Of a DNA stretch of 64,000 nucleotides, positions 1 to 64,000 are shown piece after piece; positions within the stretch are counted from its first letter, which is position 1, and each line of letters opens with the position of its first letter. This DNA is from an uncultured Alphaproteobacteria bacterium (GTDB taxonomy: Bacteria > Pseudomonadota > Alphaproteobacteria > Methylaequorales > Methylaequoraceae): assembly GCA_902537615.1 (NCBI GenBank), contig CACBBU010000002.1, forward strand, positions 75,334-139,333. Reading direction: 5' to 3'. The position numbers and the translations under genes are program-made. The notes under the pieces are model-generated. The model made no database searches. It saw only the letters and a program-made list of their open reading frames with translations, and was not told the origin of the DNA.

Positions 1-1
1 T

Positions 2-1372
2 GATAACATAACAACTGGAAAAGTTTATTCTGAAGTTTTAAGAAAAGAGAGAAAAGGTGATTATTTAGGTTCAACTGTCCAAGTTATTCCTCATGTTACC
101 GACGAAATAAAAAAATTTATTAAAAAAGATCTTAAGAATGAAGATTTTGTTATTTGCGAAATTGGAGGAACGGTTGGAGATATTGAAAGCCTTCCTTTTT
201 TAGAAGCTCTAAGGCAGTTAAGAAATGAGATAGGTAAAGAGAAATCATTATTCATTCATATTACTCTTGTTCCCTTTATTTCATCTGCTAATGAATTTAA
301 AACAAAGCCTACTCAACACTCTGTTAAAGAACTACTAGGGCTTGGTATCCAACCAGATTTGTTAATATGTAGAACAGAAAATAAGTTTTCAAAAGATTCT
401 AAAAAAAAAATATCTCTATTTTGTAATTTGTCCCTTGATTCAGTACTTATGCTTGAAAATGCTAAAACTATCTATGAAGTTCCTTTAAAGCTTCATAATG
501 AAGGACTTTTAAGAAAATTAAATTCCCATTTTTCATTAAAAAATAAAAAAGTAAACTTAGATTTTTGGAATAATTTTCATAAAAAGTTTATACGCTTAGA
601 AAAAGAAATTAATGTAGCTATTGTTGGAAAGTATATCAATTTATCAGAATCCTATAAGTCATTGAATGAAGCATTATTTCATAGTGGTATATTTAATAAT
701 ACTAAAGTTAATATTTCTTGGATAGATTCCAGAAAAATTCAAGACTTTAACAAAACACAGAAAATTCTTAAAAATTTTCAAGGAATTTTAGTACCCGGTG
801 GATTTGGAAAAGAAGGATCATCAGGAAAAATAAATGCAATAAAATTTGCTAAAACATCTAATGTCCCTTTTTTAGGAATATGTTTTGGGATGCAGCTGGC
901 TATTATTGAGTCATTAAGAAACTTAAAGGGCTATGAAAAGTCTTCTTCAACTGAATTTGGTAAAACTGATTTTCCAGTGATCTCTATGATGAATGAATGG
1001 GAAAAAGGAAATAAGTTACACAAACAGGATTTAGATAATCTTGGTGGTAGTATGAGATTAGGTTCTTATGAATCAATTTTAAAAAAAGATACATTAGTGT
1101 TCAAAATATATAAAAAAACAAAAATTTATGAACGACATAGACATAGATATGAAGTAAATTACAATTATTTAAAACCTATTATTAATAGTGGTATAACACT
1201 GAGTGGCATGTCACCTAATAAAAAGCTTGTTGAAATAATTGAAAGAAATAATCACCCTTGGTTTGTTGGTGTGCAATTTCATCCTGAATTAAAATCAACA
1301 CCTTTTAAGCCGCACCCTATTTTTAATTCATTTATTTCGGCAGTATTAAAATTTAAAAATCAGAGTAATTAG
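2..1372 (+). CDS. pyrG: CTP synthase (5'-partial; frame open from window start)
   Basis: Frame 2 reads DNITTGKVY...GDYLGSTVQVIPHVTDEIK upstream of the ORF-track start. GATase motifs VPGGFG, GICFGMQ, ERHRHRYE and QFHPE are present. Confidence 0.97.
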   Translation, partial: DNITTGKVYSEVLRKERKGDYLGSTVQVIPHVTDEIKKFIKKDLKNEDFVICEIGGTVGDIESLPFLEALRQLRNEIGKEKSLFIHITLVPFISSANEFKTKPTQHSVKELLGLGIQPDLLICRTENKFSKDSKKKISLFCNLSLDSVLMLENAKTIYEVPLKLHNEGLLRKLNSHFSLKNKKVNLDFWNNFHKKFIRLEKEINVAIVGKYINLSESYKSLNEALFHSGIFNNTKVNISWIDSRKIQDFNKTQKILKNFQGILVPGGFGKEGSSGKINAIKFAKTSNVPFLGICFGMQLAIIESLRNLKGYEKSSSTEFGKTDFPVISMMNEWEKGNKLHKQDLDNLGGSMRLGSYESILKKDTLVFKIYKKTKIYERHRHRYEVNYNYLKPIINSGITLSGMSPNKKLVEIIERNNHPWFVGVQFHPELKSTPFKPHPIFNSFISAVLKFKNQSN

Positions 1373-1373
1373 A

Positions 1374-2204
1374 ATGAAAAAGGTAAAAATAAAAAAAGAT
1401 TTTTTTTTTTCTAATTCAGAAGAAATTAAATTCATCCTTGGCCCTTGTCAAATTGAAAGTAGATCACATGCATTAGATATTTGTTCTGAAATAGATATAT
1501 TATCAAAAAAATTGAACTTCAAATATATCTATAAAAGTTCTTTTGATAAAGCTAATAGAACTAGTCATGAGAGCAAAAGGGGAGTTGGACTTAAGAAAGG
1601 ATTAGATATTTTAGCCGAAGTTGGGGAAAAGTTTAACTGCCCAGTAACAACTGATGTTCATGACGCCCGACAAATTGAAACAGTAAAGAAGTATATTGAT
1701 ATTATACAAATTCCTGCATTTCTCTGTAGACAAACAGACTTACTAATTGAGGCTGGTAAATCAAATCTGCCCGTCAATGTAAAAAAAGGACAATTTCTTT
1801 CACCTTGGGATATGGAAAATGTTGTTAAAAAATTACTTTCCACTGGAAATAACAAAGTTTTACTTACTGAAAGAGGTACTTCATTTGGATACAATAATCT
1901 AGTCTCTGATATGAGATCTTTGGTAATAATGAAAAAAACTAAATTTCCAATCATTTTTGACGCTACACATTCAGTTCAATTACCTGGTGGTAAAGGTAAT
2001 TCTTCTGACGGTCAATCAAAATTTGTAAGTGTTTTAGCTAAGGCAGCAGTGACTACTGCAATATCTGGGATTTTTATGGAGACTCATGATCATCCATCAA
2101 AGGCACCCTCTGATGGACCAAATATGGTTCCATTAAAAAAATTAGGAAAACTTATACATTCAATTAAACTTTATGATAATTTATCTAAAAACGAATTAAT
2201 TTGA
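1374..2204 (+). CDS. kdsA: KDO-8-phosphate synthase
   Basis: KSSFDKANRTS, QIPAFLCRQTDL, KKGQF, ERG, DATH motifs; pyrG-kdsA-eno order. Confidence 0.96.
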   Translation: MKKVKIKKDFFFSNSEEIKFILGPCQIESRSHALDICSEIDILSKKLNFKYIYKSSFDKANRTSHESKRGVGLKKGLDILAEVGEKFNCPVTTDVHDARQIETVKKYIDIIQIPAFLCRQTDLLIEAGKSNLPVNVKKGQFLSPWDMENVVKKLLSTGNNKVLLTERGTSFGYNNLVSDMRSLVIMKKTKFPIIFDATHSVQLPGGKGNSSDGQSKFVSVLAKAAVTTAISGIFMETHDHPSKAPSDGPNMVPLKKLGKLIHSIKLYDNLSKNELI

Positions 2205-2206
2205 TT

Positions 2207-3499
2207 ATGTCAGTTATTACCAATGTTTTTGGAAGAGAAATTATTGATAGTAGGGGAGTCCCAACAGTAGAGGTTGAGATTACACTAAATAATTCAATAG
2301 TAGAACTAGCATCAGTTCCATCAGGTGCTTCCACTGGGTCATTTGAGGCTCATGAGTTAAGAGACAAAGATAAGAAAAGGTTTTTTTCAAAAGGTGTCCT
2401 TAATTCAGTTAATTTTATTAATACTGAAATAAGGGAAACTATAAAAGGCATTGATGTGAGAGAACAAAAAACTATTGATGACATATTAATTGAACTAGAT
2501 GGCACAAAAAATAAATCAAGACTAGGAGCAAATTCTATTCTTGCAGTGTCAATGGCTTCTGCACGCGCTGCAGCTAAATTTCATAATGTTCCATTGTTTA
2601 GTTACATTGGGGGTATAAATAATAGCTTGCCCACACCAATGATGAATATAGTTAATGGTGGTTGTCATGCTAATAATAACTTAGACTTTCAAGAATTTAT
2701 GATAGTTCCATGTGGCTTTGATACATTTAAGGAAGCTTTAAGAGCTGGGTGCGAAATTTTTAATTCCTTAAAAAAATTACTTTCAAAAGATAACTATTCA
2801 GTTTCTGTTGGTGATGAGGGTGGATTTGCTCCAGATTTTAAGTCTAATAAAGAATGTTTAAATTACATATTAGATGCAATAGAAATTTCAAATTATAAGC
2901 CAGGTGAAGATATTTTTATCGCTCTAGATATAGCTTCCTCTGAATTTTTTGAAAACAAAAAATATAATCTGAAAGGAGAATCTAAACTATTTACTTCTTC
3001 TCAACTAATTGATTATTATCAGGAACTGCTTAATAAATATCCAATAATATCAATTGAAGACGGATTACACGAGGACGATTGGAGTGGCTGGTGTGAATTA
3101 TCTAAGAAAATTGGAAATAAATGTCAATTGGTTGGTGATGATCTTTTTGTAACGTCTGTTGAAAGGTTAAGTAAAGGAATAAAAAACTCATGTGCCAATT
3201 CAATTTTAATAAAATTAAATCAAATTGGAACACTTTCTGAAACAATAAATACAATTAACCTGGCAAAAAAAAACAATTTTTCAACCATAATTTCACATCG
3301 TTCAGGTGAAACTGAAGATACTTTTATTTCAGATCTATCTGTTGGAATAGACTCTGGTCAAATTAAAACTGGTTCACTTTCAAGATCAGAAAGAGTAGCA
3401 AAATACAATCAACTTATAAGAATTGAGGATAGAAATAGATCAATAAAATTCTCAGGAAAAGAACCAATCAAAAAATTTTTACATGATTCAAAAAAGTAA
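2207..3499 (+). CDS. eno: Enolase
   Basis: SGASTG, NGGxHA, GDEGGFAP, ILIKLNQIGTLSET, SHRSGETED motifs; ATG at 2207 preferred over TTG at 2201. Confidence 0.97.
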   Translation: MSVITNVFGREIIDSRGVPTVEVEITLNNSIVELASVPSGASTGSFEAHELRDKDKKRFFSKGVLNSVNFINTEIRETIKGIDVREQKTIDDILIELDGTKNKSRLGANSILAVSMASARAAAKFHNVPLFSYIGGINNSLPTPMMNIVNGGCHANNNLDFQEFMIVPCGFDTFKEALRAGCEIFNSLKKLLSKDNYSVSVGDEGGFAPDFKSNKECLNYILDAIEISNYKPGEDIFIALDIASSEFFENKKYNLKGESKLFTSSQLIDYYQELLNKYPIISIEDGLHEDDWSGWCELSKKIGNKCQLVGDDLFVTSVERLSKGIKNSCANSILIKLNQIGTLSETINTINLAKKNNFSTIISHRSGETEDTFISDLSVGIDSGQIKTGSLSRSERVAKYNQLIRIEDRNRSIKFSGKEPIKKFLHDSKK

Positions 3500-3770
3500 A
3501 AACAATAAAACGTTTATTTTTCTATCAATAATCTCCTTAATTCTTTTTTTTTTTTTTAATAGAAAAAATATGTTTACAATTTTTGACAATATTCAAATTA
3601 TAAAAAGTATGAATTACTCGCTTTCAATAAACAAAAAAAAAAAAGATAGTCTATTAGACACAATAAATGATTTTGAGAATAAAAAAGAGTTTAGGGAGCT
3701 TATAATTAAAGAAAAGTTATTTTTTAAAGACAAATCGGAAAAAGTAATTTTTTATGATTTAGATGATTAA
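3483..3770 (+). CDS. ftsB: Probable septum formation initiator (FtsB/DivIC-like), highly diverged
   Basis: Small bitopic protein (N-terminal TM, coiled coil, C-terminal KEKLFFK..EKVIF) directly after eno, the conserved ftsB position; sequence similarity weak. Confidence 0.5.
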   Translation: MIQKSKNNKTFIFLSIISLILFFFFNRKNMFTIFDNIQIIKSMNYSLSINKKKKDSLLDTINDFENKKEFRELIIKEKLFFKDKSEKVIFYDLDD

Positions 3771-4244
3771 GTTTCCTTGTTCAAACATTGCTTCTACAGT
3801 TAAATCAATAATCTCATCTCTGTTTTTTTGAAAAAAAGTTTTTTTAATAACATTAGTTTTTCTTTTGTAATTAACTGCTATAAAAACAATTCCTTGTTGA
3901 TTTTTATTTGTATCAATTGTTTTTGATGCAAAACCAGTGCAAGCTATTGATATTTTATTTTTGAAGCTAGACTTATAACTTATTTTTTTCGCCATTTGAA
4001 CTGCAACTTCAGAACTTACAACACCATGTATTTTAATAACCTCCTCAATTCCTAAGAATTTATATTTAGATTCGTTACTGTAAGTTATTATTGAATAATC
4101 TAAATACTTTGATGCTCCTTCAATTTTCACTAATTCAGATGTAAACTTTCCCCCAGTTATTGATTCAGCGACATAAAGCTTTAAACGTTTTGTTTTTAAA
4201 TTTTCAATGAATTTAATTTTTTTTTTGTTATAAAACATAAACAA
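3759..4244 (-). CDS. cinA: CinA C-terminal domain protein (PncC/NMN deamidase family)
   Basis: VAESITGG, YSNESK, HGVVSxEVAxxMA, TGFA motifs; ispDF-pgpA-cinA order. Confidence 0.85.
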   Translation of the reverse strand: MFMFYNKKKIKFIENLKTKRLKLYVAESITGGKFTSELVKIEGASKYLDYSIITYSNESKYKFLGIEEVIKIHGVVSSEVAVQMAKKISYKSSFKNKISIACTGFASKTIDTNKNQQGIVFIAVNYKRKTNVIKKTFFQKNRDEIIDLTVEAMFEQGNLII

Positions 4245-4677
4245 TTATTATACAAACAAATACACCTGCTAAAACATCATCTAAAATTACTCCAAAGGCA
4301 TTTTTTACATGTTTATCAACTAAATTGATAGGGAAGGGTTTTATGATATCAAAGAATCTGAAAAGTCCAAAAGAAAGTAAGTAATCATAAATATGCTGAT
4401 CACAAAAAATTAATGATATTGATTGCCCAATATGTTCATCTGAAACGATGTATTTTGGGTCTTTATCTGTAATGTTTTTTATGCATATCTTAATTAAAAA
4501 ATAAGATATTATTAAATAAAAAAATAGTGTTGTTAAAAAAAAATTTATTGAAAAAAAATCTCTAAGAAACCAAACAACTGGTAATGTGATAAGTGATGCA
4601 AGAGAACCAGGAAAAAATTTTGAATTCCCAACACCAAAACTTGACGAAAATTGATAGGATATTTTTTTAATGTTCAT
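4228..4677 (-). CDS. pgpA: Phosphatidylglycerophosphatase A
   Basis: PGSLAS, VSDEHIGQ, FRFFDIIKPFPI, GVILDDVLAG. Confidence 0.92.
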   Translation of the reverse strand: MNIKKISYQFSSSFGVGNSKFFPGSLASLITLPVVWFLRDFFSINFFLTTLFFYLIISYFLIKICIKNITDKDPKYIVSDEHIGQSISLIFCDQHIYDYLLSFGLFRFFDIIKPFPINLVDKHVKNAFGVILDDVLAGVFVCIIIVYVL

Positions 4678-5824
4678 TTATTTTTAAAACTGAAACTGAT
4701 ACCTGACATGCTATTCCTTCTTCCCTTCCTAAAAAACCTAATTTTTCAGTCGTAGTCCCTTTAATGTTTAAATTGTCTTTTTTTATTTCTAAAATTTTAG
4801 CTATTTTTTCTTTCATTTTTTGCTTATATTTTGAAATCTTTGGTCTTTCGCAAATCACAGTAATATCCACGTTATTGAGAATAAAACCATTTTTTTCCAT
4901 TAAATTTTTAGTGTATTTTAAAAAAAATTCTGAGTTTTTATTTTTCCATTTTTTTTCTGATGGTGGAAAATGTTCACCTATATCACCTTCTGATATTGCC
5001 CCAAGAATTGCATCAACTAAAGCGTGAATACCAACATCAGCATCAGAATGTCCAATTAGACTTTTATTAAAGGGTAATTCAACTCCAAGAAGTTTTAGAT
5101 TTCCACCATCCTTCAACCCGTGAACATCAAAACCATTACCAATTCTCAGGTCTAAGTTTTTGCTTTTTTCCATGTAAATTTTTTTTAATTCTTCAAATCC
5201 TTTTTTTTCTGTTACTTTAATATTCATTAATTCACCCGCAATAGTTTTAATTTTATTTCCATTTTTATAGAAAAGTAAAGAGTCATCAGTGTAAATTTTA
5301 TTTTTAAACTTTTTATGCGCATCATAAATTTTTTTAAAATCAAAAGCTTGAGGAGTTTGAACAAGTTTTATATTTTCTCTATTAAAGTTTTTATATACTT
5401 TTTTTTCTAATAATCTTACCGAGTCAAAGATTTTTAAGGTTGGGATTACGGATTCATTTTTTTTTAATTTTTTAAAAATTTCATATAGTAGGTCTTTTGA
5501 AAAGAACGGCCTTACTGCATCGTGAATCAGCACCTTACTTGGAGAATATTTTTCAATTGATTTTAATCCATTAAAGACTGATTCTTGTCTGCTTCCTCCA
5601 CCTTTAATAAAGGAAAGTTTATATTTATTCAGAATTTTTTTTGATTCAACAACAAAATCCTTATTACAGACAACTACAACTTTATAAAATAAATTTGATT
5701 CTACAAATTTTTCAACACATTGTTCTAATATTGATTTTTCATTAATTTTAAAAAATTGTTTTGGAAGTCTTTTATCAAATCTTTTTCCTTCACCACCGCT
5801 CACAATTAATGCTATAACTTTCAT
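4667..5824 (-). CDS. ispDF: Bifunctional IspD/IspF (MEP pathway)
   Basis: GGEGKRF, HDAVRP, VQTPQAF (IspD); GNGFDVH, GHSDADV, KGTTTEKLGF (IspF). Confidence 0.95.
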   Translation of the reverse strand: MKVIALIVSGGEGKRFDKRLPKQFFKINEKSILEQCVEKFVESNLFYKVVVVCNKDFVVESKKILNKYKLSFIKGGGSRQESVFNGLKSIEKYSPSKVLIHDAVRPFFSKDLLYEIFKKLKKNESVIPTLKIFDSVRLLEKKVYKNFNRENIKLVQTPQAFDFKKIYDAHKKFKNKIYTDDSLLFYKNGNKIKTIAGELMNIKVTEKKGFEELKKIYMEKSKNLDLRIGNGFDVHGLKDGGNLKLLGVELPFNKSLIGHSDADVGIHALVDAILGAISEGDIGEHFPPSEKKWKNKNSEFFLKYTKNLMEKNGFILNNVDITVICERPKISKYKQKMKEKIAKILEIKKDNLNIKGTTTEKLGFLGREEGIACQVSVSVLKINEH

Positions 5825-5842
5825 TTTAAGGCCTTAAGGAAT

Positions 5843-6649
5843 ATGAATTTATTTTTTTATATCGAGTTTTTATCATTAATAAGTTTCTTAGTTTTTTTAA
5901 TCACAAACTTTATTGAAATTGAGAGTAACAACAAAATTAATAAAATAATATACTTATCTAATCTTCTTTTTATTAGTTTTATAAATGTAATATACTATAA
6001 TTTTATTATTTTAAACCCTGTTTCTGTTTTAAGTTTAGTAACGACTTTATTGCTTATTGTTTTTTTTCTTTCTCATTTTTTTATATCAATTTTCTCATCT
6101 GAGTACCTAAGATTAAGGTTACTATTTCTCCCTTTTTTTTTAATTTTGTTAATCTTTAGGTTTTTAATTTCTCTTAGCTCGGATAACCAAGAAATTAATT
6201 ACCCTTTATTTGATAATACTTATCTTCTAATTCACATATTCAGCTCATTGTTTTCATATTCAATGTTAACAATTAGTGCGATAAGCTCTGTTTGCGTTTT
6301 CTTAAAAAGTAAAATTCTCAAACAAGTAAGGTTTAACAATATATTATTGAATTTGTTACCATCAATTTATGAAAGCGAGACAATTTCTATAAGATTTTTA
6401 TTTTTAACAATGTTTTTTTTGACCTTATCTTTATTAAGTGGTTTCTATTATCATTTTCTTGAGTACAATAATTTTGATTATTTTTTTAATAATAAAGTTG
6501 TCTTGAGCATCATTAGTTTAGTGCTAATTGTTTTTTTTTTTATATATAAGAAAATAAGAGGTATTTCTAATACAGCTACCTTCAAGTTAATTTTATTATC
6601 ATATATATTTATAAATCTAGCATATTTTGGTATTAAGATTACAGGTTAA
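5843..6649 (+). CDS. Cytochrome c assembly family inner-membrane protein (CcsA/YpjD-like)
   Basis: About 8 TM segments; HIFSSLFSYSML, LPSIYESE, TLSLLSG and NKVVLS match the YpjD/CcsA pattern. Confidence 0.65.
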   Translation: MNLFFYIEFLSLISFLVFLITNFIEIESNNKINKIIYLSNLLFISFINVIYYNFIILNPVSVLSLVTTLLLIVFFLSHFFISIFSSEYLRLRLLFLPFFLILLIFRFLISLSSDNQEINYPLFDNTYLLIHIFSSLFSYSMLTISAISSVCVFLKSKILKQVRFNNILLNLLPSIYESETISIRFLFLTMFFLTLSLLSGFYYHFLEYNNFDYFFNNKVVLSIISLVLIVFFFIYKKIRGISNTATFKLILLSYIFINLAYFGIKITG

Positions 6650-6652
6650 TTT

Positions 6653-7600
6653 ATGTTTATAGGTAAATTAAAATTAAAAAGTTCAGTTTTCTTGGCTCCG
6701 ATGTCAGGTGTGTCTGATTATCCATACAGGGAAATAGTAAAAAAATTTAAACCAGGTTTAGTTTTTTCAGAAATGATAGCTAGTAGAGCTTTAATTGAAA
6801 AAAACCGTAAAACTTTGAAAATGATTAAGAAAGACTCAAATGATCTTTACGCAATTCAAATTGCAGGATGTGATCCAAAAGTCATGGGCGAGGCAGCAAA
6901 AATGTGTGAAAATTTTGGGGCCGATATCATAGACATAAATATGGGTTGTCCAGTTAAAAAAGTTGTAAATGGTTATGCAGGTTCAGCTCTTATGAAGGAT
7001 GAGCTTTTAGCTTTATCAATAATTGAGTCTGTCGTAAATGCTGTTGATATCCCAGTAACATTGAAAATGAGAAAAGGATGGGATGAGAAAAATTTAAATG
7101 CACCTAAACTTGCAAAAATGGCTGAAAGAGCAGGAATTAAATTGATTACTATTCATGGAAGAACTAGATGTCAAATGTTTAAAGGAAAATCAGATTGGGA
7201 ATTCATTAAAAAAGTAAAAAAAGCAGTTAAAATTCCTGTTATTGTGAACGGTGATATTACAAGTATATCCGAGCTAAAAACAGCTCAAAGCTTGTCTTGT
7301 GCAGATGGAGTAATGATTGGTCGGGGATCTTATGGAAGACCATGGATATTTAAAGAAATGTCGGAAAATTTTACAAAAAATAAGAATTTTAAAATTTTAA
7401 GTTCTTTTAAAAAAGATATAATTTTAGAGCATTTCTCAAATTCTTTGAATCATTATGGAGAAGAGATTGGAATTAAATCATTCCGAAAACATTTAGGTTG
7501 GTACTCTAAATCCCTAGAAAATTCAAATGAGTTTAGGTGCAGAATTAACAATTCTATAGATAGGTCTCAAATTAAATCCTTAATTAAAGACTTTTTTTAA
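6653..7600 (+). CDS. dusB: tRNA-dihydrouridine synthase B (NifR3)
   Basis: LAPMSG, IDINMGCP, GSALM, IHGRTR, GVMIGRG; upstream of ntrBC. Confidence 0.95.
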   Translation: MFIGKLKLKSSVFLAPMSGVSDYPYREIVKKFKPGLVFSEMIASRALIEKNRKTLKMIKKDSNDLYAIQIAGCDPKVMGEAAKMCENFGADIIDINMGCPVKKVVNGYAGSALMKDELLALSIIESVVNAVDIPVTLKMRKGWDEKNLNAPKLAKMAERAGIKLITIHGRTRCQMFKGKSDWEFIKKVKKAVKIPVIVNGDITSISELKTAQSLSCADGVMIGRGSYGRPWIFKEMSENFTKNKNFKILSSFKKDIILEHFSNSLNHYGEEIGIKSFRKHLGWYSKSLENSNEFRCRINNSIDRSQIKSLIKDFF

Positions 7601-7605
7601 TCACT

Positions 7606-8658
7606 ATGAAAAGTGAAAACGAGTATGGCTACTTCAGAGATTTTTTTGACTTAATGCCTGATCCTCTAGCGGTAATTAATAAAAAAAATTTTAAAACTCA
7701 CTATGTCAACCAAGAGTTTCAATATTTTTTAAAAAAAAGTTTCTCACAAATAAAAAACTCTAATTTAAATGAGTTGTTTAACGATGATTTATTTTTTCTA
7801 AGTAATTTGAATGAAATTTCAAAAAAAATAGGTGTTTTTTTAATTAGGGAAGCAATTTTAAAAGATAATTTAAAATTTTCAGTAGTTTGCATAGTAACAG
7901 AAAGAAAAGATGAAAATATGCTACTTATTTTCAAAAAGGAAAACGAAACACTTAATAATGAAATATCTGATGATAATGGTGCATACGAACATTTCTTTTC
8001 AATTTTTGTACATGAAATTACAAATCCACTAAGCTCTATAAAAATGGCTTCACAACTTATTGAAAAATCAAAAACATATGACTCAGAATTATTAGGGATA
8101 ATTAACAATGAATCTAATAGAATAAGTAAGATAATTAATTCAATTTCTCAAATATCTAGTAAACTTGTACTTAAAAATAAAAGCTCCGAAAATATACATG
8201 AGGTGTTGCGGTACAGTACATTTAAACTTAAAAATCAAATCAAAAAAATAAAAATATTTGAAGAATTTGATCCCTCATTACCAAAAATATCTATAGACAA
8301 AAGTTTGCTTATACAGGTCTTTGAAAATTTATTAAATAATGCCTATGAAGCATCAGAATTTTCTGAGAAATCATTTATAAAATTATCAACTAAATTTATT
8401 TATGGAGAAACCATAATAATACCTAACATTAAAGAGAATCAAAAAAAAAATTACTTATTGGTTAAAATTGAGGATAATGGTTTTGGAATTAAAAAAAATG
8501 AATTAAATAAAATTTTTTTACCTTTTTTTTCTACCAAAAAAAGGGGTTCAGGAATAGGTTTGTATTTGGTAAAAAGAATCATTAATCTACATAATGGAAG
8601 AATATCAGTTGATTGCACTGATAATCTAACATCATTTAGAATTAAATTACCTTTGTAG
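7606..8658 (+). CDS. ntrB: Nitrogen regulation sensor histidine kinase
   Basis: PAS-like N-terminus, H-box HEITNPL, N-box NLLNNA, DNGFG, FFSTKKRGSGIGL. Confidence 0.88.
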   Translation: MKSENEYGYFRDFFDLMPDPLAVINKKNFKTHYVNQEFQYFLKKSFSQIKNSNLNELFNDDLFFLSNLNEISKKIGVFLIREAILKDNLKFSVVCIVTERKDENMLLIFKKENETLNNEISDDNGAYEHFFSIFVHEITNPLSSIKMASQLIEKSKTYDSELLGIINNESNRISKIINSISQISSKLVLKNKSSENIHEVLRYSTFKLKNQIKKIKIFEEFDPSLPKISIDKSLLIQVFENLLNNAYEASEFSEKSFIKLSTKFIYGETIIIPNIKENQKKNYLLVKIEDNGFGIKKNELNKIFLPFFSTKKRGSGIGLYLVKRIINLHNGRISVDCTDNLTSFRIKLPL

Positions 8659-8666
8659 TTTATGAT

Positions 8667-10103
8667 ATGAGTAAAAATATTTTAATTATTGATGATGATT
8701 TTTCTTTAAGGAAAGTTATTGAAAAAGCATTGAAAAACTCAAAAACTAATATAAAAAGTGTTTCAACAATTTCTGAAGCATGGGTTGATATTGAGAAAAA
8801 TAAATTTGATTTAATAATTTGTGATGTGGTTTTACCAGATGGAGATGGCTTGGAACTTGTTAAAAAAGTAAAGTTTAAAGATAATTCTCAGTCTTTTATT
8901 ATAATTAGTGCTAAAAATAACCTTTTAACAGCAATTAAAGCTAATCAACTTGATGTAGTTGATTACTTGCCTAAACCTTTAGATTTAAATGATCTGACTA
9001 TTACTGTAGATAGATGTCTAAAAAATCAGATGATTAAAAACAGCGAATCAATAATTGATGAAAAACTTCCTATAATCGGTACCTCATCTGTAATGCAGAG
9101 TGTTTTTAAAAATATAGCAAAAATAACAAAAACAAATTATACAGTCCTGATTACTGGTGAATCAGGTTCTGGGAAGGAGCTAGTTGCAAAAGTTATACAT
9201 GATTATAGTCCTCGGTCACATTCACCATTTATACCTATTAATATGGCCACTTTACCAAAGAATTTAATTGAAAGTGAGCTTTTTGGATACGAGAGGGGTG
9301 CATTTACTGGTGCTGAAAAAAGAACCCTGGGTTTTTTTGAAAAAGCGAATGGAGGAACTCTTTTTTTGGATGAAATTGGTGACATGCCAATTGATGTTCA
9401 AGCTAGATTATTGAGGGTATTACAATTTGGAGAATTTTCACGACTAGGTGGTAGAGAGGTTATTAAAACTAATGTCAGAATAATTTCTGCCACTAATAAA
9501 AACTTACTTAATTCTATTGACCAAAATCTGTTTAGACAGGATCTGTATTACAGACTCAATGTAATAAATATTGATTTGCCTCCTCTTAGAGATAGGGAGA
9601 ACGATATAATAGATATAGCAAAAAATTTCTTATCAAATTTCTCAAACAATGAAAAATCTTTGGATAATAGTGCATTGGAATTCATGAAAAATTATAGTTG
9701 GCCGGGAAATATAAGAGAGCTTGAAAATTTATTTAAAAGAGTCTGTGCTTTATCAACAGAGAAAATAGTTACCAGTGAAATTCTGACAGAACTTTTAGAT
9801 AAACATGAAATGTCTATTACTGAAGATAATTATAAATTAGAAGATCTTAATGTTAAATCATATAAGTCACTAAATGTTTTTCTAGAAGAATTTTTAGAAA
9901 AATTATTTGATACTTTAGACAATGAAACAGAGATCCAATTGTTTGAAAAATTTATTTCAGAGATTGAAAAGCAATTAATTACAAAAACTCTCCAATACTG
10001 TTCAGGGAACCAAATCAAATCATCTAAACTGTTAGGTATTAATAGGAATACACTTAGATCTAAAGTTCAAAAATACAAGATATCCACCAAAGTTGTAAAG
10101 TAA
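8667..10103 (+). CDS. ntrC: Sigma-54-dependent response regulator
   Basis: Receiver domain, GESGSGKE, intact [20 protein letters not shown], Fis-type [12 protein letters not shown]. Confidence 0.93.
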
Positions 10104-10105
10104 CA

Positions 10106-12235
10106 ATGTTATTGAATCTTAAAAAAAAAGTTGGTTCAAGTTTTCAAAATTTTTTATTTTTTTTTATATTTCTATCGTCCTTATTTTTAAGTTTTACAAT
10201 TTTTTTATCATTATCGGGAAATTTTTCTAATTTAGAGCAAGTACAAGAAATATCTAAACTTATCTCAACAAATTACATGTTAATAATAGTATTGATTTTA
10301 ATTTCTATTAGCAAAATTTTTAAAATTTTTAAAGAAAAGCAATTCAAGTCAAAATTTAGAGTTCAATTTACTTCGCTTTTTATTGTCATAAGTTTTATAC
10401 CGACTACCTTAATAACACTTTTTTCTCTAATTTTTTTTGATCAAGGAGTTAAAATTTGGTTTAACGAAAAATTAGAAAAAGTCATTTACGAATCAAAACA
10501 AATATCTGAATCATATTTTAATGAACATAAAAAAAATATAAAGAATGATATTCTTTTTATTAATGATGAATTTACTAATGAACAAGTCTTTTATTTTACT
10601 GATAAAACAAGAATAACAGAATATTTAAACTATTTTGTTGAAGTAAGAAATTTAGACGAGGCTGTAATTTTTGAAAGTTCAGGTCAACTACTAGCTAAGG
10701 TCGGGAGTTTTTTGGTTGAATCCGAGAATAGACCCCCCTTATGGACATTTCTTATTGCAGACGATGGAGAAATTGCAATATTTCCCAATTCTGATCAAAC
10801 AAAGGTTAGGGCTTTAATCAGAGTTCAGAGAGCAATTCCTACCTATCTCTATATTGGTAAAAATGTAGATGCAAATGTTTTAAGCCGTGTTGAATCAGTG
10901 AATAAGACAGCTGACGAATATGTAAACATTACTCAAAGATTAAACAATTTTCAATTCCAGTTTAATAAACTTTTTATTGCAATTAATTTTCTAATGATAC
11001 TTTTATCAATTTGGTTTGGATTAAGATTCTCTAATAAAATTCTGAACCCAATTATGAGTATTATTCTTGATTCACAAAAAATAATTAACGATAATTTTAA
11101 ATCAAGAATTACAGTGATAAATGAAAAAAATGAGTTCAATTTTTTATCAAAATTGTTAAACCAAATGCTTGATTCTTTGGCAATTCAAAAAAATAAACTA
11201 ATTAAAGCTAAAGAAACAATTAATTTGAGGAGAAAGTTTACTGAAAAAATTATTAATGAAGTTAGCAACGGTATAATATATCTTGATACAAATGAAAAAA
11301 TATTATTGTATAATAAAAGGTCGCAAGAAATATTTGGAAAAAAATTCAATGATGATTTTCTAAAAAAAAATATACAAATTTTTCAATTTATTAAAAAATT
11401 TAAACAGGAACATACATTTTTAAATGAAGTTCAGCTTAAATATATCTCAGAAAAAAAAATTAAAATACTAAACTTCAAACTGTCAAAAGTTTTTGAAAAA
11501 AAACAATTTAAGGGTATGATCTTAAGTATAAGCGATATAACTGAACTTGTTGCTGCGCAAAAAAGTGCAGCATGGTCTAATGTTGCAAGATACATGGCTC
11601 ATGAAATTAAAAATCCACTTACTCCTATAAAATTATCAGCTCAAAGAATAAATAACTCACTTAAAGAAAATAAATTAAATGCATCTTCATCATTAAAAAA
11701 TTGCACTGATACAATAATAAGGCAAGTAAGTAATATTGAAAAGCTAGTTTCAGAATTCTCAAACTTTGCAAGAATGCCTGAGGGAAATTTTGAATTAATA
11801 AAATTAAATAAATTAATACAAACCCAAATAAATACTCAAAAAATAGCAAATAACAATGTAAATTTTAAATTTATTTCAAATAAAAAAAAAATAGAAATTT
11901 TCTGTGATTATGATCAGATTAGCAGATTATTAATGAATGTTTTAAAAAATTCTGTTGAATCATCTACAAAAAAAAATAAAGAAGTATTTGTAAATTTAAA
12001 TAAGAAAGGAAAGTTTGTTATTATTGATATTGAAGATAATGGGGACGGCTTTGAAGAAATTAATAGAGATAGTTTCTTTGAACCTTATATGACTAAAAAG
12101 ACTAACGGTTCTGGGTTAGGTTTGGCAATTTGTAAAAAAATAGTTGAAGATCACAATGGTCAAATTGAACTTTTAGATAGTGAATCTCTCGGAGGTGCAA
12201 TGATTAGAATTAAGCTTTTTGTAAAACTTAAATAA
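10106..12235 (+). CDS. ntrY: Membrane sensor histidine kinase
   Basis: TM helices, HAMP, PAS, AWSNVARYMAHEIKNPLTPI, FEPYMTKK..GSGLGL. Confidence 0.92.
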   Translation: MLLNLKKKVGSSFQNFLFFFIFLSSLFLSFTIFLSLSGNFSNLEQVQEISKLISTNYMLIIVLILISISKIFKIFKEKQFKSKFRVQFTSLFIVISFIPTTLITLFSLIFFDQGVKIWFNEKLEKVIYESKQISESYFNEHKKNIKNDILFINDEFTNEQVFYFTDKTRITEYLNYFVEVRNLDEAVIFESSGQLLAKVGSFLVESENRPPLWTFLIADDGEIAIFPNSDQTKVRALIRVQRAIPTYLYIGKNVDANVLSRVESVNKTADEYVNITQRLNNFQFQFNKLFIAINFLMILLSIWFGLRFSNKILNPIMSIILDSQKIINDNFKSRITVINEKNEFNFLSKLLNQMLDSLAIQKNKLIKAKETINLRRKFTEKIINEVSNGIIYLDTNEKILLYNKRSQEIFGKKFNDDFLKKNIQIFQFIKKFKQEHTFLNEVQLKYISEKKIKILNFKLSKVFEKKQFKGMILSISDITELVAAQKSAAWSNVARYMAHEIKNPLTPIKLSAQRINNSLKENKLNASSSLKNCTDTIIRQVSNIEKLVSEFSNFARMPEGNFELIKLNKLIQTQINTQKIANNNVNFKFISNKKKIEIFCDYDQISRLLMNVLKNSVESSTKKNKEVFVNLNKKGKFVIIDIEDNGDGFEEINRDSFFEPYMTKKTNGSGLGLAICKKIVEDHNGQIELLDSESLGGAMIRIKLFVKLK

Positions 12236-13615
12236 ATGAATATTGAAGGTAAAATATTAATTATTGATGATGAAATTGATATTTGTGACCAATTGTCCGG
12301 CCTATTGAATGACAGAGGGTTTAATGCAAAATATTGTATTTCCTCTGAGTCGGGTATAAAAGAGTTTAAAAGAAATACCTATTCTCTTGTTATTCTTGAC
12401 ATTTGGTTGAACAATTCAAAACTTGATGGCTTTCAAACTCTTGAGCAAATTAAAGAATTAAATGAAGCTGTTCCAATAATTATGATTAGTGGTCATGGTA
12501 ATATAGAAACTGCGGTTAATTCCATAAAAAAAGGGGCTTATGACTTTATTGAAAAGCCTCTTGATGGAGATTTATTGATATTCAAAGTTTCAAAAGCATT
12601 GGAAAACTATGAATTAAAAAATAAAATAAATAACTTGTATAAGTCAAAAAATGATAATTATATTGCAAATTCTGAAGCATCAAAAAAAGTATTAAATTCT
12701 TTAAAAAAAATTTCAAAAACAGATTCTTCAATTTTACTTAGTGGACTAAACGGAAGTGGCAGAGAGTTTTTAGCTAGAAAAATTCATATAGAGTCAAACA
12801 GAAGTAACAGAAGGTTAAAAACCATAGATTTTTCTGACTTAGATCGTACTAAAATAGAGAATAAATTATTTGGAAGTGAGGAAAAAGGTATAATAAAGTC
12901 CGTTGGCATACTTGAAGAAGTTAACGGAGGAACACTGTTTGTTAAAAATATTGATAAGATGGATTCAAAGATTCAAGGAAAATTTTTAAGAGTTTTAGAA
13001 GAGAAAAAATATTACAGGATTGGAAGTCTTAGTCCAAATAATATTAATTTTAGAATTATTTCTTCTTCTAAAATGTTATTAAATGATTTAAGGAAATGTG
13101 TAGTGTTTAGATCTGATCTTTTGAATAAAATTAATTTTTATGAAATCATGGTACCTTCAATTAAACAAAGAACTGAGGACATAAACGACCTTGTTAAAGA
13201 GTTTCTTGTTAAAGCTTTAAGTTTTCATAAATTGAATATAAAAAACGTATCAAATGATGCTATTCTATTTTTTTCTGAATTAGTATGTGTTAATAATATT
13301 GCACAATTAAAAAAATTTATTGAGTGGAGTGTTTTTATGCTTTCAGAAACCGAAAATAATAAGATAACAAAAGAAAAGGTTATTAATTTACTTAATGGTT
13401 TTTTAAATGGGAATAGCAAAAGAGAAAAAATAGATAACCTTAAATATCTAGACATTGAAATTAAACAAGCTAGAGAGTTTTTTGAAAAAAATTACTTAAC
13501 CTATAACTTAAAAAAATATAACAATAATATATCAAAAGTGTCTCAGAAAATTGGTATGGAAAGAACGGCACTTTATAGAAAATTAAAGTTGCTAAAAATT
13601 AATGCAGGTAGTTAA
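12236..13615 (+). CDS. ntrX: Response regulator NtrX (AAA+ domain degenerate)
   Basis: LDIWL receiver, SGHGNIETAV, HTH IGMERTALYRKL; no GAFTGA. Confidence 0.9.
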   Translation: MNIEGKILIIDDEIDICDQLSGLLNDRGFNAKYCISSESGIKEFKRNTYSLVILDIWLNNSKLDGFQTLEQIKELNEAVPIIMISGHGNIETAVNSIKKGAYDFIEKPLDGDLLIFKVSKALENYELKNKINNLYKSKNDNYIANSEASKKVLNSLKKISKTDSSILLSGLNGSGREFLARKIHIESNRSNRRLKTIDFSDLDRTKIENKLFGSEEKGIIKSVGILEEVNGGTLFVKNIDKMDSKIQGKFLRVLEEKKYYRIGSLSPNNINFRIISSSKMLLNDLRKCVVFRSDLLNKINFYEIMVPSIKQRTEDINDLVKEFLVKALSFHKLNIKNVSNDAILFFSELVCVNNIAQLKKFIEWSVFMLSETENNKITKEKVINLLNGFLNGNSKREKIDNLKYLDIEIKQAREFFEKNYLTYNLKKYNNNISKVSQKIGMERTALYRKLKLLKINAGS

Positions 13616-13621
13616 TATCAT

Positions 13622-15004
13622 ATGAAGATTATTGTTTGTGGGGCTGGTGAAGTAGGAGCAAATATTGCTAAGCAACTCGTTTACGAAGATAATGATGTTA
13701 CTATAATAGATGACTCTGAATCACGCTTAAGATCTTTGAATAAAACCTTAGATCTAAAAAGTATTTGTGGAAAAATAATTCTTCCAGAAATATTAGAAAA
13801 AGCTGGAGCTAACGAAGCTGATATTATTATAGCAGTTTCCGAAGAAGATGAGTCTAATATTCTCTGCTGTCAGTTGGCTAATTACATATTTAATATACCC
13901 ACTAAAGTTGCTAGAATTAAAGAATCAGGTTTTTTAAACCCTAAATACTTTGACAATCTTTTTGTTAAAAATAAAATTGATTTAGATGCAATTATTTCTC
14001 CAGAATTAGAGGTAGCTAAGGCAATTATTAGACAACTAAATACTCCTGGAGCATTTGACTCTTTTTATTTGGGTGATAAGGTTGCAAGAATTATTGGAAT
14101 GTCTATTGAGGAATCGTGTCCAATTGTCAACACTCCATTAAGAATGTTGCCAGGAATTTTTTCAGGATTGGAAGTAAAAATTTTATCTATATTTAGAGAT
14201 AATGAAATTATTATTCCAACTGGTAAAGTAGAAATTTATCCTGGTGACGATATATATATTTGTATCAAAAATAAAGATTTGTTAAGAGCACTCAGAGTGT
14301 TTGGTATCAAATCACAGGAAAATAGGAAAGTTGTAATTGTTGGAGCGGGAAATGTTGGGTTCAATATCATTAAAATTATTGAGAGAGATTACCCAGAAAT
14401 TAGCTGTAAGATAATTGATAATAATCTTGAAAAAACTAAGTCAGTTTCATCCAAACTTTCTAATCAAAACACAATTTTGTATGGTGATGCTTTAGATACA
14501 GCAATTTTGAAGGAAGCGGGTGTTTCCGGTGCGGAGGCAATAATTTCTGTAACAGATGATGACGAGACAAATATTTTTTCATCTTTATTAGCAAAAGATC
14601 TTGGCTGTAAAAGATCAATGGCAATTGTAAGCAATGAAAATTATAGAAGGTTATCAAAAAAACTGACTTTAGATGTTCTGATAAATCCAGGTAATATTAC
14701 AACATCTGCCGTTCTCCAGTACGTAAGAAGAGGTAAAGTCAGAGAAGTCCACGACTTTGGAAATGATCGTGGTGAAATAATGGAAATTGAAATTCTTCCT
14801 ACAACAAAGTTTTCTGATAAAAAAATATCTGATCTTACTATGCCAAAAGGTGTAGTTATCGGAGGAGTTGTTAGAAACAATGAATTGATATTAACTGATG
14901 AAAACACAATACTTCAGGTAAAAGATAAGTTAATAATCTTTTCTATTCCTTCATCAATTAAAGATATTGAAAAATATTCTGAGGTAAATATAGAGTTCTT
15001 TTGA
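13622..15004 (+). CDS. trkA: Trk potassium uptake NAD-binding subunit
   Basis: Two RCK_N domains (CGAGEVG, VGAGNVG), each followed by RCK_C. Confidence 0.93.
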   Translation: MKIIVCGAGEVGANIAKQLVYEDNDVTIIDDSESRLRSLNKTLDLKSICGKIILPEILEKAGANEADIIIAVSEEDESNILCCQLANYIFNIPTKVARIKESGFLNPKYFDNLFVKNKIDLDAIISPELEVAKAIIRQLNTPGAFDSFYLGDKVARIIGMSIEESCPIVNTPLRMLPGIFSGLEVKILSIFRDNEIIIPTGKVEIYPGDDIYICIKNKDLLRALRVFGIKSQENRKVVIVGAGNVGFNIIKIIERDYPEISCKIIDNNLEKTKSVSSKLSNQNTILYGDALDTAILKEAGVSGAEAIISVTDDDETNIFSSLLAKDLGCKRSMAIVSNENYRRLSKKLTLDVLINPGNITTSAVLQYVRRGKVREVHDFGNDRGEIMEIEILPTTKFSDKKISDLTMPKGVVIGGVVRNNELILTDENTILQVKDKLIIFSIPSSIKDIEKYSEVNIEFF

Positions 15005-15858
15005 TGTCATTTTGCTATATAAATGGTTCTTACAAAAATAATATTGATGCCCTGATTTCTGTTGAGGATAGAGGATTTAACTTTTCAGATGGAGTATACG
15101 AAGTAATGGGTTTTCGTAGTGGAAAATTACTAAATTTTGAAATGCATCTTAGTAGATTAAGTAAATCTTTGATAGATTTACAAATTAGTACGCCATTTAG
15201 TAATCAAAGTTCATTAAAAATTATTATTAATCATCTTTTGAAATTAAACGACATAAATGATGGTTTTTTATATATACAAATTACCAGAGGAACAGCTAAA
15301 AGAAACCATCTTTTTCCTAGAAACATAAAACCAAATATTATTATTTTTACTTTTTCAAAGGGAGGAATAGATAAAATTAAGAAAGGAGTAAATATTGGTC
15401 TTACAAAAGATCAAAGGTGGATGCGCTGTGATATCAAGTCAATATCCTTATTAGCAAATGTTTTGGATAAGCAAAGAGGTTTTGAAAACGGTTTTTTTGA
15501 AGTTTGGCAACAAAGAAAAAATTTTATAACTGAGGGAACTACTTCAAACGCTTTTATTGTGGATAAAAAGAATTATATTTATACCCATCCTAAGAATAAT
15601 TTTATTCTTGGGGGAATCACAAGAGATTGTGTTGTTAAAATTGCATTAAAAAATAACCTTAAAGTTATTGAAAAAGCTTTTAGTATTTATGATATAAAAA
15701 AATGTAAAGAGGCTTTTTTAACAAGCACAACTCTTGGTGTCGTTCCTGTGATTAAAATTGATGATATAATTATTAATAAAAAACAAATAGGTTTGATTAC
15801 AAAAACTTTAATGAAGAAACTTGAAGATTTTTTAAACATGCAAATTTATGAACAATAG
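15004..15858 (+). CDS. dat: Class IV (D-amino-acid) aminotransferase
   Basis: EDRGFNFSDGVYEV, DIKSISLL, EGTTSN, ILGGITR; TGATG overlap with the trkA stop. Confidence 0.88.
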   Translation: MSFCYINGSYKNNIDALISVEDRGFNFSDGVYEVMGFRSGKLLNFEMHLSRLSKSLIDLQISTPFSNQSSLKIIINHLLKLNDINDGFLYIQITRGTAKRNHLFPRNIKPNIIIFTFSKGGIDKIKKGVNIGLTKDQRWMRCDIKSISLLANVLDKQRGFENGFFEVWQQRKNFITEGTTSNAFIVDKKNYIYTHPKNNFILGGITRDCVVKIALKNNLKVIEKAFSIYDIKKCKEAFLTSTTLGVVPVIKIDDIIINKKQIGLITKTLMKKLEDFLNMQIYEQ

Positions 15859-16924
15859 TGATATTTTAGTAATTCATCCATTTCTAAAGAAAAAAAGAAT
15901 AAACAAAGAATACTTTCTTGAAGAGGCTTTAAACCTTGTGAAAGCCATTAATTTAAACTGTGTAGAAAGTCTTTTAGTTGGTTTAGATAAAATAAGCCCA
16001 AAAACCTATTTAAATCAGGGGTTTGTTAGAAAAATTAAAATAGAAATTAGTAATTCAAAAATTGATTTATTACTTATAAATGTAATTCTTTCACCAATTC
16101 AGCAAAGAAATCTTGAGAAAGAATTAAATTGTAAAGTTTTGGATAGGACTAATTTAATACTAGAAATTTTTGGTTCTAGAGCTAAATCCAATGAAGGAAA
16201 ATTGAGTGTAATGTTAGCAAGCTTAGAATATCAAAAGAGTAGACTCGTAAGGTCATGGACACACCTTGAAAGACAGAGGGGAGGAGCAGGATTTATGGGT
16301 GGACCTGGAGAAAAACAAATAGAGTCGGACAGAAGACAACTTACAGAAAAAATAAATAGATTAAAAAAAAAAATAAAAAATATTATTTTGAGTAGAAATA
16401 ACCAAAGATATAGAAGAAAGAAAAATAAAGTTCCAATAATTTCACTCGTTGGTTATACAAATTCAGGAAAATCAACTCTTTTCAATAAATTAACAAAAGC
16501 AAATGTTTTGTCTAAAGACATGCTTTTTGCTTCTTTAGACTCAACAATTAGAAGATCCTTTTTTAAAAATGTTAATTTTCTTTTTGTTGATACCGTTGGA
16601 TTTATTCGTGATCTTCCAACTACTCTTATTGACGCATTTAAGTCAACTTTAGACGAAATAATTTATTCAGATTTAATTCTTCATGTAAGAGATATATCAA
16701 GTCAATATTACTTAGAGCAGAGAAATGAAGTAATAAAAATATTGAATGAAATTGGTATATATAATGATGATCAGAGAATTATAGAAGTAATAAATAAAGT
16801 TGACTTAGTTAAAAACTTGAACAAACATCACAATTCCCTTAATAGGCAGTCGGTATTTGTATCAGCACTTAGTGGTGAGGGTATTGAGGAGCTAAAAACT
16901 AAGATTATTAAAAAAATTGTATGA
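15848..16924 (+). CDS. hflX: Ribosome-splitting GTPase HflX
   Basis: LSPIQQRNLE, GGPGEKQIE, GYTNSGKST, DTVGFI, NKVD. Confidence 0.95.
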   Translation: MNNSDILVIHPFLKKKRINKEYFLEEALNLVKAINLNCVESLLVGLDKISPKTYLNQGFVRKIKIEISNSKIDLLLINVILSPIQQRNLEKELNCKVLDRTNLILEIFGSRAKSNEGKLSVMLASLEYQKSRLVRSWTHLERQRGGAGFMGGPGEKQIESDRRQLTEKINRLKKKIKNIILSRNNQRYRRKKNKVPIISLVGYTNSGKSTLFNKLTKANVLSKDMLFASLDSTIRRSFFKNVNFLFVDTVGFIRDLPTTLIDAFKSTLDEIIYSDLILHVRDISSQYYLEQRNEVIKILNEIGIYNDDQRIIEVINKVDLVKNLNKHHNSLNRQSVFVSALSGEGIEELKTKIIKKIV

Positions 16925-16925
16925 T

Positions 16926-17804
16926 TTACTTTAATAATCTTATTAAATTTGATGTATCTTCTTTTGAATAACCTTTTTTAACCAATTTATTATAAAAACC
17001 TTTTATTTGCTTTGTCACTGGTAACTTAATATTAGAATTATTTGATTCGCCTAATAAAATTTTAAGATCTTTAAGCATGAGTTTATTCATAAAACCAAAG
17101 TTAAATTGGTTTTTCCACATTGTAAGTGATCTATTTTCAAGTTGCCATGATTGTGCAGCTCCATTTCTTATTACTTCTAGCAATTTTTTTATATTTAGGT
17201 TTTTTTTTTGTGCAAAATTTAATCCCTCAGCTAAACCCTGAATAATTGATGCGACACAAATTTGGTTGACCATTTTAGTAAGTTGACCATTTCCTGGTTT
17301 CCCCATAAATATTATTGACTTGTAATAACAATCTAAATTTTTTTCTAGCAATTTGAATTTACTTTTGTTTCCCCCAACCATAATTGCCAATTTACCTTCT
17401 TTTGCTCCAATTTCACCACCACTTACAGGTGCATCAAAAAAGAAAGCTTCCTTTTTCTTAAATTTTTCAAATAGTTTAATTGATATATCTAGAGATGCAG
17501 TAGTGTGATCTACAATAATAGTATTTTTTTTTACACCATCTAGAATTTTATTCTTTTTTAAATATATTTCCTCAAGGTCATTGTCATTGCCTACACAGGA
17601 TATTATAACTTCTGAATTTTCTGCTAGATTTTTATAATTTTCATACAAATTAATCTTTCCTTTATTTCCAAATTTTTTTATAAATTTTTTTGTATTATAA
17701 GAATCTCTTTTGACAATATTAATTTTTTTATATTTTTTTAAAAGATGAGAAGCAATGTTTCCTCCCATAATTCCCAAGCCTACAAAACCTATTTTTTTCA
17801 TCAT
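16926..17804 (-). CDS. NAD(P)-dependent oxidoreductase, 3-hydroxyisobutyrate/2-hydroxy-3-oxopropionate reductase family
   Basis: GFVGLGIMG, DAPVSGG, KMVNQ, KDL motifs. Confidence 0.9.
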   Translation of the reverse strand: MMKKIGFVGLGIMGGNIASHLLKKYKKINIVKRDSYNTKKFIKKFGNKGKINLYENYKNLAENSEVIISCVGNDNDLEEIYLKKNKILDGVKKNTIIVDHTTASLDISIKLFEKFKKKEAFFFDAPVSGGEIGAKEGKLAIMVGGNKSKFKLLEKNLDCYYKSIIFMGKPGNGQLTKMVNQICVASIIQGLAEGLNFAQKKNLNIKKLLEVIRNGAAQSWQLENRSLTMWKNQFNFGFMNKLMLKDLKILLGESNNSNIKLPVTKQIKGFYNKLVKKGYSKEDTSNLIRLLK

Positions 17805-20383
17805 TTAATTTTAAAATCTAGTTCACTATTCTTTGTTGAGATAAAAACTTTACTTTTCTCATTAATTTGACTACTAACAAGCATATGCGCTATTTTATCA
17901 ACAATATATGTTTGTATGACTCTTTTCAGAGGCCTTGCACCATAAGAAGATGAAAAACCTTCCTCAATCAACCAATTTTCTGCGTTTTCATCAAGCTCTA
18001 TTTGAATTTTCTTTATTTTAAGAAAATTAACTATTTCAGAGATTTGTAATTTAAGTATTTTGTTCATTTCTTGTTTTGAGAGTCTGTTAAAGATAATTAC
18101 TTCATCAATTCTATTAAGAAATTCTGGTTTAAATTTTTGTTTAACTTGATCAAGTATTTTTTCTTGTGTAAAAATTTCAATTTTACTTTTTTGATCTTCT
18201 GAAAAGTCAATATATTCTGCACCTATATTAGATGTCATTATTATTATTGTATTTTTAAAATTGATTGTTCTTCCATGTGAGTCGGTAAGTCTACCTTCAT
18301 CAAAAACTTGTAAAAGTATATTATAAATTTCTGAATGAGCTTTCTCTATCTCATCAAGAAGAATTACTTGATAAGGTTTTCTTCTTATGGATTCTGTGAG
18401 AAAGCCTCCACTCTCATAACCTATGTAACCAGGAGGTGAACCTATAAGCTTTGATACAGAGTGTTTCTCCATATATTCAGACATATCCAACCTAAAAAAA
18501 GAATTAGTTTGATTAAACAAGAAACTTGAAAGAGTTTTTGTAAGCTCTGTTTTTCCAACACCTGTAGGTCCCAGAAAAAGAAAAATTCCTATTGGTCTCT
18601 CAGGATCTTGGATTCCTGCTCTTGATCGTAAAATAGCTTTTGAAATTTTTTCAATTGCCTCCTTTTGTCCAATAACTTTATTGGCAAGAATTGTATTCAT
18701 ATTTAATATTTTATTCTTTTCTTTCTCAAGCATTCTTTCCTCAGGCACTCCTGTAATCTTTGATATTACTTGAGCTATTTCATTTGAAGTTACCTCTTTA
18801 CTGAGAATCGTATTTTCTTTTGTTTCTTCTAGATAAGATAGTTTTTTTTCTAATTCAGGTATTTTCCCATAAGCCAATTCTCCTGCCTCTGAGAGTTTTC
18901 CATCTCTTTGTAGAATATTTAACTTATTCCTTTGAAGATCTACATCAGATTTGAGTTTTTGTATTTCAATTATTTTTTCTTTTTCCTTATTCCATTTTTG
19001 ATTCAGATTATTATATCGTGTTTCCAATTCACTGATTATTTTTTTTAGATCTTTAGATCTTTCTGTAGATTTTTTATCATCATCTTTTTTTAAACTTTCA
19101 TATTCAATTTTATTTTGCAAAAGTTTTCTCTCAATTTTATCAAGATCCTCTGGTTTTGAATCAATTTGTAATCTAATTCTTGATGCGGCTTCATCCATTA
19201 AATCAATAGCTTTATCTGGAAGAAATCTGTCATTAATATATCTATTAGACAACTCAACAGCTGAGATAATTGCTGAATCAAGTATTTTAACTCCGTGATA
19301 TGCTTCATATTTCTGTTTTAAGCCTCTTAGAATTGAAATTGAATCATCAATTGATGGTTCTTCAACTAACACTTGTTGAAACCTTCTGGCGAGTGCTGCA
19401 TCCTTTTCAATATTTTCTCTGTATTCATTAAGCGTGGTAGCACCTATGCAGTGTAACTCCCCTCTCGCTAATGCTGGTTTGAGAAGATTTGATGCATCTA
19501 GAGAACCGTCAGCTTTTCCTGCTCCTACAAGAGTATGAATTTCATCAATAAATAAAATAATTGAATTTTGATTTTCTGATACTTCCTTGAGTATAGATTT
19601 TAACCTTTCTTCAAATTCTCCTCTAAATTTTGCTCCAGCAATCATAAGCCCTAGATCTAGAGAAAGTATTTTTTTTAATTTTAAAGAATCTGGTACATCA
19701 TCATTAACAATCCTTAAAGCTAATCCTTCAATAATTGCAGTCTTTCCCACACCAGGTTCACCAATGAGGACAGGATTATTTTTTGTTCTTCTTGAAAGAA
19801 CCTGAATACTTCTCCTTATTTCCTCTTCTCTTCCAATTACAGGATCTAACTTACCATTTCTAGCTAACTCAGTGACGTCAACTGAAAATTTTTTTAGAGC
19901 ATCCGTGTTTATTGATTTATTTGAACTGTCTATCGTCTGTCCCTTTCTTATCTTAAGAATTGATTTTTTTAATGTATCTTTGTTTAATCCATTTTTTAAC
20001 AGTAAGTCAAAGATTTTAAGTTTTTCACAATGTAATATAGAATACAATAAAATTTCAGGTGAAATAAATTGATCATTAAATTCTTTAATTAAATCTTTTG
20101 ATTTAAGAAAAGCTTGCACCATTTCATTTGAAAAATAAATGTTAACATTACTACCTAAAATTGCTGGAAAAGATTGAATTATATCTTCAAGATCTTTTCT
20201 TATTCTGGATATATTGACTTTAGAATCATTTAAAATTTTTTGAATATATTCATCGTTTTGATCAAAAAGGGTTATAAGCAAATGTTCAGGGGTTACTTGT
20301 TGATGATTATTCTCAATAGCTTTATTCTGAGAATCATTAATTAGAATTTTACTTTTATCATTAAATAGTTCAAAATTTATCAT
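17801..20383 (-). CDS. clpB: ATP-dependent disaggregase ClpB
   Basis: Two AAA modules ([16 protein letters not shown]), [16 protein letters not shown], coiled-coil middle domain, YGARPLKR. Confidence 0.97.
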
Positions 20384-20431
20384 TAAAAAATATACTCCAC
20401 ATATATTAAAATATAAGAAAAGAATGTTTAA

Positions 20432-21583
20432 GTGAATAAAAATCTTCCCCTTAGTAATATTGTAGTACTAGATTTGACAAATGTACTCTCTGGTCCTTTT
20501 GCAACCCAAATATTATCAGATCTTGGTGCTGAAATAATTAAAGTAGAAAAACCTAACGGTGATGATTCTAGAAAGTTTGGTCCTTTTATTAAAAATAGAT
20601 CTTCGTACTTTATTTCATTAAACAGGGGGAAAAAAAGTATAATTATAGATTTTAAAAGTGATGAAGATAAAAAGATATTTAAAAAATTGCTGGCTATTTC
20701 TGATATTATTATTGATAATTTTAAACCTGGAACACTTGAAAAATATGGATTTTCTTCCAGTTATTTAAAAAAAAACTTTCCATCACTTATACAAACAAAA
20801 ATTAGTGGTTTTGGAGAAACAGGTCCACTTAAAGAAAACCCAGCATATGATTTGATTGTTCAAGCAATGGGAGGAATTATGAGTATTACCGGGAAAAATA
20901 AAAACGAAAGTAACAGAGTTGGATCATCAATTGGTGACATAGTAGCTGGGCTTTATGCGGTAATTGGTGTTTTAACACAAATTATTTTTAGAAACCGATC
21001 AAAAAGAGGATCAAGATTAGATTTAAGTATGTTGGATTGCCAAGTTGCAATTCTTGAAAATGCCATAGCTAGATATTCAGTTGAAAAAAAGATTCCTTAT
21101 CCACTTGGTACTGACCATCCATCAATAACACCATTCGGAACATTTAAAACATTAGATGGGACTTTGGCTATAGCTGTTGGTAATAATAAAATGTTTAAAA
21201 ATTTCTGTTATTCAATTAGAAGTGAAGAGCTGTATAAAAAAAAAAAATATGAAAATAATGAAAAAAGAAATAAAAACCTCGCAGATCTTAGAAGAGATAT
21301 TGAAAATCAACTGAAAAAAAAAAAAACAGATTATTGGTGTAAGGTTTTTGTAAAAAATAAAATACCACATTCAAGAATTAATAATGTTAAAGATGTTATT
21401 AAAAATAAACAGGTTGAAAATAGAAAGATGATTTTAGATTATAATTTTAATAAAATTAATAATCTAAAAATTTCAGGAAATCCTTTAAAATTTTCCTTCA
21501 TGAATATAAATGATAATGTAAAAAAATCTCCGGATTTAGATGAAAATAAATTAGAAATATTGAAAAAAATAAGTAAATTCTAG
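20432..21583 (+). CDS. CaiB/BaiF family III CoA-transferase
   Basis: VLDLTNVLSGPFATQILSDLGAEIIKVE, LNRGKKS, PAYDLIVQAMGG, GDIVAG. Confidence 0.92.
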   Translation: MNKNLPLSNIVVLDLTNVLSGPFATQILSDLGAEIIKVEKPNGDDSRKFGPFIKNRSSYFISLNRGKKSIIIDFKSDEDKKIFKKLLAISDIIIDNFKPGTLEKYGFSSSYLKKNFPSLIQTKISGFGETGPLKENPAYDLIVQAMGGIMSITGKNKNESNRVGSSIGDIVAGLYAVIGVLTQIIFRNRSKRGSRLDLSMLDCQVAILENAIARYSVEKKIPYPLGTDHPSITPFGTFKTLDGTLAIAVGNNKMFKNFCYSIRSEELYKKKKYENNEKRNKNLADLRRDIENQLKKKKTDYWCKVFVKNKIPHSRINNVKDVIKNKQVENRKMILDYNFNKINNLKISGNPLKFSFMNINDNVKKSPDLDENKLEILKKISKF

Positions 21584-22275
21584 TCCCATGGACCTTTTTC
21601 ATCCTTATTTAAAAAAATTGTTTTCCCTCTTTTTTTTTCACTATTGCTCTTACTGAAAACGGCAAAGAAATAACCAAAAATAAAACCACCTATGTGAGCT
21701 AACCAGGCTACAGAAGAGTCTACATTGGAAAGGTTTAAAAATTGGTATAGAAACCAAAAAATAAGAAGAATATAAGCTGGAACTTTAATAGTAAAAAAAA
21801 TAAAAAAAGGAATTAAAACCAAAACTTTAGCTTTAGGAAAAAAATATAAATAAGCTCCTAATACCCCAGCAATGGAACCTGATGCCCCTATCATTGGTAC
21901 CTCGGAATTAAGATTGAAAAAAGCTTGTGTTAATGAAGCAAAAATTCCAGATAATAAATAAAAAAAAACAAACCTCTTTATACCAAGTCTATCTTCAACA
22001 TTATCTGCAAAGATCCATAAATATAACATATTTCCAAGAAAGTGCATCCATCCTCCGTGAAGAAAAAGTGAGGTTATAAGAGTTAAATAGCCAGGAAATG
22101 ATGGATATGTTACACTTTGGAATAAACTTAAGGGTTTGAATCCAAAAAAATAAATCCAGTAATTATTATTAGTAGACAATATTTGAGAAAAAAAAACTAA
22201 TGTACAAACTACTAAAATAACTAGCCTGACATAGCATTTATTATTGGTATCGTTTTCATCTTTAAGAGGGATCAT
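21580..22275 (-). CDS. Rhomboid intramembrane serine protease
   Basis: HGGWMHFLGNM, GASG catalytic Ser, AHIGG catalytic His. Confidence 0.93.
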   Translation of the reverse strand: MIPLKDENDTNNKCYVRLVILVVCTLVFFSQILSTNNNYWIYFFGFKPLSLFQSVTYPSFPGYLTLITSLFLHGGWMHFLGNMLYLWIFADNVEDRLGIKRFVFFYLLSGIFASLTQAFFNLNSEVPMIGASGSIAGVLGAYLYFFPKAKVLVLIPFFIFFTIKVPAYILLIFWFLYQFLNLSNVDSSVAWLAHIGGFIFGYFFAVFSKSNSEKKRGKTIFLNKDEKGPWD

Positions 22276-22952
22276 TATATTTCTTTAATTATATTATTAC
22301 CTAATATAATAATTTTTTTGTTTGTAGGCAGAATCTTTCGTAAGGCATTTGATTTTATATCAAGGCCTCCTGTGTAAGTTCCAAAAGATGGTAAAATACA
22401 AAAATTATCTGTTAAAATAAAACATTTATAGGTGTAATTAAGACCATTAAATTTTAAATTAATTTTTGGATGATAATGTCCAGAAAATTCAAATATATTC
22501 ACTTCATTTACTTCACTTTTAGAATGAACAAATTTAAAATTTTTCAACTTATGAAAATTCTTAAACTTTCCTATTAACTGATTTTTAAAAAGTACACTTG
22601 AATCGTGATTACCTTCAATCCACGTAATGTCAATTTTACGTAATAAACTATTAATAATATTAATATGTTTTCTTTTCATATTTAGAATTGACTGATTTTC
22701 ATGAAAACTATCTCCCAACGAAATTAATCTTTTAGGTCCAAATTTTCTTATTATACTTTCAAGATTGAAAAGAGTTTCATCTAGATCAAAAGGTGGGACG
22801 AGACTTCCTTGATTGGCAAAACTAAGACTTTTTCCCAAATGCAGATCTGAAAAAATGAGAGTATTTAATTTTTCTAAGAAAATTGAACCAGACTTGTCAA
22901 AAATAAATTTTTCTCCTTTGATGTATTTTTTAATTGATTCCATTAGTGCCAA
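22275..22952 (-). CDS. pdeM: Ligase-associated metallophosphoesterase/endonuclease PdeM (MPE)
   Basis: DLHLGK, GDSFH, GNHD, H, GHYHP, LPSFG; adjacent to Lhr-like helicase. Confidence 0.9.
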   Translation of the reverse strand: MALMESIKKYIKGEKFIFDKSGSIFLEKLNTLIFSDLHLGKSLSFANQGSLVPPFDLDETLFNLESIIRKFGPKRLISLGDSFHENQSILNMKRKHINIINSLLRKIDITWIEGNHDSSVLFKNQLIGKFKNFHKLKNFKFVHSKSEVNEVNIFEFSGHYHPKINLKFNGLNYTYKCFILTDNFCILPSFGTYTGGLDIKSNALRKILPTNKKIIILGNNIIKEI

Positions 22953-25281
22953 TAAAGTTTAATATTTCATCTTTACTTGTGGTATGACTTTTAATTTTTT
23001 CTTTTTTATAAATAAGCGACATTGAAAAAGGCGAAGGTTTGTCTAATTTTCTGAAGATTAATTTTTTATTAAGAAATAAGTCAATGTTAGCTTTGTCACA
23101 AAAAAATCTTTCAACCTCTTCTAGTGTAATTTTCAGAAGAATATGATTGGGATCATATTTCTTTAACGTATCAAATATAATATCACTATTTATATAGTTT
23201 TTTTTATTTTTATTTTTTTTTTCAACAAGTCCTGAAATTAAAGAAATTTCCCTAAAAGTTTTTTTTGCTACGAAAGTGTCCATAATATTTATCAGTAATT
23301 CATCAGAACTGAAAAAAGCTTTGACTTTACTAAAGCTAAGAGACTTTTTTTCATTTAAAAATATAGCAAATGAATATTCTTCAATAGTATAGTCATAAGT
23401 TAGTATTTTATTTTTTTTTAAAAATTCTATAAAAAATAAACAAAAAGAATGATTTGTTTGTCTTCCTAAAAAAGTGTAAAAACATAAGTAAACACCTTCT
23501 CTGTATGGAAATTTTTCAATTAATATTTCATTTTTCTTCGGCAATGATGACAAAGATTTTTGATTTTCAATAAATTGTTTAATTTCATCTGGAAGATTTG
23601 ATCTGTTATGTAAATTTTTGAGAATTTCATCAGAGAGATTTTTACTTAATGACAAATTACCACCCCAATAAACAGGTGTTTTATTAATTTTCTTATTTAT
23701 TTTTTTTACAAGAATTACTTCACTAGAAATTTGCAAACAAACTAAATTTAAACCGGAAAAAATAAAATATTCACCTTTTTTTAGTGTGGTTAAAAAATTC
23801 TCATCAACATACCCAAGGGTTTTACCTGTGTTTAATACAATTTTTATATTTGTGTTGTCTATAATTGTTCCAACATTTATGAGCGTTTTAATTCTATTAG
23901 TTAAACTGTTAATTTTATACAAACCATTTGGAGTTAAGTAAATTTTTTTCCACTGTTTATAATTATTGAGGACATACCCACCATTTTTAACAAATTCTAA
24001 TATTTTTACATATTCATCAAATGATAAAGACCTGTAAGGAGATGCTTTTATAATTTCAGAATATGTATTTTTTGGACAAAATCCTTTTCCGCATGCAAGT
24101 AACAATAAGTGCTGACATAGAACATCTTTAGCACCAGCTCGTTTTGGTAAAGATTCAAACTTCATATTCTCTGCAAGTTTTTTAGCTGAAATACACTCTA
24201 AATATTCAAATTGATTAGTTGGAATTAAGAATGACTTTGCAATTCCATGATGATTATGATTTGAACGACCAGTTCTTTGAATAAGTCTGTTAACGCTTTT
24301 GGGTGTACCTATTAGAATAACTTGATCTACATGATCCCAATCAATACCAAGCTCCAGTGAAGAAGTGCTGACAATTACATCCAACTTACCTTTAGAAAAG
24401 TTATCTTCCACTTTATTTCTATGTTTTGAAGAGAGTGATCCATGATGAATATTAACTTTAGTATAAGAATTTAGTGACGTAAGAAGCTCATTATGAAGAA
24501 GTTCAGATTGAGCTCTTGTGTTAACAAAAATGATAGTTTTTTTATTTATTATTTTTCTTTTTATTATATCAATTGCAAAATTTGGTGAATGCCCAATTAA
24601 GGGTATTTTTTTTGAATATAAAACTTCAATTTTAATTTTTTTTTTTTGCTTATTTTTAATTAACTTTGTTTTACCCTTAAAGGACAACCATTCGTTCAAG
24701 TTCTTATAATCAGAAACAGTGGCAGATAAACCAATTAATAAAAAATTTTTGTTGATTGAATTAAGTTTGCTTAAACTTAAAGATAACTGATCACCTCTTT
24801 TGTCATTGAGTAATTCGGTAATTTCGTCAATAATTACATAGTCAATATTTTCCAAAAAATTTAAAGCATCAGGATTGGCAATCATTAAAGCAAATGATTC
24901 AGGTGTTGTTAGTAAAAAATCAGGTATAGAAAACAGTTGTTTTTTTTTTTTATTTGAAGGCACATCAGAAGTTCTTTTCTCTACTTTGCACTGAATGTTA
25001 AGTTCAAATACAATCTTCTTTAAATTATCCTCTAAATTTGAGTTTATAGATTTTAATGGAGAAATATAAAGAACATTTTTTTTAATGCCTTTACAAAAAT
25101 AATTTAAAAAAGGAAGAAAGGACGTTATTGTTTTGCCAGTACCGGTATCTGACGAAATAATATATTGCTTGTATTTATTTTTACCAAGACAGTTGAAAAA
25201 TTCTTTTTGATAATTGAATAGTTTCCATTTTTTAATTTCTAGCCAATCTGAAAATTTTTTACTGCAATTAAAATCATTCAT
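22930..25281 (-). CDS. Ligase-associated Lhr-like SF2 helicase
   Basis: TGTGKT, SPLKS, TTPES, DEIT, LSAT, IFVNTR, HHGSL, LELGID, QRTGRSNH. Confidence 0.88.
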   Translation of the reverse strand: MNDFNCSKKFSDWLEIKKWKLFNYQKEFFNCLGKNKYKQYIISSDTGTGKTITSFLPFLNYFCKGIKKNVLYISPLKSINSNLEDNLKKIVFELNIQCKVEKRTSDVPSNKKKKQLFSIPDFLLTTPESFALMIANPDALNFLENIDYVIIDEITELLNDKRGDQLSLSLSKLNSINKNFLLIGLSATVSDYKNLNEWLSFKGKTKLIKNKQKKKIKIEVLYSKKIPLIGHSPNFAIDIIKRKIINKKTIIFVNTRAQSELLHNELLTSLNSYTKVNIHHGSLSSKHRNKVEDNFSKGKLDVIVSTSSLELGIDWDHVDQVILIGTPKSVNRLIQRTGRSNHNHHGIAKSFLIPTNQFEYLECISAKKLAENMKFESLPKRAGAKDVLCQHLLLLACGKGFCPKNTYSEIIKASPYRSLSFDEYVKILEFVKNGGYVLNNYKQWKKIYLTPNGLYKINSLTNRIKTLINVGTIIDNTNIKIVLNTGKTLGYVDENFLTTLKKGEYFIFSGLNLVCLQISSEVILVKKINKKINKTPVYWGGNLSLSKNLSDEILKNLHNRSNLPDEIKQFIENQKSLSSLPKKNEILIEKFPYREGVYLCFYTFLGRQTNHSFCLFFIEFLKKNKILTYDYTIEEYSFAIFLNEKKSLSFSKVKAFFSSDELLINIMDTFVAKKTFREISLISGLVEKKNKNKKNYINSDIIFDTLKKYDPNHILLKITLEEVERFFCDKANIDLFLNKKLIFRKLDKPSPFSMSLIYKKEKIKSHTTSKDEILNFIGTNGIN

Positions 25282-25325
25282 TTAAATCAATTAATTCTTA
25301 TTTATATTTATTCCAAGAGATAATT

Positions 25326-26327
25326 ATGAACAATAACTGGCTTATTAAAAAAAAAGAAGGTTTATATTGTATACCTGGAGATTTTTATATTGACCCAATC
25401 TATCCAGTAAACAGTGCTTTGATTACGCATAGCCACACTGATCACGCTAGACCAGGAAATAGGAAAATTTTAGGGACACCAGATACAATTAATATTATGA
25501 AACTAAGATATGGTGAAAATTATTGTCAATATTCTCAAAAAATAGAATTAGGTAATGTTCTTAGAATTAAAGGAGTAAATATTAAATTTATACCAGCTGG
25601 TCATATTTTAGGAAGTTCTCAAATTTATTTAGAGTATAAGGGGGAAATTATTATTGTTTCTGGTGATTATAAAAGAAGAAAAGATCTTACTTGTGATCTT
25701 TTTGAGGTGAATAAATGTCATACATTTATTACTGAGGCTACTTTTGGATTACCTATATTTTCACACCCTGATGATATTAATGAAACATCAAAACTAATTA
25801 AATCTATAAATAATAACAGTAACTACTGTCATTTAATTGGTGTTTATGCTTTAGGAAAATGTCAAAGGCTTATAACACTTCTTAGGAAACTAGGATTTAA
25901 TGATGTCATATATCTACACAGAGCATTAATGAAAATTTCAGATTATTATATTGATAGAAAAATAAATTTAGGTGAATTAAGAAATATTTCAGAATTAAAA
26001 ACAACAGATTATTTAAATAAATTAGTTTTATGTCCTCCGTCTAGTCTTTCAGATAGATGGTCACAGAGATTTAGAAAAGTTATAAAAGGTTTTGTTTCAG
26101 GCTGGATGGGCATCAAACAAAGAATTAAACAGAAAAACATACAATTACCAATCGTAATTTCAGACCACGCAGATTGGAATGAAATATTAACAACAATTGA
26201 AGAAATCTCTCCAGAAAAGGTTTTAGTAACGCATGGAAGAGAGGAGGGATTATTAAGTTATTTGAAAGAAAAAAAAATAACTTGTAGTGGTTTAAACCTA
26301 ATTGGCTTTGAGGATGAAGATGATTAA
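25326..26327 (+). CDS. Ligase-associated metallo-beta-lactamase/beta-CASP exonuclease
   Basis: ITHSHTDH, AGHILGS, EATFGLP, YALGKCQR, SDHADW, THG. Confidence 0.9.
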   Translation: MNNNWLIKKKEGLYCIPGDFYIDPIYPVNSALITHSHTDHARPGNRKILGTPDTINIMKLRYGENYCQYSQKIELGNVLRIKGVNIKFIPAGHILGSSQIYLEYKGEIIIVSGDYKRRKDLTCDLFEVNKCHTFITEATFGLPIFSHPDDINETSKLIKSINNNSNYCHLIGVYALGKCQRLITLLRKLGFNDVIYLHRALMKISDYYIDRKINLGELRNISELKTTDYLNKLVLCPPSSLSDRWSQRFRKVIKGFVSGWMGIKQRIKQKNIQLPIVISDHADWNEILTTIEEISPEKVLVTHGREEGLLSYLKEKKITCSGLNLIGFEDEDD

Positions 26328-27891
26328 ACTCTCTAAACTTTTAGATGATCTACTTTTAAATCCATCAAAAAAAAAAAAAATCAAAATTCTAGTAGATTAT
26401 TTTAATAGCATTGAAACAACTGAAAAGGAGTTAGCTTTATCAATATTTTCAAAAAACTTTTCAACAAAATTAATTAAAGCTAACGACATTAAAATAATGA
26501 TTAAAAGAAAAATTTCGGAGGAATTATTTTCTTATTCATATGATTACGTTGGTGATCTTGCAGAAACTTTTTCTCTTTTGTGGCCCAAAAGAAAAGAAAA
26601 AAAATCAATTTCTTTTCTTAATTTTATGAATTCTGTTGCCAAATATGATAACAAAAAATCCTTAATTAATTTTTTAGAAAAAACTTTTGATAATATTTCT
26701 TCAAATGAAATTTATGTAATAATAAAAATTTTAACTGGTGGATTAAGGGTTGGCGTTTCAGATGGGATTTTGAAAGAATGTCTTACCAAACAAGGAGTTA
26801 GAAATAAATTTGAAATTGAGGAGTATTGGCATGCCTTTTCTCCATCTTTTAATAATTTTTTTAATTGGCTCAATGGAGCGGAACTTCCTGATAATATAAA
26901 TAAAAAAGAACTTTTTCATTCATTTATGCTTTCTGACACATTAGATGAAAGTCAAATTATAAAGCTTAATATTAAAGACTATTTATGTGAATTTAAATGG
27001 GATGGAATAAGAGCGCAAATAGTAGTTTCAAATTCTGGGAGAATCTATTCTAGAAATGGTGAAGATATAACAAATTCCTTTCCAGAATTAAATATTAAGA
27101 GTAATAAAGTTTCAGTTATTGATGGCGAATTAGTTGTAAAAAAAAATGGTAAAATACTTTCTTTTAATGACCTTCAAAAAAGAATAGGAAGAAAAAAAGT
27201 AAGTTCAAAAATCATAGATCAGTATCCTATACATTTTGTTGCCTATGATATTTTATTTATGAATGATTCCGATTGTAGAAATTTAAATCTATCTACTAGA
27301 AAAAAAAAACTTGAGTCACTTTTAAAAATTTTAAATGTCTCAAATATCTCTCTTTCTCCAATAATAAATTTTAATTCATGGAATGACTTGAAAAATCTCC
27401 GTAGCAAATCTTTAAATAATCATATTGAGGGAATAATGTTGAAAAAAAAAAATAGCCTTTATCTTAGAGGTAGACCTAAAGGTTCTTGGTACAAGTGGAA
27501 AAGAAATCCTTTTTTTATAGATTTTATTATAATGTATGCTCAAAGAGGTCATGGGAAAAGATCTTCTTTTTATTCTGATTTTACTTTTGGTTGTTGGACT
27601 GATAATAGTTTTAAAAATTTAGTTCCAGTTGGAAAAGCTTATTCTGGTTTTACGAATGAAGAACTTAAAAATCTTGATAGATGGGTCAGAAGCAATACTC
27701 TAGAAAGATTTGGGCCTGTTAGGTCTGTTAAATCCAGCTTAGTTGTTGAAATAGCTTTTGATAATATTAATTTTTCAACCAGACATAAATCAGGCGTTGC
27801 GCTCAGATTTCCTAGATTTAGTAGAATAAGATGGGATAAACCCCCTAATGAAGTATGTGTTTTAAATGATATAAAAAAGCTGATTAATTAA
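26320..27891 (+). CDS. ATP-dependent DNA ligase (DNA-damage-response type)
   Basis: Motif I EFKWDGIR, IDGELV, EGIMLK, WYKWK, OB-fold RFPRFSRIRWDK; start at 26320 or 26314. Confidence 0.93.
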   Translation: MIKLSKLLDDLLLNPSKKKKIKILVDYFNSIETTEKELALSIFSKNFSTKLIKANDIKIMIKRKISEELFSYSYDYVGDLAETFSLLWPKRKEKKSISFLNFMNSVAKYDNKKSLINFLEKTFDNISSNEIYVIIKILTGGLRVGVSDGILKECLTKQGVRNKFEIEEYWHAFSPSFNNFFNWLNGAELPDNINKKELFHSFMLSDTLDESQIIKLNIKDYLCEFKWDGIRAQIVVSNSGRIYSRNGEDITNSFPELNIKSNKVSVIDGELVVKKNGKILSFNDLQKRIGRKKVSSKIIDQYPIHFVAYDILFMNDSDCRNLNLSTRKKKLESLLKILNVSNISLSPIINFNSWNDLKNLRSKSLNNHIEGIMLKKKNSLYLRGRPKGSWYKWKRNPFFIDFIIMYAQRGHGKRSSFYSDFTFGCWTDNSFKNLVPVGKAYSGFTNEELKNLDRWVRSNTLERFGPVRSVKSSLVVEIAFDNINFSTRHKSGVALRFPRFSRIRWDKPPNEVCVLNDIKKLIN

Positions 27892-27892
27892 C

Positions 27893-27920
27893 TTGAAAGT
27901 TCTACTTTTGTTCTTATAAT
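27893..27920 (+). promoter_or_regulatory. Sigma-70-type promoter of umuDC
   Basis: TTGAAA (27893-27898), 16-nt spacer, TATAAT (27915-27920); ATG at 27927. Confidence 0.75.
27899..27913 (+). promoter_or_regulatory. Alphaproteobacterial-type LexA (SOS) box GTTC-N7-GTTC
   Basis: GTTC-TACTTTT-GTTC lies in the spacer of the umuD promoter. Confidence 0.85.
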
Positions 27921-27926
27921 AACCTC

Positions 27927-28340
27927 ATGAAAGAGGAAATTTCTAAAAAAAATAAAATTTTTATAAGTGCTATTACAGCTTCAGCTGGTTTCCCATCTCC
28001 TGCAGAAAATTATATTGAGGAGCATTTAGATATAGGTAAATATTTAGTAAATAATATTGAGTCAACATTTTTTGTCAGAGTATCTGGTGACTCAATGATT
28101 AATGTAGGTATCTACAACAATGATATAATGGTTGTAGATAAATCATTAACTCCTAAAAATCATTCTGTTGTTGTTGCTTCTCTAAACGGAGAGTTAGTAG
28201 TTAAGAAATTCTTAAAAGATAAAGAAGGAAAATGTTATTTAAAGTCGGAGAATGAAAATTACCCTAAAATAATGTTAGACTCTAAAATGGAAACAACTAT
28301 CTGGGGAGTTGCTACATACGTTATACATAATTTATCTTAA
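27927..28340 (+). CDS. umuD: DNA polymerase V subunit UmuD (S24 peptidase)
   Basis: AGFPSPA cleavage region, GDSM catalytic Ser, VVKK catalytic Lys. Confidence 0.9.
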   Translation: MKEEISKKNKIFISAITASAGFPSPAENYIEEHLDIGKYLVNNIESTFFVRVSGDSMINVGIYNNDIMVVDKSLTPKNHSVVVASLNGELVVKKFLKDKEGKCYLKSENENYPKIMLDSKMETTIWGVATYVIHNLS

Positions 28341-28344
28341 AGTA

Positions 28345-29649
28345 ATGATAGGTCTGTTAGATTGTAACAATTTTTATGTTTCATGCGAAAGATTATTTAA
28401 TCCTAAGCTTTTAGAAAAACCAGTTGTTATATTATCAAACAATGACGGTTGTGTAATTTCTCGATCTGAAGAAGCAAAACAAATAGGAATTAAAATGGGA
28501 GAACCATTTTTTAAACTTAAGAAATTTATAATAGATCACAACATTTCCGTTTTATCATCCAACTATTCTTTTTACGGTGATATATCAAATCGAATAATGA
28601 ATATATTAAAAAAAAGTCTACCAATTGTTGAGGTTTATTCAATAGATGAGGCATTCTTCATTCTGGATTTAAAAGATGAAAGAGATGATTTTTGTCACAA
28701 ATTAGCAAAAAGAATATTAAAATGGACAGGTATTCCGGTGAGTATAGGTTTAGCTAAAACTAAAACGTTAGCAAAAATTGCAAACAGAGTTATAAAAAAA
28801 AAACAACAGTACCCCTACTTAAAAATAGGCGACAATAGTGTGTTTGAACTAAGATCTAAAAAATCCACAGATTATGTTTTACAAAAAACAAATGTAAACG
28901 ATATTTGGGGTATAGGTAGTAAATTAGCTAAATTCCTGATGAATAACGGTGTGAATAACGCTTTTGACCTAAGAGAGTTTAATGAAAGTTTTGCAAGAGA
29001 AAAAAAAGGAGTCATTTTGCAACGTTCAATTCTTGAGTTAAAAGGTGTTGTCTGTAATGAGGTTGAAAAAGAATTAGCTAAGAAGAAGTCAATATGTGTT
29101 TCAAGATCTTTTGGTAGAAAACTTAATTCTTACAAAGATATAAGAAGTGCGCTTATAGTCTATGTACAGAAAGCATCGTTTAAGATGAGGAATTATAATT
29201 TATTTTGTAAATCTATAACGATTTTTTTAAAGACCTCAAAGTATCAAAAAAAAAAATATAAAAATGTAAAGACATACCTTTTTTTAGAGCGAACAAATGA
29301 TGTGAGAGTAATATGGAAAAAATCTGAAAAATTACTTAAGGAAATTTATTTATCTAATTTTTTATACAGCAAAGTAGGGGTAATACTCTCTGATTTTTGT
29401 GATTCTGAAAATATACAAAAAAATTTATTTTATGATAAAAACCAAGAATATCAAAGTAATAGTATAAAATTAATGAAAATAATGGACAGTATTAACAAGA
29501 AATTTGGCGATAGTAAATTAAGATTATCTTCAGATGAAAATGGTTCTTTTTATTCAAAAAAAAAAAATGCAAAGTGGTCAATGAAATCAGAATATAGATC
29601 ACCTTGCTATACTACTAATTGGTGTGATATACCAAAGATAAAAGTATGA
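28345..29649 (+). CDS. umuC: Y-family DNA polymerase V subunit UmuC
   Basis: DCNNFYVSCE, SNNDGC, YSIDEAF, C-terminal WSMKSEYRSPCYTTNW; ATG at 28345 preferred. Confidence 0.93.
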   Translation: MIGLLDCNNFYVSCERLFNPKLLEKPVVILSNNDGCVISRSEEAKQIGIKMGEPFFKLKKFIIDHNISVLSSNYSFYGDISNRIMNILKKSLPIVEVYSIDEAFFILDLKDERDDFCHKLAKRILKWTGIPVSIGLAKTKTLAKIANRVIKKKQQYPYLKIGDNSVFELRSKKSTDYVLQKTNVNDIWGIGSKLAKFLMNNGVNNAFDLREFNESFAREKKGVILQRSILELKGVVCNEVEKELAKKKSICVSRSFGRKLNSYKDIRSALIVYVQKASFKMRNYNLFCKSITIFLKTSKYQKKKYKNVKTYLFLERTNDVRVIWKKSEKLLKEIYLSNFLYSKVGVILSDFCDSENIQKNLFYDKNQEYQSNSIKLMKIMDSINKKFGDSKLRLSSDENGSFYSKKKNAKWSMKSEYRSPCYTTNWCDIPKIKV

Positions 29650-29861
29650 ATGAAAATGAGCAAAAAAAAATAGCCTCGGCAATTGTATTAAAAGCTAGGG
29701 CCGAGTGCAGAAAAAAAAAAATTAATCCATATATAGCAATAGGCGCATTCATTGATGAGGTAATAAGAGAGTTATCGTTACAAAATACTGATGATAAGAT
29801 AGCAGATTTTTTAACTAGTGTTGCAGAGAAAGTTAAAATGGGCATTTATAGAAAAAAATAA
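29646..29861 (+). CDS. Hypothetical protein, 71 aa
   Basis: ATGA overlap with the umuC stop; normal helical composition. Confidence 0.65.
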   Translation: MNENEQKKIASAIVLKARAECRKKKINPYIAIGAFIDEVIRELSLQNTDDKIADFLTSVAEKVKMGIYRKK

Positions 29862-29867
29862 CCTATT

Positions 29868-30266
29868 TTATTTGGTTTTTAAATTTTTAATAAGGTAATC
29901 AATATTTTCGTATCTTGGTAAGTCATTTTTAATTTTAAATAGAAGATCCTTAGCTTTTTTTGATAGTTTTCTTTTTTGACGTTTACCTTTAAGACTATTT
30001 ATTTGGGAAAGTAAGCCAGATTTATTAGTTTGATATTTGTCAGATAATTTATAAAAAGTTTGCATAGATCTCTGAGAAACATTTTTAATAACTTTTAATT
30101 TTATATTCTTTGGGTAAGCATTATCAAGCTTTTCGGCTTGAACAATATCTTTTATAACGAATGTTTTCAGTAACTCGTAAGCTTTAAAAGAAATTGCGTA
30201 CTTTGAATTAATTGAGGATTTGTTTATACTTTTCTTTGATTTATTATATAATTTTAATAAATTCAT
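29868..30266 (-). CDS. Hypothetical basic protein, 132 aa
   Basis: ORF fits the gap between neighbours; no motif recognised. Confidence 0.55.
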   Translation of the reverse strand: MNLLKLYNKSKKSINKSSINSKYAISFKAYELLKTFVIKDIVQAEKLDNAYPKNIKLKVIKNVSQRSMQTFYKLSDKYQTNKSGLLSQINSLKGKRQKRKLSKKAKDLLFKIKNDLPRYENIDYLIKNLKTK

Positions 30267-30321
30267 ATATACAATATAAAGTGTTATAAATTTAAATCAA
30301 ATACTATATATAGATTTTTAA

Positions 30322-30696
30322 ATGGAATTCTTAAAACAAACCCTAGAAAAATTTGAATTAGAATCTCTAATTCCTTATTTAGAAAATACTGGATATCTTA
30401 TATTTTTTTTAGTTCTTCTTACTTTATTAATTTATATTTTCTTTACTTTGCTATTAAAAATACTTTTTAAAAAGTCTGACAATAAACAAGAGAGAAAGCA
30501 ACCGTCGTTAAATGAAATAATTGATTCAGATAACCTTAAAATAGATGATGATAACGATTTTATTGATGTTTTAGCAGCTATTGAAGAGGAAATGGCTGCG
30601 GTTAGGGAACTTTACGTTGGTGGGTATATAAGTAAGGGTGTATATATTACTGAGACGGATAGACTTTATGAAAAGGCAAAAATTTTTGGTTTGTAG
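30322..30696 (+). CDS. Membrane protein with C-terminal SHOCT-like helical domain
   Basis: One TM segment; C-terminus EEEMAAVRELYVGGYISKGVYITETDRL. Confidence 0.7.
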   Translation: MEFLKQTLEKFELESLIPYLENTGYLIFFLVLLTLLIYIFFTLLLKILFKKSDNKQERKQPSLNEIIDSDNLKIDDDNDFIDVLAAIEEEMAAVRELYVGGYISKGVYITETDRLYEKAKIFGL

Positions 30697-30927
30697 TTAA
30701 TCTTTTAAATCTTCTGACCATGCTGCTGATAATAGTTGGCGAATTCTCTTTACGTGTTCGTTGGAGTTATTTTCACCGACTTTGATATCCTTTTTTTTCT
30801 TTTGAATACCTGCATTCAACCATAACATTTCAATTGAATCAATGAGTGATGTCTTTTCCTTTAATGAAAAATTATTAAACTTTTCAATTGATTTTTTTAA
30901 ATCAGTAATTTTTTTTTTATGCTCCAT
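30697..30927 (-). CDS. Hypothetical protein, 76 aa
   Basis: Stop abuts the convergent gene's stop; start overlaps the upstream small ORF. Confidence 0.6.
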   Translation of the reverse strand: MEHKKKITDLKKSIEKFNNFSLKEKTSLIDSIEMLWLNAGIQKKKKDIKVGENNSNEHVKRIRQLLSAAWSEDLKD

Positions 30928-31063
30928 ACTTTACAGCGATTTCAAATAATAATCTTGTTTCTTTTTGATAAATCTTTTTATCAATATAACCTTTGATAAA
31001 TAACTCTCTGACATTTTCCATTTCATTCTTGATTTTTAATAAGTGTTTTTCATTTTCATCCAT
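30917..31063 (-). CDS. Unlisted 48-aa SHOCT-like small protein
   Basis: Translated by hand: MDENEKHLLKIKNEMENVRELFIKGYIDKKIYQKETRLLFEIAVKYGA; 19/41 identities with the C-terminus of 30322..30696. Confidence 0.75.
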   Translation of the reverse strand: MDENEKHLLKIKNEMENVRELFIKGYIDKKIYQKETRLLFEIAVKYGA

Positions 31064-31116
31064 AAGCTATATTATAGAATTTTAAAAAGCAGATTAAACA
31101 TAAATGTTAAAAATAA

Positions 31117-31362
31117 ATGAAAGATAGACTTACAAAAAGTATTAAACGTTTAGAGAAATTAAAATTAATTAAAGAAAAAAATAAATCTAATTATGAAAAA
31201 GGTTTAAATTCCTATGAAATAATGGTTTTTAGACAGTTAAGAGAAAAATATGATTTATCTTTAGAAACTAATGAAAATAATAAAGAAGAAGAGACTGAGC
31301 TAAGTAATGAAGCAAAAGTCACATTGGAAAGAATTAAAAAAGGGGAAATTTTTAAAATTTAA
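31117..31362 (+). CDS. Hypothetical charged protein, 81 aa
   Basis: ORF only. Confidence 0.5.
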   Translation: MKDRLTKSIKRLEKLKLIKEKNKSNYEKGLNSYEIMVFRQLREKYDLSLETNENNKEEETELSNEAKVTLERIKKGEIFKI

Positions 31363-31813
31363 TTTTTTGTTAATACTTTTTTTTTCCCCTTTTATTTCTA
31401 TTTCCAAGGAAGCAATAGTATTCTCAAAAACATTTTCCGAATTAATTGTTAAAGTAGCAAAAACTGAAAAGGAAAAAGAAAAAGGTCTGATGTTTGTCAA
31501 TAAGCTTGATCAAACCAATGGTTTACTATTGCTTTATGAAAAACCTAAAGTTGTTAATATTTGGATGCATAATACAAAAATTCCTTTAGATATAATCTTT
31601 ATAAATGAACAAAATAAAGTAGCTTTAATAAAAAAAGGAGAGCCATTTTCAAAAAAAATTATTTCTTCAAAAAATCCCGTAATTGGTGTTTTAGAAATAC
31701 CCAAAGGATGTGCAGAAAAACTAAACATAAAGGTTGGTGATGAAACTTCATGGGTAATTGTAAAAGATAAAGTAAAAAATATTAGATATTATCATTGTTT
31801 AGATCATTTTTAA
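31307..31813 (+). CDS. DUF192 family protein
   Basis: VAKTEKEKEKGLMF, IWMHNTKIPLDIIFI, VLEIPKG; true start probably downstream. Confidence 0.88.
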   Translation: MKQKSHWKELKKGKFLKFNFLLILFFSPFISISKEAIVFSKTFSELIVKVAKTEKEKEKGLMFVNKLDQTNGLLLLYEKPKVVNIWMHNTKIPLDIIFINEQNKVALIKKGEPFSKKIISSKNPVIGVLEIPKGCAEKLNIKVGDETSWVIVKDKVKNIRYYHCLDHF

Positions 31814-31839
31814 TTATTAAAATGTAATTTAGGTTTGAT

Positions 31840-32466
31840 ATGGGGAATTTAATAGATAAACTTAAAAAAGAAAAGCCAGCCTTTGTTGCTGAATTTGATG
31901 ATTTTGTTCAAAAAATTAGACTTGAAAATAATGATGAATTAGTTAATTTACATTCAACGATAAGTTCACTCAGAGATCAATTAGAAAATCAGCAATTTCT
32001 TAAGAATAAAGAAATTCAAGATGCAATCCTTCAAACAGCAGATGAAATTAAACAACTTCAATTAACAATTACCGAACAAAGAAATCAGTTAGATAAACTT
32101 AAGTTTGAAAAAAAAGAAGCAATTCAAAGAGAAATTCAGTTATCTACCGATGAAATTAAACAATTAAAAAAATCTTGTGTAGTATTGAGAGATGAACTTG
32201 AAAATTTAAAGTTTGATAAACAGGAATCAGTTCAAAAAGCTATTTTGGAATCAAGTCAAGAAATTAAAGAATTAAAATTATCTATTTCAGATTTAAGAAA
32301 TGAACTTGAAAGTCTGAAATTTGAAAAAAAAGAAGCTGTTCAAAATGCTGTACTTCAATCGAATAATGAGATTCAACAACTTAAATCCTCAAGTCAAAAA
32401 TTAAGAGAGGAAATAGAAAAAATAATAAAAAATTATGAAAATAAGCATAAAAAAGGTGATAAATGA
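31840..32466 (+). CDS. Coiled-coil protein with four 36-aa repeats
   Basis: KFEKKEAIQ...DEIKQL...LRDELENL unit repeated; ATGA overlap with the cyclase. Confidence 0.8.
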   Translation: MGNLIDKLKKEKPAFVAEFDDFVQKIRLENNDELVNLHSTISSLRDQLENQQFLKNKEIQDAILQTADEIKQLQLTITEQRNQLDKLKFEKKEAIQREIQLSTDEIKQLKKSCVVLRDELENLKFDKQESVQKAILESSQEIKELKLSISDLRNELESLKFEKKEAVQNAVLQSNNEIQQLKSSSQKLREEIEKIIKNYENKHKKGDK

Positions 32467-34775
32467 AAAATAATAAAAAACCTGAAGATATCAAAATTTT
32501 GCAGGCAGAAATTGATAGATCTAAATTATTATTAAATATTTCTAGAAAAATTGCCTCAATTAAAAATCTCTCAGAAATACTATGGACTATTGTAGAGTTT
32601 GTTACAACCAATGTTGACGCTGATAGAGGAACATTATTTTTAAATGATGAAGAAACCAATGAATTATATTCAAGAGTTGCTCAGGGAGATTTAACAAGAG
32701 AAATTAGAATTTTGAATACTGTTGGAATTGCAGGAGGTATTTTTCAATCTCAAGTTGGTGAAATTATTCATGATGTTTACTCAGATAAAAGGTTTAACAA
32801 AGATGTTGACCAGGAAACTGGTTATAAAACAAAAAATATGATTTGTTCGCCAGTAAGAACTGTCAATGGAAAAATAATCGGAGTAATTCAAGTCTTAAAC
32901 AAAAATAAAGGAAGGTTTACTAAAGATAATTTAGAATTTGTAAATTCAGTTGCTACGCAAGCGGCTGTTTCAATACAAAATGCTCAGAATAATGAATTTT
33001 TTGAAAAAAAACGAGCTCAGGAAATGGAGTTCATAAGTATTGTTTCAGATGTAACTGCTGAAATTGATTTAAGTGCACTTTTGAAAAGAGTAATGGAAGA
33101 AGCGACGAGAATGCTTAATGCTGATAGAGCTACATTATTCTTGAATGATGAAAAAACTAATGAACTTTTTTCAAGAGTAGCTATGGGGGAAGGTATGGGA
33201 GAAATAAGGTTACCCAACACAGCAGGTATTGCTGGAAGTGTTTTTACTTCTGGTAAAACCATGAATATACCTTACGCTTATGCTGATTTGAGGTTTAATC
33301 CAGCATTTGATAAACAAACTGGATATTTTACCAGATCAATTTTATGCGTACCTGTAGTTAATAAAAACGGAAAAGTTATAGGTTGCACTCAAGTATTAAA
33401 TAAAAAAGGTGGTAAATTTACTGAAGAGGATGAATCAAGATTAAAAGCTTTCACTCAACAAGTTGCAATTGCTCTTGAAAACGCAAAATTATTTGATGAT
33501 GTGTCAAAATCAAGAAAATATAATGAAAGCATGCTTTCTAGCATGTCAAATGGTGTTATAACAATTGATGGTGACGGAAAAATTGTAACATGTAATAAAT
33601 CTGGTCTTAAAATTTTTAAAGTAAATGATAAAAACTTGATTGGATTAGATTCAAATAAGTTTTTTATAGATGAAAATAAATGGATTGAAGAAAAAATTAA
33701 TTTAGTTAGAGATTCTAAAGAACCAGAACTGATTATGGATGCTGAAATAGATGTTTTAAATCACGAAACCGAAAAAAATGAAATTATTTCAGTTAACCTA
33801 ACGATCTTACCTTTAATAAATGAAGACAGTGATGGAAGAACCGATGAAAAGGAGAGTTTTCTAGGTATTTTATTAATGATTGAAGATATTTCCTCTGAAA
33901 AGAGAATGAAGTCTACAATGTCAAGGTACATGGATCCTGGTATTGCAGATCAATTACTTGAAGATGGTGCTGACATAATGGGGGGTCTTGACACAACCGC
34001 AACACTCCTATTTTCTGATTTAAGAAGTTTTACGAATATTACTGAGTCTTTGGGTGCCCAAGGTACAGTTAAACTTTTAAATGAATATTTTGAAATTATG
34101 GTTGAGTGTATATCTGAACAAGGAGGTATGCTTGATAAATTTATTGGAGACGCAATCATGGCAGCTTTTGGATTACCTATTTCTCATGAAGATGATGAGG
34201 ATAGGGGTGTTAAGGCTGGTATCAATATGATTAAAAGACTTTGGGATTGGAACGATCAGAGAGAAAAAGATGGAAAACCTCCACTAGACATGGGACTGGG
34301 ACTTAATACTGATAAAATTGTAGCTGGAAATATTGGTTCACAAAAAAGAATGGATTACACTATGATTGGTGATGGGGTTAACCTTGCGGCAAGGCTTGAA
34401 AGTGCATGCAAACAATATAATGCTAGGATTTTAATTAGTGATTTTACTTTTAAAAAACTCAAAGGAACTTACAGAATTAGGTATATTGATGATGTTGTTG
34501 TTAAAGGTAAGACCGAACCGGTTGGAGTTCATGAGGTATTAGATTATCATAACGAAAAAACCTTTCCTAATCTTATGGACGTGGTTAATCATTTTAATGA
34601 AGGAAGGAAAAAATACATCTCTGGTGATTTTGATCAAGCTGTAACCTCGTTTAAAGAATGCTTAAAGATTAACTCTGAGGACAAATTATCAGAAACTTAC
34701 ATTAACAGATGTAATCAACTCATTTCTGAAAAACCAAAAAATTGGGATGGAGTTTGGGTTATGAAAAGTAAATGA
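32463..34775 (+). CDS. Soluble class III adenylate cyclase, GAF-GAF-PAS-CYC-TPR-like
   Basis: Two GAF domains (ADRxTLFL, NK..F..D), FSDLRSFT, DKFIGDAIMA, DYTMIGDGVNLAARLES, C-terminal WDG motif. Confidence 0.92.
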   Translation: MKNNKKPEDIKILQAEIDRSKLLLNISRKIASIKNLSEILWTIVEFVTTNVDADRGTLFLNDEETNELYSRVAQGDLTREIRILNTVGIAGGIFQSQVGEIIHDVYSDKRFNKDVDQETGYKTKNMICSPVRTVNGKIIGVIQVLNKNKGRFTKDNLEFVNSVATQAAVSIQNAQNNEFFEKKRAQEMEFISIVSDVTAEIDLSALLKRVMEEATRMLNADRATLFLNDEKTNELFSRVAMGEGMGEIRLPNTAGIAGSVFTSGKTMNIPYAYADLRFNPAFDKQTGYFTRSILCVPVVNKNGKVIGCTQVLNKKGGKFTEEDESRLKAFTQQVAIALENAKLFDDVSKSRKYNESMLSSMSNGVITIDGDGKIVTCNKSGLKIFKVNDKNLIGLDSNKFFIDENKWIEEKINLVRDSKEPELIMDAEIDVLNHETEKNEIISVNLTILPLINEDSDGRTDEKESFLGILLMIEDISSEKRMKSTMSRYMDPGIADQLLEDGADIMGGLDTTATLLFSDLRSFTNITESLGAQGTVKLLNEYFEIMVECISEQGGMLDKFIGDAIMAAFGLPISHEDDEDRGVKAGINMIKRLWDWNDQREKDGKPPLDMGLGLNTDKIVAGNIGSQKRMDYTMIGDGVNLAARLESACKQYNARILISDFTFKKLKGTYRIRYIDDVVVKGKTEPVGVHEVLDYHNEKTFPNLMDVVNHFNEGRKKYISGDFDQAVTSFKECLKINSEDKLSETYINRCNQLISEKPKNWDGVWVMKSK

Positions 34776-35494
34776 GAAATTATCCTTTTGAAAAGAATTT
34801 TCCTTCAATATCCTATATTGCTAATAATTGGCCAAGATCTAAAAATGTTCTAAAAAAATTCATTCTTTCAAATCATAAATTACCTAATTTATATAACTTG
34901 TGTTTGAATTGTTTAAATGATTTGAACGTTCGTAAGATAGATAGAATGAAACCAGTCTTAAAGAAACTATCAGTCCTTTGTATTAAGAATGTAACTTATA
35001 ATACTTATCATGATTCACATCATTTTAAGTCGGTTATAATTATTTCATGTTTACTAGCAAAATTGTCAAAGTTGAAAAACAATGAAGATAGGTTCCTTTT
35101 AATAATAATTGCACTTACTCATGATTTAGGTCATTTGGGAAGAAGAATACAAAAAAGATCGTTTTTTCAAGAGGAAAAAAGTTTCACTGAGTTGAGCAGA
35201 ATTTTATTTAAAGCAAAACCAATTTCAAAAAATAACAAAAGAATAAAAAAAATATTCAGAAGCACATATTTTCCTATTAAACCAGAAAAAGTTGAAGATC
35301 ATGTAGAAAAAATAATTTTAGATGCAGATATTTTATCATCACTTATGTTTGGTTTAGATGTTGGTGTTCAATTTGCAAGCAGGTTAAAACATGAATTAAG
35401 ATTTGAAGGTGGAACTAAACAGTTATTTTCTGGCTTTTTGAAATTCCTTGATAATAAGTCTTTATATCTAGATTCATCAAAAAAATCGTGTTAA
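34772..35494 (+). CDS. HD-domain phosphohydrolase, class I cNMP-phosphodiesterase-like
   Basis: YHDSHH, HDLGHLG, DADI; ATGA overlap with the cyclase stop. Confidence 0.7.
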   Translation: MRNYPFEKNFPSISYIANNWPRSKNVLKKFILSNHKLPNLYNLCLNCLNDLNVRKIDRMKPVLKKLSVLCIKNVTYNTYHDSHHFKSVIIISCLLAKLSKLKNNEDRFLLIIIALTHDLGHLGRRIQKRSFFQEEKSFTELSRILFKAKPISKNNKRIKKIFRSTYFPIKPEKVEDHVEKIILDADILSSLMFGLDVGVQFASRLKHELRFEGGTKQLFSGFLKFLDNKSLYLDSSKKSC

Positions 35495-35561
35495 TGTTTA
35501 AAAAATATGTTATTTTGTCGTTATTTTATTCACAATATGCAGTCTGTGGGTAACTTTTGTT

Positions 35562-36896
35562 ATGAAGTTTTTAATATTATTAATATTTGCTCTATTTTTT
35601 GATTCTGCTCTTAGCCAGGAAGAACAAAACGCCACTCCAGAAATTGAGTATTTCAATTTAGATTCTGCACTTAAAAGTGTCTTGAGAAATCATAAAATGA
35701 TTAAAGCTACCAAAAATGATGTAGAAGCAGCGAAATTTAGGTTAAAACAGTCAAGAGGTGGTTTTTTTCCTTCCTTAGATGTTACAGCAAACTATGGTCA
35801 TGAAAATATTATAAAATATGGTGCTGGAAATAATACTCAATTAGCAGCTAGAGACGCTACTGCTAAGATCACTCAAACAATTACTGACTTCGGTCTTACA
35901 AGGTCAACAGTTAAAACATCAAAGTTGTCCCTTAAACAAACAAGAGCGATGGAAAACCAAATCAAGAATGATATCTTATTAAGAGCTATAACCGCTTACT
36001 TAAGAGTAATTCAGTCACGAGAGAGTGTAAAATACGCTGTTCAGTCAGTCGCTAATATTAAAAAACAAACAGAATTAGAAGATGCAGCAGTTACCGCTGG
36101 TGGCGGCCTAACATCTGACGTACTTCAAGCTAAAACTCAGTTAGCAGGAGCGCAAGCACGACAAATTCAATTTGAAGGTGTTTTATCTGCTGCAAGACAT
36201 GAATTTGAATATGTTTTTGAAAGTTTTCCAAAAAATTTAAATAGTCTTCTTCTTTTACAATCTGTTTTTGATTCTTTACCTAAATCTCTTGAAGAGGCTG
36301 AAAAACTTACATTAAAAAATAATCCTTCATTAATAGCTGCGAGAATTACTGAGGAAATTAGTAAGGAAGGGATTAATACTGCGAAAGCAACTTTATTTCC
36401 AACTATTAAAGGTATAATAAGTCATTCTGAAAAACAAGATTTTGGAGGTATAGTCGGATTTAAAAGAGAAAGTTCAGCAAAGGTTGATTTTTCTTATCCT
36501 CTTAATTTAAGTTTATCGGAATACGCTGGAAAAGAGGCTGCTGTTGAATCATACTTAGCAACGTCTACAAGAATAAGAGATCAAGAATCAATGATAAAAC
36601 AAATGCTTAGAACTACTTGGGATGGTTTGTTAACAGCCCAAAAAAATGCTCAATTTTTAACAAATCAGGCAAGAATATCAAATGAATTTTTAGAGCTTGC
36701 CAGAACCGAAAGAAAAGCTGGCAACCGTACACTTTTAGACGTTTTAAATGGTGAAACGGCATTTATTAATGCGCAAGCTGATGCAATAGGGGCAAAAATT
36801 GAAGTTTTAATAAATAGTTATACTTTGTTAAGTTTAATGGGGGGACTAACTTTAGAAAGTGTTAAGTTGATACAACCAAAAAACGTTGAAAACTAA
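35562..36896 (+). CDS. TolC-family type I secretion outer-membrane protein
   Basis: Signal peptide, two OEP repeats (FFPSLDV, LFPTIKG), GNRTLLDVLNGE. Confidence 0.9.
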   Translation: MKFLILLIFALFFDSALSQEEQNATPEIEYFNLDSALKSVLRNHKMIKATKNDVEAAKFRLKQSRGGFFPSLDVTANYGHENIIKYGAGNNTQLAARDATAKITQTITDFGLTRSTVKTSKLSLKQTRAMENQIKNDILLRAITAYLRVIQSRESVKYAVQSVANIKKQTELEDAAVTAGGGLTSDVLQAKTQLAGAQARQIQFEGVLSAARHEFEYVFESFPKNLNSLLLLQSVFDSLPKSLEEAEKLTLKNNPSLIAARITEEISKEGINTAKATLFPTIKGIISHSEKQDFGGIVGFKRESSAKVDFSYPLNLSLSEYAGKEAAVESYLATSTRIRDQESMIKQMLRTTWDGLLTAQKNAQFLTNQARISNEFLELARTERKAGNRTLLDVLNGETAFINAQADAIGAKIEVLINSYTLLSLMGGLTLESVKLIQPKNVEN

Positions 36897-36905
36897 TTTT
36901 GTTTA

Positions 36906-39900
36906 ATGTTAAAAGAAATTAACTTTACTAATAAATTAAACGATGGCTCATTTACTAGTAGTCCGCCAGAGATACTTAGCTTTTACTCAGGAAATTCACT
37001 TAAGATAGAAAACTTACCTTCATGGTTACCAAAATCTGATTTTTCTAGAAATAACAGTGACTTAATTGCAACATCTCATGATGGTGATCAGATTATACTT
37101 GTTGATTATTTTACTAATTTTGAATTACCATCATTGTTAACTGAAAACGGTTTACTTTTGAATGGCTCTCTTGTAAGGTCACTAGCTGGTCCCCTAGCTA
37201 AGGGGCAATACGCTCAAGCAACTGATGGTAATGTTCTTTCTATTGGTGAGGTTTCCACTGTTTCTGGTACGGCAAAAGCAACAAGATTAGATGGTACAAC
37301 TACCAATTTAAATGCGGGGGATCCAGTCTTTCAAGGTGATACTATTGAGACTGAAGGTTCAGGAGCTGTAGGTTTAGTTTTTTTAGATAAAACAACACTT
37401 TCTCTATCTGATGGAGGAAAGATGGTTTTAGATGAGTTAGTTTACGATGCAGCAACAGGAACGGGCAGTATAGCTGTTGATATGCTTGAAGGTGCTTTCA
37501 GTTTTGTTAGTGGTGAAATAGCCAAAACCGGACCTGACGCAATGTCAGTTAAAACACCAGTAGCAGTTATAGGTATTAGAGGAACAACTGTTGCTGGAAA
37601 GGCAGCTGTTGAAGGAAATGAAAACAGTTTTACTTTACTGCAAGATGCAGATGGAGGAGTTGGACAAATTGCTGTAAGTAACGATGGAGGCACACAAGTT
37701 TTAGCTCAGGTTGGTGCAACAACAAGTATTTCAAGTTTTACTGCTCCACCACCACCACCAGTAATTTTAACTACAGCACAAATTCAAGCCAATTATGGTA
37801 CTGCACTTAATGTGTTACCCCCAACGCCTGCTGTAGCACCACAGCCACAACCTGCACCACCTCCACAAGAACAAGTTCAGGAAGAACAGGCTCAAGAAGA
37901 AGCTGCTGAAGAGGAAGGTGAAGAAGAAGCCGGTGAAGAACAAGTAACTGAGGAAGGTCCTGCAGAAGAAGAAGGTGAAGGAGAAGGAGAAGAGGGTCCC
38001 CCTGAAGGAGAGGAAGGTCCACCAGTTGGACCTGATGGAGAACCTCTTGCTGAAGGTGAGGGTCCCCCTGAAGGAGAAGAAGGTGGTCCTCCTGAAGGTG
38101 AAGAAGGACCCCCTATTGGACCAGATGGAGAAGTATTAGCTGAAGGAGAAGGGGGTCCACCTCTTGGCCCAGATGGAGAACCGTTACCACCTGGAGAAGG
38201 GGGTCCTCCCGTAGGCCCAGATGGAGAACCATTGCCACCTGGTGAAGGAGGTCCACCTCTTGGCCCAGATGGAGAACCGTTACCACCTGGTGAAGGCGGC
38301 CCACCTCTTGGCCCGGATGGGGAACCATTACCACCTGGAGAAGCTGGCCCTGGTGGCCCTGGAGATTTTGGTCCTGGCGGTCCTGGCGGACCCGGAGATT
38401 TGGGTGGTCCTGGCGGACCATCGCCTGAACAAGAAGAAGTTGCAAGAGAAGCATTTGAAACAGCACTAGCCGATGGGTTAAGTCCAGAGCAAGCTATGGC
38501 AGCAGCTGCAGAAGCCGCTGGTCTTCCAGTTCCTCCTGGAGGCTTTGGACCTGGTGGGCCTGCTGGGCCTGGAGGTTTTGGACCTGGTGGCCCTGGAGAC
38601 TTTGGCCCTGGTGGTCCTGGTGGACCTGGTGGCCCTGGAGACTTTGGCCCTGGTGGCCCCGGAGACTTTGGCCCTGGTGGCCCTGGAGACTTTGGACCTG
38701 GTGGTCCTGGAGATTTTGGACCTGGCGGCCCTGGAGATTTTGGTGATCCTTTTGGTGGTCCTGGTGGATTTGGTGATCCCTTTGCTGGTCCTGGGGATTT
38801 TGGTGATCCTTTTGGTGGTCCAGGTGGCCCTGGTGGACCCGGTGACCCGTTTGGTGGCGGCCCTGATGGATTTGGTGATCCCTTTGGTGGTCCTGGAGGC
38901 CCTGGTGGACCCGGTGATCCGTTTGGTGGCGGCCCTGGTGGATTTGGTGATCCCTTTGGTAGTCCAGGAGGACCGGTTGGTTTAGGCGGCCCTGGTGGTC
39001 CTGGAGATTTTGGACCTGGTGGTCCTGGCGGTTTCGGTGGCCCTGGAGGTCCCGGAGATTTTGGTGGCCCTGGTGGCATGGTACCTGGACAATTTATGGG
39101 TGCTCAACCGCCTGGAACTGCAACATTTGCTCCAGCTGGAGCGTTTGGCTCCCCAATAGTTGGTTTTAGTTCAGGCCCTATTGGAGGTTTTGGCCCTGAT
39201 CCATATGGTGGTCCAATGAGTGGTCCAATGGGTGGTCCTGGAGGATTTGGTGACCCTTTTGGTGGTCCAATGGGAGGACCTGGAGGTTTTGGTGACCCTT
39301 TTGGTGGTCCAATGGGAGGACCTGGAGGTTTTGGTGATCCCTTTGGTGGCCCAATGGGAGGGCCTGGAGGTTTTGGACCTGATCCTTATGGAGGACCTGG
39401 AGGTTTTGGCCCTGATCCATTTGGTGGTCCTATGGGAGGACCCGGAGGTTTTGGTGATCCTTTTGGTGGACCTATGATGGGTGGTACTGAAAATTATGTT
39501 GAACCTATGAATTATTTTTTTGATGATCCTTCTCTATATATGGGTTTTTTCGAACCGGAACTTTTTGAAGTGGAAGAAAGTGGTGGTAGCGGAAGCGGAA
39601 GCGGAAGCGGAAGCGGAAGTGGAAACACTATTACTGGTACTAATAATGTTGACTCTGAAGATAAATCAACATCTACTGATGCATGGAAATTTCTTGGTTA
39701 TAGTGGAAATGATAATTTTAAAGGTGGTAGCGGGAATGATATATTTTTTGGAGGATTAGGAGCCGATGATTTAACTGGTAATGGAGGAAGTGATACCTAT
39801 TTCTTTTCTGATTTTCTTGAGGGTGCTGATACAATTAGGACGTTCAGTGCAGCTGATACTTTAAAATTTGGTTATAATTTTACAAATAATTATTCTCGAT

Positions 39901-40259
39901 CATTAAGCTTTACATCTGATAGTGGTGCAAATGGCTCTGTGTATAATATTGGGGCTAGCAGTGGAATCCTTCCTATTGTTTTTAACTTTACAGCAAATAA
40001 TTCAAATCATAATACATCTGCTGGAGTTGCAAATTTCCTAAGTAATTTTAGAGTTACAACTGATGGAAGCACTGATATATCAACTGTTGAAGATGCTCTT
40101 CTTGTAACTGGAAATGGTGGTACTACAAGTTTATGGGGGTGGCAAAACAGTGCATCTAACGGTACTGTTGAGCAGACTGAGTTAGTTCGTTTAGCTACAC
40201 TTAATAGTTATGATAATGATACTATGGCTGCATCTAATATTGCTATTGGAGTCTTGTAA
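36906..40259 (+). CDS. Large FecR-domain, Gly/Pro-rich, RTX-repeat putative T1SS substrate (1117 aa)
   Basis: No Sec signal; FecR-like region (IGEV..VSG, GDPVFQGD, TPVAVIGIRGT); acidic and G/P repeats; four GGxGxD nonapeptides at 39696-39803. Confidence 0.85.
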   Translation: MLKEINFTNKLNDGSFTSSPPEILSFYSGNSLKIENLPSWLPKSDFSRNNSDLIATSHDGDQIILVDYFTNFELPSLLTENGLLLNGSLVRSLAGPLAKGQYAQATDGNVLSIGEVSTVSGTAKATRLDGTTTNLNAGDPVFQGDTIETEGSGAVGLVFLDKTTLSLSDGGKMVLDELVYDAATGTGSIAVDMLEGAFSFVSGEIAKTGPDAMSVKTPVAVIGIRGTTVAGKAAVEGNENSFTLLQDADGGVGQIAVSNDGGTQVLAQVGATTSISSFTAPPPPPVILTTAQIQANYGTALNVLPPTPAVAPQPQPAPPPQEQVQEEQAQEEAAEEEGEEEAGEEQVTEEGPAEEEGEGEGEEGPPEGEEGPPVGPDGEPLAEGEGPPEGEEGGPPEGEEGPPIGPDGEVLAEGEGGPPLGPDGEPLPPGEGGPPVGPDGEPLPPGEGGPPLGPDGEPLPPGEGGPPLGPDGEPLPPGEAGPGGPGDFGPGGPGGPGDLGGPGGPSPEQEEVAREAFETALADGLSPEQAMAAAAEAAGLPVPPGGFGPGGPAGPGGFGPGGPGDFGPGGPGGPGGPGDFGPGGPGDFGPGGPGDFGPGGPGDFGPGGPGDFGDPFGGPGGFGDPFAGPGDFGDPFGGPGGPGGPGDPFGGGPDGFGDPFGGPGGPGGPGDPFGGGPGGFGDPFGSPGGPVGLGGPGGPGDFGPGGPGGFGGPGGPGDFGGPGGMVPGQFMGAQPPGTATFAPAGAFGSPIVGFSSGPIGGFGPDPYGGPMSGPMGGPGGFGDPFGGPMGGPGGFGDPFGGPMGGPGGFGDPFGGPMGGPGGFGPDPYGGPGGFGPDPFGGPMGGPGGFGDPFGGPMMGGTENYVEPMNYFFDDPSLYMGFFEPELFEVEESGGSGSGSGSGSGSGNTITGTNNVDSEDKSTSTDAWKFLGYSGNDNFKGGSGNDIFFGGLGADDLTGNGGSDTYFFSDFLEGADTIRTFSAADTLKFGYNFTNNYSRSLSFTSDSGANGSVYNIGASSGILPIVFNFTANNSNHNTSAGVANFLSNFRVTTDGSTDISTVEDALLVTGNGGTTSLWGWQNSASNGTVEQTELVRLATLNSYDNDTMAASNIAIGVL
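38151..38342 (+). repeat. Four tandem 48-nt repeats encoding GGPP(L/V)GPDGEPLPPGE
   Basis: Read directly; two degenerate copies lie just upstream. Confidence 0.9.
38540..39480 (+). repeat. Gly/Pro/Phe/Asp low-complexity coding repeats (GPGGPGDF, GGPGGFGDPF, GGPMGGPGGFGDPF)
   Basis: Read directly from the translation; GC-rich but with A/T-biased third codon positions. Confidence 0.9.
39588..39617 (+). repeat. (AGCGGA)x5 encoding a Ser-Gly linker
   Basis: Perfect hexamer tandem repeat, in frame. Confidence 0.9.
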
Positions 40260-40470
40260 ACCATAAAATGATTATGTAATAGTAATTTTTATACTATGTC
40301 TTTTACGTTATTTACTTATTGCTATAACATTTTGTTTTTCAGAACATTTGCATTCTCGTAAATTATTCTTATAATAAAATCTGTATTGACTTTTAAAGTA
40401 TCTGCACAAACAACATTTTAGAAAGTTTTCAACTTAAATTACTAAAGTAAAATCTTGACATTTTAATATA

Positions 40471-40493
40471 TCCACAGTTTATTAAACTGTGGA
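40471..40493. promoter_or_regulatory. Perfect inverted repeat TCCACAGTTT-ATT-AAACTGTGGA (operator-like), downstream of TTGACA at 40455-40460
   Basis: 10-bp perfect arms ending 20 nt upstream of the 40514 start. Confidence 0.55.
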
Positions 40494-40513
40494 AAAAAAA
40501 TAGTCTTTGCAGT

Positions 40514-43213
40514 ATGTACAACACCAAAGTTTTTAACAATTTATCTGAATCAATTTTTGCTGGTAACTCAACAGCAGTTAACAATCTTCCTTCTTGGCTA
40601 TTAAAGTCTGATTTTTCTAGAAACAATACTGACTTAATAGCCACATCTCCAGATGGTGATCAACTTATACTCGTTGACTATTTTACTAATTTTGAATTAC
40701 CAAACTTATATACTATTAATGGACTTCATCTTAAAGGTAATGCTGTAAATTATTTAGCAGGACCGTTAGCAAAGGGGCAATACACTCAAGCTGCTGATGT
40801 TAATATCCTTTCTATTGGTGAGGTATCAACAGTTTCCGGAACTGTAAAATCAACAAGATTAGACGGTACAACAACAAATTTAAATGTAGGAGACCCTGTT
40901 TTTCAAGGAGACACAATTGAGACTGAAGGTTCAGGAGCTGTAGGATTAGTTTTTTTAGATAAAACAACATTTTCTCTCTCTGATGGAGGAAAGATGATTC
41001 TGGATGAGTTGGTTTATGATGCAGCAACGGCAACTGGAAGTATGGTAGTTAATATGGTTGAAGGAGCATTTAGTTTTATAAGTGGTGAAATAGCTAAAAC
41101 TGGACCTGATGCTATGACGCTTGAAACTCCAGTTGTTACAATGGGTATTAGAGGAACAACTGTTGCTGGTAAAGCAGCAGTGGAAGGAAATGAAAATAGT
41201 TTTACCTTACTTCAAGATGCAGATGGTGGAGTTGGACAAATTTCTGTAAGTAATGATGGAGGAACACAAGTTTTAGCTCAGGTGGGAGCTACAACAACTG
41301 TTTCAAGTTTTACTGCAGCACCCCCAGCACCAATAATTTTGTCCGCAGCACAGATTCAAGCTAATTATGGTACTGCACTTAATGTATTACCACCAACTCC
41401 GGCGGTAGCACCACAACCACAAGCTGCTCCTCCCCCTCAAGAAGAAACTCAAGAGGAACAGACTCAAGAAGAGGAGGCTGCAGAAGAAGAAGGTGAAGAA
41501 GAGGGTGGTGAGGAACAAGTGGCAGAGGAAGGTTCTGAAGAAGGAGAAGGTGAGGGTGAAGAAGGTCTACCTGAAGGAGAGGGAGAAGGAGAAGAGGAAG
41601 GAGAAGAGGAAGGAGAAGAGGGTCCACCTGAAGGAGAAGAAGGAGAAATTTCTGATTCTGGTGGGGACTCATTAGCAAGTGATGAAGCAGCAAGTGGACC
41701 TCCAGAGGGTGAAACAGGGTCTGTTACTGAAGAGTCAGGAACATCAGAGGAGCAAGTTGCAGCAGCAGAAGCTTTTGATACAGCACTTGCAGCAGGTGCT
41801 AGTCCAGAGCAAGCTATGGCTGAAGCAGCTGAAGTTGCCGGACTAGAAGGACCAGAGCAGGCTACTTCAATTCAATCAAATAATCCTAATTCTTTATCAA
41901 ACCCAATGTCGGGAAATGCTAACCCAATGATAGCTCCGGTGAACGCTATAATGGCAAGTGGAGCTCCTGCCTATGCGGGAATGATGGGAGTATCAATGGG
42001 TCCAACAGATATGATGAGTGGCCCGGCTGGACCAGCAGCTATGGCAGGACCCTTAATAACAGGTGCAACAGATTTACTTGGAGCGCCTATAGGACCTGCT
42101 TTTGGCGATATATACTCGCAATCTGAAGTTGAAGTAATTCAGGAGTCTTTTTTCTTTGATGATCCAAGTTTGTATAATGTTGATATGGAAGAAGAGGAAC
42201 CAGAAACCACTGAAATTAACTCTTTTTATATTAACGGAACAAGTGACTTTGGAAGAACAATTTCTGATTTTTCTTTGTCTCAAACACTTACAATTAATTT
42301 TACTTTTGATGAACCAGTCTCAACTCACTCTGTAACAAGGTCAAACTTTTATGAATATACTAGCACTGTTGCTACAACATCTTTATCATGGGACTCAAAA
42401 CCATCAACAACAGCACAAATAGTTAATGAAACAGAACCAAATGGTACTTTTGGTTCTGCTCAAGTTATTGCAAGATCAAGATTTAAAATAGCCACAAATT
42501 CCGATGTTGGTGACGATAGTATTCCATGGGTGAAAATACAGGGTGGATACATCAATAACGGCATTGATATTTTTAAGGTGGACCTACAAGCTGGCGAGAC
42601 GTTAACTGTTGATATAGACTATGGTGATTCTTATAGTATAGATTTTAATTCTTATGTAACAATGTGGAATCAAGCCCTATCTTCTATTGTTGCTGAAAAT
42701 GATGATTCTGCTATTTCATTAGGAGGTGCAGGTAGTTCTGGAACAGAGGATTCATATTTTACTTACACTACCAGTACAACAGAGTCATTTTATCTTTTAG
42801 TTGAAGATGCGCCTTATAATAGAAATTCAAGTACAAGAGGTGATTTTGTATTAAATCTTAGTATTTCACCAACAAGTAGTTCTACGGGATTAGGGACAAG
42901 TTCAACCTCGGCTGTGGGAGGTGATAATAAATTACCCTATTTATTTAATTTTACAGAAAACACGAATAATTATAATACAAAGTCATTTAGATCAGATGTC
43001 GTCTCTTCAATAAAATATACTGATTCTACAAGTGGGACGGGCAGTGAAGTTTTTTTGGTTGTAGGTGACGGTACTAATAGTGCTATATGGTTGTGGGATG
43101 ATTTATCTGAAGGATATGGAATATCTACTAACGAACTTACACTTGTAGCAACACTACCAAACTTTGACAATGATACACTTACCGGCTCTGAAATAACATT
43201 TGGTACAATTTAA
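40514..43213 (+). CDS. Second FecR-domain putative T1SS substrate with PPC-like insertion (899 aa)
   Basis: FecR region nearly identical to the 36906 gene; ETEPNGTF..AQ and DIFKVDLQAGETLTVDID (PPC-like); shared C-terminal ELxxxATLxxxDNDT; no RTX nonapeptides. Confidence 0.85.
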   Translation: MYNTKVFNNLSESIFAGNSTAVNNLPSWLLKSDFSRNNTDLIATSPDGDQLILVDYFTNFELPNLYTINGLHLKGNAVNYLAGPLAKGQYTQAADVNILSIGEVSTVSGTVKSTRLDGTTTNLNVGDPVFQGDTIETEGSGAVGLVFLDKTTFSLSDGGKMILDELVYDAATATGSMVVNMVEGAFSFISGEIAKTGPDAMTLETPVVTMGIRGTTVAGKAAVEGNENSFTLLQDADGGVGQISVSNDGGTQVLAQVGATTTVSSFTAAPPAPIILSAAQIQANYGTALNVLPPTPAVAPQPQAAPPPQEETQEEQTQEEEAAEEEGEEEGGEEQVAEEGSEEGEGEGEEGLPEGEGEGEEEGEEEGEEGPPEGEEGEISDSGGDSLASDEAASGPPEGETGSVTEESGTSEEQVAAAEAFDTALAAGASPEQAMAEAAEVAGLEGPEQATSIQSNNPNSLSNPMSGNANPMIAPVNAIMASGAPAYAGMMGVSMGPTDMMSGPAGPAAMAGPLITGATDLLGAPIGPAFGDIYSQSEVEVIQESFFFDDPSLYNVDMEEEEPETTEINSFYINGTSDFGRTISDFSLSQTLTINFTFDEPVSTHSVTRSNFYEYTSTVATTSLSWDSKPSTTAQIVNETEPNGTFGSAQVIARSRFKIATNSDVGDDSIPWVKIQGGYINNGIDIFKVDLQAGETLTVDIDYGDSYSIDFNSYVTMWNQALSSIVAENDDSAISLGGAGSSGTEDSYFTYTTSTTESFYLLVEDAPYNRNSSTRGDFVLNLSISPTSSSTGLGTSSTSAVGGDNKLPYLFNFTENTNNYNTKSFRSDVVSSIKYTDSTSGTGSEVFLVVGDGTNSAIWLWDDLSEGYGISTNELTLVATLPNFDNDTLTGSEITFGTI

Positions 43214-43274
43214 TACATTTAGTTGTTTTTATTTATAATAGAATGATTATTAATATTTATGTAAACTAATTTTC

Positions 43275-44861
43275 ATGTCTTACTGGCTTCAAGTACTTAA
43301 AAATAGTGGATCACTAGGAACAATTATTATTTTATCAGTCTTGATAACTATAATGGGTTTATTAAGCCCTATTTTTATAATTCATATTTTTAATAGATAT
43401 ATATCTTTTGGCCTTGAAGGTACTTTAATTTTTCTAATGTTAGGTGCATTATCAGTAGCTATATTTGAATTTTTTTTTCGTAATTTACGAAACAAAGTCT
43501 TTTCAAAGATAATAATAAATCCGATACAAGTTACAAAGCTTGATTTTATAAAGAATTATTTTACTAGAATTGGTAAGAATAGAAAAAAATTATCTGAATC
43601 TATTGATATCAATAATCAATTTTATCAATATTTATCACCCATAAATCAATCAAATATGTTTGATTCATTATTTGTTATAGTAATAATATTATTTCTTTTT
43701 TTTCTAAGTAAGATTTTAACAGGAATTTTTCTAACAATAATTACTCTATACTTGTTAATACAAAAAAAAATTGATGATAACAAAAAAAGTTTTATTAACA
43801 AAAATAAATTCAGTTCTTATGATAATCAAATAATAAAAGAATTAAGTTTAAATAGTGAATTTCTTGATACACAGGATTCGTTAAAATATGTTGGTTATAA
43901 TTTAAAGCAATATTTAGAAAAAAAATTATTCAATGACTCAAGTTTATCAACTTTTGATAATTATCAATTTTCGTCTAATCATCTTCTTATCCTTTTTTCG
44001 TCAATTGTTATAATTGGTTTTGGGGCAGTACTAGTTGTTAACGGGCAACTTTCTGTTGGAAGCTTAATTGGTTTTAATATTTTTTCTTCAAGAGCGTTAG
44101 TCTTAGCCTCTGGTGCTCAGAGATCGTATTTAAATTTGACTGGTTTAAATACTCTTATAGTATCCTCTTATGAAAAGTTAAAAGGTTCAAAAGAGAGATA
44201 TCAGGGAATGCAATTAAATACTATTACTGGTAATATAAAATTAAATAAAATTGACTTTTCTTATGATAAAAGTGACTTTTTATTTAGAAATTTGAATATT
44301 TCAATTAACCCAGGGCAATTGTTTTGTATCTCTGGTTCAAATGGTAGTGGAAAAACTACTCTTTCAAAAATACTGATGGGAATTTTAGAACCAAGTGCTG
44401 GTGAAGTTCTTGTTGATGGGACTAATTTAAATAAATTATCACTAAAGTGGTGGAAGAAACAAGTAGCCTATATTCCTCAAAACCCAAATATTTTGAATTC
44501 TTCAATTATGGATAATATCCTGCTAGGCAATGATAAATTAAATGAACAAGAAGTGAGTAGATTACTCCAAACTGTGGGTTTGGATCAAAAATTAAAAAAA
44601 ACATCCCTAACTATTCTTGAACCGATTGAGGATAATCTTTCAAAAGGTGTAAAAAAAAAAATTCATTATGCTAGAGCTTTAGCTCAAAATTCTAAAGTTT
44701 TTATAATAGATGATCCATTTGGTTATTTAGATAACCAAGGGATCCAAATAGTACAAAAAATAATTGAATCTTTTAAAAGAGCAAATAAAACAGTAATTTT
44801 ATTCTCAGACAACGATATTTTTTCTAATGTTATAGATGAGAACATTAGGATAGGAGATTAA
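43275..44861 (+). CDS. T1SS ABC transporter (TMD-NBD, no C39 domain; degenerate NBD)
   Basis: HIFNRYIS TMD, LIGFNIFSSR, GSNGSGKTT, YIPQ, LSKGV, IIDDP. Confidence 0.85.
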   Translation: MSYWLQVLKNSGSLGTIIILSVLITIMGLLSPIFIIHIFNRYISFGLEGTLIFLMLGALSVAIFEFFFRNLRNKVFSKIIINPIQVTKLDFIKNYFTRIGKNRKKLSESIDINNQFYQYLSPINQSNMFDSLFVIVIILFLFFLSKILTGIFLTIITLYLLIQKKIDDNKKSFINKNKFSSYDNQIIKELSLNSEFLDTQDSLKYVGYNLKQYLEKKLFNDSSLSTFDNYQFSSNHLLILFSSIVIIGFGAVLVVNGQLSVGSLIGFNIFSSRALVLASGAQRSYLNLTGLNTLIVSSYEKLKGSKERYQGMQLNTITGNIKLNKIDFSYDKSDFLFRNLNISINPGQLFCISGSNGSGKTTLSKILMGILEPSAGEVLVDGTNLNKLSLKWWKKQVAYIPQNPNILNSSIMDNILLGNDKLNEQEVSRLLQTVGLDQKLKKTSLTILEPIEDNLSKGVKKKIHYARALAQNSKVFIIDDPFGYLDNQGIQIVQKIIESFKRANKTVILFSDNDIFSNVIDENIRIGD

Positions 44862-44864
44862 ATT

Positions 44865-46142
44865 ATGACAAAGAAATGGGTTAATTGGAATGAAAATGAA
44901 TTGATTAATGAATCAAATGCTGAATTTGTGTATTCAACCAAATTTAAACTTTTAATTTTTTCGTTTTTGATAACTTTTTTCTTACTTATTAATTTAAGAA
45001 TTATAGAAGTTTTAAGTTTGGCGGATGGTAAAGTAATTCCACAAGGAAGAATAAAGTATGTTCAGCATTTAGAAGGGGGAATTGTTGAGGAAATCTTGGT
45101 AAATGAAGGTGAAAAGGTTGAAATTAATCAACCTTTGGTAATTTTATCTAAAGAAAGAGCAACATCAGATTTTGAGGAAATCAATACAAGGTTGAGATCA
45201 ATTGATTTGTCAATTTTGAGAATTAATGCTGAAAAAAAAGGAAAAAGATTACTCATTTTAACTGATAATAAAAATAAATATGATCCAGAACAATTAAATT
45301 TTGAACAAGAGCTTTTAAAAAGTCGCTTAGATTCAATAGATTCTGAAAGAAAATCAAAAAAATCATCTATAGAAAAAGCCAACAATAATCTAAAAAACTT
45401 AAAAAAAAGGCTTAATATTGTTAAAGAGCAGGAATCCATAAGTCAAAAACTTTTAGAGGCCGAGGCAACTAATAGATTGAGGCACCTTGAGCTTTTACGT
45501 GAATTATCTGATGTTGAAGCTAAAATTGACGAACAAAAATCTATTATTACTATTTCTAAAACAGATTTAGACAAAGTTAATAATAATTACAATGAACAAT
45601 TAAATAAGGAATTATCTGACCTAAAAAAAGAAAGAATTGAGTTAAATAAAAGGATTGGAAAGTTTTCAGATAGTTTGAAAAGAACTGTTCTCAAAAGTCC
45701 AGTTTCAGGAACAGTAAAATTAATTTCAGTTAATTCAAAAGGTGCTATTGTTACTCCAGGAGTAACTGTTGCCGAAATTGTTCCAGAGGATGAAAAATTA
45801 ATTATTGAAGCTAACTTGCCATTATCAGAAATTGGATATATTTCAGTAGGTCTAAATACAAAAATTAGATTAAATACGCCAGAGGGTTCACGTTTTAAAC
45901 CTATTAGTGGAAAAGTAGTTTTTGTAAGTGCTGACAGGACATCAACTAAAAATGAGGAAGAGGATTATTATCTTGTTAAAATTGAAACAAATGAAACATC
46001 TTTTACGAAGCAAAATGAGAGTTTTAGATTATATTCTGGGGTACCGGTAGTCGTCGGAGTAATTACAGGAAAGAGAAGCTTTGTTGACTATTTTTTAACA
46101 CCTTTTAAATCAGGTTTGTCCTTTGCTTTTTCGGAAAGATAA
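44865..46142 (+). CDS. HlyD-family T1SS membrane fusion protein
   Basis: GKVIPQGRIKYVQHLEGGIVEEILVNEGEKV, SPVSGTV, GKRSFVDYFLTP. Confidence 0.93.
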   Translation: MTKKWVNWNENELINESNAEFVYSTKFKLLIFSFLITFFLLINLRIIEVLSLADGKVIPQGRIKYVQHLEGGIVEEILVNEGEKVEINQPLVILSKERATSDFEEINTRLRSIDLSILRINAEKKGKRLLILTDNKNKYDPEQLNFEQELLKSRLDSIDSERKSKKSSIEKANNNLKNLKKRLNIVKEQESISQKLLEAEATNRLRHLELLRELSDVEAKIDEQKSIITISKTDLDKVNNNYNEQLNKELSDLKKERIELNKRIGKFSDSLKRTVLKSPVSGTVKLISVNSKGAIVTPGVTVAEIVPEDEKLIIEANLPLSEIGYISVGLNTKIRLNTPEGSRFKPISGKVVFVSADRTSTKNEEEDYYLVKIETNETSFTKQNESFRLYSGVPVVVGVITGKRSFVDYFLTPFKSGLSFAFSER

Positions 46143-46144
46143 AT

Positions 46145-46441
46145 TTACATTTTTATCTTAGCTATTGGATCATATTTGTATATTACCCCATTGTTTTCAC
46201 TTGATAATTTGAGGAATTTATACAGTTCATCAAAAATAGCATTACTTTTTCTTCCTTTTACTATAATAGTTAGTATTTCTGCTTCACTAGCACTTCCAAA
46301 CTGTTGGATATCAAAAAGATCAGAAGATCGTCCATTAGCATAACCTATGGAAATTACATCAATATTTTTTGAAAATCTCTCAACTACTGAGTGACCAAGT
46401 CCTTTTTTTATTAAACCGCCAATTTCAATAAAGTTAGTCAT
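46145..46441 (-). CDS. Degenerate P-II-like protein
   Basis: EILTIIV..SNAIFDELY..GVIY aligns with EIIRIIV..SNRVFESMY..GIMW of the neighbouring P-II-like protein. Confidence 0.6.
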   Translation of the reverse strand: MTNFIEIGGLIKKGLGHSVVERFSKNIDVISIGYANGRSSDLFDIQQFGSASEAEILTIIVKGRKSNAIFDELYKFLKLSSENNGVIYKYDPIAKIKM

Positions 46442-46803
46442 TATTTGGATGCCCCAGCTCTTTTTAGGACATCTTTAGGAATATGGGTTGCTACTCTATC
46501 CAACTTTACCATCCACATAATACCTTTGCCTGGCGTATCAAGATCTCCAGCTAAATACATTGATTCAAAAACTCTATTAGACTGTTCTTTTGAAACAATA
46601 ATCCTTATTATTTCTTTTTGCTCATCAATGGTTACGCCTAACAACCCCATTCTGTCTCTCACGCCTGTTCCTCGAGCATAATTTATTGTAGCACCTTGTG
46701 CTCCAACACTAGTCGCAGCATCAATTATTTTATCTGCAATTCCACTTTCAACCACACACGTGATTAAGAAGACGTCGGTAAGATATGTAATTTCTCTAGC
46801 CAT
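46441..46803 (-). CDS. P-II-like (GlnB-fold) signal transduction protein
   Basis: LITCVV, GAQGATINYARGTG, KEIIRIIV, PGKGIMW; short T-loop without the Tyr51 equivalent. Confidence 0.85.
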   Translation of the reverse strand: MAREITYLTDVFLITCVVESGIADKIIDAATSVGAQGATINYARGTGVRDRMGLLGVTIDEQKEIIRIIVSKEQSNRVFESMYLAGDLDTPGKGIMWMVKLDRVATHIPKDVLKRAGASK

Positions 46804-46805
46804 AA

Positions 46806-48518
46806 TTAATTATCCTTTTGTTTTTTTTGTTGAAATTGAATAAAAAGGCCCATTAATAATACTGCTAATATTGGGCAGATACTAGCCATTGATAGTATAC
46901 CAAATCCCTCTGTAGCTGAAACGGCATTTCCAAGTCCGAGACCCATTGCAAGAACTAACGGAACGGTAACAGGGCCAGTTGTAACCCCAGCACTATCCCA
47001 AGCAACGTTAACAAATTCTTCGGTAGAAAAATAAGTTAATACAACTGCTAACAGATATAAAGGAATTAAAACAGTTGCTAAATCAAAACCGAAGACAATT
47101 TTACCAACCCCCAATGCTATTCCAAAAGCAACTCCTCCAGCAACACTGTACATAAGCATTGACTTTTTAAAAGCACCATTCGTCAAGTCTTGTACTGTAA
47201 GACCCAATGCATTAAGAGCTGGCTCTGCCAATGTCGCACCGAAACCCAGTAACCAAGCAAAGAGGATAACTATAGATAAACCCAAAATTTCACTATATAT
47301 AGGAGATACTTCGCTTATAGATACTTCCATAAATGCAGCAGGAAGAGTAGATCCTGCTTGACCGCCAATGGCACCAAGCCCATAAGTTAACCCTACATTA
47401 AAAACACACATTCCGATGATTGATAAAGCAAGACCATATGTTGTTACTAGGTTATTTGGAAGTCTAGATTTAAGGATAATAAAAAGAACTATCATTAAAT
47501 ATATTACTAAAGGTAGTATTGCTTGAACGCCTCCTCTTATCTCAGCATAAGGAGTTTGCGTCCATATAGAAGTATCAGCGTTACCAACAGAATTACTTGC
47601 GATTGAAGCCATTGCTATAATTTCATCAACACTTGTAGTTTGTGAAATATAGATAGCTAAAATTAAGACAGCAATAATGGGAAATAGAGAGGCCATTGTT
47701 ACCACTCCAAAACCAGAAAGTGAAGAGTCACCTTTTCCAGCAGACGCAGCTATACCAATACCTAGGGATAAAACAAGTGGAACAGTAACTGGCCCAGTTG
47801 TAACCGCTCCGCAATCCCATGCTAAACCAAGAATTGTTCTAAGATCAGGATTTGTCCATGCATAGATAGTCAAAGCAATTGTTGGAGCTAAAGCTAAATA
47901 AATTAAAGGCTTTAGTGACCATCCCCTAACAAATCTAATTGTACCAATAACAGCTGCTATGCCAACACCTGCTCCTACCATAACTACAAGAGTTTCGCTT
48001 CTGTTATTTAAAATTTCATACAAATATGGAGCCTCTTGAGGGTTTACGGATGCACCAAAAGCTTTTAGTGCACCAATCGCTGGCTCAGCATATGTAACAC
48101 CTACACCAAGAATGGCAATGATTATTAAAACAACGAATAAAGAGGCTTTTTTTGGTAGTGTATCTCCTATTATCGTTCCAAAGGGCATGAGACCAGTTTT
48201 TAATCCTTCCATAAAAATAGCTAAACCGATAATAACAGCTACTAAACCAAGAGATATTGTTGAAGCCTCAGCTATAGGTTGCCTTAGAATCAGTAATTGA
48301 AATAAAAATAAATAAGCAGCTAACGGGACTACTGCTTTTACTTGTTCAAGAATTCTAACATAAGTATAAGGAGCTAAAAGGGATATGGCTTTTGCTGCTC
48401 CAACTTTAATTTTTTCGGGCTTTAAAATTTGACCTTTAATAGGTTTAGGAGTTAGGTTATTATAACTAATGTTCCTATGCTTAACTTCGGATTCATGCAA
48501 AAAATCAGAATATTTCAT
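46806..48518 (-). CDS. Fused double DUF1538 membrane protein (putative transporter)
   Basis: Two internal repeats: AEPAI/AEPAL and WDCGAVTTGPVTVP/WDSAGVTTGPVTVP. Confidence 0.85.
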   Translation of the reverse strand: MKYSDFLHESEVKHRNISYNNLTPKPIKGQILKPEKIKVGAAKAISLLAPYTYVRILEQVKAVVPLAAYLFLFQLLILRQPIAEASTISLGLVAVIIGLAIFMEGLKTGLMPFGTIIGDTLPKKASLFVVLIIIAILGVGVTYAEPAIGALKAFGASVNPQEAPYLYEILNNRSETLVVMVGAGVGIAAVIGTIRFVRGWSLKPLIYLALAPTIALTIYAWTNPDLRTILGLAWDCGAVTTGPVTVPLVLSLGIGIAASAGKGDSSLSGFGVVTMASLFPIIAVLILAIYISQTTSVDEIIAMASIASNSVGNADTSIWTQTPYAEIRGGVQAILPLVIYLMIVLFIILKSRLPNNLVTTYGLALSIIGMCVFNVGLTYGLGAIGGQAGSTLPAAFMEVSISEVSPIYSEILGLSIVILFAWLLGFGATLAEPALNALGLTVQDLTNGAFKKSMLMYSVAGGVAFGIALGVGKIVFGFDLATVLIPLYLLAVVLTYFSTEEFVNVAWDSAGVTTGPVTVPLVLAMGLGLGNAVSATEGFGILSMASICPILAVLLMGLFIQFQQKKQKDN

Positions 48519-48555
48519 AACTTAAAGTAACATATTAAATCAGTAATAAAAACAA

Positions 48556-49023
48556 TTATTCTACATGAGATGTTGATTTATCAAGTCTATAAAATATTTG
48601 CCTTGCTAATTTTGATATTAAATCATTTTCATTTCCAATTTTGGAGTTTAATTCTTCAAGAGAAAATGGTACTTTTTGAAATTCTGCCCTTTTTGATAAT
48701 TCTTCGCAAAGTTTTAGGATCATATTTTTTACAATATCTGATGCTGAATTAAGTATTAACTCTAAACCTTCTTTGTTTATTTCAATTAATTCAGTGGGTT
48801 TCACAGATTTAACAGTTGCACTTCTTTTTTGATTTAGTAAGAGCGCTAACTCTCCAAAGACCTCGCCATCACTCATATAACCAGCCTCGTTTTTATCAAC
48901 CTCTACAGAAAGTCTTCCAGAGACAATCATATAAGCTTTATTTCCTTCATCTCCCTGACTGAATAAAACCTCATCTTCAAGCATTAAAATCTTATTGGTT
49001 TGGCCATGGGTTATTTTTTTCAA
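48556..49023 (-). CDS. Stand-alone cyclic-nucleotide-binding domain protein (no HTH)
   Basis: LFSQGDEG, GEVFGELALLLNQKRSATV. Confidence 0.88.
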   Translation of the reverse strand: MKKITHGQTNKILMLEDEVLFSQGDEGNKAYMIVSGRLSVEVDKNEAGYMSDGEVFGELALLLNQKRSATVKSVKPTELIEINKEGLELILNSASDIVKNMILKLCEELSKRAEFQKVPFSLEELNSKIGNENDLISKLARQIFYRLDKSTSHVE

Positions 49024-49460
49024 TGAAAGATCCTTTGTGAAAGACGATAATGGAGTTGCAAAGCTAATGCACGTATTACATCAGGTGATTTTTTTACAAG
49101 TTCTTTAAGGTCTTTTTGAGTTATAGGTAGCTTGTGGTCAGTGTCCTTACCTAGTTCTTTTGACATTTGTTGAATAATTTTGTGTAATTCAATGTTACTT
49201 GATAAAAGAATTGCTTCAAGCGCATTTTTCTTTATTTCTATAATTTCTGTCGGGACAATCGCTTTTATACTAGCTTTTCTCTCCTCACCCAAAATAAGTG
49301 ATAACTCACCAAAAATTTCACCTGATTCCATTTTACCAACTTTTTTTCCATCAATTTCAACATTCAAAGCACCCGATATTATTAAGAAAGCAGTGCTTCC
49401 TTTGTCACCTTGTTTAAAAACATATTCGTCAGGTAATATTCTTTTCTTATTTAATGCCAT
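49020..49460 (-). CDS. Stand-alone cyclic-nucleotide-binding domain protein (no HTH)
   Basis: VFKQGDKG, GEIFGELSLILGEERKASI. Confidence 0.88.
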   Translation of the reverse strand: MALNKKRILPDEYVFKQGDKGSTAFLIISGALNVEIDGKKVGKMESGEIFGELSLILGEERKASIKAIVPTEIIEIKKNALEAILLSSNIELHKIIQQMSKELGKDTDHKLPITQKDLKELVKKSPDVIRALALQLHYRLSQRIFH

Positions 49461-49463
49461 AGT

Positions 49464-51827
49464 CTATTTACTTGTTGCAACGTAAACACCGTCCCAATCT
49501 TTTGGAGGAGGGGAGGTCTTAAATTCATCAATTCTTTGTTTCATTATTTCATAGTATTCATTCATTAAATTATTACAAAGATTTTTTGCCAAATCCATTT
49601 CATTTAAACACTTTTCCCATTCTTGTCTAAAGTAATTTTTTAGGATATTTTTATGCTTTTCTTCTAAAGTTTTAAACTCATTACTTTTTTTAAACTCTGA
49701 ATCACCAGCTAAAGTAAATATTGTTACAGCTTCTTTTTTTCCTTTAACAGCAATCATATCCAATTGTAATGTTGCATATAAATCTTTTACACTTTCGTTA
49801 GTTTCTGGACCAATTACTGTTTTTACACCATAGCTTTTTGATTGCCCCTCAAGTCTAGCAGCTAGATTAACAGAATCACCAAGAACTGAATAATCAAATC
49901 TCTGGTCAGATCCCATATTACCAACAACACACCCACCAGTGTTTAAACCAATACCAATCTTTAACTCTAAATATTTTTTATTTTCAGATTTCGCTTCCTT
50001 TTCTCTTTCAGCATTTAGATCCGCCATTACAGCATGCATTTTGAGAGTAGCATCACAGGCCATTTTTTCATGACCATCAACATCAATTGGAGCATTCCAA
50101 AAAGCCATAATACAATCTCCCATATATTTATCAATCGTGCCATTAACGTTGATAATTTCATTAGTAAGAGGTGTTAAGAATCTATTTATTAATTTAGTTA
50201 AACCTTGTGGATCCGATTTAAAAGATTCTGAAATAGTGGTAAATCCTCTTACATCACAAAATAAAAATGTCATTTTTTTAGTTTCCCCACCTAAAACTAA
50301 TTTATCAGGATCTTCTGCTAGTTGCTCTACCAATGCCGGAGAAAGATATTGTGAAAAAGCACCGCGAATCTGTTTTTTTTCGTTTGCATCTCTTAAATAG
50401 TTGGCAAAAGTGTTCCCAAAATATATTAAAAAAGTAGAAACACCTGCAAAAGTTGGGTCAAATAATGTTTTTTCTTCCAGAAAAAGCTTTAAACTTATAT
50501 AAAAAGCAGTGCTTATAACCGCGACCAATAAAGAAATATTTACAATCGGACCAAACCTAAGTGCTGATATTGTTATAAAGAACCCCAAAAGTATTGTAAA
50601 AATTCCTTCATAAAACTTCATATTTGTTCCAGATTTTAAGAAGGGAGAACCTGAAATTTTCACTTTATTTTTTTCATTTAGAGCCTCTTCTTCAGTCATT
50701 CCATTTTTAATTGCTTTCTTATACGCTATATCAGCATTCTTTGTGGAAGTATAAAATAATATAGCGGAGATTACTGTATCAATCAGATTAGCGTGTATTT
50801 CAACACCAGGCATTCTATCTTCAACAGGTGTAAACCTAATGTCTTTAAGACCTGTTGCTGATGTTCCAAGAATTCCTAACTTTCCCTGAAGTCTCTCTTT
50901 TCCAACTCTTCCTTTGATAATGTCTGCAGCACTGACATAATATCTTTTCTCTTTTTTAATAGAATCAGATTCACCATAATAAATCCAAACCCTTCCATTT
51001 TCATCTGTAGGAATTGCTGCATTACCAATTGCCTTTGTTTGAATTATAATTTCCTCAACACCGTTTATTCCAGTTCTTGTCGCAATACTGTTACCTTGAA
51101 ATGCAACTCTTATCATTTCTAGACCAAGTGTTGGTCTTACAGTTCCAGCAACATCTGAAATTAACGGTACACGTCTTATAATTCCATCTGGTTCTTCGGC
51201 AACAGACACAGTTCCTGCACCAGATGCTGCTTGCTCAAATTCAGTAACATTAGCCAATAATCCAGGATAGGTTATTAACCAATTTTTTGGATTCTTGTTT
51301 TTACCCAAAAAAACTTTAACAGAGGTATCTCTTATATCATCTCGTTCCGCATCACCAGTAACGTCAAGACCAGAGTGACCAATTACAGTCGGAAAGGTTT
51401 TCATAACATCTCTTGCAATAGACTCATTAGACGGAAGTTTCTTAAGAATATCAGCTACTTTTGGATTTCTTTTTTCTAGATCCCTTGCTATTAAAGTTGG
51501 GGATGTTCTGTCCTTTTCAGCAAATAATACATCTAGTCCAAGAACTAGCATACCAGATTCTTTGGACTTTTGAAAAAGCTCAGCTAAAACTGTTCTGGGC
51601 CAAGGCCATTGACCAATCTCTCGAAGTGACGCCTCATCAATATCAACTATTACAGAATAGGTTTGACCATCTGTAGATCTTGGGTATTTTTTTTGAAGTT
51701 GATCAAAATACTTTAGTCTCATTACTTCAACTACTTGCGGGTCAATAATCCTTACTCCACCTAAAATAATGGCCGCAATTATTGAAAGTAATGTAACTAT
51801 GAGTCTAAAACTTAATTTTAATTTCAT
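49464..51827 (-). CDS. CHASE2-domain membrane adenylate cyclase
   Basis: IVDIDEASL..IGQWPWPR, MPGVEIHAN, three TM helices, FCDVRGFT, DKYMGDCIMAFWNAP, GDSVNLAARLEG; ATG at 51827 lies 1 nt after the HlyD stop. Confidence 0.93.
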   Translation of the reverse strand: MKLKLSFRLIVTLLSIIAAIILGGVRIIDPQVVEVMRLKYFDQLQKKYPRSTDGQTYSVIVDIDEASLREIGQWPWPRTVLAELFQKSKESGMLVLGLDVLFAEKDRTSPTLIARDLEKRNPKVADILKKLPSNESIARDVMKTFPTVIGHSGLDVTGDAERDDIRDTSVKVFLGKNKNPKNWLITYPGLLANVTEFEQAASGAGTVSVAEEPDGIIRRVPLISDVAGTVRPTLGLEMIRVAFQGNSIATRTGINGVEEIIIQTKAIGNAAIPTDENGRVWIYYGESDSIKKEKRYYVSAADIIKGRVGKERLQGKLGILGTSATGLKDIRFTPVEDRMPGVEIHANLIDTVISAILFYTSTKNADIAYKKAIKNGMTEEEALNEKNKVKISGSPFLKSGTNMKFYEGIFTILLGFFITISALRFGPIVNISLLVAVISTAFYISLKLFLEEKTLFDPTFAGVSTFLIYFGNTFANYLRDANEKKQIRGAFSQYLSPALVEQLAEDPDKLVLGGETKKMTFLFCDVRGFTTISESFKSDPQGLTKLINRFLTPLTNEIINVNGTIDKYMGDCIMAFWNAPIDVDGHEKMACDATLKMHAVMADLNAEREKEAKSENKKYLELKIGIGLNTGGCVVGNMGSDQRFDYSVLGDSVNLAARLEGQSKSYGVKTVIGPETNESVKDLYATLQLDMIAVKGKKEAVTIFTLAGDSEFKKSNEFKTLEEKHKNILKNYFRQEWEKCLNEMDLAKNLCNNLMNEYYEIMKQRIDEFKTSPPPKDWDGVYVATSK

Positions 51828-51828
51828 T

Positions 51829-53562
51829 TTATGGCTCCGCAAAACTATTACCTAATGTCCTTATTAAAGGATAAATAAAATAGGTAATAAGTTTTCTTTT
51901 ACCAACTCTAAACTTTCCTGAAACCTTCATTCCTGGCATTAGATTAAATCCAGGCGGTGTGTCTTTCAGCTCATTTCCAGTGATTTGCGCTCTTGCTCTG
52001 TAAAAGTTACCGGAGTTTCCATCTACATCCTCATCTACTGTATCAGCAGAAACATAAATAAGTTTTCCTTTCAACTCTCCATGCTTTTGAGCTGGTAAGG
52101 CGTTTAATTGTATTTTAACTGATGTGTCAGGAATTAATTTACTTATATCAGATGGATCAACATCAAAAACAGTAAGTAACTCAACTCCTGTTGGAACAAG
52201 TGTTACTACACTTTTACCTTTGGTTATTACAGCGCCTGAATAAAGAGAATGAAGGTCTAGTACCATTCCGTCAGAAGGTGCCCTTACAATAACATCAGTT
52301 TGTCGCCTTTCCAGTTTCTTCAAGTCCTCTTGCATACTCATACGTTGATCCTCTAAGGAAACAAGTTCGTCATTTATTCCACCAAAAAACTGGCTTGTGT
52401 ATTCCTTTCTATTGGATTTAAGCTCACTAAGTTTATTACTTGTTTTGGTAAATTCCTTTTCTAAAGATAATCTTTTATTTTTTTCAGCTAAGACCTGTGA
52501 TTCAGCAACTAGATCTAAATCAAAAAGTTCTTTTTTTGAATTTTCAAGCTGCTTTTGAATATCCAACTGTTCCTTTACGTATTTTAAATCATCTTCTGTG
52601 GATGATATTTGTTGATCTAGAGATGCTTTTTTGGCTAAGTATTGATCTTTTTTGTCTTTAAAAATTTTATTTTGTCTTTCATCTTTAGGGTCGCTGACAC
52701 TAATACTCGTTCTTAGTAATGATTGCTTTTTTAATCTATCAATTTTTGAATTTATAACACTAAGCTGATAATTAAGTTTCATTCTATCAGCTTTCTGAAG
52801 GGTTGAATCAAAAGTGAGAAGAGCTTCTCCTTTTTTTATGCTTTGTCCTTTTTTAACATAGATATCTTTAACAACTGAATCAAAGTTTGATTGAACTTCA
52901 ACATTCGGAACAATTGTTGTTATTTTTCCTGATGCAGTAATTGTTGTATCTACTTCAGAGATAGATCCCCACAGAATTAAAAAAAAAACTAAAAAAGCAA
53001 AAGAGTATACGGAATATTTTACAGATTTAGGGACAGCTTTAGATTTTATTCTATCAATATCGTCATCAAATTCATCTAATAACTCATTCATCAATTCAGA
53101 ATTAACTTTTTTCTTCTTTTCTTCTTCGGATAATTCTTTTTTATCGTTATCTTCATCAACCTGGCTAGAATCTGAATCAGAACTGAAAGCATCAACTGAC
53201 AGTTTTTCATTAGCATTTCTTGCGTAGCTTGCTAATTGTTGCATCATATTAAAAGCTGTTTGAGGAGAGTTTTTTAGGTAACCTAATAATGCATCTTTAT
53301 CTATTTCTTTAACTACTGCCTCATCAACAGCTCTAGCCATTGCACTTCTAGGTTGTTTATCTATTAAGGCCATTTCACCAAAAAGAGCATTTTTTTCTAA
53401 AATTGAAAGTGTTACATATTCGTCACCATTAAACTTACAAACTTCAATTTTTCCTTTGACAACTTGGTAAGCATAATCACCTACCTCACCCTCTCTAAAT
53501 AGAACATCTCCAGCAGCTAAATTTCTTAATGCGGGTTGTGTAGTTTTTTTCTGTTTACTCAT
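51829..53562 (-). CDS. cNMP-binding domain fused to HlyD-family membrane fusion protein
   Basis: N-terminal LFREGEVG and FGEMALIDKQPRSA; acidic linker; TM helix; RAPSDGMV, LMPGMKVSG, GKRKLITYFIYP. Confidence 0.9.
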   Translation of the reverse strand: MSKQKKTTQPALRNLAAGDVLFREGEVGDYAYQVVKGKIEVCKFNGDEYVTLSILEKNALFGEMALIDKQPRSAMARAVDEAVVKEIDKDALLGYLKNSPQTAFNMMQQLASYARNANEKLSVDAFSSDSDSSQVDEDNDKKELSEEEKKKKVNSELMNELLDEFDDDIDRIKSKAVPKSVKYSVYSFAFLVFFLILWGSISEVDTTITASGKITTIVPNVEVQSNFDSVVKDIYVKKGQSIKKGEALLTFDSTLQKADRMKLNYQLSVINSKIDRLKKQSLLRTSISVSDPKDERQNKIFKDKKDQYLAKKASLDQQISSTEDDLKYVKEQLDIQKQLENSKKELFDLDLVAESQVLAEKNKRLSLEKEFTKTSNKLSELKSNRKEYTSQFFGGINDELVSLEDQRMSMQEDLKKLERRQTDVIVRAPSDGMVLDLHSLYSGAVITKGKSVVTLVPTGVELLTVFDVDPSDISKLIPDTSVKIQLNALPAQKHGELKGKLIYVSADTVDEDVDGNSGNFYRARAQITGNELKDTPPGFNLMPGMKVSGKFRVGKRKLITYFIYPLIRTLGNSFAEP

Positions 53563-53563
53563 T

Positions 53564-55729
53564 TTAAACAGCCTTTTTAAAAATTTTATGTGATGAAGAT
53601 TCGCCTAAAATAGAACTTTGTTTTTTATAAGTTTCACTAAAAAAGCCTGGTTCATTCTTCAAACTTTCAAACGAACCTTGCTGAGAAATTTTCCCATTAT
53701 CTAAAACAAAAATTTTATTACAAAGTCTTAAATGATAAAGCCTATTCGACACAATAACCACAGTTCTTCCTAAAGCAATATCAGGTAAGCCATCATAAAG
53801 TTTAATTTCACTATCTACATCAAATCCACTCATTGCATCATCAAGAATCAATATTCTTGGATTTCTAATTAACGCTCTTGCAATAGCAAATTTTTGTCTT
53901 AAGCCAGTAGAAATATTTGATGCATTTTCTTCTAAAAAAGTCTCATAAGCATCTGGAAATGATTCAATTTCTTCATGAGCAAAAACTTTTTTTGTAGCCC
54001 AAGTAATTCTATCCATTGAAGAGTTTGGCATTGGTCTAGAAATGTTTTCTCTAATTGTTCCAGGAAAGAAATAGCTTTCTGCACCTACTAAAGACACTTG
54101 AGATCTTATGTGACTTAAATCGAGTAATCTTAAGTCTATGTTATCAAGTCCCACAATACCAGATTGCGGTCTATATAAACCTTGAATTAATTTTGCCATT
54201 GTACTCTTACCGCAACCACTTTTCCCAGTGATTCCAACTATTTGTCTTGGATCAATATCTAAATCTATTTCTTTTAGAATTTTCGTTTCATCATCATAAC
54301 CAAACTCAACCTTTTTAAAATTAATTTGTCCCATTAACTGTGGTTTTTGACCTCTAACAGTTGTCTCAGAATTAGCGTCGACAATACCTGAAACGATTTG
54401 TAATGACTGAACTAATTTTCCTATTTCAGTTTTTAAGGTTACCAAATCAATGATTGGTCTAGAAACTCTACCTGCAAGCATATTAAAACCAACTAAAATA
54501 CCAGCCGAAAGACCTCCTGAAAAAACTAAATGTACACCAACAAAAATGACCATTGCTGTCATTAATTGATTGATAGTGGAGGTTATATTGTTTAAAACAG
54601 AAGATCTTTTTTGCATTTCATCAGAAGCAACTATATAATTAGCTTCTATATCCCTCCATTGGTCTTTTAGGCCTGGTTCCAATGCTAAACCCTTAACATT
54701 TTCAATTCCATTAACACAAACTGAAATAAACTCTTGTCTTTGAGCGTCAGCTTTAGCGAGCCCACCCATTGCGTCTCTTTGTTTTTTTGAATAAAACATT
54801 GAAGCAAGCGCACCTAACAAACTAAAAAATAAAACAACCCCAAATAGAAGCGGACTATAAAAAAAAAGAATTGGAACGAAAACTAAGAGACTTATTGAAT
54901 CTAATCCTGTTGAGAGAATTTTTTGAGTTAATAATGTTTTAATTTGACTGATTTGTGAAGTAAATCTTCTAAAACTCAAAGATTCTCTGTGAAATCTTTG
55001 CATGGGTAAACTTACTAATTTTTCAAAAACTCTCACAGATAGTTTTGCTTCAATTTTTTGAGATAAAAAGTCAAGTAAATAAGACTTTAGGTACCCAAGG
55101 ATTCCATTGAAAATATAAGCAACTACAACACCTGAAGTTATTACATATAACGTAGAGTAAGCCTCATAGTTTACAACCTTATCTAAAACTAGCATCATAA
55201 AAACCGCAGGAATAACTGCAAAAATATTAAGAATTAATGCTACAATAACAACTTGGACAACAACTGATTTATTTCTAAATGATTCTCCAATTAACCACCC
55301 AATTTTAAGCTCACTTGTTTCTTCAAAAATCTTTAATTTAGCTTTCAATAGTACTACAGAACCATCCCAGCCTTTACGTAATTCCTTTAAAGATATTTGT
55401 TGAGGTTTTGGATTTGATATACCAGCGTCTAAACAAAGAATAGATTTTTCATCCTCATTCGTAATCGCTCGCAAGGCAATAATATATCTTCCATTTTTTA
55501 GTTTTAATATTTGCTGTTTTTTTGTTAGAAGCTTTAAGAGTTCATTTTCACTTATTTTTGCAGCTTTTGCTTTTAAGTCAAAAGACTTAGCTAGTTCACA
55601 CATTTCTTTTAGAGATAGTTCTCTATCATCTATTTTAAATCTTTCAGGAATATCATTTGGTCCGATATGAATACCCAATTGTCTAGCAACAAGAATTAAT
55701 GATTTTTGAGAACCACGTATAGCTTCCAT
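53564..55729 (-). CDS. HlyB-type T1SS ABC transporter with inactive C39-like domain (degenerate NBD)
   Basis: C39-like region lacks catalytic Cys/His (SQKSL, GRYII); LVLDKVV TMD; GKSGCGKST; ISTGL; ILDDA; SNRL. Confidence 0.9.
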   Translation of the reverse strand: MEAIRGSQKSLILVARQLGIHIGPNDIPERFKIDDRELSLKEMCELAKSFDLKAKAAKISENELLKLLTKKQQILKLKNGRYIIALRAITNEDEKSILCLDAGISNPKPQQISLKELRKGWDGSVVLLKAKLKIFEETSELKIGWLIGESFRNKSVVVQVVIVALILNIFAVIPAVFMMLVLDKVVNYEAYSTLYVITSGVVVAYIFNGILGYLKSYLLDFLSQKIEAKLSVRVFEKLVSLPMQRFHRESLSFRRFTSQISQIKTLLTQKILSTGLDSISLLVFVPILFFYSPLLFGVVLFFSLLGALASMFYSKKQRDAMGGLAKADAQRQEFISVCVNGIENVKGLALEPGLKDQWRDIEANYIVASDEMQKRSSVLNNITSTINQLMTAMVIFVGVHLVFSGGLSAGILVGFNMLAGRVSRPIIDLVTLKTEIGKLVQSLQIVSGIVDANSETTVRGQKPQLMGQINFKKVEFGYDDETKILKEIDLDIDPRQIVGITGKSGCGKSTMAKLIQGLYRPQSGIVGLDNIDLRLLDLSHIRSQVSLVGAESYFFPGTIRENISRPMPNSSMDRITWATKKVFAHEEIESFPDAYETFLEENASNISTGLRQKFAIARALIRNPRILILDDAMSGFDVDSEIKLYDGLPDIALGRTVVIVSNRLYHLRLCNKIFVLDNGKISQQGSFESLKNEPGFFSETYKKQSSILGESSSHKIFKKAV

Positions 55730-55765
55730 ATCCTTATTTAATCACATAGAGAATTAAAAACAAAT

Positions 55766-55801
55766 AAAAAAAACCCCCTGTAAATAATACAGAGGGTTTT
55801 T
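55766..55801 (-). terminator. Rho-independent terminator after the 252-aa gene
   Basis: On + reads AAAAACCC-C-CTGTA-AATAA-TACAG-A-GGGTTTTT; the T-run follows on the minus strand. Confidence 0.8.
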
Positions 55802-55836
55802 AAAAGTTGACGAAGTAAACTTTAGATTAATAGTCC

Positions 55837-56595
55837 TTAGACTACATCGTCAGTTGGATCATCAGGTGGTGGAGGCGGAGCCATTCCGTCGCCATCCATA
55901 TCCGCTCCTGGAGGAGGTCCTTCGGGTCCTTCGGGTCCTGGTCCATGATGTGCACCTGCATCATCCATATGAGAGTGCATTCCTCCCATATCGTCGCCTG
56001 GTGGTCCCATTGGTCCATCTGGTCCTGGTCCCATATCCCCTGGAGGTGGTCCCATTGGTCCATCAGGTCCCATCATTGGATCGCCTGGAGGTGGTCCTCC
56101 TGGATCACCTGGAGGTGGTCCGCCTGCTGGTCCATCTGGTCCAAATAATGGATCTGGTCCACCTGGTCCCATATCCCCTGGAGGTGGTCCCATTGGTCCG
56201 TCTGGTCCTGGTCCCATATCTCCTTCAGGAGGTGGTCCCATTGGTCCATCAGGTCCTGGTCCCATATCCCCTGGAGGTGGTCCATCACCAAATGCGGCAT
56301 CAACACTTTCGCCTGCTGCTTCAAAAGCTTGCATGGCGTCCATACCACTGTCAATAGCTGTGTCAAAACCTTCTTGAGCGGCGCTAGCCATGGTATCAAC
56401 CATTTCTGGAGGAGCACCCATATCAGTCATAGCTGCACCTGCTGCTTCAATTGCTGCGGATGCTGCTGCTGATGGATCAGCTCCGCCTTCAATTGCTGCA
56501 GTGTATGCGTCCTCAGCTGCAGTTCCAGCGGCATCTTCCATGGCATCAATTTGATCTTCAGTCATGCCTTCGGGCATGCCCATTTCTTCGGCCAT
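55837..56595 (-). CDS. Highly acidic Ala-rich then Gly/Pro/Met/Asp-rich protein (252 aa), putative T1SS cargo
   Basis: SD AGAAGGA 7 nt before the ATG; own promoter and terminator; lies between TolC and ABC genes. Confidence 0.8.
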   Translation of the reverse strand: MAEEMGMPEGMTEDQIDAMEDAAGTAAEDAYTAAIEGGADPSAAASAAIEAAGAAMTDMGAPPEMVDTMASAAQEGFDTAIDSGMDAMQAFEAAGESVDAAFGDGPPPGDMGPGPDGPMGPPPEGDMGPGPDGPMGPPPGDMGPGGPDPLFGPDGPAGGPPPGDPGGPPPGDPMMGPDGPMGPPPGDMGPGPDGPMGPPGDDMGGMHSHMDDAGAHHGPGPEGPEGPPPGADMDGDGMAPPPPPDDPTDDVV

Positions 56596-56662
56596 TTTAT
56601 TATCCTTCTATTAAGATTAAATTTTTGCGAGTACTTATTTATTAAGTCAATACAGTAATTTT

Positions 56663-56690
56663 ATTCTACTAAGTTTAAAAAGTTTTTCAA
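56663..56690 (-). promoter_or_regulatory. Sigma-70-type promoter of the 252-aa gene
   Basis: Minus strand TTGAAA-N16-TAGAAT. Confidence 0.6.
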
Positions 56691-56701
56691 CAAAAAATTT
56701 A

Positions 56702-58027
56702 CTATAGTTTTAAATATTGAAAATTCAGAAGACCACATTGATTTAGAAGTTCAAATGAAGATAAAATTAACTGAAATTGAGCATTAACTAAATTTGATTC
56801 TGATTGAGTAAGTTCTTTTTCGGCATCAAGAATGTTTAGAGTTGTACGTGTTCCTACACCCGCCTCTTTAGTTACTCCCTCTACAGCCATCAAATTTGAT
56901 TCTACTGATAATTTTAATGACCCAATACTTGATTTAGTACTTTCAATTTTTTTCCATGTTGATTGAATCTGAAACATTAAATCCAGCTTTTTAGATTCAA
57001 GAGATTTAAAAGTAGAAATTGCTGAATTTTTGGATTTTTCTAAATTATAAAAATTGTGTCCTTTATTAAAAATCGGTAATGAGACAGAGGCGGTAACTTC
57101 ATAACTATCCTTTCTTTCAAGAATTCTAGATGATTTAAGAGACTTGCCAACTGAACCACTAACAGAAAATTCAGGTGCAAAATTTAAACGACTTTTTTTT
57201 ATATCAAACTTAGAATTTTCGTGTACAAATTTAAGTTGAATAAAATCGGGGTTATTTTTTAAACCAATTTCAAGTGATTCTTTAAGAGAAGATGGTATTT
57301 TTGGTATATCACCAAACTTTGACCAATCCTTAGGGTTTGAGTTTGTTATAGTTTCCTCATTGGTATCAAACCAGTTAATTTTTGGCTCTCTTCCAACGAC
57401 AGTTTTAAAATCTGATATTGAAATATCTAAATTATTTTCGGATTCAATTCTCTTTGAGGTTGCTTCAGCTAAACGAGCTTTTGCTTGAAAAACATCAGTT
57501 TTTGTTACATCTCTGAACTCAAATCTTTTTTCAGTTGCTTCTAACTTTTTAATTAAGTTTTCCTCATTTTTTTTTGATACATCAAGTAAAAAATAATCCT
57601 TTAAAACTGTATAATAAGCTTTACTTGCTCTGAATAAAACAGACTGAGTAACAGATTGATCTTTGAGTTGAGAGATTTTAAGATTATTTCTTGATTGTTT
57701 GAGTGTAACCATTTTTTCATAACTCAATGGTTGTGTTAAATCTATATCAAAAGTTGTTGGGCTTAGAGTTGTATCACCGCGATTAGATGTATCAGGAAAA
57801 CTTCGGCTTATATTTCTTCCTTGTGAAGATGAAAACTCTAGAGAAGGGAGAAAATCAGTCTTTGAAATCTGGAGGTCTTTTTTCGCATTTTCAAGATCTT
57901 TTTTGCTTTTTTGAATATCTGGAAAAAAATTATAAGCATCTCTTAAAACATCGCCTAGTTCTTCGGCTTCAGAAAAAGTGGTAAAAAGCAATAGAAATAA
58001 AAGTAAAAGTTTATAACTGCCATTCAT
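56702..58027 (-). CDS. TolC-family type I secretion outer-membrane protein
   Basis: Signal peptide, FLPSLEF, TKTDVFQAKARL, GTRTTLNILDAE. Confidence 0.9.
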   Translation of the reverse strand: MNGSYKLLLLFLLLFTTFSEAEELGDVLRDAYNFFPDIQKSKKDLENAKKDLQISKTDFLPSLEFSSSQGRNISRSFPDTSNRGDTTLSPTTFDIDLTQPLSYEKMVTLKQSRNNLKISQLKDQSVTQSVLFRASKAYYTVLKDYFLLDVSKKNEENLIKKLEATEKRFEFRDVTKTDVFQAKARLAEATSKRIESENNLDISISDFKTVVGREPKINWFDTNEETITNSNPKDWSKFGDIPKIPSSLKESLEIGLKNNPDFIQLKFVHENSKFDIKKSRLNFAPEFSVSGSVGKSLKSSRILERKDSYEVTASVSLPIFNKGHNFYNLEKSKNSAISTFKSLESKKLDLMFQIQSTWKKIESTKSSIGSLKLSVESNLMAVEGVTKEAGVGTRTTLNILDAEKELTQSESNLVNAQFQLILSSFELLNQCGLLNFQYLKL

Positions 58028-58152
58028 AATAAAAATTTACATTTTTTACTTTAAAAAATCTCCTCAGTAATTTTGTATAACAATTCTTAAAAGATTTCAT
58101 TAATTAATTTTTTTCTTTAATTTATAGTTTCATTGTATTATAAGCAAATTTA

Positions 58153-58229
<77 letters not shown>

Positions 58230-58282
58230 CTTGTATGCAGTTAAGAAGGCAAGTAGTATAATTAATGAAGGAAGGAAATTAT

Positions 58283-58906
58283 ATGAAAACTTTACTTATT
58301 ATTTTACTGATTCTATTTTCAAAAGTTTCGTATTCAAATGATTATTTTAATGCCTTGGAACTTTTCAACAAAAGAAAAATTACCGAATCAGTTGAGTTAT
58401 TTAAAAATGTAGCAAAAGACGAAAAAAACCCAAAAAGAAGTGATGCAATGTATAACTTAGCGATTATTTTTGATAATGGGTTTGGTATATCAGCTGATAA
58501 AACTAGAGCTTTATTTTATTATGAAGCAGCATCAGAACTCTCTAATATGTATGCACAATATAATCTCGGCTGGAAATACTTTAATGGTGAAAATGTTAAT
58601 AAAGATGTAATTAAAGCCTTTCAATTATACAAAGCTGCCTCTGATTATGGTCATCCGCAAGCTATGTATAATTTAGCTCATATGTATTATTCTGGGGTTG
58701 GAACAGTGAAGAATTTAAAACTAGCTTATAAAATGTTTCTTAATGCTAAAATAAGTGGAATTGATGAAAGTAATTATTTTATTGAAAAAATTACACAGGA
58801 GCTAACTCCACAAGAATTAATTGTTCTTACTGAAGAGTTTGCATCGCTTATAGAGGAAAAGATTCCTTTACCAGTTGCATTGGATGATGATGAGAAGAGC
58901 AATTAA
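58283..58906 (+). CDS. Secreted Sel1-like repeat protein
   Basis: Signal peptide; three AxYNL(G/A)xxYxxGxG repeats; SD GAAGGA before ATG 58283. Confidence 0.88.
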
Positions 58907-59076
58907 CTATAAAGCAATGTACTTATGAAATTTAATATCATTAAGATAACATAAAAAGATATTAGAAAGATAAGTAATATAAAAGTTTTGGAAAAATGTT
59001 TATTAATTGAAAGCCATTTATAACAAAAAAATGTATCTAAAGTTGCTAGAATAAATGCTAATATATAGATATTCAT
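58903..59076 (-). CDS. Unlisted 57-aa two-TM small membrane protein
   Basis: Translated by hand: [57 protein letters not shown]; its stop overlaps the sel1 stop in TTAA. Confidence 0.55.
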   Translation of the reverse strand: MNIYILAFILATLDTFFCYKWLSINKHFSKTFILLIFLISFYVILMILNFISTLLYS

Positions 59077-59175
59077 AAAATAAATATTTTATATTTTTAA
59101 AATAAATTTTACTTTATAAGAGATAATTTTATTATAGAAATATATATTCCTCCCCATTTTTCAAAAAGGCGTTTT

Positions 59176-59496
59176 TTAACGCCTTTTTGTGCATTTAAAT
59201 ACATCAATAAAATTCTTATCGTAAACAAGCCATTTAAAAGAGCCTATATTAAAAGAGCTCGTATAATCATAAACTTTATTGTGCATTATTATTTCATAGT
59301 TGTTAAAAATGACAAGATTATCAAATGGTTGACCAGATAAATTTTCAACTGTTTTATTCTCAAAATCAATAATTTTTGAAAATCTTTTGTTTAAATTTTG
59401 ATTGAAAAGCTCTTTTGGAGTCTCGCAAATTATTTTAATATCTTTGGAAAATATTTGGTAAGGTAAGTATATTAAAAATATTAAAATAAACTTCAT
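59176..59496 (-). CDS. Hypothetical exported protein, 106 aa
   Basis: Signal-peptide-like N-terminus; two Cys; starts 5 nt after the tRNA-Arg CCA. Confidence 0.6.
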   Translation of the reverse strand: MKFILIFLIYLPYQIFSKDIKIICETPKELFNQNLNKRFSKIIDFENKTVENLSGQPFDNLVIFNNYEIIMHNKVYDYTSSFNIGSFKWLVYDKNFIDVFKCTKRR

Positions 59497-59501
59497 AATA
59501 G

Positions 59502-59578
59502 TGGCGACCCCGGTACGATTCGAACGTACGACCTACTGCTTAGAAGGCAGTTGCTCTATCCAGCTGAGCTACGGGGCC
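59502..59578 (-). tRNA. tRNA-Arg (UCU)
   Basis: Reverse complement GGCCCCGTAGCTCAGCTGGATAGAGC..., anticodon arm ACTGC-CTTCTAA-GCAGT, GTTCGAATC, encoded CCA. Confidence 0.97.
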
Positions 59579-59626
59579 AATATTGTCATTGATATTTTAT
59601 ACTTAAAGAAAAAAGAAATGAAAGTT

Positions 59627-60622
59627 TTATAAATCTTTTTTTGGAGGAACGAATTTTTTATTTTTTTTATCAAACCTACCACTTATCCATCTGTGAGTTT
59701 TATATGACCAATAACTATAACCACCTTGATCTGAAGCCAAAAGTTCAACATATTTAGATTTGGGTTTATTTTTTATAATACTTGCTTCATACATAAGTTT
59801 AATTGTTGGATCTTTTAAATCTGGTTTTTGTGTGCTTATGGAATTTATAAATCCTCTCAGAGAGACTAGTGCAACTCTTGCTCTTTGTTTTGAAACTCTT
59901 TCAACGGATTTAATTAATGTTCCAGCCCAAAATAAATATATATTAAAATAATTTGTTGAAGTTTTATAACTTAATGAATAATTTTTTGGTTTTTTTAAAA
60001 ACTTTTTTTCTTTTTTGGCTTTAATCTTATCTATTTGATCAAAATGTTCTATTGAAAAATTCAATTCATCAAGTGCCTTCAATTTATCTTTAGATAAATC
60101 GTTAAAAATTATATCCAAATTTTCTCCCTGAACACCGGCAAACGGATCCAAAATATCAACTTCAATATCATTTTTCAAAGTAATATTTTTTGTAGGTAAA
60201 TTATAATTTTGTGCGGTTAAATTATAGCAAGCCAAAATATCAGGATTAGATAGATCTGGCTTTATTGAAGAAATTTGTGAATAAAAAGCTTTTAATCCAT
60301 TAAGTGCTACACGTACTTGTTTTAAGGGAACATTAGCAAGTGATCTAATAATTTTTTTAGACCAAAAAAGATGTACATTTACATAGTTTTTAGATTTCTT
60401 AGAGTATTCCCAATGCACTGCTTTTAATATTTCATCATTGTTCAATTTATTTTTTTCTCTTAGTCTTTGAAGAAAACTTTTTTTCTTTATTATTTTATGA
60501 TCCCAGGCATTCAATGACTTTTTGATTTCTTTAAGAGCTTCTTCTTTGTCAATTTTAAATGGTGAAGGAGAGTTTGATTCTGACTCACCCTGAACACCTC
60601 CAAAGGGATCTTTATTGTTCAT
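59627..60622 (-). CDS. Hypothetical protein with two ~154-aa internal repeats
   Basis: DPFGGVQGE/DPFAGVQGE, LFWS/LFWA, VRVALNGL/ARVALVSL, KPDLSNP/KPDLKDP. Confidence 0.8.
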   Translation of the reverse strand: MNNKDPFGGVQGESESNSPSPFKIDKEEALKEIKKSLNAWDHKIIKKKSFLQRLREKNKLNNDEILKAVHWEYSKKSKNYVNVHLFWSKKIIRSLANVPLKQVRVALNGLKAFYSQISSIKPDLSNPDILACYNLTAQNYNLPTKNITLKNDIEVDILDPFAGVQGENLDIIFNDLSKDKLKALDELNFSIEHFDQIDKIKAKKEKKFLKKPKNYSLSYKTSTNYFNIYLFWAGTLIKSVERVSKQRARVALVSLRGFINSISTQKPDLKDPTIKLMYEASIIKNKPKSKYVELLASDQGGYSYWSYKTHRWISGRFDKKNKKFVPPKKDL

Positions 60623-60722
60623 AGTTGTTACCTTAGTTTTATTTTGCCATATTATAAAAATAATTTTTAGTATTTTGAAAGATACTTGTTATTTTAGACA
60701 CTTCTCAAGCTAACAAAAAAAT

Positions 60723-61022
60723 TCATTTTTTTTTTTTAATCTTAAAAAATGGGTAAAGAGTTAGTATTGAAAGTAAAGAAAATATAAAAGATGCAATTAG
60801 AAGCCAATAAATTAAAATTATATTTTCACATTTTTTATTTATTGAACTTTTAAAGTCGTTATTTTCACATAGGTTACTAAAATTTACTAGATCATTAAAA
60901 CCCACTAATGATGTTGAAAAAAACATTGTTTTTAAAATTAAAAAAACTAAAAACAACAAAATCGCTAAAGAAATAAAACCTATACTGCCTAACGATAGCT
61001 TTAAAAAAATATAAAAAATCAC
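60723..61022 (-). CDS. Possible small membrane protein (uncertain)
   Basis: Two hydrophobic stretches; GTG start without SD. Confidence 0.3.
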   Translation of the reverse strand: MIFYIFLKLSLGSIGFISLAILLFLVFLILKTMFFSTSLVGFNDLVNFSNLCENNDFKSSINKKCENIILIYWLLIASFIFSLLSILTLYPFFKIKKKK

Positions 61023-61377
61023 TCTTCTCTGATAGTTCGTTTGATAATTCTTTAAAAAAAATAAATAATCCTAACTTAAATTGTATTTTTAAGGATAAGA
61101 TAGATATATTTTAGTATTAATCAATTACTTTGCAGGGATAATATAAATAATAATTCAACCTCAATAGAAGTTTATAAGTTTCTTAAACAATTTTTGTGGG
61201 AAAATTATTAAGAAGACTAAGGTTTGTATGGTTTTTGTTTTTTTTAATTCCAGCAAATAGGATTATGATTTAATTTATTTTTTGGATAAAGAAAATTTAT
61301 AAAAACTGAAACCATAGTTTTCTTAAGGATTGAAAATGAAGAAATTACGATATGTGGAAATCATAAAAAAAAATTAG

Positions 61378-61971
61378 CTATTTTTTACAAAAATGATTTA
61401 ACTCGTTAACGTTTCTTTGAAATTTATCTTTAAGAATCTTGTGATTTTTTAAAAATTTTTTGAAATTTTGACATAATGATTTGTAATACCACAAAAGGTC
61501 TTTTTGGTTTATTTCATAATCACGCCATAGTCTTTTTCCAATTTTACCATAGTCATTTAAAATACAATTTAAACTATGATGTTTATCACAGATACATACT
61601 AGTAGTGATGATTGAGATTTTTTACCCATACTATCTAAAAATTTTTTTTTATTCTCAACCCAACTTTCTGAGCTATCATAGTTATCTAGATGTGAACATT
61701 GTTTAATTATATTTAATACTTTTATTCCAAATTTTGATTTTATAGATGCAACTTTTCTTATACCATTTTCATTTTCTAGGATGTCATGTAATAAACTAGC
61801 GACAGCCTCTTCTGTAGATCCATTATTCTCGATTACAAGATTACTTACAGATGACAGATAGGTGAAATAAGGAAACTTAATTCCTTTTCTATGCTTAGAC
61901 TGATAGAAACTGTAAGAAAAATCTAATGCTTTTTTATATGTTAATATGTTAAAGTTATTTTTTTTAGGCAT
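61378..61971 (-). CDS. RelA/SpoT-type HD-domain protein (MESH1/SAH-like), degenerate
   Basis: RKG..FPY, VASLLHDILE, CDKHHSL. Confidence 0.75.
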   Translation of the reverse strand: MPKKNNFNILTYKKALDFSYSFYQSKHRKGIKFPYFTYLSSVSNLVIENNGSTEEAVASLLHDILENENGIRKVASIKSKFGIKVLNIIKQCSHLDNYDSSESWVENKKKFLDSMGKKSQSSLLVCICDKHHSLNCILNDYGKIGKRLWRDYEINQKDLLWYYKSLCQNFKKFLKNHKILKDKFQRNVNELNHFCKK

Positions 61972-62015
61972 AAAAAGATATTAATTAATATCAGTTAATG
62001 GTGAATTTAAAAGTT

Positions 62016-63014
62016 TTAATTTAAATTATTTAATTCATTAATATGAGCTAATGTAGCTTTAGCATTTCCATCAAGATTATATCCTCCCTCCAAAATAGAT
62101 AATATTCTGTTGTCGCAGTAAATTTTTGAAAGTTTCATTAATATTTTAGTTAATTCTCTAAAACAATCATCGCTTAAGTGGAAACACCCCAGAGTGTCAT
62201 TTATTCTGCTGTCAAAACCAGCTGAGATTAAAATAAAATCTGGTTTAAATTTTTGCACATTTGGAATAAGTATTTCGTGAAACACTTTAATAATTTCTTT
62301 ATCTTTAGTTTTACAAGGTAAATGAACGTTAATATTAAAACCCAAACCTTTTCCTTTTCCTTGACGCTTTGGAGAACCAGTTCCTGGATAAGCAAATTGA
62401 TCATGAGTCGAAAAAAAAAGAACGCTTGGATCATTATAAAAAAAAAATTCTGTTGAATTTCCATGATGATAGTCCCAATCAATTATTAATATTTTTTTTA
62501 ATTTAAACTTTTTTTGTATATATTTTGCTGTTATCGCCACATGATTATAGTAGCAAAAACCTTCCTCCTTACCTGTATTAAGCGCATGATGTCCAGGGGG
62601 TCTTACTGCACAAAAGATATTTTTTGATTGCTTTCTCATAATTTTATCAACTCCGGTTAAACAAACTTTTACGGCGTATCTGGAAACCTTTTCTGCAAGA
62701 GGATTTGACTTTTTTAACGAATAAATATGTTTGTCGGTGTGAATTTCTCTAATCCATTTTTTAACATCTCTATTGGTATCTACAATCTCAAGTAAACTTG
62801 AATTTTTGCTTTTTTTTAAATAATTTAATATGTACTTGATTCTGTTAGGATTTTCTGGATGATCATCAGAGATTAAATGTTCAAAAAATATTAAATTAGT
62901 CAGAACTTTTGTATTTCTTTTTACAATACTAGCTTTTAAGTTCAACTTTAGAAATAAAAATGAGAATAATTTAAACAAGGAAAATTTGATAAATTCCCTT
63001 TTGCTAATAATCAT
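62016..63014 (-). CDS. Histone deacetylase-family (class II-like) amidohydrolase
   Basis: HPENPNRI, RPPGHHA, GFCYYN, DWDYHHGN, SAGFD, LEGGY. Confidence 0.92.
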   Translation of the reverse strand: MIISKREFIKFSLFKLFSFLFLKLNLKASIVKRNTKVLTNLIFFEHLISDDHPENPNRIKYILNYLKKSKNSSLLEIVDTNRDVKKWIREIHTDKHIYSLKKSNPLAEKVSRYAVKVCLTGVDKIMRKQSKNIFCAVRPPGHHALNTGKEEGFCYYNHVAITAKYIQKKFKLKKILIIDWDYHHGNSTEFFFYNDPSVLFFSTHDQFAYPGTGSPKRQGKGKGLGFNINVHLPCKTKDKEIIKVFHEILIPNVQKFKPDFILISAGFDSRINDTLGCFHLSDDCFRELTKILMKLSKIYCDNRILSILEGGYNLDGNAKATLAHINELNNLN

Positions 63015-63022
63015 TTTTTAAT

Positions 63023-63619
63023 CTACCTTATGACATTTATAACAGAACTATAAATTTTCTCGTGTGCTTGGTTCATTAAATTTTCAAAAGCTATTTCACC
63101 AATTTTTGACGCGCCCTCTGCTGCTTTACAATTAAAATATACATTTTTTTCCCATGATTGTTCAGATTTAATTTCATTTTTTACTACTTTACCATTTCCC
63201 TCAACAATAAAATTTGAAGTTAATGAAATCTTTAATACACCAGAATTACGAACGGTAAAAAATCTTAACAAAAAAATGTTTTCCTTGAAATTTATGAATG
63301 TAGTAAAGTTTTGATTTTCTAATTCTTTCTTTGATAGCTTCGTATCAGTAAACACTATTTTATCAAACATTTTGTTTAATAACTTTACATAAGAATCTTT
63401 GAATATTTTTTTGTAATTATAATCAAGTTGCCAAGATTCACAGTCCTCAGATTTAATCTCTTTTTTTATTTTAAAACTCTCTGGCATTAAAAAAATAGCG
63501 TGTTTATTTTCAATTTTAACAATATTTTTGGGAATTTTTACATAGATTTTTAGGTTATGATTGTTACCAGAACAAGAGGATAATAATATAAAAACTGCTA
63601 AGTAATAAAATAATCTCAT
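63023..63619 (-). CDS. Hypothetical lipoprotein
   Basis: Lipobox LSSC at residues 13-16 after a hydrophobic leader. Confidence 0.75.
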   Translation of the reverse strand: MRLFYYLAVFILLSSCSGNNHNLKIYVKIPKNIVKIENKHAIFLMPESFKIKKEIKSEDCESWQLDYNYKKIFKDSYVKLLNKMFDKIVFTDTKLSKKELENQNFTTFINFKENIFLLRFFTVRNSGVLKISLTSNFIVEGNGKVVKNEIKSEQSWEKNVYFNCKAAEGASKIGEIAFENLMNQAHEKIYSSVINVIR

Positions 63620-63663
63620 GTTTAAATAATAGACATAATAAACGATCTATCAATTAGATTATA

Positions 63664-63691
63664 GAAATGGTGACGTTAAAGTCACCATTTC
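63664..63691. terminator. Perfect 11-bp hairpin, probable terminator
   Basis: GAAATGGTGAC-GTTAAA-GTCACCATTTC, 27 nt downstream of the 40-aa ORF; U-tract weak. Confidence 0.6.
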
Positions 63692-63718
63692 AGATATTTA
63701 TTTGTTTTTAAATAAAAT

Positions 63719-63841
63719 TTAATTTTTTGGAGTTTTTTTGTAACCCCATCTATTTTCAGCAAGATCCCAAACTCTTTTAGTTTGTCTAGGAATCTTAACT
63801 AAAAAATTATTAAATTTAATCAAGGTTTTGGTTAATAACAT
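63719..63841 (-). CDS. Unlisted 40-aa small protein
   Basis: MLLTKTLIKFNNFLVKIPRQTKRVWDLAENRWGYKKTPKN; SD AAGGAG 8 nt upstream of the ATG. Confidence 0.7.
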   Translation of the reverse strand: MLLTKTLIKFNNFLVKIPRQTKRVWDLAENRWGYKKTPKN

Positions 63842-63931
63842 ACTTTTCACTCCTTAGTTGGTAAGTTAATAAGCATGTACTTTTGACGCATGTACTATGC
63901 GCCACTTTTAAACCATGTGGATGGTAGGTTG

Positions 63932-63959
63932 ATTATAATTTATTGTTTTAGATATGCAA
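63932..63959 (-). promoter_or_regulatory. Sigma-70-type promoter of the small ORF
   Basis: Minus strand TTGCAT-N16-TATAAT. Confidence 0.6.
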
Positions 63960-64000
63960 TTAAAATTTTTTATAGAATTTTTGAATATTTAATTAATAAT

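Follow-up and report, generated by a model that had tools for sequence, protein, structure and literature searches.

Several described gene arrangements combine a CHASE2 sensor protein with a FecR-domain protein. A cluster in Campylobacterota groups a CHASE2-AC gene with genes for a phosphodiesterase (PDE), a FecR protein and a TPR protein (PMC9239204), cyaD1 adjoins the gene for the FecR-domain protein SMc02177 (PMC5498481), and a CHASE2-HK is paired with a LysM-FecR protein (PMC5192318). We found no paper in the literature describing a cAMP-wired double type I secretion system (T1SS) of the kind considered here.

The locus occupies about 26 kb of the window (the whole 64,000-nt stretch of DNA analysed) and comprises 18 genes in two runs, one on the + strand (31840-46142) and one on the − strand (58027-46145), whose convergent ends are 2 nt apart (46142/46145). 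Intergenic distances range from −14 to +107 nt, the exception being 254 nt separating the two FecR genes. A first-pass annotation had proposed these genes, positions and convergent runs, and all were recovered; searches of the ORFs with Pfam and NCBIfam profiles confirmed most of the assigned families, the exceptions being the P-II label of a 98-aa gene and RTX repeats in the second FecR protein. The analysis also supports the proposal that two T1SS-like sets are combined here with writers and readers of cAMP and an eraser, the eraser being probable. We read the region as a single composite signalling-and-export system made of known parts and gated by cAMP, a reading to which we give about even odds (roughly 0.5). 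It points to an undescribed switching of protein export directly by a second messenger.

Predicted synthesis, degradation and recognition of cAMP

The + run begins with a 208-aa protein (A1, 31840-32466) containing repeats of ~37 aa; its earlier description as a coiled coil rests on these repeats and on weak Pfam matches to coiled-coil families. A1 overlaps the start of A2 (32463-34775, +), a 770-aa protein with a CyaB1-like GAF-GAF-PAS-Guanylate_cyc architecture in Pfam. The catalytic residues of A2 (FSDLRSFT, KFIGDA, MDYTMIGDGVNLAAR) include the Lys/Asp pair predicted to specify ATP, making it a putative cytosolic adenylate cyclase, probably self-amplifying; its GAF-B domain contains NKKGGKFTEEDE. 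A1 and A2 are missing together in 3 of 9 family genomes, and an A1-like gene lies 5′ of an A2-like cyclase gene (71–72% identity to A2) in genomes G323 and G326. The second cyclase, B5 (49464-51842, −, 792 aa), carries a CHASE2 sensor (Pfam 162.6 bits) and a class III catalytic domain (Guanylate_cyc, 65 bits) in which the same ATP-specifying pair is kept (FCDVRGFT, KYMGDC, FDYSVLGDSVNLAAR), again predicting an adenylate cyclase; conservation of B5 within the family is 65–95%. These are the only two class III cyclases of the window genome.

The short, 240-aa HD protein A3 (34772-35494, +; Pfam HD 25 bits) is a likely cAMP eraser, judging from its resemblance to class-I PDEs. In the PDB its family profile matched nothing but catalytic domains of class-I cyclic-nucleotide phosphodiesterases, the best of them at E 6.3e-5, the top 46 Foldseek matches were all PDEs, at weak E values from a poor model, and residues H80, H84, H117, D118, H121 and D186 are invariant.

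Two stand-alone cNMP-binding proteins, neither with a helix-turn-helix (HTH), are encoded by B6 (49020-49460, −, 146 aa; Pfam 60.1 bits), with RKAS where R[ST]A is expected, and B7 (48556-49023, −, 155 aa; 60.5 bits), whose phosphate-binding cassette is FGELALLLNQKRSAT. A B6-like gene lies 5′ of the CHASE2 cyclase gene in G323. The third reader, B4 (51829-53562, −, 577 aa), fuses a cNMP-binding domain (69.3 bits; cassette FGEMALIDKQPRSA) to a HlyD domain, with a linker rich in acidic residues and a predicted TM segment near 181–203, (TIGR01843, 218.5 bits for a cut-off of 208.65). The predicted cNMP reader is thus a physical part of the secretion adaptor. Such fusions form about 40 distinct 50%-identity clusters and occur in many named marine MAGs; the ligand-contact residues are retained among 34 diverse examples, G70 never varying and E71, R80 and A82 each being conserved in 90% or more.

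The window genome, which is 79% complete, contains no CRP-type HTH domain (PF13545) anywhere, extending to the whole genome an absence previously noted for the locus, and of 5 near-complete genomes of the family 4 likewise lack PF13545. With no CRP-type output, cAMP would have to act post-translationally, and direct control of this kind over export, via HlyD, is well supported by inference. The earlier proposal of post-translational action on both secretion and transport is supported for secretion, its transport half having only a positional basis. Six of the nine cNMP domains of the genome are in proteins outside the locus, so that the cAMP signal would be genome-wide and not private to it.

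Export components and presumed cargo

Both runs contain a TolC-family channel, A4 (35562-36896, +; Pfam OEP 177 bits) and B1 (56702-58027, −; 163.9 bits), each scoring under the TIGR01844 cut-off of 225 (189.7 and 208.2 bits, respectively). The plain HlyD protein of the + run, A8 (44865-46142, +), scores 300 bits with TIGR01843, well over its cut-off. The ABC exporter A7 (43275-44861, +, 528 aa) is devoid of an N-terminal C39-like domain and best matches T1SS ABC families, with scores far under their cut-offs, while B3 (53564-55729, −, 721 aa) is of HlyB type (TIGR01846, 494 bits for a cut-off of 725), with a C39-like domain lacking the catalytic Cys (there is no Cys in its first 43 residues). 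In both, Walker A is intact and canonical catalytic motifs are missing: A7 shows LSKGV (signature), IIDDP (Walker B) and FSDND (H-loop), conserved across the family, and B3 has no Q-loop Gln, with ISTGL, ILILDDA and VSNR at the corresponding positions, all conserved. Nucleotide binding is likely from the intact Walker A, whereas the ATP motors of both machines look disabled from their motifs. Degeneracy like that of B3 is found in most ABC proteins paired with cNMP-HlyD, as against 0/16 paired with plain HlyD, all 16 of which are canonical. The "two complete T1SS sets" announced earlier are thus present as component sets, their completeness being qualified by the state of the ABC proteins.

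Between the channel and ABC genes of the + run lie A5 (36906-40259, +, 1117 aa) and its paralogue A6 (40514-43213, +, 899 aa). A5 is a T1SS-type surface protein comprising an N-terminal FecR-fold module, a linker of acidic, G/P-rich tandem repeats that gives rise to a 52% GC island, RTX repeats (25.5 bits) and a C-terminal domain. A6 shares the FecR module, detected by Pfam in both proteins, and the C-terminal domain; its sequence contains no RTX repeats. The A5 N-domain matches 5ix9 in profile searches of the PDB (E 5.7e-9), and its AF2 model (pLDDT 81.8) resembles the PupR CCSSD (6ovk, Foldseek E 4e-5) and 5ix9 (rmsd 0.9). The "FecR" module is therefore also a LapA/MpIBP retention module, with a predicted fold like that of PupR-type FecR cell-surface-signalling domains. 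No signal peptide or LapG site is present in A5, and no LapG protease or cleavage site able to free retention-module proteins was found. Some family genomes have one A5/A6-type gene, and G323 has two.

The presumed cargo of the − run, B2 (55837-56595, −, 252 aa), is a polyanionic, G/P/M/A-rich protein that lacks Lys, Arg, Asn, Cys and Trp, matches no family and ends in DDPTDDVV. Among the 1004 ORFs of at least 150 aa in the genome, B2 alone has K+R below 1%, and both residues are absent from 7/7 family sequences (window included) and 12/15 out-of-family counterparts. A terminator-like hairpin (55769-55801, −; 14-bp stem and T run) between B2 and the ABC gene B3 would suit a substrate that is produced in larger amounts than its pump.

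The following scheme would unite these parts. CHASE2 cyclase B5 would sense the periplasm, with A2 in the cytosol, both supplying cAMP to the cytoplasmic N-terminal cNMP domain of the B4 adaptor and to B6 and B7, which have no DNA-binding domain. Lying beside the nucleotide-binding and C39-like domains of the ABC protein, the cAMP-bound cNMP domains of HlyD may gate the step at which the polyanionic cargo is engaged or passes through, with no transcription involved. The plus arm would export one or two RTX-type proteins, probably kept tethered in its TolC with the N-terminal FecR-fold retention module remaining periplasmic. These modules could be read by the CHASE2 domain, perhaps with a Sel1 protein, coupling the state of the surface protein to cAMP synthesis, and the PDE A3 would reset the signal. 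Such feedback of cargo on cyclase is plausible given the recurrent FecR-CHASE2 adjacency.

Recurrence of the parts and alternative explanations

The cluster stays intact throughout a family of marine bacteria with small genomes. Unrelated flanks (UmuC, DUF192 and hypothetical genes) are equally collinear, so that conservation within the family proves little, and it is possible, though we judge it unlikely, that an adhesin T1SS, a second T1SS, whole-cell cAMP enzymes and an ion transporter with P-II regulators are independent units held side by side by the frozen gene order of a streamlined family. This would account for the scattered additional cNMP proteins and for the occurrence of DUF1538/P-II genes without the remaining locus in G119, G186 and G164. 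Outside the family, the majority of cNMP-HlyD loci lack a nearby cyclase gene, and, among 20 CHASE2-cyclase loci of other alphaproteobacterial families, 9 have none of the other parts, 4 have ABC and HlyD genes and 4 a FecR gene, one of these FecR genes coding for an RTX protein of 1429 aa that has the N-module of A5 and A6. The signalling genes are nevertheless better conserved than the flanks, HlyD carries its cNMP domain covalently, the FecR-CHASE2 pairing recurs across phyla, and the parts regroup in other orders and orientations (SAR116 L121/L122, G323, L076). The minus arm belongs to a widespread, apparently undescribed T1SS-like cassette (K/R-free acidic protein, degenerate C39-like ABC, cNMP-HlyD), which was found at 14 loci from several taxonomic orders and recurs in many marine Alphaproteobacteria. 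In SAR116 L121/L122 the order is cargo, ABC, cNMP-HlyD, CHASE2 cyclase, FecR protein. In the Rhodospirillaceae MAG G323, TolC, two FecR cargo genes, ABC and HlyD diverge from cargo, ABC and cNMP-HlyD, the two sets being neighbours in the orientation opposite to that of the window, and a second locus groups a cNMP protein, the CHASE2 cyclase, the GAF cyclase (71% identical) and the coiled-coil gene. The presence of both genome cyclases in the locus and the recurrence of its part list in other lineages mark the arrangement as more than chance. The first-pass annotation had contrasted linkage with unlinked occurrence in related genomes; the T1SS sets, the cyclase/cNMP set and CHASE2 with FecR/T1SS proved linked, DUF1538/P-II also stands by itself, and no A3-like HD/PDE gene was found in the four other cassette-carrying genomes searched.

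The T1SS-like sets could be trans-envelope signalling or tethering scaffolds instead of exporters, with ATPase-dead ABC proteins permanently holding the retention-module proteins and the polyanion and relaying binding, shear or cations to the CHASE2 cyclase, cAMP being output and not controller. Both ABC proteins are degenerate at the signature, the Q-loop, the Walker-B Glu and the H-loop His and strictly conserved in that state, which agrees with this, as do the signalling and plug-like fold of the N-module and the missing means of release. We consider it rather improbable, since Walker A is intact, the cargo genes occupy typical T1SS positions and encode acidic C-termini, the terminator suggests high expression, and a cNMP receptor on HlyD fits an input to the machine better than an output. 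It is more doubtful still that the cNMP-type domains bind another ligand or none, the cyclases being adjacent by coincidence. Many domains of the CRP/FNR superfamily, cNMP_binding domains included, are re-used for other ligands; the RKAS of B6 and the cyclase-free fusion loci outside the family would suit such a case. B4 and B7, however, retain the canonical FGE...R-S-A cassette, near-invariant over diverse fusions, both cyclases have the ATP-specifying pair, and exactly one CHASE2 protein was found in each of 4/4 other cassette genomes tested.

The DUF1538/P-II module and the Sel1 gene

B8 (46806-48518, −; Pfam DUF1538, 357.8 bits over two stretches) carries two DUF1538 copies on a single polypeptide and is UmpAB-like, hence a candidate for the cation/proton antiporter function attributed to UmpAB (PMC5484666). 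Of two proteins previously called P-II-like, B9 (46441-46803, −) holds its label (Pfam P-II 29.5 bits for a cut-off of 25; PDB profile matches to P-II proteins, E 6.3e-5). The 98-aa B10 (46145-46441, −), with no Pfam match, is only remotely P-II-like (hhalign with B9: probability 77%, E 1.9e-5); it always lies behind a P-II gene and is kept beside DUF1538/P-II in L068, L076 and L102. DUF1538/P-II is a self-standing module elsewhere, its tie to cAMP being only positional. In the composite system it would be a neighbouring ion-transport module, maybe regulated by B6/B7, and the weakest link of the scheme.

Divergent from B1 and beyond the 18 genes, a gene for a Sel1/TPR-repeat protein (58265-58906, +; Pfam Sel1 79 bits) is probably an additional member of the locus, since homologues lie near the CHASE2-cyclase/T1SS loci L038 and L040 and a TPR gene belongs to the Campylobacterota CHASE2 cluster.

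Layout of the locus and its predicted secretion machines

The locus consists of two convergent gene runs, for which the ORF map gives eight genes on the plus strand (A1 to A8, 31840-46142) and ten on the minus strand (B1 to B10, 58027-46145). These are exactly the coordinates of the first-pass annotation, and the domains called there by eye were recovered for nearly every gene by Pfam and NCBIfam searches. The feature is real; the interpretation attached to it, namely that cAMP acts post-translationally on secretion and transport and that the secreted proteins feed back on the cyclases, is supported in part only. The stop codons of the two runs are 2 nt apart, and adjacent genes overlap or are separated by at most 107 nt, the only wider spacing, of 254 nt, being that of the two FecR genes. 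The plus run encodes a 208-aa repeat/coiled-coil protein (A1), a GAF-GAF-PAS class III cyclase (A2), a 240-aa HD protein (A3), a TolC-family channel (A4), two FecR-domain proteins of 1117 and 899 aa (A5 and A6), a 528-aa ABC exporter (A7) and an HlyD protein (A8). Encoded by the minus run are a TolC-family channel (B1), a 252-aa acidic protein with no family match (B2), an ABC protein with a C39-like domain (B3), a cNMP_binding-HlyD fusion (B4), a CHASE2 class III cyclase (B5), two small cNMP_binding proteins (B6 and B7), a double-DUF1538 membrane protein (B8), a P-II protein (B9) and a 98-aa protein (B10).

The locus occupies about 2% of a streamlined genome of about 1.2-1.6 Mb. Its source is a low-GC marine bacterium, and relatives of its proteins make it probably an alphaproteobacterium; SAR11 probe sequences had no match in the 16S of contig C4, although this comparison is unreliable. 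Genomic GC content is about 27%, and an island of 52% GC at 38-40 kb corresponds to tandem Gly/Pro/Glu-rich repeats within A5. A Pro/Gly/Ser-rich antisense ORF of 395 aa (37892-39079, minus strand) was rejected as a gene, being an artefact that mirrors the G/P codon repeats, rich in GC, of A5. On the left side, a UmuC-type translesion polymerase (IMS, IMS_C and DUF4113 domains; 28309-29649, plus strand) precedes some small ORFs without matches and, at 31307-31813, a DUF192 protein. This flank is unrelated to the locus and marks its left edge.

Both HlyD proteins pass the TIGR01843 cut-off of 208.65 bits (A8, 300 bits; B4, 218.5 bits), and both channels match Pfam OEP well above its cut-off of 22 bits (A4, 177.4 bits; B1, 163.9 bits). 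Measured against T1SS NCBIfam models generally, the ABC and TolC proteins of the locus lie under the cut-offs. The channels fall just short of TIGR01844 (A4, 189.7 bits; B1, 208.2 bits; cut-off 225.15), and the best NCBIfam families for the two ABC proteins are T1SS ABC families, with 494 bits for B3 (cut-off 725.55) and 206 bits for A7 (cut-off 693.1). Walker A is intact in both nucleotide-binding domains (NBD). B3 has no Q-loop Gln, reads ISTGL at the signature in place of LSGGQ, ILILDDA at Walker B (Glu to Asp) and VSNR at the H-loop (His to Asn); the corresponding motifs in A7 are LSKGV, IIDDP and FSDND. Neither protein has the residues of a catalytically competent T1SS NBD (Q-loop Gln, LSGGQ, Walker-B Glu, switch His). 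These degenerate motifs are kept across nine genomes of the family, the group of small-genome relatives to which the window genome belongs, where B3 is 71-94% identical. In B3 the catalytic Cys is missing from the C39-like domain, and no Cys at all occurs before residue 44; B3 therefore resembles HlyB and not a bacteriocin peptidase.

The minus-strand set is similar to the E. coli haemolysin T1SS: its ABC begins with a C39-like domain from which the catalytic Cys is missing, it includes a TolC channel, its HlyD adaptor has the N-terminus in the cytoplasm, a single TM segment and the body in the periplasm, and the gene of a presumed substrate without Sec signal adjoins the pump. Unlike the haemolysin adaptor, B4 bears a complete cNMP-binding domain, covalently joined to a full HlyD body by way of an acidic linker and a single TM segment. 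B3 differs from the haemolysin ABC by the loss of the Q-loop Gln, LSGGQ, catalytic Glu and switch His, and the adjoining cargo B2 differs from HlyA in being a Lys/Arg-free polyanion without RTX repeats. The nearest precedent is TIGR03896, a cyanobacterial 'bacteriocin-type transport-associated' cNMP protein. The cyanobacterial NHLP/Nif11 exporters (TIGR03896, TIGR03794/6/7) also tie cNMP domains to an ABC/HlyD peptide-export set. However, B4 matches TIGR03896/TIGR03794 weakly and far under the cut-offs (31 vs 161 bits), as do all NHLP family scores of the locus. In contrast to these exporters, the C39 domain is no peptidase, the cargo is a polyanion of 250-480 aa rather than a leader-peptide bacteriocin, and a TolC channel is present.

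Lys, Arg, Asn, Cys and Trp are all absent from B2. The protein is composed of 20% Asp+Glu, 21% Gly, 21% Pro and 10% Met, ends in ...DDPTDDVV, and is alone among the 1004 genome ORFs of at least 150 aa in having less than 1% Lys+Arg. Between B2 and B3 lies a terminator-like hairpin with a 14-bp stem and a T run (55769-55801, minus strand). A hairpin between substrate and pump genes is the usual means of making substrate in excess over the pump. Upstream of B2, a match to TTGAAA-16-TAGAAT was observed at 56690-56663. Promoter scans were dropped, since their counts are at the level of chance in AT-rich DNA (67 vs 54.5±7.8 and 58 vs 53.8±8.1); of these signals, we retained only the hairpin that follows B2.

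A5 and A6, the other presumed substrates, share a conserved N-terminal region of about 270 aa (N-module). [quoted passage not shown] An AF2 model of the N-module (pLDDT 81.8) superposes on 5ix9 (TM 0.76, rmsd 0.9 Å over 61 columns) and also on a FecR-family anti-sigma protein, and Foldseek retrieved the C-terminal cell-surface-signalling domain of PupR (6ovk, E 4e-5). Against NF033682, N-module proteins score only 26 bits (cut-off 50). As modelled, the N-module is both FecR-like and LapA-plug-like. These likenesses point to a periplasmic protein-interaction domain that would remain in the cell while the rest of the protein threads out. RTX repeats were found in A5 (25.5 bits, cut-off 23), with GGSGND and GGLGAD at residues 940-954, and not in A6 or B2. 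All three presumed substrates lack signal peptides and have acidic C-termini.

In LapA-LapBCE of Pseudomonas fluorescens and MpIBP of Marinomonas primoryensis, the adhesin likewise combines a retention module, homologous between A5/A6 and the MpIBP anchoring domain 5ix9, with a Gly-rich linker that is flexible and an RTX/secretion region at the C-terminus. As in the LapA system, a second messenger is implicated in post-translational control of a T1SS surface protein. However, A5 and A6 are much smaller and consist mostly of disordered acidic G/P repeats, their partner ABC A7 has no C39-like domain, and the messenger parts of the window are for cAMP and not c-di-GMP. LapG (PF06035) has no match in the genome, which is 79% complete, and its site [TAP]AA[GV] is absent from A5 and A6; this is therefore not a Lap-type c-di-GMP system.

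cAMP enzymes and receptors

Both cyclases, A2 (79.3 bits in Pfam) and B5 (65 bits), contain the two metal-binding Asp residues, the Lys/Asp pair specifying ATP, and the transition-state Asn and Arg. Given this full catalytic set, they are predicted to be adenylate cyclases, and no other class III cyclase is encoded in the genome, which is 79% complete. A1 and A2 are jointly missing from three of the nine family genomes. The domain order of A2 is identical to that of Anabaena CyaB1 and CyaB2, and its second GAF domain carries an NKFDE-type motif. These GAF-GAF-PAS cyclases reportedly act as a cAMP-self-activating switch, a finding ascribed to Kanacher et al. (2002). However, A2 belongs to a different phylum from CyaB1/CyaB2, and it is dispensable in the three genomes just mentioned.

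B5 has a family-specific insertion at residues 365-405 approximately (window 50690-50770, minus strand), directly before its second membrane segment. The insertion holds a helix-Gly-helix motif (AYKKAIKNGMTEEEAL), conserved in the family and similar to one in the A5/A6 linkers and B2. A regular expression for this motif, written after the hits had been seen, retrieves only A5, A6 and the CHASE2 insertion from the whole genome. We therefore regard the shared motif as unproven, the pattern aromatic-xx-A-L-xx-G-x-S/T-x-E-E-A being also a generic helix cap.

The HD protein A3 had been proposed as a cAMP eraser. A profile of A3 and its family orthologues was compared with the PDB, and all 60 matches listed are class I cyclic-nucleotide PDE catalytic domains (best E 6.3e-5). 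The metal ligands YHDSHH, HDLGH and D186 are invariant in the family. The class I benchmark is YHN..H ... HD..H.G ... D in a core of about 270 aa, against only 240 aa for the whole of A3, and PDEase_I is absent from the reported Pfam matches of this protein. Its AF2 model is poor (pLDDT 65), and the top 46 fold matches, all PDEs, have Foldseek E-values of at least 0.04, which are only suggestive. A3 is thus a reasonable but unproven candidate cAMP eraser. A3-type HD/PDE proteins were found in none of four other genomes with a cNMP-HlyD cassette (see below), by a search that had no positive control outside the family.

Nine cNMP_binding domains are encoded in the genome, three in the locus and six elsewhere. 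The phosphate-binding cassettes of B4 and B7 are canonical (FGEMALIDKQPRSA, FGELALLLNQKRSA) and that of B6 is a variant (ERKAS). The domains outside the locus are found in a ZIP-like transporter, on a type II NADH dehydrogenase and in four small stand-alone proteins. In the ZIP-like metal transporter (469-aa open frame, contig C18, about 4.7-6.1 kb), a complete cNMP domain is inserted in a cytoplasmic loop, making this protein another predicted non-transcriptional target of cAMP. The type II NADH dehydrogenase-like flavoprotein (537-aa open frame, contig C3, about 7.2-8.8 kb) carries its cNMP domain at the C-terminus. The stand-alone proteins are encoded on contigs C1, C2 (at 12216), C7 and C37, the last sharing a C-terminal helix with B6 and B7.

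No HTH was detected by Pfam in B6 or B7. The claim that the locus contains no CRP-type HTH regulator holds genome-wide: in the 79%-complete genome, the best PF13545 match is 13.4 bits (E 0.09), below the cut-off. CRP-type HTH domains were likewise not found in four of five near-complete family genomes. It follows that the action of cAMP in this lineage must be on proteins rather than via CRP. The exception is one family genome, estimated to be 93% complete with 2% contamination, in which a 245-aa frame (G006:C95:2849-3043) contains a CRP-type HTH that passes the Pfam cut-off with 47 bits.

Occurrence of the modules in other lineages

The whole locus is collinear within the family, which comprises at least 13 genera. 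However, the flanking UmuC, DUF192 and hypothetical genes are equally collinear. Collinearity in the family alone therefore shows nothing, and family synteny was ruled out as evidence of linkage. Gene content varies informatively among these genomes, in the joint absence of A1 and A2 noted above and in the presence of one or two FecR genes and one or two small cNMP genes. Decisive evidence as to whether the locus is a single system is that from other lineages.

In a whole-library search, full-length cNMP-HlyD fusions fell into about 40 distinct clusters that share less than 50% identity. We then used an alignment of eight diverse fusions to scan one genome per species. The fusions occur mainly in Thalassospiraceae, Rhodospirillales, Magnetococcales, Magnetovibrio, SAR116 and MarineAlpha3 MAGs/SAGs, and also in a few MAGs labelled as other phyla. 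In nearly all scanned loci the gene upstream of the fusion encodes a B3-type C39-like ABC. The gene before this ABC encodes, in 14 loci, an acidic G/P/A/M-rich protein of 109-441 aa with a C-terminus similar in all of them; 11 of these 14 out-of-family proteins are wholly devoid of Lys and Arg. We call this trio of acidic protein, ABC and fusion the cassette. Among ABCs adjoining cNMP-HlyD, about 34 of 43 have a degenerate signature and Q-loop, and in many of them the Walker-B Glu or switch His is affected as well; for ABCs adjoining plain HlyD in the same scan, the Q-loop, LSGGQ, DE and His are canonical in 16/16, these counts being raw tallies over out-of-family loci that are not phylogenetically independent. 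Short length or ambiguous bases affect several of the loci taken from MAGs.

Larger parts of the locus recur together. In two SAR116 loci (L121 and L122) the order is cargo, ABC, cNMP-HlyD, CHASE2 cyclase, followed by a FecR protein with a signal peptide. The Rhodospirillaceae MAG TMED23 (G323) encodes on one strand an A4-type TolC, an A7-type ABC, an A8-type HlyD and, between the TolC and the ABC, two FecR-module proteins with 50% and 47% identity to A5. Divergent from this set are genes for a K/R-free protein, a CRP-like protein, a B3-type ABC and a cNMP-HlyD, so that the two secretion sets adjoin as in the window, in the opposite relative orientation. At a second locus, G323 and another genome (G326) group a CHASE2 cyclase with a GAF cyclase of the A2 type (71-72% identical) and a coiled-coil gene of the A1 type, accompanied in G323 by a B6-like cNMP gene. 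A further sample comprised 20 CHASE2-cyclase loci of alphaproteobacteria outside the family. Four adjoin ABC and HlyD genes, with or without TolC, four are found with FecR-domain genes, and two with Sel1 homologues of the window gene at 58265-58906. One of the FecR-domain genes encodes a 1429-aa RTX protein with an A5-type N-module. No T1SS was found within 20 kb of the RTX adhesin/CHASE2 pair in the genome G066, and no cyclase is encoded nearby at most cNMP-HlyD loci. The neighbourhood comparison proposed in the first-pass annotation thus gave a divided answer. The secretion sets adjoin and the cyclase set clusters in other lineages, and the DUF1538/P-II module stands alone elsewhere.

This last module consists of B8, with two DUF1538 stretches (357.8 bits in Pfam), B9, with a Pfam P-II score of 29.5 bits (cut-off 25) and PDB matches to P-II entries, and B10, only remotely related to B9. 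Fused DUF1538 with P-II stands alone in two genomes (G119 and G186), and split DUF1538 with P-II in a third (G164). In three Rhodospirillaceae/Magnetovibrio MAG loci (L068, L076 and L102) the fused form adjoins the cassette and is 66-72% identical to that of the window, compared with about 31% for the neighbouring ABC and cNMP-HlyD. Such an excess of identity suggests that the transporter module either is under very strong constraint or has been transferred horizontally. SbtA/SbtB offers a case of a P-II-like protein that binds adenine nucleotides, including cAMP. The closest known relative of B8 is UmpAB of Halomonas, a DUF1538 two-component Na+(Li+,K+)/H+ antiporter (PMC5484666); the locus likewise has two DUF1538 repeats, and a P-II-family gene comes next. 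Unlike in UmpAB, both repeats are fused in one 570-aa protein, a second, remote P-II-like gene stands behind the first, and the link to cAMP is positional only. We consider it doubtful that DUF1538/P-II belongs functionally to the system.

Pairs of MotB/OmpA-like and MotA/ExbB-like proton-channel genes were observed directly beside the cassette in the Magnetovibrio MAG locus L076 (12042-13649) and, in similar form as judged from sequence only, beside a CHASE2-cyclase/ABC/HlyD locus of another alphaproteobacterium (L041, 3122-4607). Such neighbours hint at a possible coupling to proton-motive force.

Readings of the locus and relation to known systems

Control of type I secretion is known mainly as transcriptional or, for LapA-type adhesins, as c-di-GMP-controlled proteolysis. 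In HlyB/HlyD-type assemblies, the N-domain region of HlyD lies beside the cytoplasmic domains of the ABC and is needed for substrate-triggered assembly. With a cyclic-nucleotide receptor as part of its HlyD adaptor, a secretion machine would be switched directly by a second messenger; the receptor is paired here with ABCs that have lost residues required for ATP hydrolysis and with cargo that has no positive charge. We propose that the CHASE2 cyclase makes cAMP, which the GAF cyclase, where present, would amplify, and that cAMP would bind the HlyD N-domains and gate the engagement or passage of the polyanionic cargo. To such direct cAMP control of the minus-arm machine we assign a probability of roughly 60%. 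The PDE-like protein A3 would reset the signal, and the small cNMP proteins and the P-II-like pair would act on other targets, possibly the DUF1538 transporter.

As to what the cyclase senses, the periplasmic FecR-fold modules of tethered A5 and A6, perhaps together with the Sel1 protein, could be the partners or inputs of the CHASE2 domain; we put this forward tentatively, as somewhat improbable.

A wider reading would make the cassette a new class of T1SS-derived machine, gated by cAMP, in which translocation is not paid for by ATP hydrolysis. An inside-negative membrane potential and/or the binding of cations outside the cell would then draw a chain without positive charge through the conduit, and the Met/His/Asp-rich polyanion would serve as an extracellular or surface sponge for cations (metals) in abundant ocean bacteria. 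Taken jointly, the propositions of this wider reading appear unlikely to us. Direct cAMP control through the adaptor is the reading that we prefer.

Each protein family is already known, as are the CHASE2/FecR/PDE/TPR grouping and the retention-module adhesins with their T1SS. CHASE2-FecR pairing is a recurrent arrangement already on record, in a CHASE2-cyclase/PDE/FecR/TPR gene cluster of Campylobacterota (PMC9239204), in S. meliloti, where cyaD1 lies beside the FecR-domain gene SMc02177 (PMC5498481), and in Burkholderia, with a CHASE2 kinase and LysM-FecR (PMC5192318). As in the Campylobacterota cluster, a CHASE2 cyclase, a PDE-like HD protein, FecR-fold proteins and, at the edge, a Sel1/TPR protein (58265-58906, plus strand) are all co-located in the window. 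In contrast to that cluster and to S. meliloti cyaD1 with smc02177/smc02178 (PMC5498481), the FecR-fold proteins of the window are predicted T1SS substrates with their own pump, the group is combined with a second T1SS in which a cNMP receptor serves as the adaptor, and there is no CRP/Clr-type regulator. In the searchable literature we found no description of a cNMP receptor fused to HlyD, of the regular pairing of cNMP-HlyD with an ATPase-degenerate C39-like ABC and Lys/Arg-free cargo, or of the merger of this cassette with a retention-module T1SS and the whole cAMP-synthesis apparatus of the cell. Literature searches on SAR11/Pelagibacter cAMP, cNMP-HlyD or a link between cAMP and T1SS likewise brought up no account of such a system.

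The family in which the locus is conserved, in at least 13 genera, is abundant in marine metagenomes, and parts of the locus recur in SAR116, Rhodospirillales and Magnetococcales. It offers testable entries to the role of cAMP in bacteria without CRP, to what CHASE2 sensors and their FecR partners detect, and to whether T1SS-like conduits can function without ATP hydrolysis.

Of the 50,697 phage records in the collection, only those of Pelagibacter phage HTVC008M (KC465899.1 / NC_020484.1, 12041-13795 and 9617-10156) and its relative, Methylophilales phage Melnitz (MZ577095-98), combine a CHASE2 cyclase with a FecR gene. The phage cyclase is full-length and 29-32% identical to B5, the FecR gene product is 33-34% identical to the A5 N-module, and the two genes are about 2 kb apart. 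Pelagiphage curli modules with FecR plus cyclase have been described (PMC9599517), and these phages may tap the same pathway.

What the first reader, a model, noticed from the sequence alone, without database searches (positions are those of the whole stretch)
38442..56517. One helical motif occurs five times across three cargo proteins and an insertion in the CHASE2 sensor
Seen, aligned by eye: AREAFETALADGLSPEQAMAAAAEAAG (38442-38522), AAEAFDTALAAGASPEQAMAEAAEVAG (41762-41842), AEDAYTAAIEGGADPSAAASAAIEAAG (56517-56437), AQEGFDTAIDSGMDAMQAFEAAGESVD (56379-56299) and ADIAYKKAIKNGMTEEEAL (50735-50679). The consensus is A-x-x-A/G-[FY]-x-x-A-[LI]-x-x-G-x-[STD]-x-x-x-A. The last copy sits in an approximately 40-aa insertion between the CHASE2 GVEIHAN motif and the TM helices, and is Lys-rich whereas the cargo copies are acidic. 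Inference: a helix-turn-helix recognition module that links both operons, possibly letting cargo dock on the cyclase sensor.
Basis: partly seen in the sequence, partly recalled or inferred. Interest (0 to 1): 0.87.

Follow-up and report, generated by a model that had tools for sequence, protein, structure and literature searches.

The report
Shared alpha-hairpin in secreted cargo and sensor
A short acidic helix-turn-helix hairpin, previously undescribed but widespread in exported proteins of marine bacteria and related to the docking helix of LapA-type adhesins, is kept in all three cargo proteins of a cAMP-wired double secretion locus, and a look-alike hairpin has been inserted into the neighbouring membrane sensor, although nothing yet shows that the two touch.

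Summary
All five segments are at the stated coordinates.

**Four cargo copies.** These are real, homologous copies of a ~30-residue acidic alpha-hairpin: helix, G-x-[S/D]-P turn, helix.
- They are islands of conservation inside hypervariable low-complexity linkers in every genus of the family.
- Two tandem copies fold into a confident four-helix domain.
- A profile of the hairpin finds 88 proteins among 1.84 billion. These are enriched for RTX/FecR type I secretion cargo, and one carries up to 12 tandem copies.
- No Pfam, NCBIfam or PDB family covers it.
- An independent profile of the LapA "targeting helix-DPxxxLxx-TAAG" element ranks exactly these four copies top in the proteome. However, LapG is absent from 41 family genomes and AAG is not conserved.

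**Fifth copy.** It lies in a real, lineage-specific 39-residue juxtamembrane insertion of the CHASE2 cyclase, which is predicted to be the same kind of hairpin.
- Against: HMMER tests do not link it to the cargo hairpin.
- I cannot separate descent from convergence on an idealised hairpin loop.

Cargo docking on the sensor remains untested and is topologically awkward.

The parts
38442..38522 (+). Hairpin copy 1, AREAFETALADGLSPEQAMAAAAEAAG. It spans residues 513-539 of the 1117-aa FecR-like/RTX cargo P0001.
   Evidence: It is an island of conservation in orthologues. hhalign result.
41762..41842 (+). Hairpin copy 2, AAEAFDTALAAGASPEQAMAEAAEVAG, in the 899-aa paralogous cargo P0002.
56437..56517 (-). 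Hairpin copy 3, AEDAYTAAIEGGADPSAAASAAIEAAG. It is the first hairpin of the small acidic cargo P0003.
   Evidence: AlphaFold2 helices 13-36 and 41-58. hhalign score 32.9 against the FecR-cargo hairpin.
56299..56379 (-). Hairpin copy 4, AQEGFDTAIDSGMDAMQAFEAAGESVD. It is the second hairpin of P0003.
   Evidence: AlphaFold2 helices 63-82 and 87-103. hhalign score 31.6.
56287..56559 (-). Four-helix N-terminal domain of P0003 (residues 13-103), made of two tandem hairpins.
   Evidence: AlphaFold2 on a 10-sequence alignment: core pLDDT 85-92, pTM 0.63.
50679..50735 (-). Hairpin copy 5, ADIAYKKAIKNGMTEEEAL. It spans residues 370-388 of the CHASE2 adenylate/guanylate cyclase P0004.
   Evidence: AlphaFold2 gives helix to K379, turn N380-T383, helix 384-393, pLDDT 88-95. 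hhalign against cargo.
50643..50759 (-). Lineage-specific 39-residue insertion of the CHASE2 domain, between the GVEIHAN helix and FLKSG/TM2. It is periplasmic and juxtamembrane.
36906..40259 (+). P0001. It has a retention-module-like/FecR head, a Pro/Glu/Gly-Pro disordered stalk with one hairpin, RTX repeats and a C-terminal secretion domain.
40514..43213 (+). P0002, a paralogue of P0001 with a different middle part and one hairpin.
55837..56595 (-). P0003, a 252-aa cargo candidate free of Lys, Arg and Asn. It has a double-hairpin head, a Pro/Gly/Asp/Met-rich tail, a His cluster and a conserved DDVV end.
49464..51842 (-). P0004, a CHASE2 class III nucleotide cyclase with four TM helices.
35562..36896 (+). 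TolC-family outer-membrane protein of secretion system 1.
43275..46142 (+). ABC transporter (43275-44861) and HlyD-type adaptor (44865-46142) of secretion system 1.
51829..55729 (-). HlyB-type ABC transporter (53564-55729) and HlyD adaptor fused to a cNMP-binding domain (51829-53562), forming secretion system 2. The transporter has a C39-like domain that lacks the catalytic Cys.
56702..58027 (-). TolC-family outer-membrane protein of secretion system 2.

Best explanation
**Cargo copies.** The four cargo copies are homologous instances of an undescribed extracytoplasmic alpha-hairpin module of about 30 residues. Its layout is: amphipathic helix ending in h-x-x-A-[LI]-x-x-G, a G-x-[S/D]-P turn (Gly C-cap, Ser/Asp N-cap), then a second helix (E-E-A-[MF]-x-A-A).
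- Two hairpins in tandem fold into a four-helix domain of about 90 residues, as at the N-terminus of the small cargo P0003.
- In the two large plug-headed cargo proteins (P0001, P0002), a single hairpin is the only ordered island in a long disordered stalk.
- The module is a relative, or at least a close structural analogue, of the 'targeting helix-DPxxxLxx' element that follows the retention module of LapA-type adhesins and serves there as a docking site for a partner protein.

**Inferred function.** I infer that it is a protein-protein docking or pairing element that works outside the cytoplasm. A lone hairpin cannot bury its hydrophobic face by itself, so it most likely packs against a second hairpin (P0001 with P0002, with itself, or with P0003) or against an unidentified partner.

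**Fifth copy.** This copy is a real 39-residue insertion in the periplasmic, membrane-proximal end of the CHASE2 sensor, specific to this family of streamlined marine alphaproteobacteria. It has the same hairpin geometry and the same conserved positions.
- Whether it descends from the cargo hairpin or converged on the same idealised loop is open.
- Its simplest role is to extend and pair the juxtamembrane helices of the cyclase dimer.

**Shown versus inferred.**
- Shown: the sequences, their conservation, the insertion, the predicted fold, the distribution and the profile similarities.
- Inferred: the docking or pairing function, the location of the cargo hairpins, and any link to the sensor.
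For: **Coordinates and uniqueness:**

**Conservation.** 14 of 27 hairpin positions are invariant in nine FecR-type cargo proteins from several genera, while the flanks cannot be aligned.

**Homology among the cargo copies.** hhalign scores are 31.6-33.0.

**Fold.**
- The P0003 N-domain has four helices with core pLDDT 85-92.
- The sensor has helix 346-379, turn 380-383 and helix 384-393, with pLDDT 88-95.

**Distribution.**
- 88 hits at E<=1e-3 in 1.84e9 proteins, 12 of them at E<=1e-10.
- Up to 12 tandem copies in one protein.
- 14 hits with RTX repeats and 11 with FecR.
- Other hits carry Sec signal peptides or a lipobox.
- A cargo protein with at least three copies lies beside an ABC-HlyD-CHASE2 cyclase block in a distant lineage.

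**LapA link.**
- A profile of 19 LapA-type targeting elements matches the cargo profile: score 24.0, probability 86%, P 5e-6.
- It ranks the four cargo hairpins 1-4 among 73 generic hairpin-turn sites of the proteome.
- The heads of P0001 and P0002 match the first half of the retention_LapA model weakly.
- The literature defines the element as targeting helix plus [T/A/P]AAG (10.1101/198937; PMC13090378).

**Fifth copy:**. Hairpin-shaped insertions of another CHASE2 clade at the same site do not resemble the cargo hairpin (scores 7-13).
Against: - No experiment bears on the function.
- HMMER profile-versus-sequence tests do not connect the sensor insertion to the cargo hairpin. They also fail to connect the P0003 hairpins to a FecR-cargo-only profile, so the test is conservative for these biased sequences.
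- None of the 88 database hits is a CHASE2 protein.
- The LapA-element profile does not pick out the sensor insertion: rank 8, score 10.2.
- The best PDB sequence matches of the double hairpin are de novo designed helical repeat proteins with 'GASPEL' loops. The pattern is therefore close to an idealised helix-loop-helix connection, which favours convergence.
- Foldseek finds no significant fold match, so the four-helix packing rests on a 10-sequence AlphaFold2 model only.
- One lineage has lost the hairpin from its large cargo.
Confidence: 0.6

Rival explanations
1. The sensor copy is convergent. The CHASE2 insertion would be an ordinary juxtamembrane helical hairpin that happens to use the same energetically ideal helix C-cap / N-cap loop (h-x-x-[AS]-[LI]-x-x-G-x-[ST]-x-E-E-A). 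It would act as a spacer or as a dimer contact of the cyclase, with no evolutionary or physical link to the cargo.
For: - Designed helical repeat proteins use the same loop.
- The same site of CHASE2 has taken up unrelated helical insertions of 36-106 residues in another clade, so it is a permissive hot spot.
- HMMER tests do not link the sensor copy to the cargo.
- There is no co-variation with the cargo hairpins.
- The second helix is only 10 residues long, against 18 in cargo.
- The composition is opposite.
Against: - The profile-profile score of 28.3 is far above all nulls.
- It is the best non-cargo match in the whole proteome, and it lies in the same locus.
- Three separate cargo profiles align to it in one register.
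- The other clade's hairpin insertions score in the noise.
Confidence: 0.4
2. The cargo hairpin docks on the sensor hairpin, forming a hetero four-helix unit or competing with the pairing inside the sensor dimer. The cyclase would then read out cargo that is parked in, or released from, the secretion channel.
For: - The same motif occurs in the cargo of both operons and in the sensor encoded between them.
- Charges are complementary.
- Single hairpins need a partner.
- CHASE2 sensors are commonly encoded next to FecR-domain proteins and type I secretion genes (PMC5192318).
- The cargo motif resembles a known periplasmic docking element.
Against: - Topology: with a LapA-like plug, the hairpins of P0001 and P0002 lie 145-210 residues past the head and would be outside the outer membrane, whereas the sensor hairpin is periplasmic.
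- There is no co-variation.
- The insertion persists where the large cargo lost its hairpin.
- Hairpin cargo exists with an insertion-free CHASE2 cyclase or with no cyclase nearby.
Confidence: 0.1
3. The cargo motif is a protease release site of the LapA type. A periplasmic protease would bind the helix and cut at the Ala-Ala of EAAG, releasing the cargo.
For: - Profile similarity to the LapG-targeting element.
- EAAG ends three of the four copies in the window.
- The heads are retention-module-like.
Against: - No Peptidase_C93 (LapG) is found in this genome or in 40 others of the family, nine of which are at least 90% complete.
- The residue before AAG is Glu, not T/A/P. P0002 has EVAG.
- Orthologues have AAGG, ATVG, ATAG and SVAG, and distant homologues have no AAG.
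- The motif lies 145-210 residues after the head instead of about 30.
- The motif occurs in tandem arrays.
Confidence: 0.06
4. Chance resemblance of Ala-rich low-complexity helices, with no real motif.
For: The cargo proteins are extreme in composition (52% GC in a 27% GC genome; many Ala). HMMER's composition correction removes much of the score.
Against: - Invariant, position-specific residues sit within unalignable flanks.
- The hits in 1.84e9 proteins are specific hairpins, not poly-Ala.
- An independent LapA profile picks all four copies.
- The fold is predicted with confidence.
Confidence: 0.03

Closest known systems
LapG-targeting element of LapA/MpIBP-type RTX adhesins ('Helix 1 - DPxxxLxx - [T/A/P]AAG' after the N-terminal retention module; Smith et al., bioRxiv 10.1101/198937; PMC13090378)
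   Same: - It sits in type I secreted proteins with a retention-module-like head.
- It follows the same pattern, h-x-x-A-[IL]-x-x-G-x-[DS]-P-x-x-x-h-x-A.
- Profile-profile score is 24.0 (probability 86%), and all four cargo copies rank top with the LapA profile.
- It acts as a docking site for another protein.
   Different: - There is no LapG or LapD in the family.
- The di-alanine is not conserved.
- It lies far from the head.
- It occurs once here, but in tandem arrays of 2-12 in relatives.
- It also occurs in small cargo without a head, and in Sec-exported proteins and lipoproteins.
- The locus is wired to cAMP/cGMP rather than c-di-GMP.
Idealised helix-loop-helix connections of de novo designed helical repeat proteins (PDB 8g9j THR1, 8g9k THR2; 'GASPEL' loops)
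   Same: The same Gly C-cap / Ser-Pro-Glu N-cap loop joins two helices. These are the only PDB sequence matches of the double hairpin (E 1.4e-7 and 3e-4). Foldseek's best, non-significant hits are also designed repeat proteins.
   Different: They are artificial proteins. The resemblance is one of local structure rules, not of descent or function.
HlyA/HlyB/HlyD/TolC haemolysin-type secretion (ABC transporter with a C39-like domain) and its C-terminally targeted substrates
   Same: - The ABC transporter next to P0003 has a C39-like domain without the catalytic Cys.
- The cargo has no Sec signal and has a conserved C-terminal end.
   Different: - The cargo is small, has no RTX repeats, and carries an N-terminal double hairpin.
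- The adaptor carries a cNMP-binding domain.
CHASE2 sensors paired with FecR-domain proteins (BiofilmReg operon of Burkholderia, PMC5192318; CyaD1/CyaD2/CyaK of Sinorhizobium meliloti, PMC5498481)
   Same: A CHASE2 receptor is encoded beside FecR-domain proteins. This adjacency is seen in at least 12 of 68 non-family CHASE2 cyclase loci examined here.
   Different: In this locus the FecR-like domains are the heads of secreted cargo. The sensor also carries an extra hairpin that typical CHASE2 domains lack.

Membership tests
LapA-type LapG-cleavable N-terminal element | N-terminal retention module (NCBIfam NF033682) | tested here: inconclusive
   P0001 and P0002 match model positions 4-68 of 145 with 26 bits, E 7e-6 to 9e-6, below the 50-bit cut-off. 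Proteins with the same type of N-terminal extension pass the cut-off in two other genomes (L137, L138). P0003 has no such head.
LapA-type LapG-cleavable N-terminal element | Targeting helix followed by DPxxxLxx | tested here: met
   hhalign of the cargo hairpin profile against 19 LapA-type elements gives score 24.0, probability 86%, P 5e-6, in the expected register. The four cargo copies rank 1-4 of 73 candidate sites. This is met only at the level of profile similarity. The NCBIfam HMM itself does not hit the peptides.
LapA-type LapG-cleavable N-terminal element | [T/A/P]AAG di-alanine cleavage site | tested here: not met
   The window has EAAG three times and EVAG once. Orthologues have AAGG, GAAG, ATVG, ATAG, SVAG and AAGT. 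Distant homologues lack AAG.
LapA-type LapG-cleavable N-terminal element | LapG protease (Peptidase_C93, PF06035) encoded in the genome | tested here: not met
   0 of 1 and 0 of 41 family genomes, 9 of them at least 90% complete. The control genome Caulobacter is positive.
LapA-type LapG-cleavable N-terminal element | Element lies within a few tens of residues after the retention module | tested here: not met
   The hairpin starts at residue 513 of P0001 and about 435 of P0002. The head ends near residue 300 and 290 respectively.
Double-glycine leader peptides cut by C39 peptidase ABC transporters | Catalytic Cys in the C39 domain of the transporter | tested here: not met
   The N-terminus reads GSQKSLILVARQLG, with no Cys at the catalytic position. 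It is a HlyB-type C39-like domain.
Type I secretion substrates | Encoded with ABC transporter, HlyD adaptor and TolC-family protein; no Sec signal; C-terminal secretion domain; RTX repeats in many | tested here: met
   Gene order. RTX repeats are present in P0001 (25.5 bits, cut-off 23). P0001 and P0002 share conserved C-terminal domains with P0053, P0071 and P0073. P0002 and P0003 have no RTX hit, so for them the assignment rests on gene context.
CHASE2 sensor domain (PF05226) | Match to the Pfam model between TM1 and a block of three TM helices | tested here: met
   162.6 bits, residues 29-365. TM helices at 12-33, 408-429, 432-457 and 464-496 in the model. The hairpin is an insertion relative to the family.
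Known helical repeat families (TPR, Sel1, HEAT and others in Pfam/NCBIfam) or any solved structure | Significant match to a curated model or PDB chain | tested here: not met
   No relevant Pfam or NCBIfam hit up to E = 10. There is no PDB hit for the single hairpin and only designed proteins for the double hairpin. Foldseek gives E >= 1.

The most novel reading that the evidence does not exclude
The sensor hairpin would be a copy or mimic of the cargo's docking helix. Cargo hairpin and sensor hairpin would then pair, or compete for one partner, in the periplasm. The CHASE2 cyclase would thereby sense whether cargo N-termini are parked in the secretion channels and answer with cAMP, which in turn gates the cNMP-binding adaptor of the second secretion system. 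This would be a protease-free, cAMP-based counterpart of the LapD-LapG-LapA circuit, and it would name a first physiological ligand for a CHASE2 domain.
Probability: 0.1. Interest if true: 0.85.

Novelty: new variant of a known kind. Interest (0 to 1): 0.55.

Why it matters
- **An undescribed module.** The hairpin is a compact, recognisable module that no domain library holds. It marks a large set of type I secreted and other exported proteins of marine bacteria, including an abundant, streamlined alphaproteobacterial lineage that spends about 2% of its genome on this locus.
- **A wider docking device.** Its similarity to the LapG-targeting helix suggests that 'docking helices' behind plug-type heads are a general device of retained secretion substrates. 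They would also exist in bacteria that have neither LapG nor c-di-GMP control, which points to partners still to be found.
- **A testable sensor link.** The look-alike insertion in the CHASE2 sensor gives a concrete, cheap experiment on a sensor domain whose ligands are unknown.
- **Practical use.** A profile of the double hairpin would improve annotation of proteins that are now 'hypothetical'.

Tried and rejected
1. **LapG cleavage site.** Rejected as membership: there is no Peptidase_C93 in 41 genomes and AAG is not conserved.
2. **Double-glycine leader cut by the C39 domain.** Rejected: the domain lacks the catalytic Cys.
3. **Chance similarity of Ala-rich helices.** Rejected.
4. **Pfam and NCBIfam scans of the peptides up to E = 10.** Nothing relevant.
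5. **PDB sequence search and Foldseek.** Only designed repeat proteins and non-significant bundles.
6. **HMMER profiles.** I built profiles from 4, 19 or 9 cargo copies and from the sensor insertion. None links sensor and cargo significantly. The FecR-cargo-only profile also misses the P0003 hairpins, so composition correction makes this test weak.
7. **Common origin with other CHASE2 insertions.** I asked whether the family's insertion shares an origin with helical insertions of another CHASE2 clade at the same site. There is no sequence similarity, and the tree needs two changes.
8. **More divergent or Ala-rich versions of the insertion.** A search of 5.8e9 proteins returned 164 proteins, and all 120 listed are 72-92% identical to the query in that region.
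9. **Co-variation of the sensor hairpin with cargo hairpin types.** None seen.
10. **Literature.** No paper holds CHASE2 together with type I secretion and adenylate cyclase.

Full report
**Setting.** The window lies in a 1.23-Mb, 27% GC, 79%-complete genome. Its close relatives are deposited as uncultured Alphaproteobacteria, 'Pelagibacteraceae' or 'Rickettsiales bacterium' single-cell and metagenome assemblies. Two convergent operons fill 32.4-58.0 kb.
- On the + strand:
  - a GAF-GAF-PAS cyclase;
  - an HD protein;
  - a TolC-family protein;
  - two paralogous cargo proteins, P0001 (1117 aa) and P0002 (899 aa);
  - an ABC transporter;
  - a HlyD adaptor.
- On the - strand:
  - a TolC-family protein;
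  - the 252-aa acidic P0003;
  - a HlyB-type ABC transporter whose C39-like domain lacks the catalytic Cys;
  - a HlyD adaptor fused to a cNMP-binding domain;
  - the CHASE2 cyclase P0004;
  - two cNMP-binding proteins;
  - a DUF1538 transporter and a P-II-like protein.
- P0001 and P0002 have a FecR-like head that weakly matches the first half of the LapA retention module (26 bits, below the cut-off). Long Pro/Glu/Gly-rich stalks follow, and P0001 also has RTX repeats.
- The whole arrangement is syntenic in every genus of the family that I examined.

**The observation.**
A much looser pattern has five hits in 433,000 ORF residues, and four of them are these copies. Because the consensus was fitted to the data, I relied on other tests.

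**The four cargo copies are one real module.**
- In orthologues from several genera the hairpin of the large cargo is an island of conservation. 14 of 27 positions are invariant (A.EAF..A.A.G..PE.AMA.AA), while the flanks cannot be aligned.
- The small cargo keeps two copies in its N-terminal 105 residues, although one sub-lineage has a diverged version.
- Profile-profile comparison gives 31.6-33.0 (P 5e-8 to 1e-7) between the large-cargo hairpin and each small-cargo hairpin, and between the two small-cargo hairpins.
- AlphaFold2 on a 10-sequence alignment folds residues 13-103 of P0003 into four helices (13-36, 41-58, 63-82, 87-103), with core pLDDT 85-92 and pTM 0.63.
- The turn is a Gly C-cap followed by a Ser/Asp N-cap and Pro.

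**Distribution.** A 33-column profile of 20 copies, searched against 1.84 billion representative proteins, gave 88 hits at E<=1e-3 and 12 at E<=1e-10.
- The hits are specific hairpins, not generic Ala-rich helices. Examples are FEEALDNGASPEEAFDAA, AFRQALANGASDEEAFDAA and VYNDALENGATPEEAFAAA. They usually come in pairs, and one protein has 12.
- Of 86 hits scanned, 14 have RTX repeats and 11 have a FecR domain, often with the same head, stalk and tail plan as P0001 (P0053, P0071, P0073).
- Five hits combine a Sec signal peptide, EF-hands and a C2H2-like Cys/His motif. One is a lipoprotein. Many are small P0003-like proteins.
- The module therefore belongs to exported proteins.
- In a distant alphaproteobacterial contig, a cargo protein with at least three copies precedes an ABC-HlyD-CHASE2 cyclase block whose CHASE2 has no insertion.
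- Other hairpin cargo has a TolC-cargo-ABC-HlyD operon, or nothing related, within 10 kb.
- P0003 itself has only 13 relatives in 5.8 billion proteins, none of them named.
- No Pfam, NCBIfam or PDB family covers the hairpin. Foldseek finds nothing significant.
- The only PDB sequence matches of the double hairpin are de novo designed helical repeat proteins with 'GASPEL' loops. The turn is therefore close to an idealised helix-loop-helix connection.

**Link to LapA.**
- The literature describes, behind the retention module of LapA, a 'Helix 1 - DPxxxLxx - TAAG' element that LapG binds and cuts (10.1101/198937). It also describes a 'targeting helix' plus [T/A/P]AAG (PMC13090378).
- I collected 19 such elements from genomes of the phylum, for example DLAAIQQAILAGADPTEILEATAAG.
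- Their profile matches the cargo hairpin profile with score 24.0, probability 86% and P 5e-6, in the expected register.
- Used on its own against 73 generic hairpin-turn sites of this proteome, it puts the four cargo copies in ranks 1-4 (18.3-14.6; the next is 11.9).
- Membership nevertheless fails on several counts:
  - LapG is absent from this genome and from 40 others of the family.
  - The di-alanine is not conserved.
  - The element lies 145-210 residues after the head.
  - It forms tandem arrays.
- I therefore read the cargo hairpin as working like, and possibly descended from, a docking helix of retained type I substrates, with a different and unknown partner.

**The sensor copy.**
- Relative to 24 CHASE2 cyclases at about 40-51% identity, all family members carry 39 extra residues between the GVEIHAN helix and the FLKSG segment that leads into TM2.
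- A second clade has unrelated insertions of 36-106 residues at the same site.
- On a tree built without these columns, the family is nested among insertion-free sequences. Two events are therefore needed.
- The family's version is common in marine metagenomes: 164 proteins were found, and all 120 listed are 72-92% identical in this region, with no intermediates.
- AlphaFold2 (43 sequences, pLDDT 86) extends the last CHASE2 helix to K379, turns at N380-G381-M382-T383, and adds a short helix at 384-393 before TM2 (408-429). pLDDT is 88-95 throughout.
- The geometry and the register (A-I-x | x-G-x-[T/D] | helix) are those of the cargo hairpin.
- The positions that are conserved in the insertion across the family ([YF], [AS], [IL], G, [ST], E, A) are the ones shared with the cargo.

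**Is the sensor copy the same motif?**
- Evidence for:
  - hhalign of cargo profile against insertion profile gives 28.3, probability 90.6% and P 1.3e-6.
  - 300 column shuffles average 7.3 with a maximum of 15.0.
  - Among 530 windows from nine other protein families of the same loci, the four top windows are all the insertion, and the best unrelated one scores 14.6.
  - Three separate cargo profiles align to it in one register, with scores 25.9, 18.6 and 20.0.
  - The hairpin-like insertions of the other CHASE2 clade score 7-13.
  - Among 72 generic hairpin-turn sites of the proteome, the insertion is the best non-cargo match (23.8; the next are 18.1 and 17.0).
- Evidence against:
  - HMMER profiles do not retrieve it.
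  - No CHASE2 protein is among the 88 database hits.
  - The LapA profile ranks it eighth.
  - The second helix is short.
  - The loop is an idealised one.
- I conclude that the resemblance is real and specific enough to be worth testing. Descent and convergence cannot be told apart with the present data.

**Docking on the sensor.**
- If the heads of P0001 and P0002 plug the TolC-family channel as in LapA, some 40-50 residues span the channel. The hairpins, 145-210 residues further on, would then be outside the cell, while the sensor hairpin is periplasmic. This is an inference from the LapA model.
- The sensor hairpin does not change between genomes with canonical and diverged P0003 hairpins.
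- It is kept where the large cargo lost its hairpin.
- Class III cyclases act as dimers (established knowledge), so two sensor hairpins may pair with each other.
- The one cargo whose hairpins could stay periplasmic is P0003, whose double hairpin is at the extreme N-terminus, the last part to leave the cell. Nothing tests this.

**Verdict.**
- The module is real, undescribed as a family, and related to a known docking element.
- The sensor copy is a genuine, lineage-specific look-alike.
- The proposed docking is possible but unsupported.
- Earlier notes of this scan on related genomes describe the same cAMP-wired secretion locus and plug-headed cargo. They do not mention the hairpin.

Noticed in passing
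window 58265-58906 (+): A 213-aa Sel1-repeat protein with an N-terminal signal peptide ([18 protein letters not shown]). It is divergently placed next to the second TolC-family gene and is syntenic in most family loci. Sel1/TPR-type adaptors bind helical peptides, so it is a candidate partner for the cargo hairpins.
   Followed up: partly
genome contig C19, 16054-16674 (-), cut by the contig end: A partial ORF with Ser/Lys-rich hairpin-like repeats (LIDSGLSEDEAL, LTDGLTVKEAI, ISQGLSVEDAI). It scores just below the sensor insertion against both the cargo and the insertion profiles.
   Followed up: partly
window 55837-55990 (-), C-terminal part of P0003: The His/Met cluster MHSHMDDAGAHHG of P0003 resembles the second half of the C2H2-like motif (CGECD..EEMHQHMEEHH) of Sec-exported hairpin proteins found in the database search (P0034, P0036, P0042, P0049). 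P0003 is also Met-rich. This hints at metal binding.
   Followed up: no
loci L054-L064, L075 (CHASE2 cyclases of another clade): The site between the GVE[IV]HAN helix and TM2 is a hot spot. Unrelated helical insertions of 36, 37, 46 and 106 residues occur there in a second clade.
   Followed up: yes
loci L045-L112: CHASE2 cyclases of many Rhodospirillales-like genomes (Terasakiella, Thalassospira, Novispirillum and others) are flanked by HlyD, ABC and TolC-family genes. In at least 12 of 68 loci a FecR-domain protein is also present.
   Followed up: partly
L137, L138 (genomes G214, G270): Proteins with the same long N-terminal extension as P0001 (..DL.I....G....I..YF..PP.L.T..G..L..) pass the retention_LapA cut-off for model positions 3-68. 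This ties the P0001-type head to the LapA retention module family.
   Followed up: partly
genome G028, contig C3 22349-24588: In one family genome the CHASE2 cyclase region matches only in pieces that hold many stop codons (8 TGA and 13 TAA in one piece). It is either a decayed copy or a poor assembly.
   Followed up: no
L045, L058: Two contigs deposited as Flavobacteriaceae/Flavobacteriales MAGs carry CHASE2 cyclases that nest inside alphaproteobacterial clades. This is probably a binning error.
   Followed up: no
window 38001-40000: The cargo genes reach 52% GC in a 27% GC genome, because they encode almost only Ala, Gly, Pro, Asp and Glu. The hairpin segments contain no Lys.
   Followed up: partly
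locus L043, 18079-21024 (-): In the most divergent family lineage the large cargo has lost the Ala-rich hairpin (only ..LIESAAEEELLSEQALADIN.. remains). The sensor insertion and the small-cargo hairpins persist.
   Followed up: yes

Follow-up and report, generated by a model that had tools for sequence, protein, structure and literature searches.

The closest known relatives of the system considered here include two RTX adhesins, MpIBP from Marinomonas primoryensis and LapA from Pseudomonas fluorescens, which are exported by a two-step type I secretion system (T1SS) and whose N-terminal retention module keeps them tethered through TolC/LapE. The periplasmic domain of MpIBP (5IX9) is reported to be too large for passage through TolC and to fold without Ca2+, and LapA's retention module was modelled on this structure as template. 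In the Lap system the second messenger, c-di-GMP, works through LapD and acts inside-out. CHASE2 is a widespread sensor domain of cyclases and histidine kinases whose input is reported as unknown. In Sinorhizobium meliloti, NsrA and the CHASE2 adenylate cyclase CyaK are needed together for signalling, and a FecR-domain gene of this species is reported to be dispensable for plant-signal perception. In Campylobacterota and Burkholderia, CHASE2 genes and genes for FecR-domain proteins are found clustered, the Campylobacterota cluster comprising a CHASE2 cyclase, a FecR-domain outer-membrane protein, a TPR protein and a phosphodiesterase. We found no published description of a cassette that joins a T1SS cargo to a CHASE2 cyclase, as described below.

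The 64,000-nucleotide window analysed here, from an uncultured alphaproteobacterium of the order Methylaequorales, contains an open reading frame on the forward strand (36906–40259) whose 1117-residue product, here ‘cargo 1’, has no hydrophobic N-terminal stretch or Sec signal peptide and consists of a folded N-terminal region, an acidic Gly/Pro/Phe linker, a short RTX block and a C-terminal β-roll domain. It is flanked by the parts of a T1SS: a TolC-family outer-membrane channel ends 9 nt ahead of its start (35562–36896; Pfam OEP, TIGR01844), and it is followed on the same strand by a 899-residue paralogue, cargo 2 (40514–43213), an ABC transporter (43275–44861; 528 residues, identified by Pfam and NCBIfam) and an HlyD-family membrane-fusion protein (44865–46142; TIGR01843 at 300 bits, above cut-off). 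Cargo 2 has a like head (83% identity over 286 residues), a different middle and a related C-terminus (33% identity over the last 96 residues). Upstream of TolC, again on the forward strand, Pfam identifies a soluble GAF-GAF-PAS cyclase (32463–34775) and an HD-domain protein (34772–35494); these genes, TolC and the two cargos are separated by overlaps or short gaps, and 61 nt lie between the ABC transporter gene and the gene upstream of it. Promoter and terminator counts across 30200–47000 were no higher than in shuffled sequence, so that scan is uninformative on operon limits. Given the RTX match, the β-roll, the missing signal peptide and these neighbours, we regard both cargos as substrates of the flanking TolC/ABC/HlyD set.

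The head of cargo 1 carries the argument. Pfam FecR matches residues 145–232 (E 9.5e-7; 29.6 bits against a gathering cut-off of 24), and structure prediction, suggested for residues 1–300 by the first-pass annotation and run with AlphaFold2 on residues 1–320 (pLDDT 76, pTM 0.75), gives two folded β domains, which bears out the folded, FecR-like N-terminal region claimed there. The first, at residues 23–95 (36972–37190, forward strand), is a small β domain with strands at 23–79, block-mean pLDDT of 71–92 and the motif DLIATSHDGDQIILVDYF; it resembles the BapA-prefix or haemolysin-related type, an assignment we make tentatively, and biofilm_BapA_N matches weakly in one homologue (P0145). The module begins near residue 100 in 100 of 137 distant representatives, which implies that a similar N-terminal stretch precedes it in these proteins as well. 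The second domain, at residues 114–275 (37245–37730, forward strand), is a long β-sandwich predicted to fold independently of calcium. Two lines of similarity converge on it. First, NCBIfam retention_LapA (NF033682) matches residues 114–178 at 26.3 bits, below the NCBI cut-off of 50; a sequence profile finds 5ix9_A at E 1.7e-10, with the first half of the module as the part that matches the Marinomonas ice adhesin plug; and Foldseek superimposes the head on 5ix9 with a TM score of 0.77, an rmsd of 1.5 Å and 32% identity. Second, Foldseek also recovers the FecR-type structures 4m0h, 4m0n and 6ovk_R (probability 1.0, TM about 0.5), among them the PupR C-terminal domain and a Bacteroidetes anti-sigma factor. 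The ‘FecR’ domain and the ‘retention module’ of LapA and MpIBP are thus one and the same module, and in the predicted structure the FecR/PupR fold spans the whole of it. Behind the module, a Pro-rich segment and helix at residues 281–314 (37746–37847, forward strand; PPPPPVILTTAQIQANYGTALNVLPPTPAVAPQP) is nearly invariant among 31 homologues in columns P282–P314, with the helix modelled at 290–302, and is a candidate neck at the TolC entrance. No part of the protein is better conserved across genera than the head (64–95% identity), while the remainder is free in sequence and length, the homologues spanning 619 to 1499 residues; such a pattern suits a part with fixed cellular partners.

The remainder of cargo 1 is dominated by its linker (residues 315–880; 37848–39545, forward strand), a low-complexity region predicted to be disordered. 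Over the roughly 580 residues from 301 to 880 the composition is 35.5% Gly, 22.9% Pro, 9.3% Glu, 7.2% Phe and 6.0% Asp, with 89 acidic residues against one basic, and the DNA is built of tandem repeats, so that the long acidic Gly/Pro linker of the first-pass annotation is confirmed. This Gly/Pro-rich stretch also explains why the DNA of cargo 1 reaches 52% GC in a genome of roughly 27% GC. Pfam finds no domains within residues 301–880, and Ig-like extender repeats are absent. A conserved helical island, AREAFETALADGLSPEQAM, lies inside the linker (residues 513–531; 38442–38498, forward strand). By eye it looked like a 38-residue insertion before TM2 of the CHASE2 cyclase discussed below, which is common to nine family members and absent from two distant CHASE2 cyclases (L017 and L018); the likeness, noted in nine CHASE2 proteins, failed an HMM test and is not used as evidence: a profile of 54 cargo instances gave the insertion an E of only 52, which placed it near rank 19 of the genome's 4809 ORFs. 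At the C-terminus (residues 907–1117; 39624–40256, forward strand), a model of residues 881–1117 (pLDDT 88.8) shows a β-roll plus a capping and secretion domain, with Foldseek matches to the T1SS lipase 2z8x, AlgE6 R-modules, serralysins and CyaA block V. The β-roll model, a Pfam HemolysinCabind match (PF00353, residues 931–964; 25.5 bits against a cut-off of 23) and two consensus nonapeptides (GGxGxDxUx, at residues 940 and 949) place cargo 1 among the RTX proteins. The T1SS-type C-terminus that had been proposed therefore stands, and the RTX repeats proposed with it reduce to a short block of these two nonapeptides and one Pfam match.

How far does the comparison with LapA and MpIBP reach? 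Like them, cargo 1 has an N-terminal plug, predicted to be calcium-independent and homologous to the RIN of MpIBP (5IX9), a flexible segment behind the plug that could thread TolC, a C-terminal RTX and secretion domain, and a dedicated TolC/ABC/HlyD set encoded alongside. It also departs from them. The plug is extended to a full FecR-type fold and about 110 residues, including an extra domain, precede the module, whereas the plugs of LapA and MpIBP lie at the very N-terminus. In place of Ca-dependent Ig-like repeats, a low-complexity acidic Gly/Pro/Phe thread of 580 residues forms the extender. None of the order's 42 genomes yielded the LapG protease (Peptidase_C93, PF06035), and LapG-dependent release was rejected on this ground; no conserved di-alanine site exists either: the DAAT of cargo 1 (181–184, with AA at 182–183) is DPxTG in the homologue consensus. 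LapB-type exporters carry an N-terminal degenerate C39-like domain, whereas the ABC transporter here lacks a C39 or C39-like domain, its match to TIGR03375 beginning at profile position 141; a motif comparison with relatives shows DD in its Walker B and another residue in place of the H-loop His. The second messenger alongside cargo 1 would be cAMP, from CHASE2 and GAF cyclases, rather than c-di-GMP. The LapA-type analogy drawn by the first-pass annotation thus survives for the plug, the RTX C-terminus and the T1SS set, and fails for LapG, the di-alanine site, the C39-like domain and the Ig-like repeats.

The proposed partner of the module is a CHASE2 adenylate/guanylate cyclase (49464–51842, reverse strand; Pfam CHASE2 at E 1.7e-47, plus Guanylate_cyc). 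It is not adjacent to cargo 1: it lies 9.2 kb downstream on the other strand, in a convergent second T1SS operon that also contains a cNMP-binding HlyD, and the cyclase in the operon of cargo 1 is the soluble GAF-GAF-PAS protein. Despite this gap, the gene linkage between module and CHASE2 goes far beyond chance and still looks real. A single CHASE2 gene occurs in the genome, together with two FecR genes, which are the two cargos; head and CHASE2 are both present in nine of nine high-quality genomes of the order, and in about 20 genomes they lie some 10 kb apart on one contig, a synteny kept across the order. In a sample of 151 alphaproteobacterial genomes, a CHASE2 gene occurs no farther than 16 kb from 22 of the 51 module ORFs that reach 800 residues or more, against a chance expectation of about 2% by rough estimate; these linked cases come from 19 families and often share an operon with ABC and HlyD genes, and over half of the large module proteins in this sample have no CHASE2 gene nearby. 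Counted from the other side, 20 near-complete genomes hold 35 CHASE2 genes, and for 20 of these genes a FecR-domain ORF lies no more than 10 kb away. Independent compact loci bring the parts together directly: TolC, CHASE2 cyclase, cargo, ABC, HlyD in L017; cargo, TolC, ABC fragment, HlyD, CHASE2 cyclase in L018; cargo, CHASE2 cyclase, ABC, HlyD in L094; TolC, cargo, ABC, HlyD, CHASE2 cyclase in L099; and a CHASE2 cyclase directly after HlyD in L047 and L058. Cyclases without CHASE2 near the loci of other relatives (L051, L075, L079) were not counted as support, as cyclases are presumably numerous in such genomes. Small CHASE2-adjacent proteins with Sec signal peptides also match the module HMM (E 1e-23 to 4e-35), and their signal peptides make the module periplasmic wherever the Sec route is used. 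The linkage thus recurs throughout the order, among Rhodospirillales relatives, in 19 alphaproteobacterial families and for Sec-exported versions, and the constant companion of CHASE2 is the module rather than the pump. The claim that the module is tied to CHASE2 sensors accordingly gains comparative support from the order-wide synteny and from the counts on both sides.

Set beside the characterized CHASE2 systems, the locus resembles NsrA–CyaK (and CyaD1/D2) of S. meliloti in that a CHASE2 adenylate cyclase would have as partner an envelope protein extending to the cell surface, and the analogy holds at the level of a putative outer-membrane-linked partner of the cyclase. With the Campylobacterota cluster it shares a FecR-type domain predicted on the periplasmic side, a candidate phosphodiesterase nearby, and a FecR-domain protein encoded near a CHASE2 sensor in an association conserved across lineages, here at 9.2 kb. 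Unlike in both, the link to the surface would be a T1SS substrate threaded through TolC and not a β-barrel outer-membrane protein, so that TolC would in trans replace the partner's own barrel, and the CHASE2 cyclase sits in the second, convergent operon. Pfam finds no outer-membrane β-barrel or TPR domain in cargo 1 or the neighbours scanned, and the TPR protein of the Campylobacterota cluster has no counterpart among these neighbours.

We propose that both cargos leave the cell C-terminus first through the flanking TolC/ABC/HlyD, that the RTX β-roll folds extracellularly, and that the 580-residue acidic Gly/Pro/Phe-rich thread would then hang off the cell surface. The β-sandwich head would be too large for TolC; export would stall, and the head would therefore be kept in the periplasm, where it may partner the periplasmic CHASE2 domain of the cyclase encoded at 49464–51842. 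Synthesis of cAMP would in this way report the presence, loss or load of the tethered thread, and the cAMP could supply the remaining cyclic-nucleotide components of the cluster, namely the soluble cyclase, the HD protein and, in the second T1SS, the HlyD that binds cNMP. A periplasmic N-terminus with the C-terminus outside is, judged from homology, the most likely topology, because the N-terminal module is homologous to the MpIBP plug and the LapA retention module; this is the arrangement first put forward for the protein, and the MpIBP RIN and the LapA retention module lend it comparative support. We give the scheme as a whole, a T1SS cargo retained by a plug head that partners periplasmic CHASE2 while cAMP reports on the thread, an even chance of being right, and it is the best explanation at hand. 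Counted against it are the sub-threshold retention_LapA score, the LapA-type features missing here, the 9.2 kb gap, the large module proteins with no CHASE2 gene nearby and the dispensable FecR-domain gene of S. meliloti. More tentatively, and with the balance somewhat against it, the retained plug may be the physiological ligand of CHASE2; whether its own surface thread is occupied, lost or under mechanical load would then be read by the cell as cAMP.

The strongest competitor accepts the tether and reverses the signal: cargo 1 would be a tethered surface or coat protein of the usual LapA/MpIBP type, its expression or secretion would be controlled inside-out by the CHASE2 and other cAMP genes, and the head would never touch CHASE2, which would sense an unrelated periplasmic or external cue. 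Plug homology and T1SS context fit this, the Lap second messenger provides the precedent, and cytoplasmic cAMP parts that could control secretion are at hand in the soluble GAF cyclase, the HD protein and the cNMP-binding HlyD; with the CHASE2 gene 9.2 kb off and a soluble cyclase in the cargo operon, regulation could be purely cytoplasmic. What such an account leaves unexplained is why small Sec-exported module proteins without any T1SS sit beside CHASE2 genes, why 20 of 35 CHASE2 genes have a FecR-domain neighbour, and why the module and not the pump is CHASE2's constant partner; we consider it unlikely, though a serious contender.

Full release of cargo 1 into seawater by a classical one-step T1SS, with the head working outside or as a transient intermediate and the CHASE2 linkage reflecting shared regulation, seems to us more doubtful still. 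Most RTX proteins are released, and proteases and lipases that are released typically have a short ABC transporter without a C39-like domain, as found here. At its C-terminus cargo 1 also resembles released enzymes, and the missing LapG-type release system fits, since none is needed if nothing is retained. Against release stand the head itself, predicted to be a stable β-sandwich of about 160 residues with a 70-residue domain ahead of it, its closest solved relative, a plug whose size reportedly bars it from TolC and whose folding reportedly needs no Ca2+, and its conservation as the least variable part of the protein (64–95% identity across genera). Most improbable by a wide margin is a FecR/PupR-like role, in which the head would bind the signalling domain of an outer-membrane transducer and control an ECF sigma factor instead of a cyclase: the module shares its fold with the PupR C-terminal cell-surface signalling domain (6OVK; PF04773) and the Bacteroidetes anti-sigma factor, and with it a possible role in periplasmic protein–protein signalling, but by translation and Pfam cargo 1 lacks both an anti-sigma N-terminal domain and a transmembrane helix, its architecture is that of a T1SS substrate delivered by secretion and not by membrane insertion, and the neighbouring proteins scanned give no Pfam match to a sigma factor or TonB-dependent transducer.

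The retained-plug scheme offers a concrete candidate for the input of CHASE2, namely a FecR-fold module that is periplasmic either by way of Sec or as the head of a stalled T1SS substrate. A further suggestion is that RTX adhesins are retained by what is a truncated FecR fold, and that signalling partners can exist for plugs of this kind; the Lap paradigm, known as inside-out, would thereby gain an outside-in route. If true, small-genome marine bacterioplankton would signal outside-in through a secretion channel by means of an elastic, acidic Gly/Pro/Phe-rich chain, and the FecR-fold foot reporting to CHASE2 would extend to Sec-exported and outer-membrane-barrel versions elsewhere. The cassette is a conserved feature of this small-genome marine alphaproteobacterial order, and because such small genomes retain few signalling genes, the system is probably important to these cells for the sensing of surfaces, particles or their own coat.

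The gene under study (cargo 1; 36906–40259, plus strand) encodes a protein of 1117 aa with no hydrophobic stretch at its N-terminus, whose FecR-like head matches the LapA retention module as well as FecR. The first-pass annotation had described a FecR-like head, a long disordered acidic linker and C-terminal RTX repeats, an outline that Pfam, an AlphaFold2 model and composition bear out, save that the RTX block is short. Specifically, Pfam FecR scores over cut-off at residues 145–232, and the model of residues 1–320 (pLDDT 76, pTM 0.75) contains a small beta domain (23–95), a long beta-sandwich (114–275) and a helix (290–302). The linker (residues 301–880) is 35.5% Gly, 22.9% Pro, 9.3% Glu, 7.2% Phe and 6.0% Asp, carries 89 acidic residues against a single basic one, and includes repeats such as GPGGPGDFGPG and GGPGGFGDPFGGP; GC content reaches 52% at 38001–40000 versus ∼27% for the window overall. 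Residues 881–1117, with a single Pfam RTX match over cut-off (931–964), are modelled as a beta-roll and cap (pLDDT 88.8) resembling the C-terminal domains of T1SS lipases, AlgE R-modules, serralysins and CyaA block V. Mid-way along the linker lies a helical island, A-R-E-A-F-x-T-A-L-A-x-G-x-S-P-E-x-A-M (38442–38498), a conserved element found in 71 of 121 close-family proteins and 29 of 137 distant representatives.

Three lines of matching coincide on the head, so that the FecR match and the retention plug are one module. First, NCBIfam retention_LapA aligns with residues 114–178 of both cargo 1 and its paralogue, cargo 2, at 26 bits, which is under cut-off. Second, Foldseek pairs the cargo 1 head over ∼155 columns with FecR-type anti-sigma C-terminal domains (4m0h, 4m0n) and the PupR signalling domain (6ovk_R), and its first 65 columns with 5ix9 (TM 0.77, rmsd 1.5 Å, 32% identity). 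Third, a sequence profile of the module retrieves 5ix9_A (E 1.7e-10). The 5IX9 structure shows RIN, which forms the N-terminal domain of the ice-binding adhesin of Marinomonas; it has been described as periplasmic, unaffected by Ca2+ removal and too large for TolC passage (PMC5550230), and was the template of the LapA retention-module model (bioRxiv 10.1101/198937). The plug thus corresponds to the opening half of a FecR-type fold, and homology of the head to both is very likely. The module is common: phmmer with cargo 1 residues 102–300 retrieved 14,980 cluster representatives (E ≤ 0.001). Most of the best 137 are 600–3000 aa long and carry the module N-terminally or near residue 100, and 77 of the 102 long proteins among these 137 have RTX-like motifs.

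Cargo 1 is set in a run of plus-strand genes with short gaps or overlaps: a coiled-coil protein (from 31840), a soluble GAF-GAF-PAS cyclase (32463–34775), an HD protein (34772–35494), TolC (35562–36896, ending 9 nt before cargo 1), cargo 1 itself, cargo 2 (40514–43213, 899 aa), a 528-aa ABC transporter (43275–44861) and HlyD (44865–46142). We regard cargo 1 with high confidence as a T1SS cargo. The heads of the two cargos are 83% identical; residues ∼640–790 of cargo 2, in its distinct middle region, resemble, by eye, a PPC-type (pre-peptidase C-terminal) beta domain (EPNGTF...DIFKV...GETLTVDID...YYLLV) and may be its ligand-binding part, a Pfam scan of this region giving no match at E up to 0.01. 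In the ABC transporter, Walker B ends DD not DE and Asp, Glu or Asn replaces the H-loop His; both changes occur in most family loci (L020–L046), DEP and SHD being retained in Rhodospirillales relatives. This degenerate ATPase site, in an expected homodimer, is lineage-specific. Beyond HlyD follows a convergent minus-strand set comprising another TolC, a 252-aa protein that matches no family, an ABC transporter bearing a C39-like domain, its partner HlyD with an N-terminal cNMP-binding domain (51829–53562), the CHASE2 cyclase (49464–51842) and a DUF1538 protein. The cyclase is thus not beside cargo 1 but 9.2 kb away within this set. Across 30200–47000, predicted promoters and terminators do not outnumber those in shuffled sequence.

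Head and CHASE2 nevertheless travel together within the order Methylaequorales. The source genome (1.23 Mb, 79% complete) carries a single CHASE2 gene, and its two FecR-domain genes are cargos 1 and 2. Across 42 genomes from 14 genera, the head occurs in 32 and CHASE2 in 33. Each of the nine high-quality genomes has the two together, and they lie ∼10 kb apart on one contig in ∼20 genomes. The head is 64–95% identical between genera, while the remaining protein varies in sequence and length. The CHASE2 protein has a ∼38-aa helical insertion (residues ∼351–388; 50679–50792, minus strand) located between the end of the CHASE2 domain and the next transmembrane segment, seen in nine of nine family members examined and not in three other loci (L017, L018, L059); at this site a fourth (L064) has an insertion that is longer and different. 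A motif common to this insertion and the cargo 1 helical island was a resemblance without statistical support.

The linkage extends outside the order. Of the 51 module ORFs that reach 800 aa or more in a 151-genome sample of the class, 22 (spread over 19 genomes and 19 families) have a CHASE2 gene within 16 kb, as do 26 of 92 smaller ones; assuming ∼2 CHASE2 genes in a genome of 4 Mb, roughly 2% would be expected by chance. Of the 35 CHASE2 genes in 20 near-complete alphaproteobacterial genomes, 20 lie no more than 10 kb from a FecR-domain ORF. Small CHASE2-adjacent proteins start with a Sec-type signal peptide and match the module HMM at E 1e-23 to 4e-35; the module is therefore periplasmic where Sec-routed, and CHASE2 is its constant neighbour in both delivery modes, Sec and T1SS. 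The commonest arrangement in 46 Rhodospirillales loci, many of them truncated, is TolC, cargo, ABC, HlyD, with a CHASE2 cyclase adjacent or in the operon in at least five and the cNMP-binding HlyD set in at least two further loci. Genes are tightly packed in a metagenomic relative, L017 (TolC, CHASE2 cyclase, cargo, ABC, HlyD), form one operon each at L094 (cargo, CHASE2 cyclase, ABC, HlyD) and L099 (TolC, cargo, ABC, HlyD, CHASE2 cyclase), and, in genome G009, make up a divergent second set (L018: cargo, TolC, ABC fragment, HlyD, CHASE2 cyclase).

Other arrangements were also observed. At L096 (G095:C1:510001–530000), three tandem units each pair a ∼975-aa module-headed protein with a CHASE2 gene or fragment, the pair having recently been amplified as a unit. 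Upstream of TolC, cargo, ABC and HlyD in a Rhodospirillaceae MAG (L016, PBPM01000067.1) are two cNMP-binding proteins, a metallophosphoesterase and an MMPL transporter with a cNMP-binding domain, and the surrounding 10 kb hold no CHASE2 gene. Cyclic nucleotides are here linked to this T1SS in a different form. The cNMP-binding HlyD and C39-like ABC partner recur beside module-headed cargo loci in two Rhodospirillales MAGs (L073, L091).

CHASE2 proteins have been placed beside FecR-domain partners before: in Campylobacterota the cyclases share a gene cluster with a TPR protein, a phosphodiesterase and an outer-membrane protein that has a FecR domain (PMC9239204), and in Burkholderia a CHASE2 histidine kinase is adjoined by a LysM-FecR protein (PMC5192318). 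Signal perception in S. meliloti needs both NsrA and CyaK (PMC7529298), and smc02177, a FecR-domain gene, is reported to be dispensable for it (PMC5498481). Our literature search found no paper connecting CHASE2 to type I secretion or RTX proteins.

Some functional coupling of cargo 1 to the CHASE2 cyclase is likely, and direct contact of the head with the cyclase is suggested more tentatively; regulation running from the inside out alone is the strongest rival, yet we consider it doubtful. Retention of cargo 1 by its head is probable, on the plug homology, and its full release from the cell is improbable. The locus differs from the Lap system in that the AA following the plug lacks conservation among homologues, the cargo-linked ABC transporter has no N-terminal domain and cargo 1 has no Ig-like repeats; a search of 42 genomes of the order found Peptidase_C93 (LapG) in none. 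A FecR-type sigma pathway, to which the anti-sigma fold matches might point, is ruled out by the architecture of cargo 1 and is exceedingly improbable. Most likely, then, cargo 1 is retained at its head and partnered with the CHASE2 cyclase. Its own T1SS would export it C-terminus first, with export stalling at the head, which would remain periplasmic while the linker and beta-roll are displayed outside the cell; by partnering the cyclase, the head would let cAMP mirror the state of the tethered cargo.
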